Translations under genes and position numbers: made by a program
Part shown: piece after piece, positions 1 through 64,000 of the stretch
How positions within the stretch are numbered: position 1 is the stretch's first letter
Layout of the letters: each line of letters begins with the position of its first letter
Notes under the pieces: generated by a model
What the model was told of the DNA's origin: nothing
What the model saw: only the letters and a program-made list of their open reading frames with translations
Databases searched by the model: none
NCBI GenBank assembly: GCA_965649765.1
Contig: OZ287759.1
Span: 24,614,001 to 24,678,000 of the forward strand
Length of the DNA: 64,000 nucleotides
Source of the DNA: Bispira polyomma
Taxonomy: Eukaryota
Reading direction: 5' to 3'

Positions 1-474
1 AACCTACATGGCTGTTTTGATATGGTACAGATCGGACGAATTTGTAAACAATGTCAAGATAAAGTCATGACTATTACTGTAATTTGCAAATTCTTTAAAT
101 TGGTGTTTTGTCTGCACAAAGCCATTTTAAGTAACTTAATGCTACAGCTTAACAAATAACCTTGACAATAAATAATAATGTAATAATATGAGGACAAGTA
201 ACATCAAGCTATTTATACACATCCAATGATTCAATAGAACTCACTTCAATTATCTGTGTGTCAGTCCTTGTGGATAGGGAGGGGGTCATTACCTCAAGAG
301 GGAGTACTTAGTCTTTCAGTGACATAGAACATTCTCAAGGGAGCATCTCTTCAACTCACATCTGTCTGGATTCAATGTCCAACACATTTGTTTTACCACT
401 AAATGATTTTTTCTTGATGCAACAGCTTACAGATGTGTCATTCATGTGTAGAGTAAGATGTTTTATGTACTAAA

Positions 475-700
475 TTGTGGAATGATCTGCCCCATGATAT
501 TTGCACTGCCTCCTCACTCACCTGCTTTGGAAAGAAGCTCAAAACCTACCGATTTATTAATGCTTTTATACCTTAGCCTCATACCTATTTCTGGTGTCTC
601 TACGATCATGGCCTCTGCACATCCAATGGCAATATGAAAAAATGAAAATGATTTTTCTGTCTGATCCCCTTTAGAATCCGCTAGTATGGAGATAAATGTT
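475..700 (+). mobile_element. L2/CR1 LINE 3' fragment
   Basis: Reads LWNDLPHDICTASSLTCFGKKLKTY, the same C-terminal motif as the 1737-2795 ORF. The same insertion is present at the orthologous site of copy 3 (16955-17390). Confidence 0.75.
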
Positions 701-1747
701 AGATTACATTAGATTTGACTAAATTCGATAACATTCGATATCATGAAGCTAACTGAATGTTAACCTTATTGAAATGACTTGGAATATAGCAAGAATAATT
801 TGAAATGAATATTTAAAAAATGATTTGTCTCAGGAGTATAATTTGTGCTATTTTTTGAATGTTTAAAATAAAAAAAAATATTTACAGATGTCTGTAACTA
901 CTGCAACGTTTTCATTTTAACATATAGCTATTATAGTTTGGTGAACTATTCTCTTATTGTAGGACCTCAAAGTTAAGTTTTGAGATGTTGTTGGCAAAAG
1001 AAAGCTGATAGAGATAATTCCACACATAAGATACTAAAAGTTGATCGTCACTCTGTTGTATATGAGCCTATATGTTCAGCATTTGTGTACATAGTTTTCT
1101 TATTTTTTTATCTGTTTTGTAAAACTTGTAGTGATACCTATAAATGTATGTAAAGTGCCAATTTGTGCTGGGCAGAACTTTTGGTGAATAGTGTATTTTA
1201 TCATTTTATGTAAAAAGCTAAACTTGGCAGAATGGAATAACCTTTGTTGTATAGTGTGGTTTTCCACACACTTACACACAGTTCAATATTATCATATGGG
1301 TCTAATGTCTTTAAACTTTTAAAGGGTGTGAAGGATTATTTGATTTGGGTTTGAAGCCATTCTGTATTTGGGGTCACACAATCAAGTCAACATGTGTGTT
1401 GAAGAAAATTGAAGTTTGTGACATATTGTTTTGTACACTGTATGAGTGGAATTAGAGAATAGCTGATTGCTGTACAGTGTATGGATTACACTTGATGAAT
1501 CGTGAACATTAATTATTTTTGGAACAGTGTTGTACTTGACCATATTGAATTTATTTAATTCAAGTTGATGGTGTTTATTTATTGTATTTGTTTATAGGAT
1601 TGTTATTGGTTGTTATTTTCATAAATAAATTAGTTAACTCATATGTTGGTTCCCTGCATTAATACCTGAGGCTCGAATACAACTCACTCTAATATACTAA
1701 GACAAAAAGACTGATTTCCTGCTGTTAAAGTTTAAAATGAGTTTCAC

Positions 1748-2938
1748 TTGGTTTGGTATAAATGGCAGTGTCCTTAACTGGATCAGATCCTACCTTACTC
1801 TTAGGGCACAAAGAATTAAACTAGATGATCACCTATCATCTTCCATAAAGCTACCATATGGAGTACCCCAGGGATCCGTCCTTGGCCCTCTACTTTTCAC
1901 CCTTTATACACATCCTCTCAGCACTGTCATCAATAAACACAATATAAAACACCACATGTATACAGACGACACTCAAGTCTATTTCTCCCTCAATCCACAA
2001 AACACAAATACTAACATAGAACTACTTGCAGACTGTCTGTCGGATGTCCAGGCGTGGATGAACTACTACAAACTAAAGCTTAACCCTGACAAAACAGAAT
2101 TCATCCTCATAGGAAACAAGAAAAACAGTGAACTCCTAAAATCTTTGTTTTCCATCTCCCTGTCGGGAAAAGACATACTACCTTCCGAAAATGCTAAAAA
2201 CCTAGGTGTCACTTTTGATTCAGCTTTTTCGTTCGATACTCACATTGCCAACATCTGTCGCTCCTGCTATTACCACATATGTGACATCAAAAGAATCAAA
2301 AACCACTTGTCCATGGACACAGCAATAACTGTGGCAAATGCCCTTGTGAGTAGCCGCCTTGACTACTGCAATTCTCTCTTGTACGGAGCAAACAAGTCAA
2401 ACATTAAAAAGCTCCAGTCCGTCCAAAACTACCTATGTAGGGTTATTTTTTGCCTGGGTTGTCGCACAGACGTCACTCTTTACCTCAAAAAATTACACTG
2501 GTTGCCTATTAAATCTCGAATTTTGTTTAAGATTCACGTTACCACTTTTAAGGCTGTAGTCACCCAACAGCCACCCTACCTTGCCTCCCTTCTTTCCTTC
2601 AGTAACCACAAGAGAGGCAACAGATTCTCTGTCACTTCGGTCAGAACAATCAGAAAGGCGGGTTTCAGAGCGTTCTCCACTGCAGCTCCACGGTTATGGA
2701 ACAGTCTCCCAGTTTACCTCAGATCAGTTGACACACTTATTGGTTTTAGGAAAAAGCTTAAAACCTATCTTTTTAATCTTGCCTACCCACCTTAGCTTTC
2801 CTCGTGCACGCTCCCACTTCCTTCCTTACGACTTTGCAATTTCCATGGACTTAATGATTGGACTAATGATTCTGCTGTTGCGCTTTAGAAGATGCCTAGC
2901 ATCAATAAAGCGCGTTAAAAATCTATAATAATAATAAT
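1748..2938 (+). mobile_element. 5'-truncated L2/CR1-clade LINE (RT C-terminal half, 3' UTR, (TAA)n tail)
   Basis: ORF 1737-2795 contains GVPQGSVLGPLLF, YTDD (YADD variant), KLKLNPDKTE, SRLDYCNSLL, LHWLPI and ends YLFNLAYPP*. The tail is taataataataata. Receptor-unit sequence resumes on both sides. Confidence 0.93.
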
Positions 2939-3647
2939 ACCTTGATCAAAACTCAAGCGTTGTGAAATATTTTTGAACATCACTAAGATCTCTAATTTTT
3001 AGTGTAACATGTGACTTGTTTTTATCCTAGTTCAACTTTGCACGCATTTGTCAACAAACAAGCGGGGTCTTTATTTCTCTCCACAAGGCACAGAGTATTG
3101 AGGGAGGGGAATTGCTCTTGTGATGTGCTAAGTAGGCCCAACGGGCGTAGTGAGTTCAGTGCAGACCTTAAACTCTTCTTTTAAAACCATTCTGGTTCTG
3201 TGACCTTTTCGTTTATTGGCTGGCAGTTGGCCTTGATTCTATAGCAATTCCCACCAAGAGCCATAGAACCTCACTTTAAATTAAGAAATCGAAAGGGCAG
3301 AACGCCATTTTATAAAATTTTAGATTTTCTTCATTTTATTTTTATATTTTATTTTACTCTATTATTTTACATTTGTGTGTGTTTTTTATAATAACCGAGT
3401 CTTCATATATGTTGTAGTCATGGAATGTGTGCTGTCTGGATTAGAAAACTGAACTGCTGGCACCTGACTGGAGTGTTTTGTCAAGCTATCTTTGACATAT
3501 GCAAATTTGCTCTTTTCTCGGGCTATGGTTGAGGGCTGTCATTAATTCTTTTTGAAATTTACTAGATTTATTTGCTACAAAAATTCACAACCTCAACCTC
3601 GGTAATCCGCATATACCAAAGATTCTTGTCATTCTATTTTACAGAAA

Positions 3648-4607
3648 ATGGCACCTCGGGCCACATATGATTGTAGGGCTTGTAAAACAACTCATAGAAA
3701 GCCAATTAATGACAATTGTCCATTTGTTAATGACTCTGGGACTAATGAAGAAAGTGACACTTCTAGTATGTCGATTAATCTGCGCATATTGGAAGAGCTA
3801 AAGGGTTTAAGTGGACGAATGTCGTCCATTGAGAAACGTGTGGAGCAGACAGAGAACAGTCAAATTGCTAAAAGTGTTGCGGCTAACGCTGCTTCAACGG
3901 CTCCTGGAACCCTTCCTGTAACTATGGCCACAGGAACATACAGTCAACTGTTTCTGCTGAAGTTCCCGCGGCGACGTCTGAGCTGGGATAAATGAAAAAG
4001 GTAATTTTAAGTCGCAAAGAGGCGGCACTGAGACCGTTTGGGTAAAACACCAGGTTGCCTGGCCTCAGAACCATATTCTAGGGGGTACTACAAAAACTCG
4101 TACCACGTATGATAGCCTCTCTATGGCCCAATGGGTTCTGTTCTATAGTTAGAGATGAAAGCAATGTCGAATTAAAAAACGCTGTGTTAGAGTATGCCCA
4201 AGACCTCATGGAAGACTGTAACGACTTTTCTTGGACAGGGCTAAAGCTAGTCACGCAGTATTGTTATGTCGTATGGAGGAAGGAAAAGTTTCCTGGGATG
4301 AGACAAGTAAAATTGACAGAATTAGGAGGGCTCATGCTCAGAAAGTAGTTAACAATGGTCATTCCACATTTCCACATTTACAAATTCTGGTAGGGTTCAC
4401 AAGGGAAATGACAAGGGAATCCCTTGTAGGTACTTCCAGAAAGGTTCATGCCCACACAATGTGGACCATGAAACAAAAGGGCAGATGTACTTGCACACGT
4501 GTGCTACTTGCTTAAGTTTTGGTAAATCCTTTCCCCATGCATCAAAAGACTGCAACCGAAATAAGACTAGTAGATTTAGTGACCAAACTGGTTCAAAAAA
4601 CGAGTAA
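3648..4607 (+). pseudogene. gag-like ORF1 of Ngaro A (frameshifted)
   Basis: N-terminal CRACKTTHRKPINDNC, a coiled-coil-like segment, KSQRGG...WPQN, AKASHAVLL and a C-terminal Cys/His finger ending SKNE* at 4607. Confidence 0.8.
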
Positions 4608-4629
4608 GGCACTGCAGTACAGCAGTGCC
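4595..4629 (+). promoter_or_regulatory. Predicted -1 ribosomal frameshift signal
   Basis: A_AAA_AAC (4595-4601), a 6-nt spacer, then GGCACTGC-agtaca-GCAGTGCC (4608-4629). The -1 frame is the pol frame. Confidence 0.8.
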
Positions 4630-7011
4630 CAAAAGTTATACTAACAAAGATGATTGTAATTCTCTTGTACATATCAAACATAGAAATCAGTATTGTAGTA
4701 GTCGTACTGTTTATAATGTGAATATGATTAACCAAAGTGATAACTGGAGGGCTAACTGGGCTCGGTTTGCAAACAAATCCTATGCCCAAGTAGTAAAGCA
4801 AAATAGGGGTACTGAAGGTCAAAAGTATTCTTGTAAAAGTATCACAAAAAATGCCCATCCCTCCAATTGTCGCTCGGGTATCAACAACCAAGTGTTTACA
4901 CATGTTTCTGTAAATAATGTACACAGTTTCAGGAAATCTCATGCAGGCGCGAAAAACAAATGTCACACCCCAAAAAGAGGTGTGAATGTCCAAAACACTT
5001 CTCACTTAAATGTACAGTTTCAAAACAATGGCCAGAGTCGCACCTCTGGTGTGACAACATGCGACAAGGTAATCTCTAGCAAAATGTGTGAAAATGTCCA
5101 AAAAACTTCTCACTCAAATGCACAGTTTAAAAACAATGGCCAGAGTCGCACCTCTGGCATGAAACCATGTGACAAGGTAATCTCTAGAGAAAGGTGTGAA
5201 ACAAAGTGCGAAAATAGATTTGTACCCTTACAACATCTCAATGAAGATAACGGCACCTACTATTCAAATGACAAAATGGTTTCTGATAACAATGTCCCTA
5301 GTAGTCAATGTGAGGACAAGTATGAATTGCAACTCCAAGTGAAAAGAAAACACAGGGAGGTCATTGCTAAAGCAGAAAACAATCCCCTTTTCAAAAAATG
5401 GAACAGCCAAAAAAAAGAAAAATTTGGCTTTATTCCTCTAGGAAACCTTAAAATGCCAAATGAGATTAAAGTCGGTTCACACTTAGGCGATCCCCTTGAA
5501 TTACACAAAGCAGTTAAAAAGCAAAACTGTCCAAACTTTCTGGGCGCCCAGATACCAGTGGAATCGGAACTTCACGTCAACGAATGGGAAAAATTGTTAG
5601 ATAATTACTGGGACAGTCAACTCGTGCACCTCATCAAATTTGGCTTTCCCTTAGATTTTAATAGAGCTTGTCCCCTAGAAAATAAGGGAGCAAACCACAG
5701 CTCTGCTACTATGTTTGAAAACGACGTTAAGACATATCTTAAAGAGGAAAAAGAATTTGGAGCAATTATTGGTCCGTTTAAAGAACCCCCATTATCTGAA
5801 TTGCATATCTCTCCATTCATGACTAGGCTGAAACCAGATGCTAAGCACAGTAGAGTTATAATTGATTTAAGTTGCCCACAAGGGCAAGCAGTCAACTCGA
5901 CTATAAATAGAGATCAGTACTTAGACACTCCTTTTATTCTCACGCTTCCTACAGTAGATGACATTACTCGGAATATTGTTAAACTAGATAAAGGTGCATT
6001 ATTATACAAGTTAAACATTAGTCGTGCTTTTAGGCATGTAAAGATCGACCCAGCCGACTATGACCTACTAGGGCTTCAACTTAAAGAGTACTACATTGAT
6101 ACTTGCCTGTCATTTGGCTATCCCCACGGCAGTGCTATATTTCAAAGACTCAGTGACGGAATTTGTTTTATGATGACGTCACAAGGTTAGGACGTAGTAA
6201 ACTACATAGATGACGTCATAGGTTATGGTCTTCCAAACACAATCGGAGATTCATTTGAAAAATTAAAAGAACTTTTCCAAAAGTTAGGCTTTGCCATCAG
6301 TCAGAAGAAAGTAGTTCCGCCAAGCACTAAGGTAGTCTGTTTAGGGGTTTTAGTCAACACAGAGGACTTTACTGTCTCCATACCGGACAGTAAACTTGCT
6401 GAGATTAAACAAGTTTGTCTCTCATGGACTAAAAAAAAAGCATGCACCAGAAGACAGCTTCAATCGCTACTGGGCTCGCTATTATTTTTCACGAAATGTT
6501 TTCAAATCTTACAAGTTTTAATGGTATGGCCTTCTTTGAACACAAACCAGTCACAGATCAAGTTCACCTAGACGCGTGTCTGCAAGGTCTGGGTGCTTGC
6601 TGCAATAATGAGGTTTATACCAAAGAAATCCCACTTGGCTATAGAAATTATACCACAGTCCATCTTGAAATGATCAATATATTAGTCGCAATCAGAGTTT
6701 GGAATAATAAATGGGCTGGACGCAAATTGCTTATACATTGTGATAATCAAGCGGTAGTATCTATTCTAAATTCAGGCAAGACACAGGATCTTACTCTGGC
6801 AGCAATGACCAGAAATATTTTTATGGAGGCTGCAAAAGCAGACATAGAATTAAGAACGGTACACATCTTAGGCAAAAGAAATGTCACAGCAGACTTACTC
6901 TCTAGGTGGGCTATCACCCCTCATAATAAAGAAAAATTAAAAAGCTTAATGCAAAATCCGACTTGGATACAGGTCAGTGATGACCTTTTAGAAGTAAATT
7001 GGTCAATCTAG
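4601..7011 (+). pseudogene. pol (RT + RNase H) of Ngaro A
   Basis: LIKFGFPLDF, ISPFMTR, RVIIDLS, SRAFRHVKIDP, then NYIDDV after an in-frame TAG at 6188-6190. RNase H motifs DACLQGLG, HLEMINI, CDNQAVV and ADLLSR lie in 6442-7011. Confidence 0.92.
4984..5200 (+). repeat. In-frame 108-bp tandem duplication in the pol N-terminal linker
   Basis: NVQNTSHLNVQFQNNGQSRTSGVTTCDKVIS followed by NVQKTSHSNAQFKNNGQSRTSGMKPCDKVIS. Confidence 0.9.
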
Positions 7012-7033
7012 TTTTTTAAAAAAAAATTTTCAG

Positions 7034-8024
7034 GCTCTCCAACCTGGGTGTCAAAGCTTGCAGAAAGAGCAGCCAATAGAGCATATCAGGCATTTCGTCC
7101 TTCTACACATAAAGCTTACACAGCCATGTTTAGAGTATTCTTAGCCTACTGCTGCTTTGCTAATATCTCAGTCTATAACATCACACCCCCGTCACTCCTT
7201 GCCTTCTTAGAAGTGCTAGTAGTAAACAATACTTCACACAGTTCAATAGCAAACTACCTCGCTGCCATTAAGGCCACCATGTCATTGTATGGGCTCAAAA
7301 TTACAGCCTTTGCAGACCAGAGGATAAAATATTTTCAAAAAGCCCTGGTCCTACACAAGCCATTTAAAGCCAAAATAAATGGCATTATTGATGTTAACCA
7401 ATTGCAAAACATAGCTCTAATCTGCGACTCCATGTATATGGGTCAAATTTATAAAGCAGCTTATCTGCTTGCCTTTTTCTCTTTCCTTAGAATTTCGAAC
7501 TTAGTGCCACATTCACAATCTACTTACTCACCACTGCACCAGTTAGCCAGGGCTGACGTTATTTTCGCCCCTCCAGGCGCCAACATAATTATAAAATGGA
7601 CAAAACTTTACAAGCTAGAAACGCAATAAAAGTCATCGAAATTCCCATATTGCAAAACAAAATTATTTGCCCGGTAACAGCTCTAAAAAACTTGCTGGCT
7701 ATTACTCCTGGCCATAACAATACCCCATTGTTCCAAATTAAAAGTGATACTCAATGGATCACCCTTACTGACACCAAATTACGCAGAAATCTTAAGGACA
7801 TCTTGAACAGACTAAATAAATCACAAGCTAACATCACTTTCCATACGTTTAGGCGTTCTGGGGCGACAATGGCCTTTAAGGGCAATGTGCCCCTCCAAGA
7901 CATTCAAAGCCAGGGCATCTGGTCCTCCGAGTGTGTCTGGAGATATATCACTCAGGACCATGCGGCCTCTGATCAGGTAGCCCTGGCCCTTCAATCCCTA
8001 CTCAACCCTAGTCCTACTTTTTAG
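7034..8024 (+). pseudogene. Tyrosine recombinase of Ngaro A (one frameshift near 7600-7630)
   Basis: Catalytic motifs FLRISNL, CPV, HTFRRSGAT, GIWSS and VWRY. Confidence 0.92.
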
Positions 8025-11000
8025 TTGGGCCTTGGTGGTTATTGTCTTTTTATATATCATTTATATGCTATAATTTTTAAACTTTATTATATACTTAAGG
8101 CCACCTTATAGGCAAAACATCTGGTAACCTTAACTAGATAGATGTAAGGCTAAGGCCAGCAGAAATTGTGTAACTTGTTAAGTTTACCTTAAATTTTGGT
8201 AAACTTAAACTTAAACTTTAAATTACGTTAACCTTAAACTCTTAATCAAAAAATTATTTTAATGTGGCCTCAATTATTTTCAAAAATAAATTTTAACCAA
8301 TTGTAAATGAATGTGTAGTAATAGATTAAATATATATATCCCAACTGCTAGTCTTTCTTACAAGGTCAACTTTCAAAACTCAAGGTCAGGGCACTGAAGA
8401 AACTTTGCCTCTCGTGATGTTTGATGACAGAAGAAAAAAACTCTTTTTATTTTCCCACTCTTTATTTAATGAAAGACAAATGGTAACAAAAATTTAAAAT
8501 GGAAATATAAACTAAATATTCAGGTGGTTTACTACTAATTTAGTAGTAATTGTATGGTAAATCACACACATTGGGACTAGGGGATGATCTGACACACCCT
8601 TTATTATCAGCTGGGGTGGAGTGCTGTCCACTCCATTGAGAATATTGTCCCAACCTGATTATTACACAATAAAAACAAATTATCCTGGTCTCTACATTTC
8701 TTACCCTGCTCTTAATGTACACTGCCATCCAAGAAGTACTGATCTCTATAAAAGTAAAATAATGTAAACACTAATGTACAATACCAGGCTTATGACAATG
8801 CTAGAGAGCAGAATAATATCAATGTCCCAAACTCAACCTTTGTTACCTGAACGTCTATTATCCAATTGTTAGATTTTATGGACATATTTCCACTCTCCAA
8901 AGTTTATTTTTTTATAGTGTGTTGTACAGAAATACACTTTTTCTGGTAAACTTATTACATTTTACTCTCTAAGCATATTTAGATAATAAGATTCCATTCT
9001 AGGCTTAAATAATATCCCATGATTGGAAGTTTAAACATTTTTATTATAGAGGCAATCTTTTCTAAGATTGTATCAATTTATTTGAGATCTTAGCCCCTTT
9101 CTAGTTCTAGTCACCCAGACAAATGATGGCTTCCTTATCTAGTGAACGGAATTGCCAGTGAGGTAAAGCTATTGAAATTAATGAGGTTGAAGTAGTTTAC
9201 CCACTCTATGTCATCTTGCATGTTTAACCTTAATTATATGCACTGTAATAATGTCCATGGCTACTAATTAATCATAAATTTTGAAACAATAAACATATAT
9301 TTGTTTGTATTTCTGTGAAATAAAAAATACAAATTAGAAAACAAGCTTAAAATGACTGCTGTAAACAAGAACAGTCCATCAAAGTAAAAACAGTAAGATT
9401 AAAATGTGACACCAGTCTAGTGAAAATTACTCCAAACAAGAATAGTTTTAAATGAGATTAAGGTTGCTACAACATCTGCTGTTCTTGTGTTTTATTATAT
9501 TGTCTCTGTGTAGTGTTTGGTGTCAGAATGGGCTGCCTTATGGCCTGTGACATAATCCAGAGGCTACACTTGTATTAGTGTAGGACTAATGAATTGACAA
9601 CCTCTGGTGTGGCTTGAGATTATGATATGGTGTTATTATTACAGCTTGTTAGACTTCATATTACACATATTTATAATCACTTGTTTAATCCCAGACTCTA
9701 GATCATATATATACTGGCATGTGTTTGGGGTGTGTTCTAATATATTTTTTAGTTTAAATATTGTTTATTTGCAGAAATGTGAGTCTGTGTTACAGTGCAG
9801 AATATGAAAGGCTATATAATGTCAACAAAACTCACTGTAGTACAAATGTCTTTTTTTTTATCATATTTCACTAGATACTCCATCTCTACTTTTCTTGAGA
9901 TGATAACATGATGCTTTTGCAAAGTAGTTTATGATTGTAGATTAAATTTCAGAGTTGTGATTTAGTTAAAGTCAATCAGTGTCAAAGAAGTTTTACTAGT
10001 AAGTGGGACCAATAAATACATTTGGATGCTAGTTAGAGTCTTATATTACTGCTGTAATAACAAGACTGTTATATATCAGAAATAATTATGTTGAAATATA
10101 AACGACGGCTAGTTAAACTGACAATACGTTGAAATATGTATGGTGGCTAGTCAAACTGACAATATGTCATTTATTGAGGCAAACATACATTAAAGTAATG
10201 TGGAACTTCTTTCCGCAAATCATACTTCTTGAAACAAGCATTTGTGGAATTTCCAAAATTATAAGTAACTTGAGCTATATGTGAGTTTGAGTTTGAGTTT
10301 TAGGTTTAAACTAACTAAAACAAACTTCCGAAGTAGTAGAATACCTCAGAAAGCTTAGAGTTTTATATAGACCCAATTTTTCTTACTTAATATCTCAGTA
10401 TCGATTCCAGGCCTCTTCCTTAGTGCAACATCCCTGACAATAAGGCTTTCAGTCGTAATACTAATACATTGCTAATTGGAGAACACATATTCCTATGAAA
10501 CAGAATTGGCTGTCATCTTGCCCAACAATGTTGTCCCCCAATGATTCTTATAGTGTGACCGAAAAAATTGATCAGGGCACCTTCTGATCACCTAATCTGA
10601 TTTCCAACCACGAATAAGACCAGGGTACCTTCTAATCATCAGACCAACTATCTAGGTAGAAGTTGAAGCAGAAATCTTCTAATTACTGGACTAACTTTCT
10701 AGAGAGTAGACCCCAGGAGATCCGACAGCACTACACTAAAACTCTAATGGTGTTTCAAATATTATTAGAGAAAAACAAACCAAAAATATTTGAATCTAAA
10801 ACAGTCAAAACTATCTTATTATTTATAATTATTCAATCCAATATTTTGTATATTAACCTCATGATTCATATTTATTTATAATTACTTTTTCTTTTAGTAT
10901 AGATATTTCTATTGTCATTTATACATAACTTAAACTCAGGTCCTACTGGATTCACATTAGGATATGTATGTCATGCATGGCGCTGTGAGAAATGTGTAAC

Positions 11001-11574
11001 ATAACAGGTTTGTTTAAGTTAAAAAACACACACACACAAATATAATGTAGAATGTAGCATGGTTCAATGTATAGTTGCATGACCTTTGCGAGAGATGGCG
11101 TAGTCTAACATAATGATACATAAATGCTTGTGAATGTAATACGCAAAGGAACCATGCTACATCGTATGCGTGTCAAAATTTTGAACAGTTCAAAAATTAA
11201 AATTTTGTGTGCACATCTTCCATGCCAGGTTATGTACATCCACGATCAACATTTTAAAGGACACAAAACTAATGCAAATTCCATGCAAACTTAACTTTTA
11301 CACGAGATCTAGCGTGTCCCACTTTTTCTTAATATCAACTGCCATGATTTATAATAGCAGGTGAAAACTGTTATTTATCATGTTGACAGTAACATCCGAC
11401 TTTTTAATTTCACAGACTAGAAAACATTGACAATATGACATAGTATCTCCAGTCAAGTGAAGAGACGTCAGACATATTTCAAAATTTGCAAACAAAAACT
11501 ACATAATAATTGACAATTCATGCATGATGGTTAATTACACCATGTTGTTCCATCAATTTCAGGTTGTTATTGCT

Positions 11575-12080
11575 ATTATGCATTGATATACATTGATATA
11601 CATTGATATACACTTTATTGATGCTAGACATCTTCTAAAGAGCAACCGCAGAATGAGGGATCTAATCGTGTAGGCCATAGACATAGCAATGTCATAAGGA
11701 AAGATGTGGGTTACACAGGAGGGATTTAAGGTTTTAAGCTTTTTTCTAAGTGTATCCGATGATCTGAGGTCGACTGGGAGACTGTTGCATAGCAAGGGAA
11801 CTGCATTGGAGAAACCTCTGGATTCCGTCTTTCTAGTGGGTCTAACAGAAGAAACAGATTCTATTGCCGCTCTTTAGGTTTCTGAAAGAAAGAAGGAAAG
11901 TGAGGTAGGAGAGCTGTTGAGCGACTACAGCTTGAATGTGGTAATGTGAATGTTCAAAAAAATTCTATAGTGAATGGGAAGCCATTGTAGTTTTTTCAGG
12001 TATAGAGTGTAGTCATTGTGAACGCCTAGATGAAAAATTACCCTGCATAGGTAGTTTTGAATGGACTAAAGCTTTTTAAT
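11575..12080 (-). mobile_element. L2/CR1 LINE 3' fragment
   Basis: Reverse-complement homolog of about 2400-2935. Confidence 0.88.
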
Positions 12081-13631
12081 TTCTTACCACAAACTTTAAA
12101 CTAAAGTACCAAAAATTGTATGATAAATAAAACATTATTGGAGCTCACACATTAGGTAAACTTACAAAACATATACATGAAACACCATATTTGCTTTCAG
12201 ATAGAAATTGTTCTATCATCCACAAGTTCATCTTCATATCTTTAAATACTTGTGACAAGGTTTTCTTCAAAGAACAATACAAACGGTTACAGACAAGTCA
12301 ACATCTGATGTGTCAAATTTCCACATTATATATCAGTTTACAAATTATAATGGTATTGCTAACAGCCCATCAACATCCCGACTGTCCTTGTACTGGACAT
12401 TGTTACATGTACTCAAGATAGATCTTATTTGACATTAATTAATGTGTATGGACATCAGAAGGATTTCCAGGGTGTGTTATATTCTGCAATAGCAAAAAGA
12501 CAATATTGCTTTACGTGAATAAGTTAAATAGGGATTGACGAAAAGAAAAACAGATCTAAGACTATATAATTATTTTTAGGAGACATTACCATCTGACTAA
12601 CCTGTGAGCAGTAATGAGATAAAGTCATGACCATTTCAGAAATGTTTAAGCTCTTTAAACTATAGATTTGTTCACATCAATATTTTTTTATAAACCCAAT
12701 GCTAAAGATTAAGATTAACAAATTACATGATAAAACATTATAAGGTAAATATGTAAATGCAATACATTTATACACTGGCAGTGATTTAATAGAATCCACT
12801 TCAATTATCTGTGAGTCAGTTCCAGTGGACAGGCAGGGGGTCATTATCTGAAGAGTGGCGTTGAGCATTCTCAAGGGATCATTCTTTAACTCTCATCTGT
12901 CTGGATACAATGTCCAACACATTTGTTCTTGCCACTAGATGTTTTTTTTTCTTGGGAAGACAGAAAAGTGTTACAGATGTGTCCTTGTTTAGAGACCAAT
13001 ATGTTTTATATACTGGATCAGTATCTCTCAGATTTGATTACGTGAAACTTACTGAAGGTTGATATACATGTAAATACTTGCAATATGGTAAGACTAATTT
13101 GACTTTTTAGGAGTATAAGTCATGCAAAATAAGATGTGTTCGATAAGAAAAAAACTACAAAGGTCTCATATAAACGTATATTAGCTCATACAGTTTCTTC
13201 AACTGTATTCTGTTGTTGTGGGACCTCAAAAGTTGTTTACTGTTGTTATCATTCAAACAAACTACCTAAAGTACAGTATAGAGATGAATATACACACAAT
13301 ATGCCAACAGGTGATCAGCAGATTCTAATAGTCTACAAGCAAAGTATGATAAAATGCTAAATATTTCATGTTAAGGTTTAGCATAAGTTTAACTTTATTA
13401 GAACCATGTGGAATATTCATGGGCATCACTAACCTCTTCCTTTTTGGCGTGACTTCTTTTCTTCCTAGTATTACTTTCCTCCATTTATCAACCAACCAAC
13501 AGGGTCTTAATTTCACTCCAAAAGGGAGTTAGTGTTCTAAAGAACCTACATTGCTCTTTACGTTATCATTGTTCAAGTATTTGTAGCATCTAGTCAGAGA
13601 ATTAAATATATATATATATATAGATATATAT

Positions 13632-13727
13632 ATATTATTATTATTTATTATTATTATTATGATTTTTAATGCGCTTTATTGATGCTAGGCATCTTCTAAA
13701 GCGCAACAGCAGAATCATTAGTCCAAT
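13632..13727 (-). mobile_element. L2 3' UTR/tail fragment next to a (TA)n tract
   Basis: Near-identical reverse complement of 2857-2938. Confidence 0.88.
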
Positions 13728-15559
13728 ATATGAAAAAAACATTCCTGACATTTGAAATATGATTACATTTAAAAAGATCTTACATCTGCAATATGCATGT
13801 ATAGTGATGGAGATACAATTACATTAGGTAAAACCCTCAATCCAATTAAATCAAACTTTGCTGTAAGAAGACACATTCTCATTGTCCTGTATTATCATCT
13901 CAGTGTCTTTGTATCTGCAGTATTTAGCTAAATAGTAATCAATTATGTCAAATCACCTTGGTTTTTTCTTTATAAGGGCACAAGTGATTCCTGAGTTTGG
14001 AGATGGGATATGTATATAATTTAGGTTGAGTAGGTACCAGTCCCTGTTATCCAATCTAGTGTAAGGTTCAAAGATCTGAGCCCCTTTCTGGTTGTAGTCA
14101 TGCAGATAAATGGGGGTCTATCTCGTGTAGCAAAGTGGGACAAAGTCATTGAAATTAATGACACAGAACTAGTTCACTCACAATGATTGTATATCTGCTT
14201 GACTGATTCGTAAAATCATAATTATATTCATTGTAATACTCATAACCAATGCAAATTTTTCATTAACAATATATAGCTTTTTGGGACACAAAAATGGAAC
14301 AAGATCATAAAAACAAATATGGTACAACTACTTCACACAAGAAGGATTTTAAAATGAAGCTGTTCAGAGTAAAGTTACTACATCTGTTATAAAGTGTGGT
14401 TTCATGATATGGTATCTGTGTAGTGTTTGGTGTCAGACCTGGCTGATTTATGGCCTGTGACATCATCCAGAAACTACACTTGTATTAGTGTAGGCTAATG
14501 AACTGACAACTTTTGATGTGGCTTTAGATTACGATGGAGTGTTATTATTATCACAGATTGTGAAGCTTCATATTGCACACATGTCTGTATTCTCTTCGTT
14601 TACGTGCAAACATTGAAAAACTTACACTGGCATGTGTTTGGGGTCAAATGTTCTAAGTGTACATTAGATTTTCTTGATGTCTTCCCTTTTCAAATGTGAT
14701 TTATCTGTAGAAATATGCTATATCCCAGCCACTAAATTCAGTAAAAGGTAGCATATTCCCTGTGATAGGATGTCACATTCTCTGAATCCTGTGACCTATT
14801 TAAAATTTGTTGGTGGAAAATAAGTTTCGCTTATCAGTAACTATGCCCAGGAAATGTAACAATCAATGTCGATAAGTAGTCAGTTTTAAAAGAAGTAATA
14901 ATAGGGTCCAAATTGATGTTGATACATTGTAATAATTAGTGCATAAATAGATAAAACTATAGTAAACTGCTCGTCTTACACAATAAAACATTGCAGTTCA
15001 GCAGAAATGCCTGTTTCCACCTATCCCCCACATGCAATAATTAATTTAAATGAAACTGTGTGCAAATGATTGAACTGCACATGTAAAGCTGTTCTCTAGA
15101 GAGAATTGCAAGTAATAGAGCCCTTCGTGTTCTTTCTAAGCTTTTTTATAGTTGTACCAGACTGGCAATTAATACAGAAGGTCATCTAATTAGTTTAAGG
15201 ATCTTTGAGGATTATTTACAAGCATCAATCTCAATATTGTATCTTTTAGTTGTATTTTTTCCACTTTTTGGTTGAATTAATGCAATACTCCACCTAATCT
15301 AAATAACTCACGCCTTTTGAATTTATTTTACTTCCTTGTCGTATTTCATATACTAAAATATTGTATTTTACTTTATTATCATTAAATGACTAAAATTGAT
15401 TAGTATGGGTACAACTAATAAATATTTTGTGTGGTGGGTAATTAAAGTGACCAAGGTAATGTGAAATTGCATTTTGCAGGTCATTTTGGTTACAATAGAT
15501 ATCTAAAACTTCTTTCCTTTCCCTGCAATGTATTGTGTACACCGACAATATGATAGATA

Positions 15560-15810
15560 ACCAGCAGTCCTTTTGCTTTTATTGAGCATTAATTGAGCTA
15601 GTTACTCTCCAGAAGGGAAATTGATGGTCATTCACTTGAAATAGAGACGGAGAAAACAACATTGTCTGCTTGTCAAATTGAATCCTCGTATGGTATTCCT
15701 CAAAATCAAGTCTTACGCTCTTAAGCTCACATATTGGAGCACAATATACATATATAGTATATACCTATGTGGGCTTTACTTTTGAGCTATGTGTGAGTTT
15801 TAGCTATAGT
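15560..15810 (+). repeat. Dispersed non-autonomous repeat (MITE-like family)
   Basis: Reverse-complement homologs at ~36725-37075 and 37940-38030 (core attaattgagct.gttactctcca...gggaaat). Confidence 0.6.
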
Positions 15811-17036
15811 TTCTTTGGCTTTAAAGAATACATACCTTGATCTTTACTGCATGATTTACAAAAACAGTAAAAAAGTACAGTAAAAAAGTACAGTGGCAGT
15901 GGTTAACCTAGTGGTTAACCTATGAAAAATACCTGTTTCTAATAATTTTCCATACATTTAACTAACAATTACTGACTCAAATATACATCAGCATTTGTTT
16001 CATTGGAGAGTTGTATCCAAGATTGATTACATTACTGTAGGTAATGTTTTTTGTTCAATTGGTGTGGACACTTCGAAGGGAAATACACCATCAAGTATTG
16101 TCCTAATTGCTTTTTTTGCATTTACTACTTTAAAGATTAGCTTATTATCAACAAATGTGATCATACTATTTTGTTATAGTATGATGAATATTTATTCTAT
16201 AATTAATTTACTTCTTTTAGCATAGGTATTTTTCCATTGTCATTTGTTTTTTCTGTTGATATAATTTCAGATTTACTGATTTTGTCCACTTCAGTGCCCC
16301 ACGTCCACCATTAACTGCCCTTAATCTTAGTTAAGTAACATTAATAACATGTGTATGAAACCTAAGATCATTTAAAGTGTTTGTGATCTAAACAATTACT
16401 CTTATTTATCACAAGTGTCTCTAGAATATGTAAAATTAAAATTCTGCAATAATAAGAAGACAAAAATGGTTAAATGGAAAAATGTTTAATGGAGATTAAG
16501 GAAAATAAAAAAATACCCAGTTGGCCATTATCCGTCGGCTTTGTAAACAATGATAAGATAAAGGCATGACCATTACAGTAATGTGTAAACTCCTTTAATT
16601 GGTGTTTTGTCAGTAACTGAATGCTACTATTTAGCAAATAACCTTGACAATGAATAACAATGTAATAATACAAGACAAAGAAACATTAAGCTATTTATAC
16701 AGATCCAATGAATAGAATCCACTTCAATTATCTGTGTGTCGGTCCTTGTGAAGAGGGAGGGGGTCATTAAATGAAGAGGGAGCATCCAGTCTTTCAGTGG
16801 CATTGAGTATTCTCAAAGGAGCATGTTTTGAACTCACATCTGTCTTGATACAAATGTCGAACACCTTTGTTTTAGCACTATATTATTTTTTCTCCACGCA
16901 ACAGTCTTCAAATGTGTGTCTTAATGTGCAGACAGAAATATGCTTTGTGTACTAAATTGTGGAATGATCTGCTTCATGATCTTCGCACTTCCTCCTCACT
17001 GTCTCCTCACTGTTTTGGAACGAAGTTAAAAACCTA

Positions 17037-17247
17037 CTGGTGCTGTAACAGTTAAAGCCTGCTGGCAGATAAGGCCCTGAATTTAATGGTTATTATCTCC
17101 ACAAATAATGTGGTACTGCAAACTAAACGCCACAGTAAATAGACAGGTGTATTGAAAATTTATAAAAAAGCAATATTTAAATATATCTCCACTGAAACAA
17201 TGGGTGGGCCTTTTACTGATTGTAGGCCTTAACTGTAACAGCACCAG
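17037..17247. mobile_element. Tc1/mariner-type MITE, 211 bp
   Basis: ~26-bp TIRs (CTGGTGCTGTAACAGTTAAAGCCTGC ... GTAGGCCTTAACTGTAACAGCACCAG) with TA on both sides. The empty site is visible in copy 1 (aaaacctacc at 541-550). Confidence 0.92.
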
Positions 17248-18078
17248 TACCTATTTGGCAATGCTTTTCCACCTTAGCCTCTTTGCTATTTCCAGTGTCT
17301 ATAAGGTCATGACCCCTGTACGTCCAATGGCTATATGAAATTATAAAAATTATTTTCCTGTCTCGTGCATCTTAAATTTTGCTAGCATTGAGAGAACTGC
17401 TTGTTACAATTAAGGGGAAAATGTAGGCATAAAATCACATAGTGATGCTCAAACTAAGTTTATTAATACAAAGAATCCGGAATCATTCCCAAAGTAACTG
17501 GCGCCAGTGTATACAAAATAATCTGTAGACATAGTACAACAATGGATCAAAAAACGGTCCACTGGATGGGTCCCAAAAGTCCCTCAATTATGCTGGTCAC
17601 AGGATAAAATCAAACAGTCCGGTAGAAAAGCGAGTAAAAAAACGTCACACTGCTGGTTGTTTGAATTTAGGAAGTATTGAACATAAATATCAAGGTTACG
17701 AAGAGACGAGTGTGATAAGCAACATGACGAATTTTGGCCATATCCTGTGTGTATTTTTAGCCGTAGGCTGCGCTAGCAGTCACTTAATTGTATACGTGAT
17801 TTAAAACATTTAAATTCCATTATAGCTTAAATAACTGGATAAAATCATTAACAACTATCACCACCCTATTTTTAACCATTAAAAACTAAACCTAACTTAA
17901 TAATAACATAACCTACAATAAAATGAGTAGTTTCGGGTGAGCACTAAACCCCCTCCCCCCATAAGCATCAGATATGTTATAGAAATTAAATGTTGGCTAT
18001 CTTTTTCGTAACTCCCATTTGATGCATAAAAAATGTATGTGATATTTAAGCTCATTCATACAATTGAAACTGTAAAGT

Positions 18079-18348
18079 TCATTTGCAGAAATCACAAATG
18101 AAAGATTCTTTTTGTGTTATTGAAATTCCCAAACACAAACAATGGAACCACCGTTCGCATGTATCGCATCCTGCCCATTTTATGTTTGTAATGCTTTTGT
18201 TCCTTGCAGATTTTCCTATCCCCTTACCTGTTCCTTTAGGTGGTGGAGTTGGTTGCATACAATTACAACAAACTGTTGTATCAACCACAGTGTCAGTAAG
18301 GACATTATCCCTTTTCGCATCATTGTTTGAAACAGTTGAAATGAACAA
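18079..18348 (-). pseudogene. PHD finger, probably the C-terminus of a pogo/Tigger-like transposase
   Basis: CCNC...WAGCDTCERWFHCLCLGI...FICDFC fits the C4HC3 pattern. It is on the same strand as the HTH relic at 24230-24451. Confidence 0.75.
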
Positions 18349-18999
18349 GTTGTTCAGGACAATGTTTCATTTCCCCAAGTAACAGGTCAAAGGTCAGAGA
18401 TCAAGAACACAGGTATGTATACACACAGGATGCGGTAAATTATTTATTGTTAGACTAAGATGTTAAACTACTATGTACAAGGCAACTTAAGGTCACCATA
18501 ACTAATTTTTATATTACAAGAAGTAAGTGACTTAAGGCCACCTACAATAAATATTTTTTTTAGATTATTAATTTTGATAAGGTCACCTTACCTTTAAGGA
18601 AAAGTCATTGTCCATATTACATTTATACGGCCCTGTGGGCAGTTAAGCAAAGGTGACCTTAGAGTCCAAATGAAGTTACGATAACCTGTGAATTTATGGT
18701 AAAGTTTAACTAGAACTGCATTATAGGCAGAGATATATTTAACGGTGTTAATAATAGCACTGTAAGCATAGCCTCAAGAGTGAGACAATTACAGTTAAGT
18801 TACTGAGTTTATGACTATCAGGTTACGTAATTACAGTTAAGTTACTAGCAAGTTACGTCATTTATTAAAGTGAGCTTTAGAAGTATCTACATATACTTTA
18901 TGAGTAATAAGTGAATTACCTGAGTAAGTTACAGCTGTAAAATCATTTACATATGACAATCAGCCAAACCCCAAAAGGTAGGGTAGGAGAAAGAAGGCT

Positions 19000-19990
19000 T
19001 AAGGAAGGGGGGAGACTGTAAGTTGATGCTTAAAGGTGTCAGCCACTTGGTTGCCGGCATCAACAGTGTCGGTGACAAACCGTCACATGCAATCCGAGGT
19101 CCAGGTGCCATGGTTTTGTATATTTTGAATGTTAACATTATTATTGAAGGCAAATGTGGCACCTGAATGACGGAAAGCGTGTAGGGTAAGTCCAGACTCT
19201 TTAAGGTTCAGTCTGGCAAGAATATCTGTGAAATGATGATGTACCTTAGTGTCAGTTAGAGGTACCCACTTCTGGCTGACTTTTATTTGGAATAAGAGAA
19301 GGTTAACACCAGAAGGTGAAATAGCCATAATGTCCTCAAGTGACCTCAGAGGGCAAAGGGGGGAGCCTATTAGACGGATGATGATGATTATTTTGATTTG
19401 TTTATTATTCTGCATGGTCTTTGACCATTGAATGAATAGTACAGCCTTATCAGGATGAAACATAACGTCCCCACATGCTAGATGTTTTAAAGGAGAAAAA
19501 AGGTGGACAGCATGGGGAACAAGGTTGGAAAGGCGTAAGAAAGAAAAGAAGCTAACTAGGTATACAGCTTGAAACACCAGTCCCACGTAAGTGATGAGTG
19601 AAAGTCTCACAATTTTACCCAAAGTGGAAATATCTATAATTTTTTTCAGTTTAACCTGGAGAGGGGCCGACATCTGGACAGCCTTTTTACAGTAAGCAAT
19701 CCGTGGGTCACTGAAGGCCAGAATGGGGACATTATGGACAATAGACTTAGCCTTGATAGCAGAAAGATACTTGGCCATCAAAGCAGGTTTTACAGAATTA
19801 AAATTTAGCAATTTTAAGAAAGCAAGGAGGTGAAACACAGTCACCTGATCCACTGGAAGATCCATGAAGGCAGCATAGGCATGATATACTCTATACATTG
19901 ATTTGTAGGACCTGTCAGTAGATCTACAGAAAGCCAGGTGTAGCTTTGCAGTGGCATGTCTGTATAGTGACTGCTGAACCGGGTTACTCT
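19000..19990 (-). pseudogene. Tyrosine recombinase of Ngaro B
   Basis: FLRLSNL, WSKT.Q, LCPL, HAFRHSGAT and HGTWTSD in ORF 19083-19898; the C-terminus is frameshifted. Confidence 0.9.
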
Positions 19991-20029
19991 CTGTAAAAAT
20001 AAAACCACAAGGAAGACACTAATGCTATG

Positions 20030-22461
20030 TTATTTATATATTTTCGTTTACTTTAAGGTGATCATTTGTAACAGAGCACCACTGAATTGGAACTGCAAGT
20101 TCATGTAAGCGAATATAATTCTGCTGAGAGTTGGTCCATTGTGACAGTAGATCAGCAGTGGAGTTGTCTTCACCTAGATATGTATTACTTTCAGCTCCAC
20201 ATCATATTGGCTTGCTGTCATGAAAATATTTCTAGAGTATAGAGCTAGAGTCTCATCTCATGTTCTACCATGGGTGAGAACACTGGGTGAGTACTGCACG
20301 ACCTCTCTATTGCACACCCCACAACCTGAGAGCTACCAATATGTTAAACATTTCTAGGGAAGCAATATTTAGTTGTTGCATTTCAAAAGGTATAGATAGG
20401 GTGTATACTTAATTGTCATAAATACCTCCCATACCAGTAAGGCAGGCATCTAATTTTATAATAGCAGTAATGGGTTTGTGTTGAAAAAAGGAAACCCCAT
20501 TGAATTTGGTAAGAAAGGTTCTAAACCAATTGAGATCTTTGTTGAATTCAGGGGTAATTTTGATTTATTTATTTTTGTGGTTGCTTCTGAGGAGGTGGAG
20601 CATCCTATAAAGGAAAAACCTGTAGTATTTCACACATTTTGAAATATATAAGAGAGAACCTAGTAGGCACTGTAGTTCACGTTTAGTACAGAATTTTTTG
20701 TTTGCCCAGCTATCACAAGTGGTGTGGATATTTAGTAATTTCTCCTCTGGTATGGAGGTGGTGAACTCCACAGTGTCTATAACAATACCCAGACAGGTAA
20801 CCTGTGTAGCAGGGGGAACCAGTTTGTTCTTACTCAAAGTCAGACCGAGTTCGGTTAATAGAGCCTGCAATCTATTGTAGGTTTTGTAGATTTTTGTAGG
20901 TACTGAGCAGCAAAGAAGATTGTCGATGTAGTTCGTAATCTGATGACCTTCACCTTGCATTATATCCCTTATTCCATCCGAAATTCGCTGGAAAATGGCC
21001 GAACCGTCCTTATAACCAAACGGGAGCGAGCCAACTATGTAATAACCATCCCAGTACAGTCCCAGCAAATTAATATCTCTCGGATCTATAGTCACATGTC
21101 TAAAAGTGCGACTTATATCAGCTTTAAAGATTAAGGAACCTTTTCCCATGACAAGTACCTGCTCAGTGATTGTATCAATAGAAGGATAAGTGAGTATAAA
21201 TTACTTTCCTAAGTATGTGGTAGGACACACTGCTACATTAACCGAATGTCCGAGGGGCCATCTTAAGTCAATGATAACTCGTCGGTTAATCGAACTCGAC
21301 TTGTCCCTGGTCATGAAAGAAGTACTTTATCAATTAGGGGAATTGCAAATGGGCCATACGTGGCTCCAAAGTTAAATTCCTCTTTTAAATAGTAAGTCAC
21401 ATGATCTGGATACTGAGTAGCTGAAGAATGGTTATCGAGTTCAGAGTGAAAGACATGTTCCTCGTCACAATCAAGGGGGGAAACCAAATTTTATGAGTAA
21501 AGGGAGTTCCCAATCCCAATACCCAGTCAAGTATTTGTCCCACTCTAGGGCATTCAACTGTGTAATCACGGGTATTTGTAAACCCCTATAATTGGACCGC
21601 CCATCTTGTTTTAGTCGCTTATGTAAAGCGAACACGTCAATAGTAACCTTGTTATGTGATTCATTTTGAATGGGTACACCCCACAAGTGGAATAAAACCA
21701 AATTTCCCGTTATTTTGAATATCCCACAACTTGTCGGTATTGCAGTCTTTGGCACTATTTAGACGCTGTCTTTTTTTGGGACATTTGTACACTTTCAATG
21801 CATATTTGTCGTCCCAAGTATTCACTTGAGTGTTGTACGTTTTTGCTTATTTGGAGGCTTTTGACAAGATTTGCCATCAACCACGGGGGCAGAGACAATA
21901 GTTTCCGCGGCCTGTACACTAGCGGAGTCTAACAATGCAAATCTATTGTAAACGGGTAATTGAATTGTTGACACCTTGTGCCAGGTTAGTTTGTTTTACA
22001 TTCGGGGACAAAGAATGCCCCCCTTTTGGGGGAGGGGCTTTTTGACACCTATTGTCTGCCCCGGCTTTGGCAATTTGTGACACATTGTTAGTCCTGCTAA
22101 CAATAGAGCATAAATTGGATCTGTTGGCACAGAAGTTTCCATTGTGCGACCTGGGAGAATGTAAAGGCTTATTTACACGTTTTAGTTTGGCACCCTTTGT
22201 TTTACTGAAAGCTCTCGTTTTTACTTCCAAAGAGAAAGCCTGCCTCTCAATATTCCCAACATCACTCACAGGACCTTCTTGTTTTATTTTGTCAGAAACA
22301 TCTTTTCCCAATACCACGTCCCTGTAAGACCTTTTTGACACACTTGATACATGATTAAAACACAGATTAAAATCAGTAAATGCAGAATTATACACAACTT
22401 TAGAGTAGACTTTTTGTAACCTTTTTCTCTCTGCCACTGCATTATTGCAGTGGCCCCTTAG
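20030..22461 (-). pseudogene. pol (RT + RNase H) of Ngaro B, multiply disrupted
   Basis: ORFs 21943-22437, 21471-21755 and 20565-21149 (KADISRTFRH, LPFG, YIDN, CLGIVID). Confidence 0.88.
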
Positions 22462-22467
22462 TTTTTT
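22433..22467 (-). promoter_or_regulatory. Predicted -1 ribosomal frameshift signal
   Basis: Minus strand: A_AAA_AAC, TAAGGG spacer, GCCACTGCA-ataa-TGCAGTGGC. The -1 frame is the pol frame. Confidence 0.8.
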
Positions 22468-23799
22468 ACATTCTTTTTAGTATACAGTTTTGTCTGGTGG
22501 CCCCCCTCACAATTCTCACAGACATGCTTGAATAACTGACCCAAAGTACGATGACTTGCATTAAACTTGCAGGTGCCTTCTTGGAAGAACCTGCAGTTCA
22601 CGGCTTGGATTTTAAGCTGTATCTTACTCTTAGAGGCACCATTTGACTTATTAGAACCAGAGCCACTGGCACCTGAAGTAAGGTGGCGTTGGGCATGAGC
22701 CCGACATATGCGGTCAATCTTATCAACGTCGGTCCGTTTAGACGATCAAGTTCCATATTTGTTAAGAGAATTGCGTGTGAGGCCTTGGCTGCTTCCCATG
22801 AAAAATCTAGGGCATCATCCATAAGATTAGCCAAATACTTGAGCATAGCTTCTCGCACGGCCGGGACCTTTTGTTCTTGCACACAACGTATGAAACCAGA
22901 TGTAAATTGGACCAGAGATAAATCATCATAGGTGGGTCTGGTCTTTATGGTTCCAGATAAAATGAAATTCTGGGGCCAGTCTACAGCCCTTTTTATAGGT
23001 GCATCAACTCCCCCACGTTGAGATTTAATTTTACCTCCTGCCCAGTCATTTAATTGTTGCAACTGCAGTAGGCGCTGATCCACCTGAGACTAAAGGTTTT
23101 CATTTGATCTAAGAAAATCTAAGGAGGAGACTACTGCCTCGACGGCTGGTTCAGAAACACTACTAGCAACATTTTTACTTGGATCACTAGCAACACTATT
23201 GGCGATAATGGTACTAGCAGTACTGGCTACAGTAACATTTGACAAATTAGTACGTGCCTTATTGGCGCTGGGTGAGCACAGCGTTGCCTCTGTAACCTGC
23301 ACACATTGGTTCATGCTATCCATCTTCTCATTGAGAGACTGAAGCTGCTGTAAGATCAAACTGGACACTGTATCCGACATCTCAGGGGTAGTAGCATGGC
23401 CAACCGTGGTTATTTCATCGGCGACGCCATGCCCCAGCATATGACAACATTTTTTTCCCACTGGGCGTTCATGTTTGCCCATACATGCACTGCATTAAAA
23501 CTCCTTCTTAGACATCATGCACTTTGAATTAAAATCAGTTAAAAACAATATGTAGGGTAGTAAAAGCCCCACTTGTAAAACACTCTTGTTAGGTGTATTC
23601 ACAAAGTATTATTGATGGCGCTTGCTTGGCACCAAAGCCTTTTATATCTGCCCCCTGACCCCTGATGGCCTAATTGCAACCCCCAGTGACCTGGTACCAG
23701 AAATGAGGGGGCTGACACCAAGGCATCAGCCCACCAATTTCAATACCGGAGGAATGACAACTTAATTATTATCTGTAATAACTTCATCATTAAATTAAT

Positions 23800-24451
23800 A
23801 TATTAGAAATTGTATACCATTTGCATCTACATAACAGTTAATGGTGAGGTATGTGTGGGTGACTCTGCAGCCATGTCTTTCTCAATCACAGATTTGGATA
23901 ATGTTTCCTTCTTCTTTGCCTGCAGTCGAGTTTCGTTTTTGATGCAGGGTTAAACCTTTATTCAGAAACATAATTGCACATATGTTCATATGAGGCAGGT
24001 TAACATAATATGTCAATGTCATACTTATGTTAATCTCAATAGTAACCACCCAAGTTGTATTTTTATCCAAATGCCATAAAATACTGCTGTCCATCAAAAC
24101 TAATGTTTTAGTACTGTTCTTTTTTGTTACTACATATATATGGTGTTTATATGCGTGGCAGTGTGTCTTCTTTACAAAACTTTATAATATTGTGCCACAA
24201 ATATCACTTCATCTTAGAGGTATATTTCTTTAATTCATGTATTCAACATACTCAACTAGAGCAATTTCTTCATCTTTTGATAGCATTCTATAAATCCCTG
24301 GAAGTTTGAACTCAACAATTTCTGCCACTGGCATGATCCGAAATGGTTTTCCTTGGCACACTATATCTTTGGATGCTGCATTAATGTTGCACTTTCCATC
24401 TGTTACATCTTTAACAGTATCATACTCATTCAAATTATCTAAACTCTCCAT
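23800..24451 (-). mobile_element. pogo/Tigger-like transposase relic (psq-type HTH + CENP-B-type HTH)
   Basis: VKDVTDGKCNINAASK and LSKDEEIALVEYVEYM match the two-HTH N-terminus of pogo-family transposases. The DDE domain is mostly missing and no TIRs were found. Confidence 0.65.
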
Positions 24452-27400
24452 TAATCAACACTGCATCAAATAATACTGGTTGGCATTGGTTGATATTTTT
24501 TGTTCCTTCAAACTATGTGTCATTATCTTATCATTTGTTTATTATATGTTTTATGTAATAAGTTTACAGTAAATGGTATGTTATAAACACCTGTACATAG
24601 TAAAATTTTATAGAGATTTGTAAAGGTGGTGTGATGCCTTCATCACAGTTACAGGAAATCTCATGGTGGGTAGTCTTTACATTATTGAAAGCAATATGGA
24701 TGCACACTGAATTTTACAGTTAATTTTTGGCAAATGCTCAATATTTTCTGCATATAAGACAAGTTGTGTTATAGGTAATGACAAATACTTGTTGTTTACA
24801 GTTTCAGGTGGTAATAACAATCTTACTTGGTTTGTTTTTCATAATTGGAAGGTTCTTCTTATTTTTTGGTAAAACTACTGTAAAATAATTAATCTGAGCC
24901 ACCCTTTCTGAACAAAACAGAGGCAATCAGAAGTGTGGCTACAAAAGAAATAATACCTCCGATAACTTTGTTTACACAGGTGGCCATAATTGTAATTATG
25001 TTATATAAAATATGTGACATCACAAAGCCAATTGAATCTTGACATTACTAAAATGACTTGAAATATAGCAAGAATAATTTCAAATAAATATTTAAAAAAT
25101 CATTTGACTATAATTTATTAGTATAATTTATTCCATTTTTAAGATATGTTCAACATGAAAAAAAAAACATTAAAGATTTCTGTAACTACTGTAACATTCT
25201 CATATAACCATATAGCTGTTATAGTTTGGTTAACTATTCCTTTATTGAAGGACCTCAAAGTTAACTTTTGGGATGTTGTTGTCAACAGATATCTAACTTA
25301 ACTATAAAATAGAGATCATTCTAACATGAGATACCAATAGTTAATCACAAACTTTTATTAAAAACGGGAGTTGTTTATTTAGCATTGCTACTATGATTAA
25401 AAAAATAAATATTAAAAGTATGACAAATGGCTGACGTATTGCTGTTAAAGTTCAACATTAGTTTCACTCGATCAGAACTCAGTTCAAGCCATGTGAAATA
25501 TCTATGGACATCACTAAGGTCTCTACTTTTAGTGTGACCTGTTTTCATCCTAATTCTACTTTTCATCCGTTTGTCAACAAAATAACATGGCTTGTATTTC
25601 TGTCCGCAAGGCACAGTGAAGTGGGGAAGGAGACTACTCAAGCAACAACGATCAAAGGAAACGAGCAACATAACCACTGACGGATTTTTCTGCCTTCTTC
25701 TTGTTCAATACAAAAAAATAACTTATTGTCCACAGGTTTCAGGGGGAGGAATGGCATTATAAATACATCAATTATGATGTTGGCTATGATGTATAACATT
25801 AGTAGCAGTCGGAGATGGGACTTTTTGTCCAGAAAAATACTTGTATATATAAATATGACTGTATATTCTATATTGCCCTATAATAAAAACAATTATTAAT
25901 GTTTAGTGTGTGATGCTTTGTTGAAAAATAGATATCTTGTGAGGTTCCATGTAATTATTCACTCTAAGTCTTAACCCTGGTGACATACTTACTCTACCCT
26001 CATGAAACTATCCCTTCGTGCAGTAGAAAGGAATTCCATTTGATTATTTTCCCACTGTTTATTTAATAAAAGACACACAGTGACAACAATTTTGAAATAT
26101 GGAGGGGGAATATAAACAAAATTATTTTCTGGTGGTTTACCACTAATTTGATGGTAATTTTAGTAATCAGACAATTGAGACTAGGAGATGATCTGATACA
26201 CACTATTTTTCAGCAGGGAGCTCTCCACTCCACTGAGATTATTGTCCCAAACTGATTATTACACAATACAAACCAATTGTTCTAGTGTATATATCTCGCA
26301 TCCTGTTCGTTTTTTGTACACTGCCTTCCAAGAACTGAAGAGCTCTATAGAAGCAAAACAATGTGAACACTAATGTGCAATACTAGGCCTATGACAATGT
26401 TATATAGCAGAATAATATCAATGTCCCAAACTCAGTTATCTAAACCTTTGTTATCTAAACATTTGTTATCCAATTATTATATTTTATGGACATATTTCTA
26501 CTCTCTCAAGTTGATGTTATCATATTTTGTGTTTTACAGAAATGCATCTACTTCTATGGAAACTTACCACATCTTGCTCTCTTAGCATCTTTGGATAATA
26601 AGATTCCATTCTCTAATGTTGAATACCATCCAATAAATGGAAGTTTAACCAATTAACTTGACTAATTCCACAAGGGGATGTATGACAGGAGAACATTTCT
26701 ATTATCGGTGCAATCTTTTCTCAGAATGTATATATATATATATTTGATATTTGTTATTATTTCATTCATCTGTATTTGAGTATTAATTTCTATTTGTGTG
26801 ATGCAACAATACCAAATTTTGCTGTGAAATCACAAATTATTTCGTCCTGTATAATCACCCCAAGTGTCTACCTCTAAACTTAAATGAAAGCTTTGTCTAA
26901 ATATTTGTTCTGTTTTTGCTCCGTAAGGAAACAAGTGATTCCAGAGTTTGGAGATACGATCTCTGTATAATTTAAGTTGAGTAGGTACCAGTCTCCGTTA
27001 CCCAATCTTGTGCAAGGTTCCGAGATCTGAGCCCCTTTCTGGTTCTAGTCACGCAGATAAATGGGGCTCTTCCTGATTTAGCGAAGGCGATTTCCAGTGG
27101 GGCAAAGTTATTGAAATTAATGAGGTTGAAGTAGTTCACCTACAACCAATGCATAACTGCTTGTTTTACTGAGTCTTAATTATATACATTGTAATAATGT
27201 GCATGGCTATCAATAAAACATTAAACTTTTACAATAACTAAAAATTGGATATGAATTTTTTGTAAAATAGAAGGCTACAAAATAAAAAACAAAATTTGAA
27301 TGGAACCATTGAGATTAAGGGAGTCCAAAACATCGATTGTAAGGTAGTGTTTTTTGTGTCCTTTTAACAGACATTTCTTGTTGTATTTATCATCAACTAT

Positions 27401-27559
27401 TATGTGGACAATATAAAAAGGTCATACATCGTCAGGTATTATCCTTATTTTTGTACATTTAATAAGAAAACAAACAAGGCAACATTTGAATCCACAGCAG
27501 TTACAATTATCTTAAAAATTATCGTATTGTCCGTAAATTAGGCATTTAAATAATTATTA

Positions 27560-29110
27560 TTTGTTATATAATTTCTCCATTTGTTTAGCATATATATCTT
27601 TCCATTGTCAGACACAATCGTCAACTATTTTGTATCTTGTTAATGCACTAGCTGATATAATGATTCCTTTACTTGGATGTTATGTTATTTGCCACGTTGA
27701 CAGGCACATGCAACTGCTTCAATTTAACATATTAAAAATGCTCCATATTGCTTTATCCATTTTTCTATCCACCAACATTACAAGAAATGCATGTAAAACT
27801 TATTTTGGTCATGGGAAAGTACAGATATTATATCATAATGATCCATGCAGCTCAGACATTGCAAATTTACAAAACAAATATATATTTTTACATCAGGATA
27901 AAGCTCACAACTTTGAGAACAATAATTATATAAAGTGCATCCTCCACCAAAATATTTCTTTCATTAACCCAATGCAATGACCCTAACAACAAATAATGCA
28001 AATATATATATTTAAGACAGAAATATTTATCAACAGCCAATGATTTAATAGAACCCACTTCACTTATCTATGTGTCAGTTGTCAAGGAGGAAAAAAGCGT
28101 CATTACCTGAAGAGAGAGCATTTAGTTTTTGGTGGCATTGAGTATTCTCAAGAGAGCATATCTTTGAAACAGAATTTTATTGGCCATTAATTGATTTGTA
28201 TGGACCTTAAATCTGAACTGAAATAAATGTGATCTGAACACATCAATTAATCATACTTCTCAGGTGTAATTTTTTTGCAACATCTAAATAGCAATATTCC
28301 TTTTTTCAAACAGGGCATATCAAATCAGGATTAAAGCTCAGAAAAACAGACACAAAATAACACGACTTGTTTTGTCTAACCCATTTATCAACCAACCAGC
28401 AAGGTCTTTTTTTCTCTATCCACAAGCCGGAGTAAAGTGGAGTAAAGTGGGGAAGGGGGTTATACTCTTGTTAAGAAGTAACGTTGCTACTGAGGATGTT
28501 TTATAAAAAAAAATAGCTATTGCTCACTGGTTTCAGTGACATTATCAGCACATAAATTATGATATTGGCTGTGATGTTTCCATTAGAAGTCTCAGATGGT
28601 ATTATTTATAAAGAAAGATACTTGTGTTTGTAAATATTCAGGTATATTGTGTATTTTGATGTACAATAAAAATAATGTCTATAATGTCTAACTATACCTC
28701 TGTAATTCTTGTCTTGTAAATCTTACCCTGGTAACCTAACCTCATGAAACCATCAATATGTGTAGTGCATAGAAAATATCGCATTTACTTATTGGGACCC
28801 TCTGTAAATTTATTCAATACAGACACAGGATGACAAAAGTTGAAAATAATAGCACTAATTCATTTCCTGGCAGATTCTCTAATTTGATGGTAATTTCAGT
28901 AACTCACACAATGGAGACTAGAAGATGATCTGACACACTATATTAACAGTGGTGGAAGCTGTCCACACAGACCTCGGCAGTAAAACCATTCATTACCCAT
29001 CTGGAGAGCAACAAACATTATTACACAATACAAACAACTTGTCCAGTGCCCCAGTGTATGTCTCTCACTTTGTAATTCTCTACACTGCACTCCAAGAAGT
29101 AATGAGCTAG
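27560..29110 (-). pseudogene. Decayed cytokine-receptor-like gene, copy 4 (internally deleted)
   Basis: Blocks 28035-28165, 28370-28700 and 28860-29110 are homologous to copies 1-3 and 5. Confidence 0.65.
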
Positions 29111-30159
29111 TGTCTAGTTGGAGTTTCCTTCTGTTTTTTGTTCATTTTTTGTGTTGCGATGCTGTTTAACATTCTTTTCAACCAAAAATATTAAGTTGGG
29201 CGGTTTATTGATTAGGTATAGCAGTACATGTTATTTTTTTCATTAGTAAATCTGGTGTTACTTCTGTCTCTTATATTTAATAAATCTTCTAATTTCCAGT
29301 AAGTTATTATTATGTAAGATATCATGCCTGTCTAACCAGGGTTACCCCCCTGATACAATTAGTTTCACAGACTCTTAATTTGTGGTTCAACAAAGCACAT
29401 CAATTGGGTTTTACTAATTTTACGTCTTGTGATTTTTTAAACACAGTACACTATTGATAAAGTTTCAAGCCCCTTCCTTACACCTAATGTTATGGAAATT
29501 GGCAGCATGAAGGAACAAATATGATTTAAAACCATATTAGTAGTTTCTTTAAGTCAGTGGTTTACAGCAAAAAGAGTTAGTTTGTTTCACCCTTAAATCT
29601 GGCAATTGCAATATGTACTGGGCTGTTAAAAACGATGTAAAAACCCGACTAAATTTAACTAATTCAAACTCACATTGGTAAGAGGCCAGCTTCTAACCAC
29701 AAGGCCACTGCCACCGACCACCAACTGACACGGGCAAAAAATACAACAATTTTGGCGGAGATAACAGCTATCATTACCAACGCTGTTTAAATAACTTTTC
29801 AACTCTCTCATGGATGATGACCAAAGATTTAAAAAGCCTCTCCTTAATTAGATCTGACTACTTATAACTAACATAAAGAAACATTTGCTAATTTAATGTA
29901 GTCCATCTGTATGCTTTATCGGGGATCTCATTTCACCAAGCATCTGATGCATCATTAATGTGAAATGTTTTCTAGTCTGAAAAATGCTAACAGTATTAAA
30001 CGCTAGACACTATTTCTACTATGAAAGATGACCATAAAATACGAGCATAAATCAATTGCTTTCACTAATTTTCTCTGCCAAAAAATATAATAGGTTTCCC
30101 ACAGAGTGTGTGCATTATTAATGCATTTATTTATTTTTATGTGTTTTACTTATTTACAG

Positions 30160-31950
30160 TATCTTATTGACAAATGTCACTTTAATTGACAAATTGGGAA
30201 GAGGGAGTTCCAACAAATGATGATAAAGAACACTGAGAACGTCTTCTTGACAAATTTGCTGCCATTTTATGGACATAACATAAGTGAAATAATTAATTCA
30301 GAAGTGCCATCTCCCGTGGCCCACCAGGGAACGCGATAAAAAGGTCATGTCAACCCAGACATTGACATGGTATATAGTCCTTAATAAATGAAAACACCAT
30401 AATCCAGTTGTATAAAGCATGCCAATGGATTAATGGGGACATCAGTGGTGCAGAGGTAACACTCTCGAGGCCTTAATACAATGCCGACTACACAACACTG
30501 CACTACAGGGGATGACACAGCAGTCCCCGTTATTAAGGTTGATATAGAAGGTCAGAATTATATCAGAGAGTTCAAATTTGTAAGTTATAGTCAAGTTTAT
30601 GAACACAGATAGTAAAAGATTTCACTTTGAGGGTTTATTTTTTACATGTTAGTAGTATATGTAAATGATAATATATAAAAAAGTAAAATGCTTAAAAATT
30701 TATTTAAACATCACAAATTTTTACAGCCCCAACTAGGCAACACTAACAATGATAAAACCAGGACTAACCAAATATACAGGACTAGCCAAAACAAAATCAT
30801 ATTTCATAATATTCATTATACGATACAGTAAACAATTAGCAAATTACACTTTGCAGTACGTATAACATGATTAATAACAGCAGTAAGTTTTTAATCATCA
30901 AACTAAAATAACTAAGAAACGAAAAAAAAAAAAAAATTCTATAGTTCTGTTATTAATGGTTACTGGTGTTCTAAATATTTGCAAGTATCATAAGGTTTTG
31001 ACAACCCCAAACAGCCATAAACCACCCACAAACGTTGTTTTTTTGGTTGTAACTAATTCCTTCATGTTCCAGCAGTCATTGCTTGTAAACAGGCTATAAA
31101 CGTATAGTCAAGTGCCCTTTAAATGAGCCATTTCACATATTTAACCACACTTTACTATTTTTGTCACCATTTAAACACACGTGACGCGTTTTCATACTGA
31201 CACACATATATAAAGTGATCATTCTACCATTACATTAACACTGATATGACAAATGCCCCCCTTTAAATGTATTTTCCTTATTTTATTCAACTTGACTGTT
31301 TTTTGGCTACCCCTGGCTTTGGACACCGAATTGCCTAGCAGACGATAGTTAAACCTCTTAGAGCTTCTATTCTACTCTGGAACCCTAGACATGAACTCAG
31401 AGGAAAGTAAAAGAAGGCAGAACTCTCATTCCACACAGCCAGAGGAGCATTACAGTAACCCTTTTTGTAATAAGTCAAAGTGACTACAAGTAATTTCGAT
31501 CTACAAAATTCAACATTTACCATGTTACGTCCGGTTTAGCATCTACATTCATTGTTACTCATTTTTGTTTACTGAGAGTGCCAACTGGCCCTCACACTGA
31601 CTTATTCCTAGCTGTGGTATTCAGGAGAAGTAGTGGGAGTTAAAATAATTTTCACTTGTTGCTTGTTCGAAGTCAAATTCCATATGGCAGTATAATGCCA
31701 AGAAAAGCCGGGAACTGTTAATTACTTCTGCAATGTGATTGGCCCTAGAATAGCTATGGTAAAATGCCCTGAAGATAGCTATAACTAATTTTTAATTAAG
31801 GTGGTGTGTTATATTTAACGTGGACTGAGATAGCAGTCTCCTGAAGTAGACGTGCATAGCACACGACAGGACAGTACTATTGATATCAAGATGAGACAGC
31901 ACTACATAATCTATGTCAAATAAATGCATCACTACAATTGAGGTTTTTCC
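30160..31950 (+). pseudogene. Divergent FN3-FN3-TM receptor pseudo-exons (copy 6)
   Basis: Exon tatttacag|30160-30579|gtaagt reads NTENVFLTNLLPFYGHNIS and WINGDISGAEVTL. 31350-31760 reads RASILLWNPRHELRGK, IYKIQHLPCYVRFSIYIHCYS and a hydrophobic GEVVGVKIIFTCCLF. Stops and frameshifts present. Confidence 0.65.
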
Positions 31951-33419
31951 TTTGTAGCTATTTGTGCACAAACAATTTAGAAAGATGCAAAGGCACAACT
32001 TCTTTTAGAGATTTATCCAAGTCAAATTGTTGTGTTGTGTTGTGTCGTATTTCTATTTTTTGTTGTGTTGTCGGCAATCTCTAAAGTTCTAAAGTTTCCG
32101 CCTCTGCGGTCATGGGTTGTGAATCTGGTCTCCAACATTTTTGTGGGAAAGGTTGAATGTCAGCTTGTATAATAAGCGGATGTAAATCAGGGGCTGTATT
32201 CTCAAAAGATCTCAAGCTTAACTCAGAGTCAAGCCTAAATCTGAAGTCCCCATATCCCTGGCTCATATCTTTTAAATTAATGCAGCAAAATTTATAAATA
32301 AAATGTTCTTAGTGTGCTTAGTGGGCCTAATTTCTTGTGATTCCCTGTTTTCATTTAAAGTGACATTTGCAAAAGCAGATTGTAAATAATGAAAACACTC
32401 TGAAAATCTCACTAATGTTAGTGAAAGCAGCAAAACGTACCAAGAAAGACATTCCTTATGCTCTTTATGGACATCATTTGTTGGAGTTCTGTGTTGCAAA
32501 TGTGTCAAGGTGACATTTGCACTAATATACTGTAAATAATTAAAACAAGTAAAAAAACAATGCATAATTTTTTTATTTTTTTTTTTTTGCAAATTGATGC
32601 GCAACCTATGTAGGAAAACCTGTCTCATTTGCTGCTAGCGAAAATTGCTGAAAGCAAATGATTTATGCTATCTCATAGAACCCTGTCATTTCTTACAGTC
32701 CCGAAACTGTTTGCCTGTTTTACTTTCACAGAATAGCAAACATTGAACATTATGAGAGATCAGATCTCTAGTGAACAGAGCCCAGATAAAACATATAAAT
32801 GTAAATTGGCTAAACCTTAAAAGAAAAACTACCTTATCTTGTGGTTGATATAAGTAGTCAGACACAAGTAAGGACTAATTGTTTCTTGGAGCATAAATCA
32901 CCTTGAAAATACAGAAAATAAACTTACTTAAAAATCATTGGTTGTGATATTTGTTACCTTCGACCAGCAGGTTTCCTTTTTAAAAGGTATTTTACATGTC
33001 AACATAATAAATAAACTAATAAAATAAATAATCCAATAAATTGGTGCCAGATATCCACTTAATGACTTTGTAATTTATTTGTACTTTTGATTCTAAAACA
33101 CAAGCCTTGTTTAATTTTTTAGTTTTACTTTGATATGACCCATTAAATAATAAATTACATTTTGGATTGGATACGGATGACCATTTTTTCAACTTTTGCC
33201 CCCTGGCAGATGCATGCTCTCTATAGAGTGCTCTTTAGGTTTTGTTTTTGTTAAGTTAAACAATAAAGGAAGCAAACATTATACAGAATAGTATGTCAGT
33301 ACACATTGTTATTTCCGTCCTCTATTTCGTAACTTAGGCAACTGACAGGTACTTGTCAGTTTAAACTTTATGCTTTTTTCGTTTACCTCAAACAATTGAA
33401 AAGCAAATACAAATACAAA

Positions 33420-36400
33420 AAATATCTGCTTATTCCTTTGTTGGAGGGCAGTGTACACCAGAACAGCAGAGATATAGACACTAGGTCACTAGACAATTGA
33501 TTTGTATTGTGTAATAATCACGTTTGTTGCTCTCCAGATGGGTAATGGATGGTTTTACTGCAGAGTGCTGTGTGAACAGCCTCCACCACTGTTAATATAG
33601 TGTGTCTGATCATCTTCTGGTCTCAACTGTGTGATTTACATAGAATTGTAGTAGTAAACCCCCAAAAATGTACCAATAACTGAAATTGTTACACCAAAAA
33701 TTAATGTAGTGTTACACCCATTGTTGTGATTTATTTTATAATTCTATTTGAATAAAATGTTCGTCAATCTTTGTTTTGTATTGAATAAATTCAAAGACTC
33801 TTTTTGCGACACATAGTGGCCCATTTGATGAGATTGGACTGTGTGTTTTGGGTGTTTGGAATACAAATTTAAAAGATCACAATTACAGGGACTCTCTCCA
33901 GGTAATAATTTTTTTCCAATAAATTTTTACACTATAAACATTATTGGTATTATTAGTATACCACAATATGCAATACACATTTATATTTACAAAATATAAG
34001 TTTATTTCTTGACTACGAAGTCCAATTTTTGACTTCTACTTCTGTCATAGGTCACAGTCAACGTCATAATTTATGTATTTTGAAATGTCAGTTTTCTCCC
34101 GCTGAAGCCGTTGGGCAACAGCTACTTTTTTTTTACTCAACTGCAAACAAAAAGAATGTGGAAAAAACATCCCCATTAGCAATTTTGTTTCTTCAGAACA
34201 GTAGTCCACCTCCCCTCCCCACTTCACTGTGCCTTGCGGACAGAAATAAAGACCCTGCTGCTTTGTTGATAAATGGATGTACAGTAAAAATGGGATGAAA
34301 ACAAGTCACATGTCACACTAAAAAAAGAGACCCTTGTGATGGCCATAAATATTTCATATGGCTTGTGTTCTGACAAATTTAAAGTTAGTGGATGTTTCCA
34401 TGCAGGAAATTTTCTGGGGCGATCAGCCGATGGCCGGCGTCAATTTGATCAGTTTTATTGATTTAGAAGTATCTGTTTCCATGTGGGCAAAGGCGATAGC
34501 CAGTGGGCGAGGCAATTTTATTTCTCCTGGAAGTGAAAACATAAAAATTACCGATTGTTGTGTACCGTCGCACATTACCAACATGCAAATATAGACTTAT
34601 GCTCAATCTTCACCATAGCAAATTCAGGCTTTTTGTTATAATTTACTATTGAAATGTTTGTTAAATGTTTCTGCAACTAAGTTCGAACTGTTGGTATCCC
34701 AAATTTGCAATTCCCAATTCAAAAATTGTTTCTTTTATAAAAAGAACTCTCAACTTTTAATAAATCTGGTAAAATCTGATAACGAATTATTAGTATAATT
34801 GCACTATAGTTCAATTATTGGTATTTAACAAACTATAAAATCTAATATATGTTTATGTAAGAATGCTGCATACATTTTTAAGGCTTTTGCATAATCAAAA
34901 CTAGAAATTATATTAGGTGGCACAGATCTTAAATTAGTCATTTTATCAAAGTGAGCCTTCAGTTAGATTCAACGTATCACATATTCACTTTAGTACATGA
35001 AATATCTTGCTGTCTACACAACAATGTACTATTTTCTGTCTTCCAGAGAAAACAGCATCTTCTGGTTAAACAAATGTGTTAGACATTGAATCCAGACAGA
35101 TGTGAGTTGAAGACATGCTTCTTTGAGAATACTCAATGTCTTTCAAGACAAAATGCTCTCTCTTCAGGTAATGACCCCCTCCTCCCTCTTTACAAGGACT
35201 GACACACAGATAAATGAGGCAGACTGTATTAAATTATTGGCTGTTTGTAAATATCTTGATGTCTCTCTTTCTCTGGTATTTGTTATGCATTTTTCATCTA
35301 GGTCATTTGTTAAACTGTTTCATTAAATTAATAAATTATTTCCTTATTTGCACAATGTACTGCTTTATGGACGTGAAGGAGTTATGACTTCATATTATCA
35401 TTGTTTACAACTCATAACTTAAACAGTTTTAATAGTGGATAATAGTTTAATAGTTTTTTTTTTCAGTTAAAAAGAAGAGCTTTGTTGGTGGGGATAAATA
35501 CCAGGAAGAAGATGGAAAGAATTCATGAAATTTGCTGTATATATAGAACTAGACTCATTTATATGTGGTACAACAAACATTTTTTGTTAGCTTTGCCTTA
35601 ATTTTTAAGCTACATGAATCATTCTAAGACAATGTACTTCCAGAAGGGCTTGATAAAGTTTATATCATTCATCAATATGTTTCCAGTAAAAATGATGGAG
35701 CAATATGGAGCAATTGACCCACAGTAAATGAAATGTCACATACTTATTTTTTTTGCATTGAAAGATGTTTTACTTCTCTTCACCTGACTAGGGATACTCT
35801 ATCATATTGTCAAATGTTTCCTAGTCTGTGAAATTGAAGCAGTTGGGTGTTCCTGTCGACGTGACAAATAACAAGTTTTATCTGAGATTGTAAATCATGG
35901 GACATTGTTATCACAAAAAAACTGAGATACCATTATAAACACAAATAGATTTTGTAGTGCTTCAACAGCTATTAAAACACTTGTCAATAGTGTCATATAA
36001 ATGAGAATGGATAATAATTTATATTGTAAATATTGACCGTCTGATTATGTCTGATACGAGATAATTGGATTAACTTTATGAAAACAAGATTTTTGTGGTT
36101 TTAAATTTGGTTTTATGTGTTCTTTTCCATTAAGATTGAGAAAGTTAATTCCGAAAAAAAAACCAAAAGAACACTAATTATTACTCATTACCTTCACATA
36201 AATAGGAAAGACAATAAGTACCGTATTGTAGTGCTACCTCATCCTATATGGCCAGGGGTTATGGAGTTGGTCCAGTTATCTTAATGTCCTGGAAGTTGGT
36301 TTGTTGAGCAGAAGATTCCCAGTTTGGGGTCGGTAATGACATAATGGTCAGTACGAATAACACACTTAGGCAAGATGTGAGCATACCATTACCTACTGAT

Positions 36401-36470
36401 GGTGACCACTTGGCTATGTATTAGGATCATGATTCATTGTCTGTCAATGATGGAATTATAATTTAGTTGG
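33420..36470 (+). pseudogene. Decayed cytokine-receptor-like gene, copy 5 (inverted relative to copies 1-4)
   Basis: 33450-33670, 33920-34380, 34940-35420, 35770-35880 and 36220-36460 are reverse complements of the unit blocks. Reads HFTVPCGQK*RPCCFVDKWM at ~34218-34280. Confidence 0.7.
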
Positions 36471-38114
36471 TTTTTGCAGTGTTTCAATAGCTCAGGTCAT
36501 ATCGTAATAGCCAGATGGTGGGTGGAAGAAACCATTGCTGAAGCACTGTAAACCACTGATGTAAAGCAAGTACCTAATTGAGCTGATTAAACCCTCAAAA
36601 AGCACTGCCAGAAAAACATGTACGTATATATTTTGAAGCAAAAGTGGGCCTATATAAACCCCTAAGCATGTTAACATGTATGGCTTTTAGATTTGGTTTT
36701 TTGTAGATTACACAGTTGAGATCAAAGTCTGTATTCTCAAACTAAAACTGAAGTTCAGAATCACATACAGCTTAAAGGAAAACCATATGAAAGTTTTTGC
36801 ATATGGAAAAATACAAGACATGTAAGTATTTATTTGGACAAAGTTTGCAATGTTGAATTCAAATATGCAGTCAGATTTTACATATTTTCACTACGGCCAG
36901 AAAAACATTTGAGTTTAAATCTAAATTTAGCTTGAGATTTTTGACGAATACCACACACAAGGATACAATCTGACAAGCAGACAATGCCGTTTTCTCCATA
37001 ATCTATTTCAAGGACATGGCCATACATTTCCCATCTGTAGAGTAATAAGCTCAATTAATTCTCAATAAAAACCTTTTGAATAAATATTTTCGGTTGGTAA
37101 CTAGAACGTGAAAAAATATCCTTTTTTCTGTTAAATATTTTCCACTAATAACAACATTTAGGCTGTGCATGAAATATCTTTCCTTTGAAGAAGTAAGTCA
37201 CCCTCTGAATTAATTGCCAGTTTGTTGTGTTGTTAGAAAGATTGAGTTGCAGAAAGCGCAGGAAGAGTGTCATTACTCGCAATGCTATTGAGGGAACAGT
37301 TAAATGGGCAGTTAAGTTGTATGGATGTTGCTCTATATAGTAGGTCTTGCTTCAATTTTTGTATTGTACCTAGCATTGTATATTATATTTTAATGTATTT
37401 TATTGAGTCATTCAATCAAATGTAACAAGTGTACCAATATCTATTAGGCCCTCTATCTAGGCTTATCGTCCACCACTGCAATTTTGGCTTTAGATTTTGG
37501 CCCAGGATGTAATAATAAATTTGGCAGTAGACTTGCTGAAAGCTAATGGTTTACAGTGTACAAATGAAATAAATATATTTCCATAAATTGTCTGTGCCGA
37601 TAGAAAATATAAAAGTGCTGAAAGTGGCTTTGTACCTAACTAAACAAATAAACAAACCCCATATCTCTATTGATAGCAATAACAATAATATATAAAGACT
37701 ATAACTGGCCCTCAAAATCACTATTTGACAATATATATAAAATATTGCACTTATTAATCATATTCTATTATTAATTCATTTCCTTAGAGCATCGACTTAA
37801 ATCTGTGCAAAATTGAAAAACACAATTTAAGGTTACCTTAACACTTGATTTGAGTAAACCTAAACATGTTCTTATCCCATTCAGTTCTTTTTGTACTTCG
37901 CATTAGTAAATCACATACTACAGAGACCAGGAGAAAAAAAAACAATACTGAGTTCATTTCTCCACACTCTATTTTAAGGTAATGGCCATTCATTTCCCAG
38001 TTGGAGAGTAACAAGCTCAATTAATGATTAGTATAAATAAACTGACTGCTGGTTATCACTCATATTTTCTGTGTTCAGTATCCAACAAAAACTATCTATG
38101 AAGCCTTTGATAAA

Positions 38115-38560
38115 CCTTCTGATTCTCTGATTGATCAATACTACATTAGTGAGCTTTATCTGTGAAAGGTGTTGTATATATTTTGCAAACCACATTATAG
38201 AAATTGGGGTTTTTAACACTGATCCAAGACATTTTTATTTATTGTCGTCTAAAAATATTCAGCTACGACACATCTGTATGTTTAAATGCTATTCAAGCTG
38301 GCTAACATTATTAGCACCATTAATATCATCATCCAATTTTCTATGAGAGTTACTGGTTTCTTACTGGTTGTGCTTCTAAGAAAGGTTAATTGGTGCTTTG
38401 TGTCCCACTCCACAGGAAATTTGAAACTAACTGTGCATCTTATACTTGTTGTGGCTAGGGGTATTGCATCCCCCAAAAACATCTGTGGACTCACTGTGCA
38501 CCTCTGCGATTGTGGGTGCAAATATCTGTCCTGATGTGGAAGTCGTATTATTTATAAACC
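38115..38560 (-). pseudogene. Ig-like pseudo-exon, probable receptor N-terminal domain (copy 7)
   Basis: RCTVSPQMFLGDAIPLATTSIRCTVSFKFPVEWDTKHQLTFLRS, then after a frameshift TIIKMSWISVKNPNFYNVVCKIY. The beta-strand and Cys pattern is Ig-like. Confidence 0.4.
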
Positions 38561-40699
38561 ATTACAAAACTGACAATGTTGCTAATATATACTTGCAATA
38601 CTTAACATAAACAAACGGGTATGTTTCATTAATTTTTATGTATTGGCATTTATCAAAACGGGTGTATGTCTTTAAATACAGCTATTAACTATAAGTCAGC
38701 ATATTACAAAATAACTATACCACGTGCAACTAATACCTAGGTCTCATTTACATGGTTAGCCTTTACAAATGCACCTCAAACGTCTCTGTATCTATCAATG
38801 ATAATATTTTTTTACTTTGTTTCAGGTATGCCTACATTAGGAGTGCTGTTTACATCTGTCAGTATTAGTTGCGTAGCTATAAAAGTTTTGAAATGTTTAA
38901 AATATATGTGGCAGAAAATTCGTTTGTGAGGGTTTTGTGGGGAGAGGGGAGCGGAGGGGTATACGTCTTGATTTTTGGGGGAATATTTGGATACGTTTGT
39001 CATCAGTAGCAGGTTGTGTTGGCTCGTTTGGCATTAATGTCAATTAGTAGCAGTTAGTGACCATCCGTCTAGGTATCAGTGTGGTATTAGTGGGTATTGG
39101 TTACTGTTTGTTATGTCTATCTTTCTTTTTTGTGGGTGTTAGTGGAGGTACCTGTCACTTTTGCAGCAGGTCTGTCACAGTTTTATTATGGATTATTTCG
39201 AACATGCAACAACTAGGATTTGTAAGATGCAACGAATACGTCTGAACATTTCTCTGAATGACACTTAGCCTTTACAACAATACCCTTTCTGTACTGAATT
39301 TAAAATATAAAAAAAACTAGGACTAATACCAAATTAGTACCATTTTTTTCTTCTTGAAGTCACTATATTCTATCAACAAGTGTCATCAGATCGTTTTTAT
39401 ATCCTTTCTATAAGTACAAATTATGTGTCTTGATAGTCATGCTCTCATTTTATCTTTTTCTTATCCACAACCTTTACTCTTTGATATTTCAAAAGCAATA
39501 TACAAGAGTATTTGTAATAAAGTTAGGTGACACATGCAGTCACCTATCTCTTTGCCTCCATAAATCAAGATTTCCATGTCTCATAAAATGGGTATTTCTG
39601 TAATCAACTCTGAAAATGGGCTGTTTCTAATCCTATGAAATATGCATATTGCCCTTTAAGTTCTGTTTCCATATACAAGCGGACGTATATTCCTGCAGAT
39701 CAAACATACTATTGGTCAATGCAGTTAAGATCATTTATTTAATAACAGTTTTTTAAGACATACCTTTCGTATTATCTGATTTTTATAATTCTGCAAGTAT
39801 TTTGTTCACTCTGTTATGGTAATACTTTTGATAGCAAATTTTATTGTATTTTGTATCTTTGTATATTGCATTTATTTAACAAGCCTGTGAAGGAAATTAA
39901 TTAATTAGCCAATTGAGAAGTCCATAAAAACATAGCCACTGTCGAAAGGAAAGATGAAGGAGTGCACAGGTAGGTAAATTAATACTAACTTGATAAGCCA
40001 GTTTCCTAAACACAGAAAGTCTTTCTAGTAATCCTAGCTTAACAGGCAGACTTCTCCATAACATATGGGCTCAGAAATTTTGGTGAAAGCTCTAGATCCA
40101 TCCCTCTTGGTAGGTTTTACAGAAAAAAAATCAGACACCCCCAACATGGTTTTGGCTCTTAGAGCCATTTTACACATATGTAACATACGCAGATGAGAGC
40201 AAGTATTAAAGAATTATATAATTAAAAACAAATTCTTCAACTAAGATTTGCATGTGTATTAAAACAGAGGCACTTAAAAACTTTGATTGTTGTTACGAAA
40301 TACTTTCTTTTACTTTTACAACATCACAATATTGTGTTGTATATTGCAGCTTTAATGCTAGTTTTAATGCTTTCCTTGTTTCATCAGTAGACAGACACTC
40401 TGTCATATTATGGAATGTTTCTGTGAGAGAGTCTGTGAAATTGAAATAGACTGGCTTGTCACAGTGAAAAATAGCTGATCTAATCTGAGGGTATAAATTC
40501 TGCATGTGAACCATTTGTTTGGTTCTTAGGGTACAAGAAAGACAAAGGTAATAATAACACGATTTCAGCGAACAGTAATAAAGTACGTTATTGTTGGAAT
40601 GGAGCAAATGGGCGGCCCAATACTAACCAGGCTGATAGCCATAATACCTAGAGAAAACTGCATATGTCGAGAGTGCTTATCACTTTAAAGCTAGAAGTT

Positions 40700-40945
40700 G
40701 TAGTGCCCTGGCGTGTCTAAGCAAGTTTGACAATAGGTGTTATATTTTTTTTATAAAACCCAAAAAGTGTTTCTGGTGATCTAAGCTCAGCAGAGAGACT
40801 ATACCATAACAAAGGGGCAGCAATTGAGAAAAAAGTTATAGATCTGGTCATCTTGGTAGGTTTACAGGGGAGACGGATTGAAAGATTAGTAGCAAGGTAG
40901 GGGGGGCTGTTGAGAGACAATATATTTGAAACTGGTGACATGGAA
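40700..40945 (-). mobile_element. L2/CR1 3' fragment
   Basis: PPYLA...FSIAAPLLWYSLSAELRS. Further old fragments lie at ~41915-42120 (+), 45830-46110 (+) and 48270-48510 (-). Confidence 0.75.
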
Positions 40946-43559
40946 TTCAAATCAAATTCCTTGTTGAATCGGACATCGGAATCGCATCATATATATCCAG
41001 GTAGTGGCTTGGATAATTACTAAATCAGCTGTCCTCTTGTTACTGATTCATATACCAATTCAATTGTTGATGTCTATACTATTCCTTTTCAAGTAAATTA
41101 TTACTTTTTTAATCTGTCCAGAGTATATCAACGACTAGAATATAAATGTAATTTAAAATTATTTAAATCACCCATTATAAAATATATAACTGAGAGGTAT
41201 TTGAAATATATTTAAAAACAAATAATACAACTTGAATATCAAAATTTAATGAAGGAATTTTGTTGTTGTGTTTTTGTTGTTAAAAAATATCCCAACATCC
41301 ATTTATCAGTCATGATGCAACAAGGTTTGGCATATGGTGATTGGACCTTTACAAGATTGTTTCGTGGGGACATTCGTAACTTGTAACTGTAATTAAGGAC
41401 ATTTTATCGGATTCAATCACGCCAACTGGGGATTTTTAATTTAACTGCAGAGTCGGTGGCCTTAAGTTCTTAATACCATACAGTATTACACCCAGCTGAG
41501 CCCAAGAGTCCAGGGGCTGTACAAATGATTCCTCTCTATACACACACTATATACTAGGCTGATTGTTATTGTCATGGGCATATACTGCTACTGCAAAATA
41601 CCATCATATATTTAGCTAGCCCTCTTTGCACCACTACTAAATAATTTTATTCTTTTTTTTTTTTTTATTTTCTGTTTTTTTTTTTTTTTTTTTTTTTTTG
41701 TGAAAATATGTATCATGTATACAAGAAATAAATAAATAAAGTTACATCAAATTTATTTTGGGTTGATAATGTCGCTTTCAATACATTTGGTGATAATTAT
41801 TACAACTACCAGTTCACTGGTGCAGAAAATATGAACTTAGATTAATTGGTCAGGTTTTCTGCTCTGCTAACCAACTGGCTTTTAGCAAGTCTACTACCAA
41901 CTTTCCCATATAAAACACTTAAAACCTATCTCTTCAAACTCCCATAATTCCCTCTATATACACCCCACATTGTTTCTTACGACCTTGGCTATGTTTTGGA
42001 GACTTTTCGATTGCCCATTTTTTTAATTAAGCCTTCTTGTGGAGTAGTCAATAGATTCTGTTGGTTCACTTTAGAAGATGTCTCACACTAATAAGGCACG
42101 TTAAAAATAACAATTATAATACACTGCAATGCAATGTGGATATATTACCCACCAGGTCGCAGTAGCAGGTAAACCGAGATATAGTCATATTCATTGAGTT
42201 GTAATATCGACAGGTGCTGCCAGACATCAATTTTAGGCCAGGGGCACTGGATGATATTTTATTAGTTAAAGTCTACCATGCAGAAAATAAATATTATTGC
42301 TTTTAAAATACATGTAACAATCGGATCAGGTTTCCATTTAACATGCAGCAGAGAGAGGGGGCCTCGGCGGTGCAGTGGTAACAGTCATGGGTTTGAAAAA
42401 GTTTACATATGACAAGCTAAAGGATGTTTTTTAGAGAAGAGATAACCTTTACCAACTACCCTGCTCTGTCTCTCCCGTCGTGATTGGCTAAACCCAAACT
42501 AAAATAAGTAAGTCAAACTAACAAGTCAAATTAAATCAAGGTGCAAACGCCAGAAGCAATATTTGAGATTGTTTTTAATTTTAAATGCAACTGGCAAGAA
42601 CTTCTAAAAACTGCATTAAATATTAATTACTTTCACCTACGCCTTTGTTAAAAATCGGTTTAGTTTTTGTGTAATTTTATCTTGGACTCTTAGTTGATGA
42701 AAGATATTTTTTTGTATACAGAAATATCATGTGACAAAGGCTTGCATTCGTTTTAGTTTTTCAGTTGCTTCTTTTTATTAAAAGGCCAAAAGTGTAAGAT
42801 TTCAAGTAAAATTCCGCATGGTGGATGCTAGATCACGTCTTACTACACTGAGTGTGGTCCAAATCTGGTGCTTCTTATTGTACAGATTTAGATAAAGCAG
42901 TGTATAATGGGATATTATAGTAAAAGGCTGAGGGATTAGTTTGCGACATTAATGAGTCAGCCTTTCATTTAGATTAAAACTAGATTTGTGCAACATGTTT
43001 TTATAGATTAGAGTAATGATACTAAATTATCTGTTTTAGCCCCACCATTCAAAATTCATTTAGATTATTGCCTTGTAACTAAAATTGGGTTAAGATTACC
43101 CTTGGAGTAGCATAAAATTAAGTCTAAGCTATCCCCTGTTTAAAATTTTACTGTTCTTTTAAAATTATAAATCTTCACTCGAGCGGTATGTTACTGTATA
43201 TGCCTATATATTAACTTGTACAAAAATAAACACAATGAAACTTCATTTTACTGTCTGCTACTTTTTAAACATCAGATCTGGAACTAACTTACCTTATTAT
43301 AACCAATGGACTGTGCTAAAATGTGACAAATAACCTGGATTACACTTTTTGACAGCAAACCACACATCTGTGTATTAAATGTATTCAAAGCAAGTAATAG
43401 AATCTGGTCAAACTAGCACGGTACAAGTATTTATTTAGAAGGTCTTAAATTCCAGACCCTAGCACGATTGACATGGAAATGAAATACCTGCCAACAGATA
43501 ATATCTTCTTTGCAAAACTTGTAATTTCCTCCTTGCATGATCTTGGAGTTACATATCAA

Positions 43560-43711
43560 GTATGGTTTAGAAACTGTAGCACATAAGTCCAATTACAACT
43601 GGCAGTTCATGTATAGTGTAGAAATGGTTGCACATAAGTCATATTACAACTGGCAGTTCATGTATAGTGTAGAAATGGTTGCACATAAGTCATATTACAA
43701 CTGGCAGTTCA
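43560..43711. repeat. 51-bp minisatellite, 3 copies
   Basis: Unit tgtatagtgtagaaatggttgcacataagtcatattacaactggcagttca. Confidence 0.95.
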
Positions 43712-44034
43712 CCGGTAGAAGAACTTAGAACAGGGGTAGTGAAGAATATGTTAATTAGTTTTTGATGTCTTTAATTAGTGCAGATGAAAGTTGCTAAATC
43801 GGTACAAATTTGACTAAGGATGAATGAATAGCAGTGATTTTTGATTTTAGTCTAGTTGAAGTTTAAAGTCGTTTATAAATTGTCTTGTCCCATATCACAA
43901 AGAGGCGGATCTAATTTGCAAAACAACTGGCCTTAAGCAAGTTTACTGCCAACTTTTCAAAAGACACACTTACGCCAAGGTTTAAACCCACTCCCATTTT
44001 ATGGTTGGAGAATTACAAAAGTTAATATACTTAC

Positions 44035-44101
44035 CTCCTGCTTCGTAAATATTTGGATGCGGAATAAGTAAAAGAGTACTAGTGAATATGTAATATTTCA
44101 T
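44035..44101 (-). CDS. Candidate signal-peptide first coding exon, MKYYIFTSTLLLIPHPNIYEAG (phase 1)
   Basis: ATG at 44101; 67 nt ending in a consensus donor GAG|GTAAGTAT; upstream of the Ig-like exon on the same strand. Confidence 0.45.
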
Positions 44102-46324
44102 TTTAGAATATTTTATTCCCTGTTCAGTTAACAATTTAAAAAATCCTGTTTAGAAAATATGTAAAGATATATACTTGTTCAACGCAAATTTTAGTGATGT
44201 GTAAATCATGTTTTCCCGAGCTGCACTATACCTCCTTTATTGTTCAAGGTCAAATTTCATTTTACATCAAGGGCACTGCAGTGCTTAATTACTGAAAAGA
44301 GAAAAAAAGAGACCAACTGATAGCCTAAAGTGGATCTCTTATCAATCCACAGTATTAACTCCACTGCATGCTCTAAGATTGCAAAGTCGCTGCTGGTGGT
44401 TTTGTGAGCTGCGGTCGATTGAACAGCTTTATCACAGCAGTTGGAGAAGGAGTCTAATCATGGCATTGGAGAACACTAAACCCCCATTATCTGTGTAACC
44501 GGAGTGAATTGTCAAACCCCTAGACTGACATCTGAGAAAAGTAACACTGTAAAACCAGGCCTTATTAAAACGGAAAAGATGTCAACTAAGAGAGTCTTTA
44601 GTTAATATTCTGTGAGGATCTTCTTTTTTTGTTCACATTTCAATTGTCATTTTTCTCTCTGGTGGTTGGTAATATTGTATATTATTTGGCTTTTTGGTGG
44701 TTACATATTACATCATTTGTTAGTCCACTGACACTTTTAAAAAAGTATTTCACTTCGTTTAAGCATTATGGAATTTTAACAAAACGTTAAAACTATATGA
44801 TGATGAACAAATGCTAGGTGCTAAACTATATTTTAAGCACAAATTATTCAACATACAATTTGCATTTATTAAAAAAAATAGGAAAGCTATATTTTTTTGT
44901 TATTTTCGTTCATTAACGCATTCTTCATGGTAACTGTCAACTGCATCAGTTACTCTCATTCCCCTAAAAAAATGGAGATAGAACCCAGTGATAGAGGGCT
45001 GCCATTTTATATGGTCATCCGGCAAACATGTATTCACATATTGCCCAAGGATGTTATCCCACCAATGAAACTAGCGGCCGGTGCCGGGAGTAGAACCTCC
45101 TGATCATCAGAACACATATTGTGACGATGCATGTTAAAATTTGGTTGGTATAGACTTATTTTAAAAGGTAGGGTGGGGAGTCGTCCTAAATCCGCATGTG
45201 AACTCCAGTTCTGATATACAGTATATGACTCTATATTATACCTAATGCTGGATCAGTTTGCTTCAGTGGCCAATACATTAGGATAAGTCTCCAATTTTAT
45301 GACAGATAATGTAACACTACAGGCCGACCAGCTGAGGCCACAGCCATTAAATACACACTCACTGTGACCCATGTGATTTAACAGTTATTTTTTGAGTGGA
45401 AGTTTGAAACCCCCAATACACATTTTTCCCTTACTTAAGCAGTGTATTCTATCTTTACTTAAATAGTCCCGGTATTAAACTGTACATTTTAAAAATATGC
45501 ACAAATAATAGAGATCCCCAGACAAAGTGGAAATACAAATAAACACACAGATATTGTTGCAAATAGCCTGGTTCCCAGTCAACATGATTATTGTGCAATT
45601 CACTGCTGTATCGGCAAAAAAAAAGCAAGCTGCAGCAAATTCAAAACAATCTTTGCAGAATTGTATGCCCCCACTGCTTTGCTTCAAAAACTACCCTGGA
45701 CTATACTCGATTGAGTGTTGTAAAAATTCAAAGTAAAATGTCCTCATTATAAAGGCTGTTCATGTGCAGCAACCTAATTATCATGCCGTCTCTCAGAAAT
45801 CTTACCAGTTGAAATTGTCTCTCCACCTCTGACTTCTTACCAAAACAACTAGCAGGTTCAAAGTCATTTAAAGTTGCAGCACCTGCTGAATGGAATAGTC
45901 TTTCAGTCAGTATTCAAACTGAACCAAGGATTAAAATTATTCAGGAAAAAAATACAATCTGTATCAACTCGATTTTCTACCTTAAAATTGGTCTAGTGGT
46001 TATGAGCTTTAATTGTGAACCTTTTCATTCTATCGGATTATTCTTTTGGATATTTATTCGGATGTGTGCCGTAGAGGATGCCAAGACATAGATTGTGGTG
46101 CTACAGAAGTAAAAACATTAACATGGGTGAAAACATAACCTCCTTGTGTGGAGTTAAATAAAGCCTAGGTTAGTGCATAAATACACAAGAGAGATTCCTG
46201 CTACAGATCAGTTAAAGGGATGCATATTGGTTCACATATGCCTTATACATGTATATGCAGCATGGCCAAAACAAATCTTTTAGTAATTATGAGGTTCATC
46301 AGCAAAATCAAAGAGCCTATGGCA

Positions 46325-47045
46325 GAGGTACACCATATATGTCTAAGCATGCAGACTAGCAGTGAATGCTATGAAGACCAGTTAATGTAGCCATAACATA
46401 TTGAATATCAGTAGTATAAGCTTTATTGTTATAATGTTCACATAAAGACAATTATCGTAATATTGTACACCATATATGTCGAATCATGCAGTGTATGCCA
46501 TTGAGACTAGTTAATGTAGCCATAAGATTTTGAATATTAGTAATAGGAACTATGCTGTGATAATGTACACATGCAGGCAATTGTTGCCACAATGTACACA
46601 GTATATGTAATTTAAAAAAGTGTATGGTTTGGGAAAATCCTTTTACTCACACATGATAACATAACAATACATGTAAGACAGCAAAAAATACGGATAAATG
46701 TATATTTTACTTTGATATCTATCCTAAACTATTTTTATATATCACTTCTACCAATATTATTATACTTTATATCGTGATATAGTGTTTAGAATAAATTGCT
46801 AGAATTATATCGAAAACGATTTACTATTAACGTTGCTTCACACATTAACTGTCATTATACAACATTTAAAGTGTGTTGTACACATTTAGTGTCATTGTGT
46901 ACACAAAAAGGTAATTTGTACACATTAACAGTGTCATTGTGTACATAAGAATGTAGACTGCACATATTAACTATCATTTTGTACCAAAAAGGGTAAATAT
47001 AAGTGTCATTTTACACACAAGAAGGTAGGTTGTAGACATTACCTG
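46325..47045. repeat. Degenerate tandem repeats (~135-bp unit x2-3, then ~39-bp unit x4)
   Basis: gtacaccatatatgtc-like at ~46327, 46465 and 46594; gtgtcattgtgtacac recurs in 46870-47030. Confidence 0.7.
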
Positions 47046-47573
47046 CCACTCACACAGGGTATAGCCAACCATCACCAATAACTGTCAATTTATCTAACTA
47101 AAGAGAAATGGTTCAGTTTGACCAGTTTTTAAACTCCCCAATGTTACTTTAGCCTGATAATATAACATAGATAAGACAAAGTAACAGAGGACAACCATTT
47201 TAAGTGGTCAAACCGAGTCACTATTTATTGCCTATACGCCTGGGCGCCCCAGGCTGGAATTGTACCCAGGTTCTCTGTACTCCAAAGCGATTATGTTTCC
47301 CAATACGAAACCACAAGAAGGTTGGCTTTACAAATATTATATTGGAAGTGGGAATTAGTTTTAGCTATTTTAGGTACTGAGCTTGGAAGTGGGAAATTGG
47401 ATTCCCGGTGACAATTTAACTTTGTTTTGATAGTAACAAATGGCCCATATTGAAAATTCATTTCAGTGATGGTCTCAAAAATTGCAAATTGGTGAAATTA
47501 AAACAAAAATACACTGATACTTTAACTTTCATTATGTATATGTGAAGGTTAACTAAGTGTGAACATTTTAACA

Positions 47574-50500
47574 TTAACTATCAGTCTGTACACAAGACGG
47601 CAGGCTGTAGGCTGGCTGCATTGGTTTTAGCATCTGATTGGTTTGTACTGCAGACACAGAACAGGATGGAGGCCGTGAGGTGGCGCTGTGGTCTGGTAGA
47701 GGCGTTAGTGTGCTTCGGTGGCCATAGGCTGGGAACCTAGAATATATAGAGTATACAATGATATCAGTATGCAAATGATTTACATGGAATATGATGGTTA
47801 TTTATAACACTGAAGAGGTGTCACATTAAAAAACGTCAAAATCTATAGCACAGTTATTTAAAAAGCATTACGGCCAAATTATACTGAAGTAACTAAAGAA
47901 TCGTAAACCTTTTTGTTTTACAGCAGTAATCAAATATTTTAAAACTATGATTAAGTGAACATGTATGTATACTGTTATTATCAAAATATAACTCGGCGAG
48001 ACCAGACTTATATCTGGTGAAATAACACACTTATAACTTCATAATAAGCAACCATATTTAATGACACTTATATGTGCCACCTCCATAAATCAAATATTTA
48101 GTGTATTATTTTAAACTGTAACTGTTCATTATTCCTATGAATTTAATTGGGTTTATGTTGCTTTCAACAGATCAGGCCATATAACAACGGCCAGATTTAA
48201 TGGTGGAGGAAACCAGTGCTGAAGAACTGAAAACTACCTACCTGTTACATCGTAGTTTGCATTTTTTAATACAAGTATCTTCTAAAGCACCACAACCAAA
48301 TCAGTTTAGTAATAGACGATGTGGAGGAGTACAGGACAGGAACTAAGGGGTTTAAGTGAGTTTGAAGAGATGTGTTTTATGTTTTCTCCTAAAACTCAGC
48401 AAGTGTTTATGGTGATCTAAGCTGGGAGACTATTCCATAACAAAGGCTCAGCAATTGAGAAAGCTCTAGATCTAGCCCTCTTGATTGGTGTCACAGAGGA
48501 AACAGGAAGATAACTCTTTGGAAGTACACGAAGGCCTGTCACCTGTATGGCATAGTGACCTGTTACCTGTAGGGTAAGCTAGACATATGGTAGTACACAA
48601 CTACCTACCTGTATGGCTCTTGGTATTTGTCTGTACCCTGGAGAGGGTGTCTGACAAACATAATGACCTGTTACCTGTAGGGTAAGCTAGACATATGGCT
48701 AGACATAAATATGTACTTGTATGGCTCCTGATATTTGGCTTAACACTGGTGTGACTACCCACCTATATGGCTCCTGATCTTTAGCTGTCCCATGATATGG
48801 AGAGGGTGTCCTGATATGTGATTTAACCATGGATAGCTGGACGTCCTTACTCTGGACTCTGATCACATGATGGTGGTACTGGATGGGGTTACGGTGGGTG
48901 GTGAAAGGAAGGCGTTCTGCAATATGACAGTAGGTATGTTTTATACAATACCCTACCCTACAAGCGACGGTTTTTCCTGCTTCCCAATGATGGTTGTATT
49001 TAATTAGAACACAATGAATGTACATCATACCTGCCCCACCGATCACTAGTTCTGTCAAATGTCTGCCACTCTTATCACCAGATCTAACAAATGTCTGTTC
49101 CTCTGATCACCGGATTTACCAACTGTCTGCCCCACTCGCCAGATCTGACAAATGTATACCCATGTCATCACCAGATATATCAAATGTCTGCCCCACTCAA
49201 CAGATGTAAACAAACATTTGTCCCTTTAATCACCAGATCTAACAAATGTCTACTTACCCATCACTAAATCTAACAAATAACTGCCACTATTATCACCAGA
49301 TCTGTCAAATGCAGGCCAATGTTTTAAACAACGGCCGATCACTACAGGCGACTAATATATTTTTCTTGACTCCCAAGGATAATCGCCTTGTATAAGAATA
49401 TAATACAACAATACATCTACTGAACATACCAGGTCTGCCCAAAGCAAGCCAGAGCTTGACACAAGGACAGATCCCTTCAAGTGACTATTTTTTTTGATCC
49501 TCAAAGATAATTGTCTTTTATAAGAATACATCTGCATCACTTACCAGATCTGACAAATGCTGGCTGCTGGTCTCCAGTCGCCTGTCGCTGTATAGACACT
49601 ATAGAACTCTTCTTGTGTCTCTTCGTACAGTACACTGTGGCCACACCAAAACAGATGGCTGATACAAACACCAGGGACAGCCTGTGACAGAAAACACTCA
49701 CACAGCAGTAGATTCTGTACTGGTTGAAAGCATGCCTAGCAATCTCTGCTGTGTGGCAAAAGGCTTACCGTTGGGTTTCCATCACTTTAAACAGTCATAT
49801 CAGGCCTGAATCAGGCCATATCGTAATGGCCAATTTCCGGGGGAGAAGGAAACTGGGTTTTATATCAAGAGAGCTAAACAACCATAAACTATAGCCAAAA
49901 TTATTGACCAGTGAGAGTGGGAGTTTGCTAAAAAGAGCATTAGAAAATATGTGATTTCAATTCTGTATTATATTGTGATAAACAGTTTATTAGTTTAATA
50001 TATCCAGAAACGGAGTCAATATTTCTCGAAACAGCTTAACAACTGGCCATCAGAAAATGTACCGATAACTTTCCCACATACATGGGGGCTGATATTTAAA
50101 ACCATCACTGAAGAGGTGGGATCTGCCAGAAAGTTAAAGTTAAGATATTCAATTCAATTCAATTTATTTATTATAGTGACATGTGTATAAACCAAAACAA
50201 CATACAATAAATGTCGAACAGATACAATACACCCAGACCACCAGAGAGCTTATAAGTCACTTTAAACTAATGCAATCAATAATGTGTGGTGATATGGATA
50301 ACATAGAGTAAATATAATCATTAATTACTTTTAGGAATAAACTTCAGCTATTCTTATGTTCCATGCTTTTTCAATATAGATATGTAGAGGTCTAGAATTT
50401 AGTTTTATAATTTTTATAAATCTTTCTTCTCCTGAAATTAAACTGAAATCATTTATTTATTTTTGCAATACTTGGTACAACTGTAATCTTTGCATGGAGT

Positions 50501-52654
50501 ATAAGTCACATTCACAAAAAAAAAAGAAAAGATATTCATCTTCTACTTTATCTTTACACCAGAAACATTTTCTGTCTTTAACAGGAGTATTTGTATATCT
50601 ACTGGTTTCAATAGCAAGCGGTAATATCCCCATACGTAATTGGGCAGTTAAACTTCTTTGATATTTTGACATATTCCATTTTATGTAATTTTCAATCTGA
50701 AAATTTGCATTTAAATTTCTTGTAAACTCTTAATTTAGGCTTACAGCTTAAGTTAACTCTCCATGTAGATTCAATATGGTCTTTTATTTGGCCTTTCATA
50801 TGATTTATATCTAACTTAGTATCTTGAGTAATATTATTAATTCCAAATAGAGACATTATATTTCTAAATTTGCACACCCAATTGAAACAGGTAGACTTGT
50901 CACATTGCATTTCATATAATAATTGTTTTGGAATTCTATTGTTATCTAACTGTATTAAGTGATTCCAAAAACGATACATATTTAAATATTTTTGATACTT
51001 GATTGGAATCCATGCAGCCTCACCCATAACAGCAGTTATTGAGGCCTTATTATGAACACCAAGATAATATCTCATTATACGTAATTGTAGCTTGTTACCA
51101 TATTTATCATCACAATAACCCCACACAGCTGAGTTGTAATTCGTTATTGGGAAAACACATGTCTCGCATAATTTTTCAAATATATTGAAAACCACACATT
51201 TAATTTGTTTTATCTTACATACTATTCCACCAAATGCTCTTCCAGCTGCTTCAGACATAATTTGTTCACACTTTTTGAAGTTCAGATGGTCATCCAGTAA
51301 AACACCTAAGTATTTATAACAGTTAACTACTTCTATATGATTTTTGCCTATGACAAATTTATTCTTTGTTATCTTTTAGGAACAGTGTGTCTACGTATTG
51401 AAGAAAATTACATGAGTGACAGGTTCTAGATAGATTGAGTCACACACATACACACACAAACAACTGCTGGCATTTCATAATGGCTTCATGTAATTATTTA
51501 AATGTAGACTTTGTCAGTACTGATACATTGCAAATGCGCAAATAGAAAACCCATCATATGAGGAAGTTAACAGCCTGATCATGGATATCGTAAAGATGGG
51601 TTGGTTGCTCATTCGGCAAACACTAGTATAAAAGGATTAATCAGCAAACGAAAATACCTGTTTAAGAAAATAGAGACATATGTAACCTAGGGCCAGTGAT
51701 TTACTCTGCCATCTTGATTGCAGATTGACTGAGGGTGAATAAAGCTCTGTGAAACCAGATATTTAACTTTTACCACAGTGTGTTTTCTGACGAAAAATTT
51801 AAACATCAAGCTCAATGTTAAGAAAAGACTAAAACATCTAAAGCTGCCTCACATCTTAACCATATACTAAAGTATTGTCACATAGAATAACCTTGATCGT
51901 GTCCTTGGACCTTAAAACTCAGTCATTGGTGGCAAGGGTAGTGCTAAGCGCCAAACCTTGGTTTTACCACAATACATAAAAATGCTGCCTTGTTAAGCTT
52001 TAGACTGGTTCATATTTGAAAAAATTCATGATGTACTTGTGGGTTACACAATCCCTCGACCTTAACCCTTAGTCCTGACCCCCAACCCACCCTAACCTGT
52101 GTTCCAACTTACCAAAAGTACCAGAGTTTATAGAATGGAACAAGATCTTCATCAAGGTCCTCACTAGTACAACATCCGGTCTGACAGCACACGTGTCCCA
52201 CGGAGCACCTGTAACTTTCACTTCCTGTTGCATTTCCCACTAAGTAGTTATTTCTCACACCACAGACTGTTGCTGATATCTATATATAGATCGGTTAATG
52301 ACAGAGATAAACTTTCTAATATTATATAAATTGGGTTGGATGTCAATTGTGCATGGAGAAAATCTCCCAGTTTACACAACTACGAGTCCTGCTATATAGG
52401 TTTATATCAGAGTTGTTTTGGGGGGATCTTACTGAATAGAAAATTGTACTCTACTTGTGGTGTATTAGATTTTTAAATATAACTTAGACTTTTATCTGTA
52501 GTGAATCTATAACAACTTTCACAAATAAAAATTAGTTTGTAGATTTGTTTTCAACAAAGTCAGTCTGCACGAAAAACAAATATATAGTACCAAATATTGA
52601 CAAATAAATATACCTATAACACATATATGTCATATACCTGTGAAATGTGCCTTC
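47574..52654 (-). CDS. WBP1/VOPP1-family single-pass membrane protein (5' exon(s) not located)
   Basis: Exons 52654-52638, 52208-52113, 49681-49545, 48916-48763 and 47736-47574 are all GT-AG and phase-compatible. They join to EGTFHRCSVGHVCCQTGCCTSEDLDEDLVPFYKLWYFWLSLVFVSAICFGVATVYCTKRHKK...QEPYRFPAYGH...CVQTDS*. C-CC-CC followed by LWYFW and a TM is the WBP1/VOPP1 signature. The 48763 donor is the least certain junction. Confidence 0.85.
48145..48225 (-). mobile_element. SINE fragment
   Basis: gggtttatgttgctttcaac...catataacaacggcc...aatggtggaggaaacc recurs at ~41760, 49780-49860 and 62000-62855. A B-box-like GGTTCGATTC lies on the minus strand at ~61945-61955. Confidence 0.6.
49040..49315. 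repeat. Intronic ~31-bp minisatellite, ~9 copies
   Basis: Unit approximately tcaccagatctaacaaatgtctgccccac. Confidence 0.85.
50147..51380 (-). mobile_element. 5'-truncated LINE with C-terminal CCHC-type finger (RTE-X/Daphne-like), inside a WBP1/VOPP1-like intron
   Basis: YKYLGVLLDDHLNF, AQLRMGILPLAIETSRY...RKCFWCKDKVEDEY..CECDLY, AATAAA and an (ATTGA)n tail. Confidence 0.85.
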
Positions 52655-54059
52655 CTGAGAAATAATAGATGATTATCCATTTATTCACCATCACAAATAT
52701 TTATCAATATATTTTATAGCAACAATGCTATATAGATATAGTTATATTGTCTCTTAATATGTATGCATATTAGGTCGTTTTATTCTTCAGTGTGTTCACA
52801 TCCATATTATTTTGCAAATAGCATTTTTACCTCTTCCAGAATTTTTTTTTTTTTTTTTTTTTTGAAACAGTAGTTGTAGTTGAAAAATCTTACAGTCCCT
52901 TAGTTAATTATATAATAATATCAGCTATCTCTGAACGTTCGCTGCTGTAACTCAAGTACACTTGTATAGACTTGTGATTTGGTTCAACAACATTGTATAA
53001 AGTCAATAATAAACCCAAGAGGGCTGACAATGATGAAATATTCAGGAAGGAAATATGACCCTATGGTATAAGGTAGATTCACTGATGAAGTCATAACATA
53101 TCAATTAATCATGGATAGATTGACTGGTTTGTTGACTTATGCAGTATGTGACATTGTTTTAATAATGGATTTTAACAAATGGAACAAGTTTATTATTCGG
53201 AGTGGCTGTCATTTCAATTCGTTTTACAATAATTGTTATATGTTCATCAATAACACAGTTCAGTGTGACATATTTTGTAACACTATCATTTTACAGCATA
53301 CAATAGAATAAATGCTACGGCACCCTTCACCATGTGAAGCGTGAAAGGGAGTTGCGCCCCTTGCCGCCGGATGCTACAGGGTGGGTTAATACTCAATCTG
53401 GTTGCTTGCTGATCAACCAGCTGTTAACCCCCCTAAAAATGCATTATTATTATTATTATTAATATATAATTAAATACATTTACTCTGATATATATCTGAA
53501 TCCTTCTGTGCAAATCTAATATTGTGGCATTCATGGTCAATAACTTTGAAAAAACAGGTAGAAATGTGCTAAATAATATTACATTACTCTTTAGAATCAA
53601 CTATAATATGTATACGATATATGGCTACAAAAATTAAGGGTTGTAAGGGCTATGTATGACAGCAAATTAAATGGAAATTATCTGTTGCAATTAACTGTAA
53701 AATGAAGATATTACATAGACACAGTTGTCATAAATTGTTACTACTAGAGAAAAAAATGTGTCATCAGCATACACGATTGTTTTTTTCTGACAAAACATTA
53801 TGAAATAAAAAGTACAAATTAATTAGTTAAAAATATAAACCCCAACGTGTATAACTATAACACTAAACAAGCATTCAGTGACCGATGAATTGGTCACACA
53901 CTCGGTTTGTAGGTTTAGAGTAATTTTTGTAGTGGGTTAGCTGCAAGAGGTGGTGATAAAAGAAGAATAGTGAGTGTGTTGGTGTCATATACAGTGCTTT
54001 ATAGAACATTTTAGCTGACAAAGTCATTGACTTATTCCCATGAGTGTGCATGTGCATCA

Positions 54060-54720
54060 AGTGCTTCGTCTCTGAAACTACAAGTGCTGCAGACTTCCTG
54101 ATTTTTTACAAGTACCTTGGGGCCCCGAGAATGAAAATTTGTTTATGGCATCTAGATCAGGTTATCACCTGGGTCTACAAAAATTTTGATTTTTCCTTTT
54201 TCTCTTTCCTACAAACAGCACTTTCTTTGACAATCTTCTTCTCCAAAACCGCTACATAGATATTAAAACTCATTTTTAGGTGTTATGAATTTTTTAAACT
54301 TTTGAATTTTTGTATAGATTGCCGTGAAAACATAAACGTCTAATATCTCTCAAAAGGTGCGAGATTTAGACCTAATTTTTAGCCCAAGGGGCATCTTGTT
54401 CAGAGTCTAATTATAACAACTTTTCAGAAGTTCCCGATTTTGGCGACCATCTTGAATTTTCGTAAATTTTCTGGAAACATCAGTTATCTCAGAAACGGTG
54501 CAAGATAGAGCGATTTTGGCCTCATTTTCAGCTGACAGGTCATCTGGTTCAGGATCCATGTAAACTTTTTAGAAATTTTATGATTTTTGCAGCCATCCTA
54601 AATTGTCTTTTTAGGAAACGTCTGATATTTCAGAAACAATACGAGATAGAGAGATTTTAGCATAATTTTTTATCTCTTGGCTTGAAATCAAGGTCAAGTT
54701 GGGGTCATTATGTCATATCT
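54060..54720. repeat. Non-autonomous element with ~141-bp internal repeats
   Basis: tatctcagaaacggtgc.agataga-like motif at ~54343, 54485 and 54626. Confidence 0.6.
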
Positions 54721-56269
54721 TAAAAAGTATTACCGTTGTAAAATGAAATCTTCCCCCCATAAATACCCCCACTTGAAAATTCTCCCCCCATCTCTAGATG
54801 TCGTAGAAAGTTCAATGTATTTTTATTTATTACTTTTTTATTATGAAAATGTTTTGGATAAATCCTCATCACCTTTTGTTTCTAGAATACAGTATAATAA
54901 CAAAATTTTAAATTTGTAATAAATTGACTTTTTAAAAAACCTGTTTCAAACTAGAATATATTATCTTTAATATCATAAATGTTGTACCTGTAGGCCTTTT
55001 TTTCAGACAATTATATAAAATCAATTGCCTTGCTCACAATATTGTTAATTATTTAAATTTCTCAAGTACTCATTTTAACTTACACTTTCTCAGCTATTAC
55101 ATAGCATTATTATTTTTTGTAAAAAGTACCTCAAAGCATATTCATCTAGCTTCACGAATATGTAATCTGAATTTCTGTGTCACCTTATCCTATACTTACT
55201 GAGATATGAGCATTTGATCAATAACGTCCACTCTAAAAACATGCATTTTTAATAATTTTGGATATACCGTTCAAATCTAAAAATTTCATTTTATTTAAAT
55301 TAAATTTAAATTAAACTTTTCATAAGGTACATAATAACAGCTTTCTGGTGATACCAAAACAAAATCTTTATGCAAAGTATTAATTTTGATGCAGCCATTT
55401 CATCAATTAAATTTATCCGAAAAAATACATGATGTTTTGTGCGTATGTCAAAACTGCAGCCCTATAATCCAATCTCCATATTTTTGGTAAATATCCCTGT
55501 ACAGTCCAGTCAAAATAGTGATTGACTTAGGAATAATTGCAACAGAAAGTATTTTTGCAGCATACATTTACCAATAATAGCATATTAAAAATATAGGAAA
55601 ATTTAATAGATGTAAATCTATATATTTTCACATGCTTTAAAAAGGCTCATATTTTGACACAATGTACAACTGTGATGTAATAATTTTTAAGTGATGTCAT
55701 TATTATGTATTTATGCATCCAAATGACATTATAATCTGGTTTTGTGAGAGAGGGGAGTTATTTATGTTGTAATTATTCCTAGGTCAATAACTGTTTTGAT
55801 TGGACTATAATGTAGACATTCACATTCAAAACATAGTTACCCAGCCAGGATTCCACGATTGCCAGAATGTCAATTTCCTGATCAATAATAACATGATGCA
55901 AGAAAAGTGCCTTATTTTTCACCACGTGAAAAAGCAGCACTTTGCACTACTCTCATCACATCTGTGATCTGCTCCTGAAGGCTTATAGAAATCTGACATG
56001 TTGAACATATTCCCCCACAATAATTTTATACTAATTGTTTTCACATTCCCAAGGTGTAGAATTAATAATAAGCATCATATAAGGATATATAAGTTATCAG
56101 TTTTGTAACCGCACTTGTCAAGTGATCTAAGGTCACATCTAACATGGCAACCAAATTCATGTTGTAAGGTGCGAAAAGAATGCATGAAGCTGGGTAAGGT
56201 AGGGTAGGAAAAATTAGAGGGAAGACGGAACCAAGGAGGAGAGAGAACAGAAATATCACAGTCACTGCC

Positions 56270-59200
56270 GTCGGGCATGGCCAGTCAGTCGCGCAAATTT
56301 AGACTTTTACTGTACTCCCTGGTGACCAAGAGCATAGCGGTCGTTGGGGTTCAAAACTTTGTAATCAGCAATATAGGGCTATAGGGCCTATTCTTCACAT
56401 TGAAACCCAAAGTCTAAGAGTACACACGGCAAGGCGATAAAATTAATACACACCGCCATATTGAATTTTATGATACTTTATATATTTAACACAGTTTTTA
56501 GCTTAGTTTTTAAACATTTTACATTTTCAAGTGAACATTTGCGGGAATTATTAACTTTCACATACTGTGCGAGTCATGGAAACGCAAAATAAAAAGGATA
56601 ATGTTGTTTGTTCTCGATGCCCACAGCCGCACGAGAGACCAGTAGGTAATAGATGTACCAGGAATGTTTCCAGCGTTTCCAGCTTTCACAACATACTGGG
56701 AGTAATCAAAACTCCGCGAACAGAAATAGATGTTCTAGGAATGTTACCAGCATTTCCTCAGCAGAAGCAGAGACACACAAAGTCTTTTCACAGCATACTG
56801 TAAGTACACAAAGCGTGGCTACTTCCCCAGACAAATTGTCGCAATCTACAAATGAACTGTCGCATTCTACCAAAGACTCGTCTCATTTAACAAACGACTC
56901 GTCCTCTACCAATGACTTCCTCCAACAGTTTTGTTTACAACAGAAGCAAGTATTGGACACCATTTTGCAGTCTGTTCTTCTCTGCAGAAAGACGTGGACG
57001 TTTTAAAGGTCAAAGATCGGGACAGTGCTTCACAGGGTAATGTACAACTACTATCCTCACCTCAACAGTTACAAGCACAATCTTGTGATATACAGCAGCA
57101 GAAAACCACTACTTCAAAGCAAGGTAATGTGTCACAATTATTGCCTCTGTCGCAACAGTTATTATTACAGCAAAAAGTATTACCACAATCACAAGATCTA
57201 GTTTCACAGAAAAAGAGTGACATGGTTCACAGTACTCTGGCTGCTACAGTTATTCCACCCACCACTTTGGGTTTTGTAGATCCAACAGCACATCTAGGCC
57301 TGAACCAAGCGCTTCAGCCAAACCAGGTTGGTGACTTTCATCATGACATCTTGCCATCCACCGACGTTCTCAGGCAATCTGCTATTATTCAGAACGAGGT
57401 ATTGGCACGGTTGCAACAATATGAAACAGCAGCAGCACAGCAGTTGCTTCAGGGTAAGTCTCTGCTGAAGAGAAAGTCCGGGTGGTATAATGTTTCTGAC
57501 ACTTGCACATCTGATCCACTATTTAGATGGCCAAATGAGGGGTGTTTGTCGGGAATTAATAAGAAGAAAGTAGCGTATGACGACCTTACAGCAATTCAAT
57601 TTTCAGCCAGTCAGATAAAGAATATTTTGGAGGTTAAAAACACTCATGTAGCGCAAGCAATGCTTCGGCAGTTGGGTGATACTTTGAGGGATGCATCAAA
57701 CATATCTTGGCTGGTAGCTCGAGGTAGTTATGCAACCAACATGCATGACGTTGAGGAGGGTCGCCTCACGTGGTTGGATGAAACCAAATGGACCATAAAC
57801 AGATTGTCGTATTCGCAAGCTTTACTTTCTTCAAGTGCTACTAACAGCACAGCTCACACAGGAACTAAATCGAAAGTTCCTTGTCGCCATTACCAGCGCA
57901 ATCAGTGCAACCAAGACACTGACCACGAAAATGCCACTACGTTATTCAAACACATTTGTGCAAATTGCTTCCGCACCAGTCGCAGGGAGATGAAATGTTT
58001 TCGTTTACATGGTAAACCAGCAAATAGCAACACTCACACACAATAGGACGGGAGACGACTGACTGATAGCACAGCTTTAAAATTTTCTGAAATGCATGTT
58101 AGTCAAGGTAAACTAAAAGTTAATACTAGAAATGAACATAATTCAGATTTTAAATTAATTACTTTTGAAATGAACGATACTTTTAAATTTCTGAATAATG
58201 AAATTTTTTTTATTGTGAATGAGACAGATAACAAAAGTTCCAACAATGTCATCAGTAAAGACAGTAATGGTGTAATATGTTTTCGGACAAGCGATTATAC
58301 ACCAAGTGACAATATTGATCAAAAGGATGCAGGTAGGGGGAGTGTCACTACAGACAAACATACTCATTTAGAAGGTAATAATAGTAACATGTATACAACT
58401 GTTGAAATTAGTAATACAACTAGGGACTCATGTGATAAGAATGTTATGATTGAAAGTAAAGTTTTTTTTCAAATAAGAACATTTTGTGTGAAAAAACATT
58501 TGAGAACATTATGATGGAAGAAAAAATTGAGGACGTTATGGTTGAACGCATACAAATGTCAAATGAGAACATTATGAGTGAGCAAAAATTTAAGAACATT
58601 ATGATTGAACAAAAATTTTGTAATCAGGATGTACACTTGTATGTGGATAGTAACTTGAATGAGTCTGTTGTAGTGCATTCACCCTCAGTGTCCAATGTGG
58701 GTAAAGTTATTAAAAGAAATACCTTTAATGTTGATCAGCATATTAACACACATTTAACTTATGCTGATGTTTATATGAGTAGCAACAGCATGATGTATGG
58801 TAATGTATTCTATATTGTTGACAAGGAAATGATATTACAGGAAGCTCTTTGTTCTGTGGCCGATATTTGGCCAGTGTGTTATTTGTCTTCTATGACAGTA
58901 GTTATTATGACTGCTATTACTTCACCAAGAAAAGGTCAAAACAATAGCTTACAACACATCAACAACCGATAAACCCGGCAAAATTAGTACCTCCCAGTAA
59001 GAAAGTCTCCTGTATGGGAATCACTATAGATATCGAAAAGAGTACTTTAAGCATCGATGAAGACAAGCTGCTAGCTATACACAAAACATGTTTTGAATTT
59101 GAACATTTACCTACGATTAAAAAGAACAAATATCAATCTTTGCTCGGAAAGCTCCTTTACATTCATAAATGCATAAAGCATTTTAGAGATTTTCTCAACA

Positions 59201-60165
59201 GAATGCTTCAATTATTACGAGATCATACCAGTGCTAAACATGTTATATTGAATGAAGAATTTCGGAAAGATTTAAATTGGTTTAAAAGATTTTTAATTCA
59301 ATTTAATGGCACAACTTCGTTCGCGTATAAAGGTTTTGATCAACAGATTTTGTTGCAGGTAGACGCATGTTTGCAAGGCATAGGCGGTATCTCCTTGAAT
59401 GATGCATTTACTGCTCCAATACCCGATTGGTGCAGAGAAAACTTTTCTATCGTGCATTTCGAAATGTTGAGTGTTTTAGTGGCTTTTCGCTTATGGGCCC
59501 CAAAGTGGCGAGATAGTCATATTAGAATACAGTCAGATAATATTGCTGTGGTGTCAGTCATACGGTCGTCAAAAACTAGAGATTCAGTTTTGGCAGCTTG
59601 TTTAAGAAATTTGTGGCTAATTTGTGCTATATCAAATATTGAGATTACTATTGAACACCTTCCGGGAAAAAAGAATATTATTGCTGACACTTTGTCAAGA
59701 TGGCATGACTTAGGGGAACATACTAGTGACATTAAGACTTTACTATGTGATAGACTTAATATGTATGAAGTTTCTGTAGAGCACTTCATATTACAAAATG
59801 ACTTTTAATTGTAGGAACTTCAGACACGGTCAGACCTCTAGTAAGACAAGCTATGAAGAGATGGCAGACAATCATAGACCTCGGACAGGCAGACAGTACG
59901 ACAGTCAGATGAAGTTGTTTCTAGCCTTCACAGTTTGTTATAACATTCAGGACACCTTTGCTTTAGCAACAATATTATCTTTTTTGGAATATCTACATCA
60001 ATCTGGAATTTCATACAAGGTGGTCAACAATTATCTTGCAGCAATTAGATGTTATGAAAAGAAATATAACATCCAAGATTCTCAGTTATATGATCCAAGG
60101 ATTGTTTTTTTTCTAAAAGTCCCTGACGATTAATTCAATTTTTCAGCCTAAACCTAAAGGCATCT
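56270..60165 (+). mobile_element. Ngaro/DIRS-type YR retrotransposon, copy C (RT core deleted, YR 3'-truncated)
   Basis: gag 56576-58046 (CSRCPQPHERPVGNRC, WPNE, CRHYQRNQC..H..HICANC); RT C-terminus and RNase H 59014-59808 (DACLQGIG, HFEML, SDNIAVV, ADTLSR); YR N-terminal domain 59815-60133. Confidence 0.88.
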
Positions 60166-61059
60166 AGGGGTTAGATATACTATACTATAGATAACTCTAT
60201 ACTATGCTTTGTCATGTGTTATTCCTTAGCTCAAACATTACTGAAGGTACAAATTTAAAAAAAATATGCTGAGAAAGCTTACTTCATTGCAATTACTGTG
60301 TTTTTCATTGCATCAAAATCTGTTGAAAAACGGCTGTCAAAAGTTCAAATACAGTTACCCCTCCTTACTTTTGACTATGTTGGCAAGGACCTATACTCTA
60401 TAAATCCCTATTATCGCCCAAATGATTTATCTTAATAAATAAAACAAAATATTACAAATAATACCTTAGCTAATAAGTATTAATTTCCCAGTATAATTTA
60501 TATCAAAAGTACAACCAATAATGCTTACTGTTAATTTATTATCATCAAAATGGGTGGCTAATTTTATTATATATTTAAATTTACTAGTTTCGCATATTGA
60601 CTGTAACTTGTATATATATTTCAAAGAATATTTCAAAACAAGCAATGGTTTAATAATTGGAGTTGTAAACACATGGATATAGAAAGATAATGACCGATTC
60701 AGCTTATATTTTTTGGAATTGTTTTTATTTTTTTTCTCAATTTGTATCATGAATACAACCAACCTTCACTTATTATATGGAGGGATATGTTGTATACAAA
60801 ATAATGGAAGTTTTGTTCACATAAATATGAGATATTACCAGTCAAATATTAAGGATTTATGGGTGAATACATAGAAATAATTTCTTCCTAACACTATGTG
60901 GTTGAATAATTGAGATATATTTCAGGAATATTAGACACATCAGGTAAGTTCAATCTCATTTTATTACAGTTATACTCTGCCACTGAATCATGTGGAAATT
61001 ATTAATAGATTGAAATATATAGATAAAGTTTAACATATAACTGTATTGTTTCCTTACAT

Positions 61060-61175
61060 GAGTAAGGAAATATTAGTAAGCATTTTAACAATACCCCATG
61101 ATTAATCCGGTCAAATGCTTTGGAGGCATCAAGAAAGGTTAAAAATACACTGGTGCCATGAGCTTCATAGTAGTA
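61060..61175 (-). mobile_element. LINE RT fragment
   Basis: Minus strand reads VFLTFLDASKAFDRINHGVLLKCL. Confidence 0.8.
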
Positions 61176-62028
61176 CCTCTTTCAACTGTAAATACCATTT
61201 TATTTAAATATATAAAAAAGAAACAAGTCAATACAACACATTTATTTACAATTATCTGTAGCAATAGTCCTATATTGTTAGTTGTGTTTATTGAAGTAAA
61301 GCTGTAGAATCAATAGAGTTTAACAATGCACACATACATTTTCCCGGTCTTTGTAACAGTACATTATATACACATTTATGGTATTGTTAACATATATTGC
61401 ATTATGTTGGTCATGACACCAAATTAACCATTGTGTTGATGCATGTTTTTAATGATTGTCTTTTCATTACATATATACAAAATCATCAATAAATCAATTA
61501 TGATATTAATTCTTGTTATATCTTTCAAAGTGTGAGGAAAACACACTATATCTGTTGACAAAACAAGTTAATGTTTATTGAACTCCATAACATGAGGGAT
61601 TTAATTTAACTGATCTCCTATTAGTTAACAATAACTTGAATACATACCACTAAGATAATGTAGTCATTTTTTGCATACATACACAAACTTTATATTTAAC
61701 CTAGATGAACGAATTAATGCATGCAATTAATAATAAACATAGTATTATGCAATTTGAGAGGTTGAGTCTTTATTTGTATTTTCTACCTTACATTGCTTTT
61801 AATAACTTTGTATTATATATTGCGACAAGCAGTTCATTGCTGAAAAAGCCCATACAGGGTAGTTGGTGAATGTCTTCTGCATTGCAAATCATCAGTCTTT
61901 AGCAGGTCAACTACAATCTTTCGGACATACATACTGTGGACAGAGAATCGAACCCTGGGCCCACGATTGCAGAGGTGAGAGGTGAGTTTGAATCTGGTTG
62001 GGTTTTAGGTCACTGTCCACAGCTTGGG

Positions 62029-62810
62029 TGTTACATATAAGGACATTGTGGTATGTTAAAGCACTCTGCTAGAGTGATCTATTTATAGATTTGGGGAAGC
62101 CCCTAAGCTTCTAGAAGCTGTTTCTATTTTGTTGTTATTGAAGCTGTCCTTATTTGTTTACATCTTAATCTGGATCATTCTAGCAATTGTTCACATATTC
62201 TAGCAACCTTCTCTAGCAGTTGTATATATATATAAGGGTTGACAGCCTGGCCACAGACCAGAGTTAATTGAGTTGGTGTGCTATACGAACTGCTATATTG
62301 TGAAACATTATATTTCTTTTCCTGTGGATATAAACTGATTACTATATATGTTTTTGTGGTGAACTCATTGGAGTGAACTAGATAAAAGTTGTGGATCTAC
62401 CAGAGATTGGATTTACTGCATATTGGATATTGTTTGCATCCTGGACTGGATAGCTTAGTTGTGCAGACTCTCTGGATATAAACATTTTGTGTTTGTGGAC
62501 ACCGAACGGATAACAGGATACAGGCATTGTGTGGACACTGAACGGATCTCAAGACAGATTGCTGGATACAGTGGACAAACTTGTTTAATTGGTATTTATG
62601 TGGACAGGACTGTGGTCAGGTCAGATTGATTTCATTATTGTATTATTGTATGAACCATTAAGATTATCTTGGTTGACTGTAATTCTGTTATTCTGTGATT
62701 GTTATTTTATTTGTTAAATAAATTTGTTAAGTGAAACTTTTTTGTCTTTTCCTGTTACAACCTCAAAGCAACTGGTAATTGCTACTGCACTTGCTCCCGT
62801 GACCGTAACA
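62029..62810 (+). mobile_element. Solo LTR, 782 bp, inserted in a SINE
   Basis: TGTTAC...GTAACA termini; TSD TTGGG at 62024-62028 and 62811-62815; TATA-like tract at ~62223-62235; AATAAA at ~62717. Confidence 0.88.
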
Positions 62811-64000
62811 TTGGGTCATATCACCACGGCCAAATGTAATGGTGGAAGAAACCTGGGCCCGTATTCTCGAATATATACTCGGCTTAAACTCATACTCAAC
62901 TCAAATACAAGCCATGTTGAAATCATTGTACATGAAAATAACCTGTACTTGTGACCATTTATTTTAATAGAGCTTTCAACACTGAATTTAAATATGAAGT
63001 CAGATTTTAGATATGTTTACTGTATCTAGAGTTATACAGAATCCAGATTTGAGTTGAGTATGAGTTTGAGCTGAGTATACGTTCGAGAATATTTGTTTGC
63101 ATCTTAATCTGGATCATTCTAGCAATTGTTCACATATTCTAGCAACCTTCTCTAGCAGTTGTATATATATAAGGGTTGACAGCCTGGCCACAGACCAGAG
63201 TTAATTGAGTTGGTGTGCTATACGAACTGCTATATTGTCAAACATTTTATTTCTTTTCCTGTGGATATAAACTGATTACTATATATGTTTTTGTGGTGAA
63301 CTCATTGGAGTGAAATAGATAAAAGTTGTGGATCTACCAGAGATTGGATTTACTGCATATTGGATATTGTTTGCATCCTGGACTGGATAGCTTAGTTGTG
63401 CAGACTCTCTGGATATATACATTTTGTGTTTGTGGACACCAAACGGATAACAGGATACAGGCATTGTGTGGACACTGAACGGATCTCAAGACAGATTGCT
63501 GGATACAGTGGACAAACTTGTTTAATTGGTATTTATGTGGACAGGACTGTGGTCAGGTCAGATTGGTTTCATTATTGTATTATTGTATGAACCATTAAGA
63601 GTATCTTGGTTGACTGTAATTCTGTTATTCTGTGATTGTTATTTTATTTGTTAAATAAATTTGTTAAGTGAAACTTTTTGTCTTTTCCTGTTACAACCTC
63701 AAAGCAACTGGTAATTGCTACCGCGCTTGCTCCCATGACCGTAACATTGGGTCATATCACCACGGCCAAATGTAATGGTGGAATAAACCTGGGCCTGTAT
63801 TCTCGAACATATACTCGGCTTAAACTCATACTCAACTCAAATACAGGCCATGTTGAAATCATTGTACATGAAAATAACCTGTACTTGTGACCATTTATTT
63901 TAATAGAGCTTTCAACACTGAATTTAAATATGAAGTCAGATTTTAGATATGTTTACTGTATCTAGAGTTATACAGAATCCAGATTTGAGTTGAGTATGAG
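62152..64000 (+). repeat. Near-identical tandem duplication, period ~936-939 bp
   Basis: 62152-63090 repeats from 63091 to the window end with only scattered substitutions and small indels. Confidence 0.97.
62855..63091. mobile_element. MITE with ~45-bp TIRs; right end clipped by the duplication junction
   Basis: tattctcgaatatatactcggcttaaactcatactcaactcaaat pairs with atttgagttgagtatgagtttgagctgagtatacgttcgagaata. Related ends occur at ~32190 and 36727. Confidence 0.85.

What the first reader, a model, noticed from the sequence alone, without database searches (positions are those of the whole stretch)
4001..59814. Three divergent Ngaro elements conserve one phase-1 intron that would splice the Gag N-terminus onto the tyrosine recombinase
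Seen in sequence: the YR frames of A and B have no ATG at their 5' end, and all three YR regions are preceded, at the end of pol, by an acceptor-like site (A tttt-cag|7034; B tttttacag|19990; C ttttaattgtag|59815). Each gag has a donor splitting the Gly codon at the equivalent position after the coiled-coil segment (A AAG|GTAATT, 4001; B GAG|GTAAAA, 23034; C AGG|GTAAGT, 57454). All donors are phase 1. The acceptors are phase 1 and in frame in A (G-SPTWVSKLAERA) and B (E-SNPVQQSLYRHA). In C, restoring one base gives LVRQAMKRMADNHRPRT, which aligns without gaps to LAERAANRAYQAFRPST of A. Inference: an env-like subgenomic mRNA removes the gag C-terminus and RT/RNase H and makes a Zn-motif/coiled-coil-YR fusion, possibly tethering the recombinase to the particle. 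I am not aware of this being an established expression route for Ngaro YR, but cannot check the literature.
Basis: partly seen in the sequence, partly recalled or inferred. Interest (0 to 1): 0.85.

Follow-up and report, generated by a model that had tools for sequence, protein, structure and literature searches.

The report
Ngaro recombinase likely made by splicing
A group of jumping genes in this animal genome keeps a matching pair of splice signals across dozens of distant families, so it likely makes its start-less DNA-inserting enzyme by cutting out the middle of its RNA and joining the enzyme to the front of its structural protein, rather than by the ribosome slip that a review proposed.

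Summary
Observation confirmed and greatly extended. The three window elements are decayed Ngaro-type retrotransposons; donors, acceptors and phase are as reported. Among relatives in the same genome, a TTNYAG acceptor precedes the recombinase (YR) frame (AG 80 of 82) and G|GTA splits a gag glycine (72 of 76). That glycine's silent base is T in 25 of 25 families, whereas 23 other conserved four-fold columns reach at most 59%. A second set of 40 loci and metagenome relatives at 25-43% identity repeat the acceptor. Frameshifting, the published guess for Ngaro YR, fits badly: YR lies in all three frames relative to pol (25/20/13 of 58) with no conserved slippery site, while gag-pol has a clear recoding signal. 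The 30 codons before the usual first Met evolve as coding sequence. Best reading: a spliced mRNA encoding Gag N-terminus plus YR. No RNA junction could be seen (no RNA run listed), and tethering to the particle is untested. The scan noted a similar gag-to-YR intron earlier in a diatom-like genome (unchecked note).

The parts
3126..8396 (+). Element A, decayed Ngaro-type retrotransposon, 3' repeats incomplete
   Evidence: 94-96% alignment to complete relative L065
3124..3336 (+). A1 split direct repeat of element A
   Evidence: 92% to the A2 repeat of L065
3642..3644 (+). Extra acceptor-like CAG 3 nt before the gag ATG (clade A only; role unknown)
3648..4000 (+). gag 5' part of A (predicted exon 1: Cys/His motif, coiled-coil helix, second helix; frameshifted in this copy)
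4001..7033 (+). Predicted phase-1 intron of A (3033 nt), AAG|GTAATT ... TTTTCAG|
4595..4629 (+). gag-pol junction of A: slippery AAAAAAC, gag stop, GC-rich hairpin (predicted -1 frameshift)
4583..7011 (+). pol of A (RT, RNase H; broken by a stop and frameshift), no methyltransferase
7034..8024 (+). Tyrosine recombinase frame of A (predicted exon 2; one frameshift near 7620)
   Evidence: Pfam SAM-like and PF00589 matches
18368..23736 (-). Element B, decayed Ngaro-type retrotransposon
   Evidence: 86-92% alignment to L073
23035..23515 (-). gag 5' part of B (predicted exon 1; two stops in this copy)
19991..23034 (-). Predicted phase-1 intron of B (3044 nt), GAG|GTAAAA ... TTTACAG|
22425..22467 (-). 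gag-pol junction of B: AAAAAAC, stop, hairpin
18999..19990 (-). Tyrosine recombinase frame of B (predicted exon 2; one internal stop near the end)
56256..60165 (+). Element C, decayed and truncated; about 1.2 kb of pol including RT deleted
   Evidence: 92-96% alignment to L092 with a gap
56576..57453 (+). gag 5' part of C (predicted exon 1; frameshifted in this copy)
57454..59814 (+). Predicted phase-1 intron of C (2361 nt here, about 3.6 kb in complete relatives), AGG|GTAAGT ... TTGTAG|
58041..58049 (+). gag stop of C in CAA TAG GAC context with pol in the same frame (predicted readthrough)
59815..60130 (+). 5' part of the tyrosine recombinase of C (broken, truncated)

Best explanation
These Ngaro-type retrotransposons carry a conserved phase-1 donor in gag and a conserved phase-1 acceptor at the start of the recombinase frame, and likely make the recombinase from a spliced mRNA that joins the first 135-300 codons of Gag to it. 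The unspliced RNA would be the genome and the mRNA for Gag and Gag-Pol (by a predicted -1 frameshift in clades A and B, predicted stop readthrough in clade C). Part of the RNA would be spliced, dropping about 3-3.7 kb (Gag core, C-terminal Cys/His motifs, RT, RNase H) to give a roughly 460-630 residue protein: Cys/His motif, coiled-coil helix, second helix, then the complete YR. Shown: the sites, their conservation and phase, the absence of a conserved start codon or recoding signal for YR. Inferred: that splicing occurs. Speculative: that the retained Gag helices co-assemble the recombinase with Gag.
For: Acceptor placed by protein alignment alone: T at -6 and -5 in 82 of 82 loci, pyrimidine at -3 in 82 of 82, AG in 80 of 82; across 27 families the split codon encodes G, D, A or E and the codon before it S, V, L, T or A, so the constraint is on bases. 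Donor: 76 of 83 loci mapped, G|GTA intact in 72, +2 T and +3 A in 76 of 76. Silent T in 25 of 25 family representatives with Gly (26 of 27 families had a mapped donor) against 31-59% for 23 other conserved four-fold columns; the neighbouring KSQRGG silent sites vary freely. The site is the best or tied-best donor match in 10 of 11 gag frames. Families lacking A at -2 have G at +5 in 7 of 8, against 9 of 29 (Fisher p 0.012, not corrected for kinship). Second set of 40 loci: in-phase YAG in 28 of 30 anchored, G|GTA in 18 of 22 mapped. Metagenome relatives: the most pyrimidine-rich YAG is phase 1 in 15 of 20; L112 has AAG|GTAATT at the homologous Gly. Codons +1 to +30 differ 0.32/0.22/0.58 by codon position, like codons 31-60, with 0 of 27 stops, while the intron side shows no periodicity and stops in 19 of 27; Pfam SAM-like domain starts at residue 6. 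The donor falls just after a predicted helix, at the start of a low-confidence linker.
Against: No spliced RNA was observed. No spliced, re-inserted DNA copy was found: 0 of 30 young clade-B copies, none evident among 150 listed gag-N hits by open-frame length, no joint in three DNA-like runs. No gag-N/YR fusion protein among the best 120 of 510 YR homologs or the best 150 of 475 gag-N homologs, though these look like genomic gene calls. Donor decayed or changed in 4 of 76 and 4 of 22 loci, including a GC donor in L160. In the most distant metagenome elements the donor was only picked by consensus score (candidates in L118, L120 group; none clear in L119, L130). A Met at codon 31-32 is present in most families of this genome.
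Confidence: 0.85

Rival explanations
1. YR is made as a Pol-YR fusion by programmed ribosomal frameshifting or readthrough at the end of RNase H, the route that Poulter and Butler 2015 called probable for Ngaro elements.
For: Quoted in PMC13003380 (passage). In 25 of 58 copies YR overlaps pol in the -1 frame, as described there. The elements do use recoding at gag-pol. One copy, L106, has pol and YR in a single 1267-codon frame.
Against: YR is -1 in 25, 0 in 20 (behind a stop, no overlap) and +1 in 13 of 58 copies; near-identical copies L081, L082, L085, L086 have spacers of 80, 79, 81, 82 nt. A slippery heptamer lies before the pol stop in only 5 of 55 copies, at different places, against 41 of 43 at the clade A/B gag-pol junction. 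It explains neither splice-like site. L106's relatives L104 and L107 have a stop there.
Confidence: 0.04
2. The acceptor is real but is used by another exon or a trans-spliced leader (or YR starts at an internal ATG on its own transcript); the gag donor serves something else.
For: Met at codon 31-32 in most families, at 4 or 13 in some clade C families. Clade A has a second acceptor-like site just before the gag ATG with no obvious donor, which could point to leader trans-splicing or other upstream exons.
Against: Codons 1-30 are under coding constraint and hold invariant L9, T25, Y29; first Met is at codon 87 in L100/L101 and 225-228 in L109/L110; Met at that column in only 27 of 72 outside homologs. 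Both sites are phase 1, which a leader-only model does not predict. No second conserved partner for the donor was looked for systematically in pol, so this is not excluded.
Confidence: 0.08
3. The two motifs are conserved for protein or RNA-structure reasons (for example packaging) and are not spliced.
For: No RNA evidence; Gly is conserved at the donor.
Against: The invariant bases are silent or lie in a non-coding spacer of free length, match spliceosomal consensus at both ends, show -2/+5 compensation, and are confined to a few bases while adjacent silent sites vary.
Confidence: 0.03

Closest known systems
Ngaro retrotransposons (order DIRS; PMC3783388, PMC9210276, PMC8547959, PMC7192593, passages read)
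   Same: gag, RT/RNase H, YR in this order; A1...B1 A2 B2 split direct repeats; no methyltransferase; YR in the same or a shifted frame
   Different: Published account of YR expression is probable frameshifting (as quoted in PMC13003380); here a conserved intron skipping pol is inferred. No hydrolase ORF in this genome's complete copies (YR is followed directly by B1).
Subgenomic splicing in retroviruses and LTR retrotransposons: env mRNA, foamy virus pol mRNA, Drosophila copia spliced gag (recalled, not from a call)
   Same: Full-length RNA kept as genome while a spliced RNA expresses one gene
   Different: Here the spliced product would be the integration enzyme fused to half of Gag, with the donor in the middle of gag coding sequence
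PAT-like retrotransposons
   Same: Split direct repeats and YR
   Different: PAT-like elements carry a methylase after RNase H (PMC7192593); none is found here
Spliceosomal introns in YR retrotransposons mentioned by Goodwin and Poulter 2004 (recalled from the abstract; paper not held)
   Same: Introns inside YR retroelements
   Different: I could not check whether those introns include a gag-to-YR splice

Membership tests
Ngaro retrotransposons | Split direct repeats A1-ORFs-B1-A2-B2 | tested here: met
   Seen in complete relatives of all three clades, e.g. L039, L059, L062, L065, L081, L102, L109 at 96-100% repeat identity; the three window copies have lost part of their 3' repeats
Ngaro retrotransposons | ORF order gag, RT/RNase H, YR on one strand, YR starting near the end of RNase H | tested here: met
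Ngaro retrotransposons | No methyltransferase after RNase H | tested here: met
   No Dam/MT Pfam match in 5 of 5 long pol frames; pol ends about 40 codons after the last RNase H motif
Ngaro retrotransposons | Optional SGNH/GDSL hydrolase ORF after YR | tested here: inconclusive
   No such ORF in this genome's complete copies; present in metagenome relative L119 (weak Pfam match, E 0.0013), which also has the phase-1 acceptor. Feature is optional.
Ngaro retrotransposons | RT/RNase H phylogeny groups with named Ngaro elements | not testable with these tools
   No named reference sequences available; the YR tree has only unnamed rows
PAT-like retrotransposons | Methyltransferase domain after RNase H | tested here: not met
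DIRS1-like retrotransposons | Inverted terminal repeats with internal complementary region | tested here: not met
   Terminal repeats are direct
Spliceosomal (U2-type) intron | GT donor consensus and YAG acceptor, conserved beyond protein constraint, compatible phase | tested here: met
Spliceosomal (U2-type) intron | Removed from RNA | not testable with these tools
   No RNA holder listed

The most novel reading that the evidence does not exclude
Splicing of the Gag N-terminus onto the recombinase is the general, ancient way Ngaro retrotransposons express their integration enzyme, across animals and perhaps beyond; the textbook -1 overlap is only a by-product of a short spacer holding the acceptor, and the retained Cys/His motif and coiled coil act as a particle-targeting module for YR.
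Probability: 0.5. Interest if true: 0.82.

Novelty: new variant of a known kind. Interest (0 to 1): 0.72.

Why it matters
How tyrosine-recombinase retrotransposons express their recombinase is an open point; the review statement for Ngaro is a guess of frameshifting. This gives exact, testable junctions that contradict it, defines a predicted real N-terminus and size for the enzyme (annotated YR ORFs would be N-terminally incomplete), and implies a three-way expression plan in one small element: recoding for Pol, splicing for YR, intron retention for the genome. It would also matter for anyone trying to study Ngaro YR biochemically, and for host control of these elements through splicing.

Tried and rejected
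RNA search: no RNA holder listed; three runs of unrecorded kind, one study. Laid on intact copy L040 they give flat depth like DNA; at 85% likeness no donor-acceptor joint among 15 shown (90 more hidden), at 96% no joints at all; no evidence on expression either way. Spliced retro-copies: not found. Fusion proteins in protein collections: the one long YR homolog, P0094, is an RNase H-YR reading; gag-N queries found nothing in the 5.8-billion search and only genomic gag readings in the representative search. Gag fold search in PDB: no match at E 0.001; model pTM is 0.34. Complex prediction for Gag-N self-association was not available, and the protein atlas did not answer. The 5' UTR alignment lost three rows to a failed anchor and showed no conserved donor. 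Poulter and Butler 2015 and Goodwin and Poulter 2004 were not held. Frameshift, readthrough and internal-ATG routes were weighed and judged unlikely (see rivals).

Full report
Observation. Each donor reads G|GTA inside a gag glycine codon, and each acceptor ends in YAG just after the pol stop. The window lies on contig C12 of a 1.035-Gb assembly, by its repeat content an animal (inference). All three copies are decayed: A has a gag frameshift and broken pol, B has stops in gag, C lacks about 1.2 kb of pol and most of YR. Pfam finds RT, RNase H and phage-integrase domains.

What the elements are. Searches with the three YR frames each returned about 150 scored matches out of 5,800-9,900 candidates. 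I took 80 of them, chosen for long open YR frames and varied identity. Complete copies have split direct repeats A1-ORFs-B1-A2-B2, ORF order gag, pol, YR and no methyltransferase. By the definitions in PMC7192593 and PMC3783388 (passages read) this is the Ngaro plan; a phylogenetic test against named elements was not possible. The 81 sequences clustered fall into 27 families at 80% nucleotide identity and three clades about 35-50% identical to each other.

Acceptor. Placed by protein alignment alone, the site has T at -6 and -5 and a pyrimidine at -3 in 82 of 82 loci and AG in 80 of 82; one miss is an indel offset, one reads TGG; L073 was left out of that count and added by hand later. Across 27 families the split codon encodes G, D, A or E and the preceding in-frame triplet S, V, L, T or A, so bases, not residues, are held. 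On the intron side there is no codon periodicity and 19 of 27 representatives have a stop; codons +1 to +30 differ 0.32/0.22/0.58 by position with no stops, the same as codons 31-60.

Donor. It was mapped in 76 of 83 loci (63 by the downstream protein motif, 13 by DNA alignment, 7 not found). G|GTA is intact in 72; +2 T and +3 A are present in 76 of 76 although the next residue is N, K, T or I. In the 26 families with a donor, the silent base of the glycine is T in 25 of 25 with Gly, while 23 other conserved four-fold columns in gag and YR reach 31-59%. It is the best or tied-best donor match in 10 of 11 gag frames. Families without A at -2 mostly have G at +5 (7 of 8 against 9 of 29; p 0.012, kinship not corrected), as expected from U1 pairing (established knowledge). 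In an AlphaFold model of Gag (mean pLDDT 68, pTM 0.34) the donor codon, residue 135, follows helix 115-133 and opens a low-confidence linker before the helical core.

Second set and other organisms. Forty more loci were picked with distant queries; 8 gave no YR frame and 2 no anchor. Of 30 anchored, 19 have YAG at the predicted base, 9 one codon later in the same phase, 2 fail. Of 22 with the gag helix mapped, 18 have G|GTA; the others are GC, two single-base changes and one frameshifted copy. Some of these loci are close kin of family L063. In metagenome contigs at 25-43% YR identity the most pyrimidine-rich YAG near the YR start is phase 1 in 15 of 20 (several are copies of one family), some with a CTAAC branch-like motif. 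L112 has AAG|GTAATT at the homologous glycine; in more distant gags the donor is only a candidate or unclear. L119, which has a hydrolase ORF after YR, has the acceptor. Outside proteins carry the footprints: 30 of 32 YR homologs that extend far enough have a G-starting residue at the acceptor column, and 39 of 43 gag homologs have an A-starting residue after the glycine, against 205 of 481 for other glycines.

Rivals. The published guess for Ngaro is frameshifting in a small -1 overlap (Poulter and Butler 2015 as quoted in PMC13003380). Among 58 of 83 copies with a normal pol end, YR is -1 in 25, 0 in 20 and +1 in 13, and the spacer is 6-82 nt in all but one. A slippery heptamer precedes the pol stop in 5 of 55 copies at scattered places, whereas the gag-pol junction has A AAA AAC/T in 41 of 43 clade A/B copies, mostly with a hairpin, and a CAR TAG G context in 13 of 14 clade C copies. 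The shortest spacers give exactly the small -1 overlap that the review describes. An internal ATG is the better rival, since most families have Met at codon 31-32, but it is absent until codon 87 or 225-228 in three families, present in 27 of 72 outside homologs, and would cut off invariant residues and the start of the SAM-like domain.

What is missing. No RNA run was listed and the three runs laid behave like DNA and show no joint. No spliced retro-copy was seen in 30 young copies and no fusion protein in two protein collections. The lack of spliced copies would fit a packaging signal inside the intron (inference) but is also mild evidence against. Tethering to the particle was not tested.

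Literature. Eight full-text searches less one rejected and term searches in PMC6681497, PMC4157794, PMC4495291, PMC13003380 (also section 2.7), PMC8547959, PMC9341512, PMC9210276, PMC3783388, PMC3266345, PMC9940879, PMC7192593 and PMC12477816 (passages only, no supplements) found no report of a gag-to-YR splice. The two key Poulter papers were not held, and Repbase annotations could not be checked; from memory the 2004 paper mentions introns in YR retrotransposons, so prior notice cannot be excluded. Earlier notes of this scan describe a similar intron in a diatom-like genome and other spliced YR elements; they are unchecked and are not counted as support.

Verdict. A real, ancient pair of splice signals in Ngaro-type elements. 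A spliced Gag-N/YR mRNA is the likely route (about 0.85), a new variant of subgenomic splicing that contradicts the standing frameshift guess and is testable with one RNA data set.

Noticed in passing
window 4595-4629 (+), 22425-22467 (-), 58041-58049 (+) and relatives: Gag-pol recoding differs by clade: A AAA AAC plus a GCACTGC...GCAGTGC hairpin (predicted -1 frameshift) in clades A and B; in-frame CAR TAG GA context (predicted readthrough) in clade C.
   Followed up: partly
window 3635-3650 and clade A relatives: A second acceptor-like YAG lies 0-6 nt before the gag ATG in 26 of 31 clade A copies (20 by pattern, 6 more by eye) and was not matched in 15 clade B or 11 clade C copies; no conserved donor seen upstream. 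Could be a 5' UTR intron or a trans-splice site.
   Followed up: partly
L106 4121-7924 (oriented): One copy has pol and YR in a single 1267-codon frame because the pol stop is changed; its relatives keep the stop. Another 978-codon frame was listed at C5:16654271.
   Followed up: partly
L176-L205; L039/L040 family: Very young families with dozens of 98-100% identical copies; clade B insertions begin sharply at TGGTGGG with unrelated flanks. The genome holds thousands of YR candidates.
   Followed up: no
L039 8106-8832, L092 8320-8859 (oriented): A spacer of about 500-700 nt separates A2 from B2; the 3' region is far deeper in the laid runs than the ORFs, suggesting many short non-autonomous relatives.
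   Followed up: no
gag residues 45-76 (alignment A2): The first Gag helix has heptads and an R-h-x-x-h-E pattern that I recall as a trimer motif in LINE-1 ORF1p (recalled, untested); Gag has no Pfam or PDB fold match.
   Followed up: no
window 1701-2795 (+); 62225-64000: A LINE-type reverse transcriptase fragment directly upstream of element A, and a 937-bp tandem duplication at 98% identity at the window end.
   Followed up: no

Follow-up and report, generated by a model that had tools for sequence, protein, structure and literature searches.

A 35-nucleotide cassette at the gag-pol junction of two retrotransposons, here called A and B, is a real and conserved feature with the canonical design of a -1 ribosomal frameshift signal, and is very probably functional. 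Both elements lie within the 64,000-nucleotide stretch of DNA analysed here (the window), and both carry a tyrosine recombinase (YR). We consider it highly likely that -1 frameshifting on this cassette makes a Gag-Pol fusion, and that the cassette goes back to an ancestor shared by a broad group of Ngaro-like YR retrotransposons. The mechanism is a textbook one, unlike its host: it is a signal like that of retroviruses, found in tyrosine-recombinase retrotransposons. The features of A and B, and of a third element C that served as a comparison case, are collected in Table 1.

Table 1. Features of elements A, B and C. Positions are those of the window.
Element	Feature	Position	Strand	Basis
A	gag, broken by frame changes; stop TAA 4605-4607	3648..4607	+	ORFs, homology
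A	C-terminal zinc-finger segment of gag, in frame with heptamer	4359-4604	+	zf-CCCH_4, E 0.0044, below cut-off
A	slippery heptamer AAAAAAC (A_AAA_AAC, Lys-Asn in gag frame)	4595-4601	+	sequence
A	spacer GAGTAA, 6 nt, holds gag stop (gag reads K-N-E-stop)	4602-4607	+	sequence
A	hairpin, 8 bp, 6-nt loop, -15.7 kcal/mol	4608-4629	+	fold prediction
A	pol, -1 frame (RT, RNase H), broken by stop 6188-6190 and a later frame change	4583..7011	+	
A	tyrosine recombinase, two frames; acceptor-like AG 7032-7033	7012..8024	+	domain hits
B	gag, broken; stop TAA 22460-22458	22458..23518	-	ORFs, homology
B	zinc-finger segment of gag, in frame with heptamer	22721-22467	-	domain scan
B	slippery heptamer AAAAAAC (A_AAA_AAC, Lys-Asn in gag frame)	22467-22461	-	sequence
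B	spacer TAAGGG, 6 nt, starts with gag stop (gag reads K-N-stop)	22460-22455	-	sequence
B	hairpin, 9 bp, 4-nt loop, -16.8 kcal/mol including flanking bases	22454-22433	-	fold prediction
B	pol, -1 frame, broken (RT, RNase H)	20022..22476	-	domain hits, homology
B	tyrosine recombinase; acceptor-like AG 19992-19991	19008..20018	-	domain hits, homology
C	whole element, with related gag and RNase H (58948-59805)	56916..59808	+	

An earlier note on this DNA had described a heptamer read in phase with gag, followed by a spacer in which the gag stop lies and by a perfect hairpin, with the -1 frame running straight into pol. All of this is confirmed, and the register is identical in the two elements. 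The heptamers are in phase with the C-terminal zinc-finger segment of gag, and the spacer of 6 nt falls within the range of about 5-8 nt given for canonical -1 signals in the available part of PMC7075266. In A, the arms GGCACTGC (4608-4615) and GCAGTGCC (4622-4629) enclose the loop AGTACA; in B, GCCACTGCA (22454-22446) and TGCAGTGGC (22441-22433) enclose the loop ATAA. The core CACTGC-N6-GCAGTG is common to both stems. The -1 frame crosses the hairpin as His-Cys-x-x-Ala-Val in both elements, reading KKRVRHCSTAV in A, where it is open for 531 codons and reaches the RT domain, and KKLRGHCNNAV in B, where it is open for 174 codons.

Pol has no ATG at this junction, which counts in favour of frameshifting. 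The first ATG of A pol is at 4724, 48 codons in and behind (part of) a conserved motif (profile E 5e-15). In B there is none in the first open stretch (22476-21943), and the N-terminal pol profile did not score this element. Both A and B have decayed, their gag, pol and YR being interrupted by stops or changes of frame, and the cassette is therefore to be regarded as the fossil of an active element: because both gags are broken upstream, neither A nor B is able to make Gag-Pol today.

A conserved pseudoknot was provisionally set aside, because the loop residues vary in relatives and none common to A and B was seen; the loop of A has 5-bp complements 37, 61 and 75 nt downstream, and that of B only G-U-rich ones. 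A second heptamer in A, with a 7-bp stem at 5126, was dismissed as being out of phase with pol.

The window contains 975 canonical heptamers on its two strands. Only in four does a stem of 8 or more perfect pairs follow a spacer of 5-9 nt: in A, in B and in two that are almost pure A/T. A ranking of the heptamers by how stably the next 30 nt fold puts B first (-16.8 kcal/mol) and A second (-15.7), with the third at -15.0. When pieces of 39 nt are cut out around the hairpins, the two cassettes have fold z-scores of -4.85 and -6.41, weakening with length to -2.6/-2.0 at 99 nt and -1.9/-1.2 at 141 nt. Since the elements are homologous, the two cassettes are homologous also, and do not count as independent events.

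The question then becomes one of conservation. Between A and B, synonymous sites in the RT, RNase H and YR regions are saturated, with matches at 28/111 fourfold and 64/134 twofold sites. The cassettes are identical at 25 of 35 letters, compared with 21 of 60 in each flank (ungapped), the heptamer being identical at 7/7 and the register exact. The earlier note had found no similarity in the flanking sequence; this holds for the DNA but not for the proteins, the gag, RT, RNase H and YR of the two elements being homologous. In both A and B, the wobble base of each of the four pol-frame codons (His, Cys, Ala, Val) is kept at its pairing value, for which a codon count gives a chance of about 1 in 64 per lineage. 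At one stem pair both bases differ between the two elements, G-C standing against C-G, so that the covariation amounts to one pair in two sequences. These comparisons show conservation of the cassette between A and B beyond the neutral expectation.

Further information comes from the relatives of gag. The core of B gag found 43 proteins when used as a query. A profile built from 41 of these matched 3,287 cluster representatives, and the best 150 (148 of them new) were taken. Of the resulting 191 proteins, the counts cover the 81 in which a terminal zinc finger is followed by 4-45 residues and leave out 110, and they take protein ends as stop codons. Lys-Asn lies within two residues of the end in 49 of these 81 homologues, compared with a mean of 6.2 and a maximum of 16 in 5,000 shuffles of the tails. 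Among the 52 representatives of 50% clusters, drawn from the 148, it lies within one residue of the end in 29 (shuffles: mean 2.7, maximum 10). The residue before Lys can be encoded by a codon with a final A in 28 of the 29, whereas the background in these tails is 72%; retention of the heptamer's first A would have this effect. The relatives share ancestry, and the shuffle and binomial figures therefore overstate their independence. A Lys-Asn end may also suit a basic Gag tail.

Some gag tails run on into the stem, reading G-T-A (P0030, P0033) or G-T-A-K-L-Q-C (P0093). These indicate, from the second frame, that the stem wobble bases are fixed at pairing values. Others read A-R-A, P-R-A or M-T-A, and the 5' arm thus varies in some families. 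The ESM Atlas returned unnamed clusters only.

A quick gag tree was made with the last 12 residues excluded; it is midpoint-rooted and has C on a long branch. The Lys-Asn ends are spread over its deep branches, including those of A and B, while 11 proteins and C fall on one weakly supported side (SH-aLRT 90) and P0140 stands apart. In a divergent set consisting of those 11 proteins and P0140, grouped after the tree was known, a Lys-Asn end is found in 0/12, compared with 29/40 of the other representatives. Among the 11 exceptions in the 40, two have Lys-Asn further from the end, in a longer tail; the others are variants, truncated proteins or ones that look frame-changed. Judging from these protein ends, the cassette signal is not universal in these relatives, and it is not seen in the divergent set, which apparently includes C.

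The relatives of pol provide a view of the other side of the junction. The A pol ORF found 517 proteins, of which 120 were listed, and 43 of those listed reach the conserved N-terminal motif. His-Cys-x-x-Ala-Val is present in eight of the 43, which start M-(R)-H-C-x-x-A-V, with NS, HR, PR, KI, SN and HA as loop residues. All eight continue after Val with P, L, Q or H, which is consistent with a C pairing to the G before His. In the other 35 the motif is not directly visible, but 31 of these (again among the 120 of 517 listed) start M-[PQHL], compared with a background of 12%. Val can appear as M in these gene calls, as three gags show that begin at the Val of a motif found internally 27 times. 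The M-[PQHL] starts would therefore most simply represent the GTG-C of the hairpin 3' arm. The cassette would then mark the true start of pol, with gene callers appearing to set the start at a GTG inside the hairpin.

These calls also bear on a different reading, in which translation ends at the gag stop and begins again on a start codon overlapping it, the hairpin helping to keep the small subunit in place, so that Pol is made separately. Six of the 43 pol homologues (among the 120 of 517 listed) are called from M-R-H-C, which would put a start codon over the gag stop if that stop is TGA, and the gag stop is always near the hairpin. Yet A has GTA and B has CTA as the codon in question, and the M of the gene caller can stand for GTG. 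Such a restart would moreover give no reason for keeping the seven bases of the heptamer, or the A before Lys-Asn, and we regard it as very unlikely.

The DNA of other copies was examined using contigs from three runs (X1-X3, from two samples of one study, which may be of the source organism), aligned to 4250-4950 at 80% likeness. In X1 the summed depth is 3,100-4,300 at 4586-4633, whereas the adjoining bins have 160-260 and the highest bin in gag has about 1,040, although such alignment favours exact short matches and depth is not copy number. The pattern is similar in X2 and X3. Loose contig ends concentrate at 4594/4595 and 4628/4629, which are the two ends of the cassette. The island of depth at 4594-4629 and the loose ends together indicate that diverged copies keep the cassette and lose likeness around it. 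Eight of 13 joints connect upstream gag with 4584-4608, and one joint insert reads as a copy with A_AAA_AAT, likewise a canonical heptamer. For variants, 40 of 220 rows were covered. One contig lacks 4579-4642, and with it the entire cassette; it has many other gaps. Gag-Pol synthesis by -1 frameshifting, as the earlier note had proposed, is thus supported by the gag and pol relatives and by the contigs of other copies. An absence of heptamer and stem from the relatives, which would have spoken against it, was not borne out in the A/B group, as judged from protein frames and contigs.

More distant DNA was less informative. A search for the DNA of relatives with the gag alignment found none among 20 candidates in viral contigs and none among 108 in metagenomes, and against prokaryotes gave one weak match (E 6e-4). 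The cassette pattern gave no loci in viral contigs. It matched at least 117 loci in metagenomes, but none of the 117 has gag or pol similarity (a positive control was run), and they were therefore treated as chance or terminator-like matches.

It could be argued that what is conserved is protein: the Lys-Asn end of Gag and the His-Cys-x-x-Ala-Val of Pol would be maintained by constraint and shared ancestry, and the hairpin would be a by-product of near-complementary codons. The codons for His and Val, and for Cys and Ala, are inherently part-complementary, and the CACTGC/GCAGTG core is more conserved in sequence than it is covarying. The pol records in which the motif is not directly visible also fit this argument. 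It does not, however, account for the retention of four stem wobble bases when synonymous sites elsewhere are saturated, nor for an island of DNA conservation that stops at the heptamer and at the last base of the stem, and it gives pol no route to translation. We give it only a slim chance.

A similarly slim chance attaches to a reading in which the hairpin acts in cis in packaging, dimerisation or reverse transcription, or the region is a splice signal, and in which splicing provides the RNA for pol. In all three elements an acceptor-like sequence lies before YR, in A another lies before the gag ATG, and in A a donor-like GTAAGG spans the spacer and stem. B has no GT at the corresponding place, the junction is A-rich and has neither pyrimidine tract nor AG, and frameshifting is the only one of these readings to predict the fixed 6-nt spacing and the gag phase of the heptamer. 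For the putative spliced GagN-YR product of the earlier note, what was seen is this acceptor-like sequence before YR.

The run of A residues could also act at the level of the RNA polymerase, since one extra A in the transcript would yield the same fusion of gag to pol, and some database proteins (P0159, P0130) look frame-changed at the A-run. Against this, the run is only six A long. Polymerase slippage usually requires longer runs than this. Nor would it need a hairpin 6 nt downstream, and we find transcriptional slippage scarcely credible here.

On the basis of these observations, we return to -1 frameshifting and propose the following sequence of events. Most ribosomes would decode A_AAA_AAC as Lys-Asn and terminate zero to a few codons further on, producing Gag. 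A minority would be held up by the G+C-rich hairpin that begins 6 nt further downstream, and the Lys and Asn tRNAs would slip back by one base in tandem on the heptamer. Translation in the -1 frame would then cross the hairpin, through His-Cys-x-x-Ala-Val, into RT/RNase H to give Gag-Pol, and this fusion would presumably load RT into the Gag particle.

The known behaviour of such signals fits this proposal, as far as the available parts of the sources go. A_AAA_AAC is among the shiftiest heptamers (PMC5009743), and in a model system it gave 23% frameshifting with a 12-bp hairpin, while another heptamer gave 13% with a 10-bp and 3.5% with a 6-bp hairpin (PMC3203594). According to the same source, simple hairpins are enough for frameshifting and loop size has little effect, although the natural frameshift hairpins described there have 10-12 bp and are thus longer than the 8-9 bp of A and B. 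Interpolation from these model hairpins suggests a frameshift level of roughly 5-10% for a stem of this length. The predicted low ratio of Gag-Pol to Gag argues for a retrovirus-like co-assembly of RT into the Gag particle, which would here occur in an element with no detected protease: none was found in domain scans of the elements or of the long homologues.

The gag-pro site of HTLV-2, where the heptamer is likewise A_AAA_AAC, has the same arrangement of slippery heptamer, short spacer and simple perfect hairpin at the gag end, with an enzyme in the -1 frame. The differences are that the stem here has 8-9 bp and the loop 4-6 nt, that the gag stop is inside the spacer, that the downstream frame encodes RT/RNase H with no protease domain detected, and that the host integrates by means of a tyrosine recombinase. 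The HTLV-2 hairpin, a perfect one of 10 bp, supports 9% frameshifting in reticulocyte lysate (available text of PMC3203594). Among animal LTR retrotransposons, pol is at -1 in 28 of 51 surveyed (PMC5009743, in the portion available). At these junctions also the heptamer at the overlap sets the Gag-to-Pol ratio, but A and B belong to the DIRS order. The same portion of that review does not mention DIRS, Ngaro or tyrosine recombinases.

The assignment to Ngaro made in the earlier note is upheld in part. Pfam RVT_1, RT_RNaseH, Phage_int_SAM and Phage_integrase were matched, several of them below the curated cut-off, and the domain content of the elements in Pfam includes no DDE integrase. The gene order is gag, RT/RNase H, tyrosine recombinase, and no methyltransferase follows RNase H in A, where pol stops soon after that domain, or in any of the nine long pol homologues scanned (9/9). 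The absence of a methyltransferase at this position sets Ngaro apart from DIRS-like and PAT elements. Ngaro elements have these three genes in the same order on one strand, without methyltransferase (available parts of PMC3783388, PMC8547959, PMC9210276, PMC7192593 and PMC3266345). What A and B do not share with Ngaro, in these decayed copies, is the split direct repeats: blastn found neither the A1-ORFs-B1-A2-B2 arrangement nor terminal repeats around A, B or C. Because of this, we refer to the elements as Ngaro-like.

No description of a slippery site at the DIRS/Ngaro gag-pol junction was found in the accessible portions of PMC8547959, PMC3783388, PMC6681497, PMC3266345, PMC13003380, PMC9210276, PMC7192593, PMC5009743, PMC3203594 and PMC7075266; Goodwin and Poulter 2004, along with Poulter and Butler 2015, Repbase entries and supplements, lay outside this search. 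The accessible portions of the five Ngaro papers cited above give no mechanism for the expression of pol. The literature seen in these portions leaves the expression of RT in tyrosine-recombinase retrotransposons unsettled, and the sole frameshift proposal found in it concerns another junction, from RT/RNase H to YR (Poulter and Butler 2015, as quoted in the available part of PMC13003380). At that junction A, B and C have, instead, the acceptor-like sequence described above. For gag and pol, a deeply conserved cassette of 35 nt turns RT expression into a question that can be tested with a standard reporter.

It is worth adding that element C may follow a different route. Neither heptamer nor hairpin was found at its gag stop. 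Its gag ends CAA TAG (58041-58046), and the same frame reopens at 58047-58514 for 155 codons, so that read-through of the gag stop is possible, a decayed copy being rated equally likely. This raises the rather doubtful but testable idea of two recoding lineages, one with -1 frameshifting (A, B and their kin) and one with read-through of the gag stop (C and the gags without Lys-Asn ends), while in both of them splicing, in place of the frameshift suggested in the literature, would supply the RNA for the recombinase. If true, this would provide a full and testable expression programme for an order of retroelements that has no established one in the parts of the literature available, with a split in recoding like that of the retroviruses.

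The gag of C, the third of the tyrosine-recombinase (YR) elements, ends in the codons CAA TAG, after which the same frame stays open for a further 155 codons. This stop is accompanied by neither a slippery site nor a hairpin. In the gag tree, C has a long branch and groups with gags without the Lys-Asn end, the C-terminus that the heptamer encodes in A and B and that many relatives share. Judged from sequence, it is possible that C and these gags represent a lineage in which the stop is read through; it is also possible that the stop of C is instead a product of decay. The reverse transcriptase of C appears to be mostly absent.

At the gag-pol junction of A, one contig (runs X1 and X3) lacks 64 bases, 4579–4642, which comprise the entire proposed frameshift cassette. 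The missing stretch does not have intron-like ends.

In A, B and C, a pyrimidine-rich tract followed by AG lies directly 3' of the pol stop and 5' of YR. The tract of A also contains T- and A-runs resembling slippery sites, but these are located past the pol stop. A further acceptor-like stretch in A (3620–3650, +) has its terminal AG at 3643–3644, 3 bases 5' of the gag ATG. An alternative to the GagN-YR fusion suggested in the earlier note is that a 5' leader exon would be spliced to either gag or YR.

Features of the YR elements, in window positions
Feature	Position	Strand	Remarks
Acceptor-like tract + AG, A	7012–7033	+	between pol stop and YR
Acceptor-like tract + AG, B	20018–19991	-	between pol stop and YR
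Acceptor-like tract + AG, C	59800–59814	+	between pol stop and YR
Element C	56916–59808	+	gag related to A/B gag; stop 58044–58046
Conserved short pol motif	4720–4800	+	A and pol homologues

The short motif near the start of pol, R-x-V..N-W-[RK]-x-[DE]..Y-A-[QD]-V-V, is kept in 43 of 120 homologues among the matches listed, and has no Pfam match. The N-terminal region of A's pol also carries a 108-bp tandem duplication (4973–5188, +; copies 86–89% alike), which preserves the reading frame.

A separate reverse transcriptase fragment (1701–2795, +; Pfam RVT_1, E 4e-19), with dispersed copies elsewhere in the window, probably belongs to a LINE-type element. There is also a tandem repeat at 62151–63974, with a unit of about 937 bp, 98–99% alike, containing inverted repeats.
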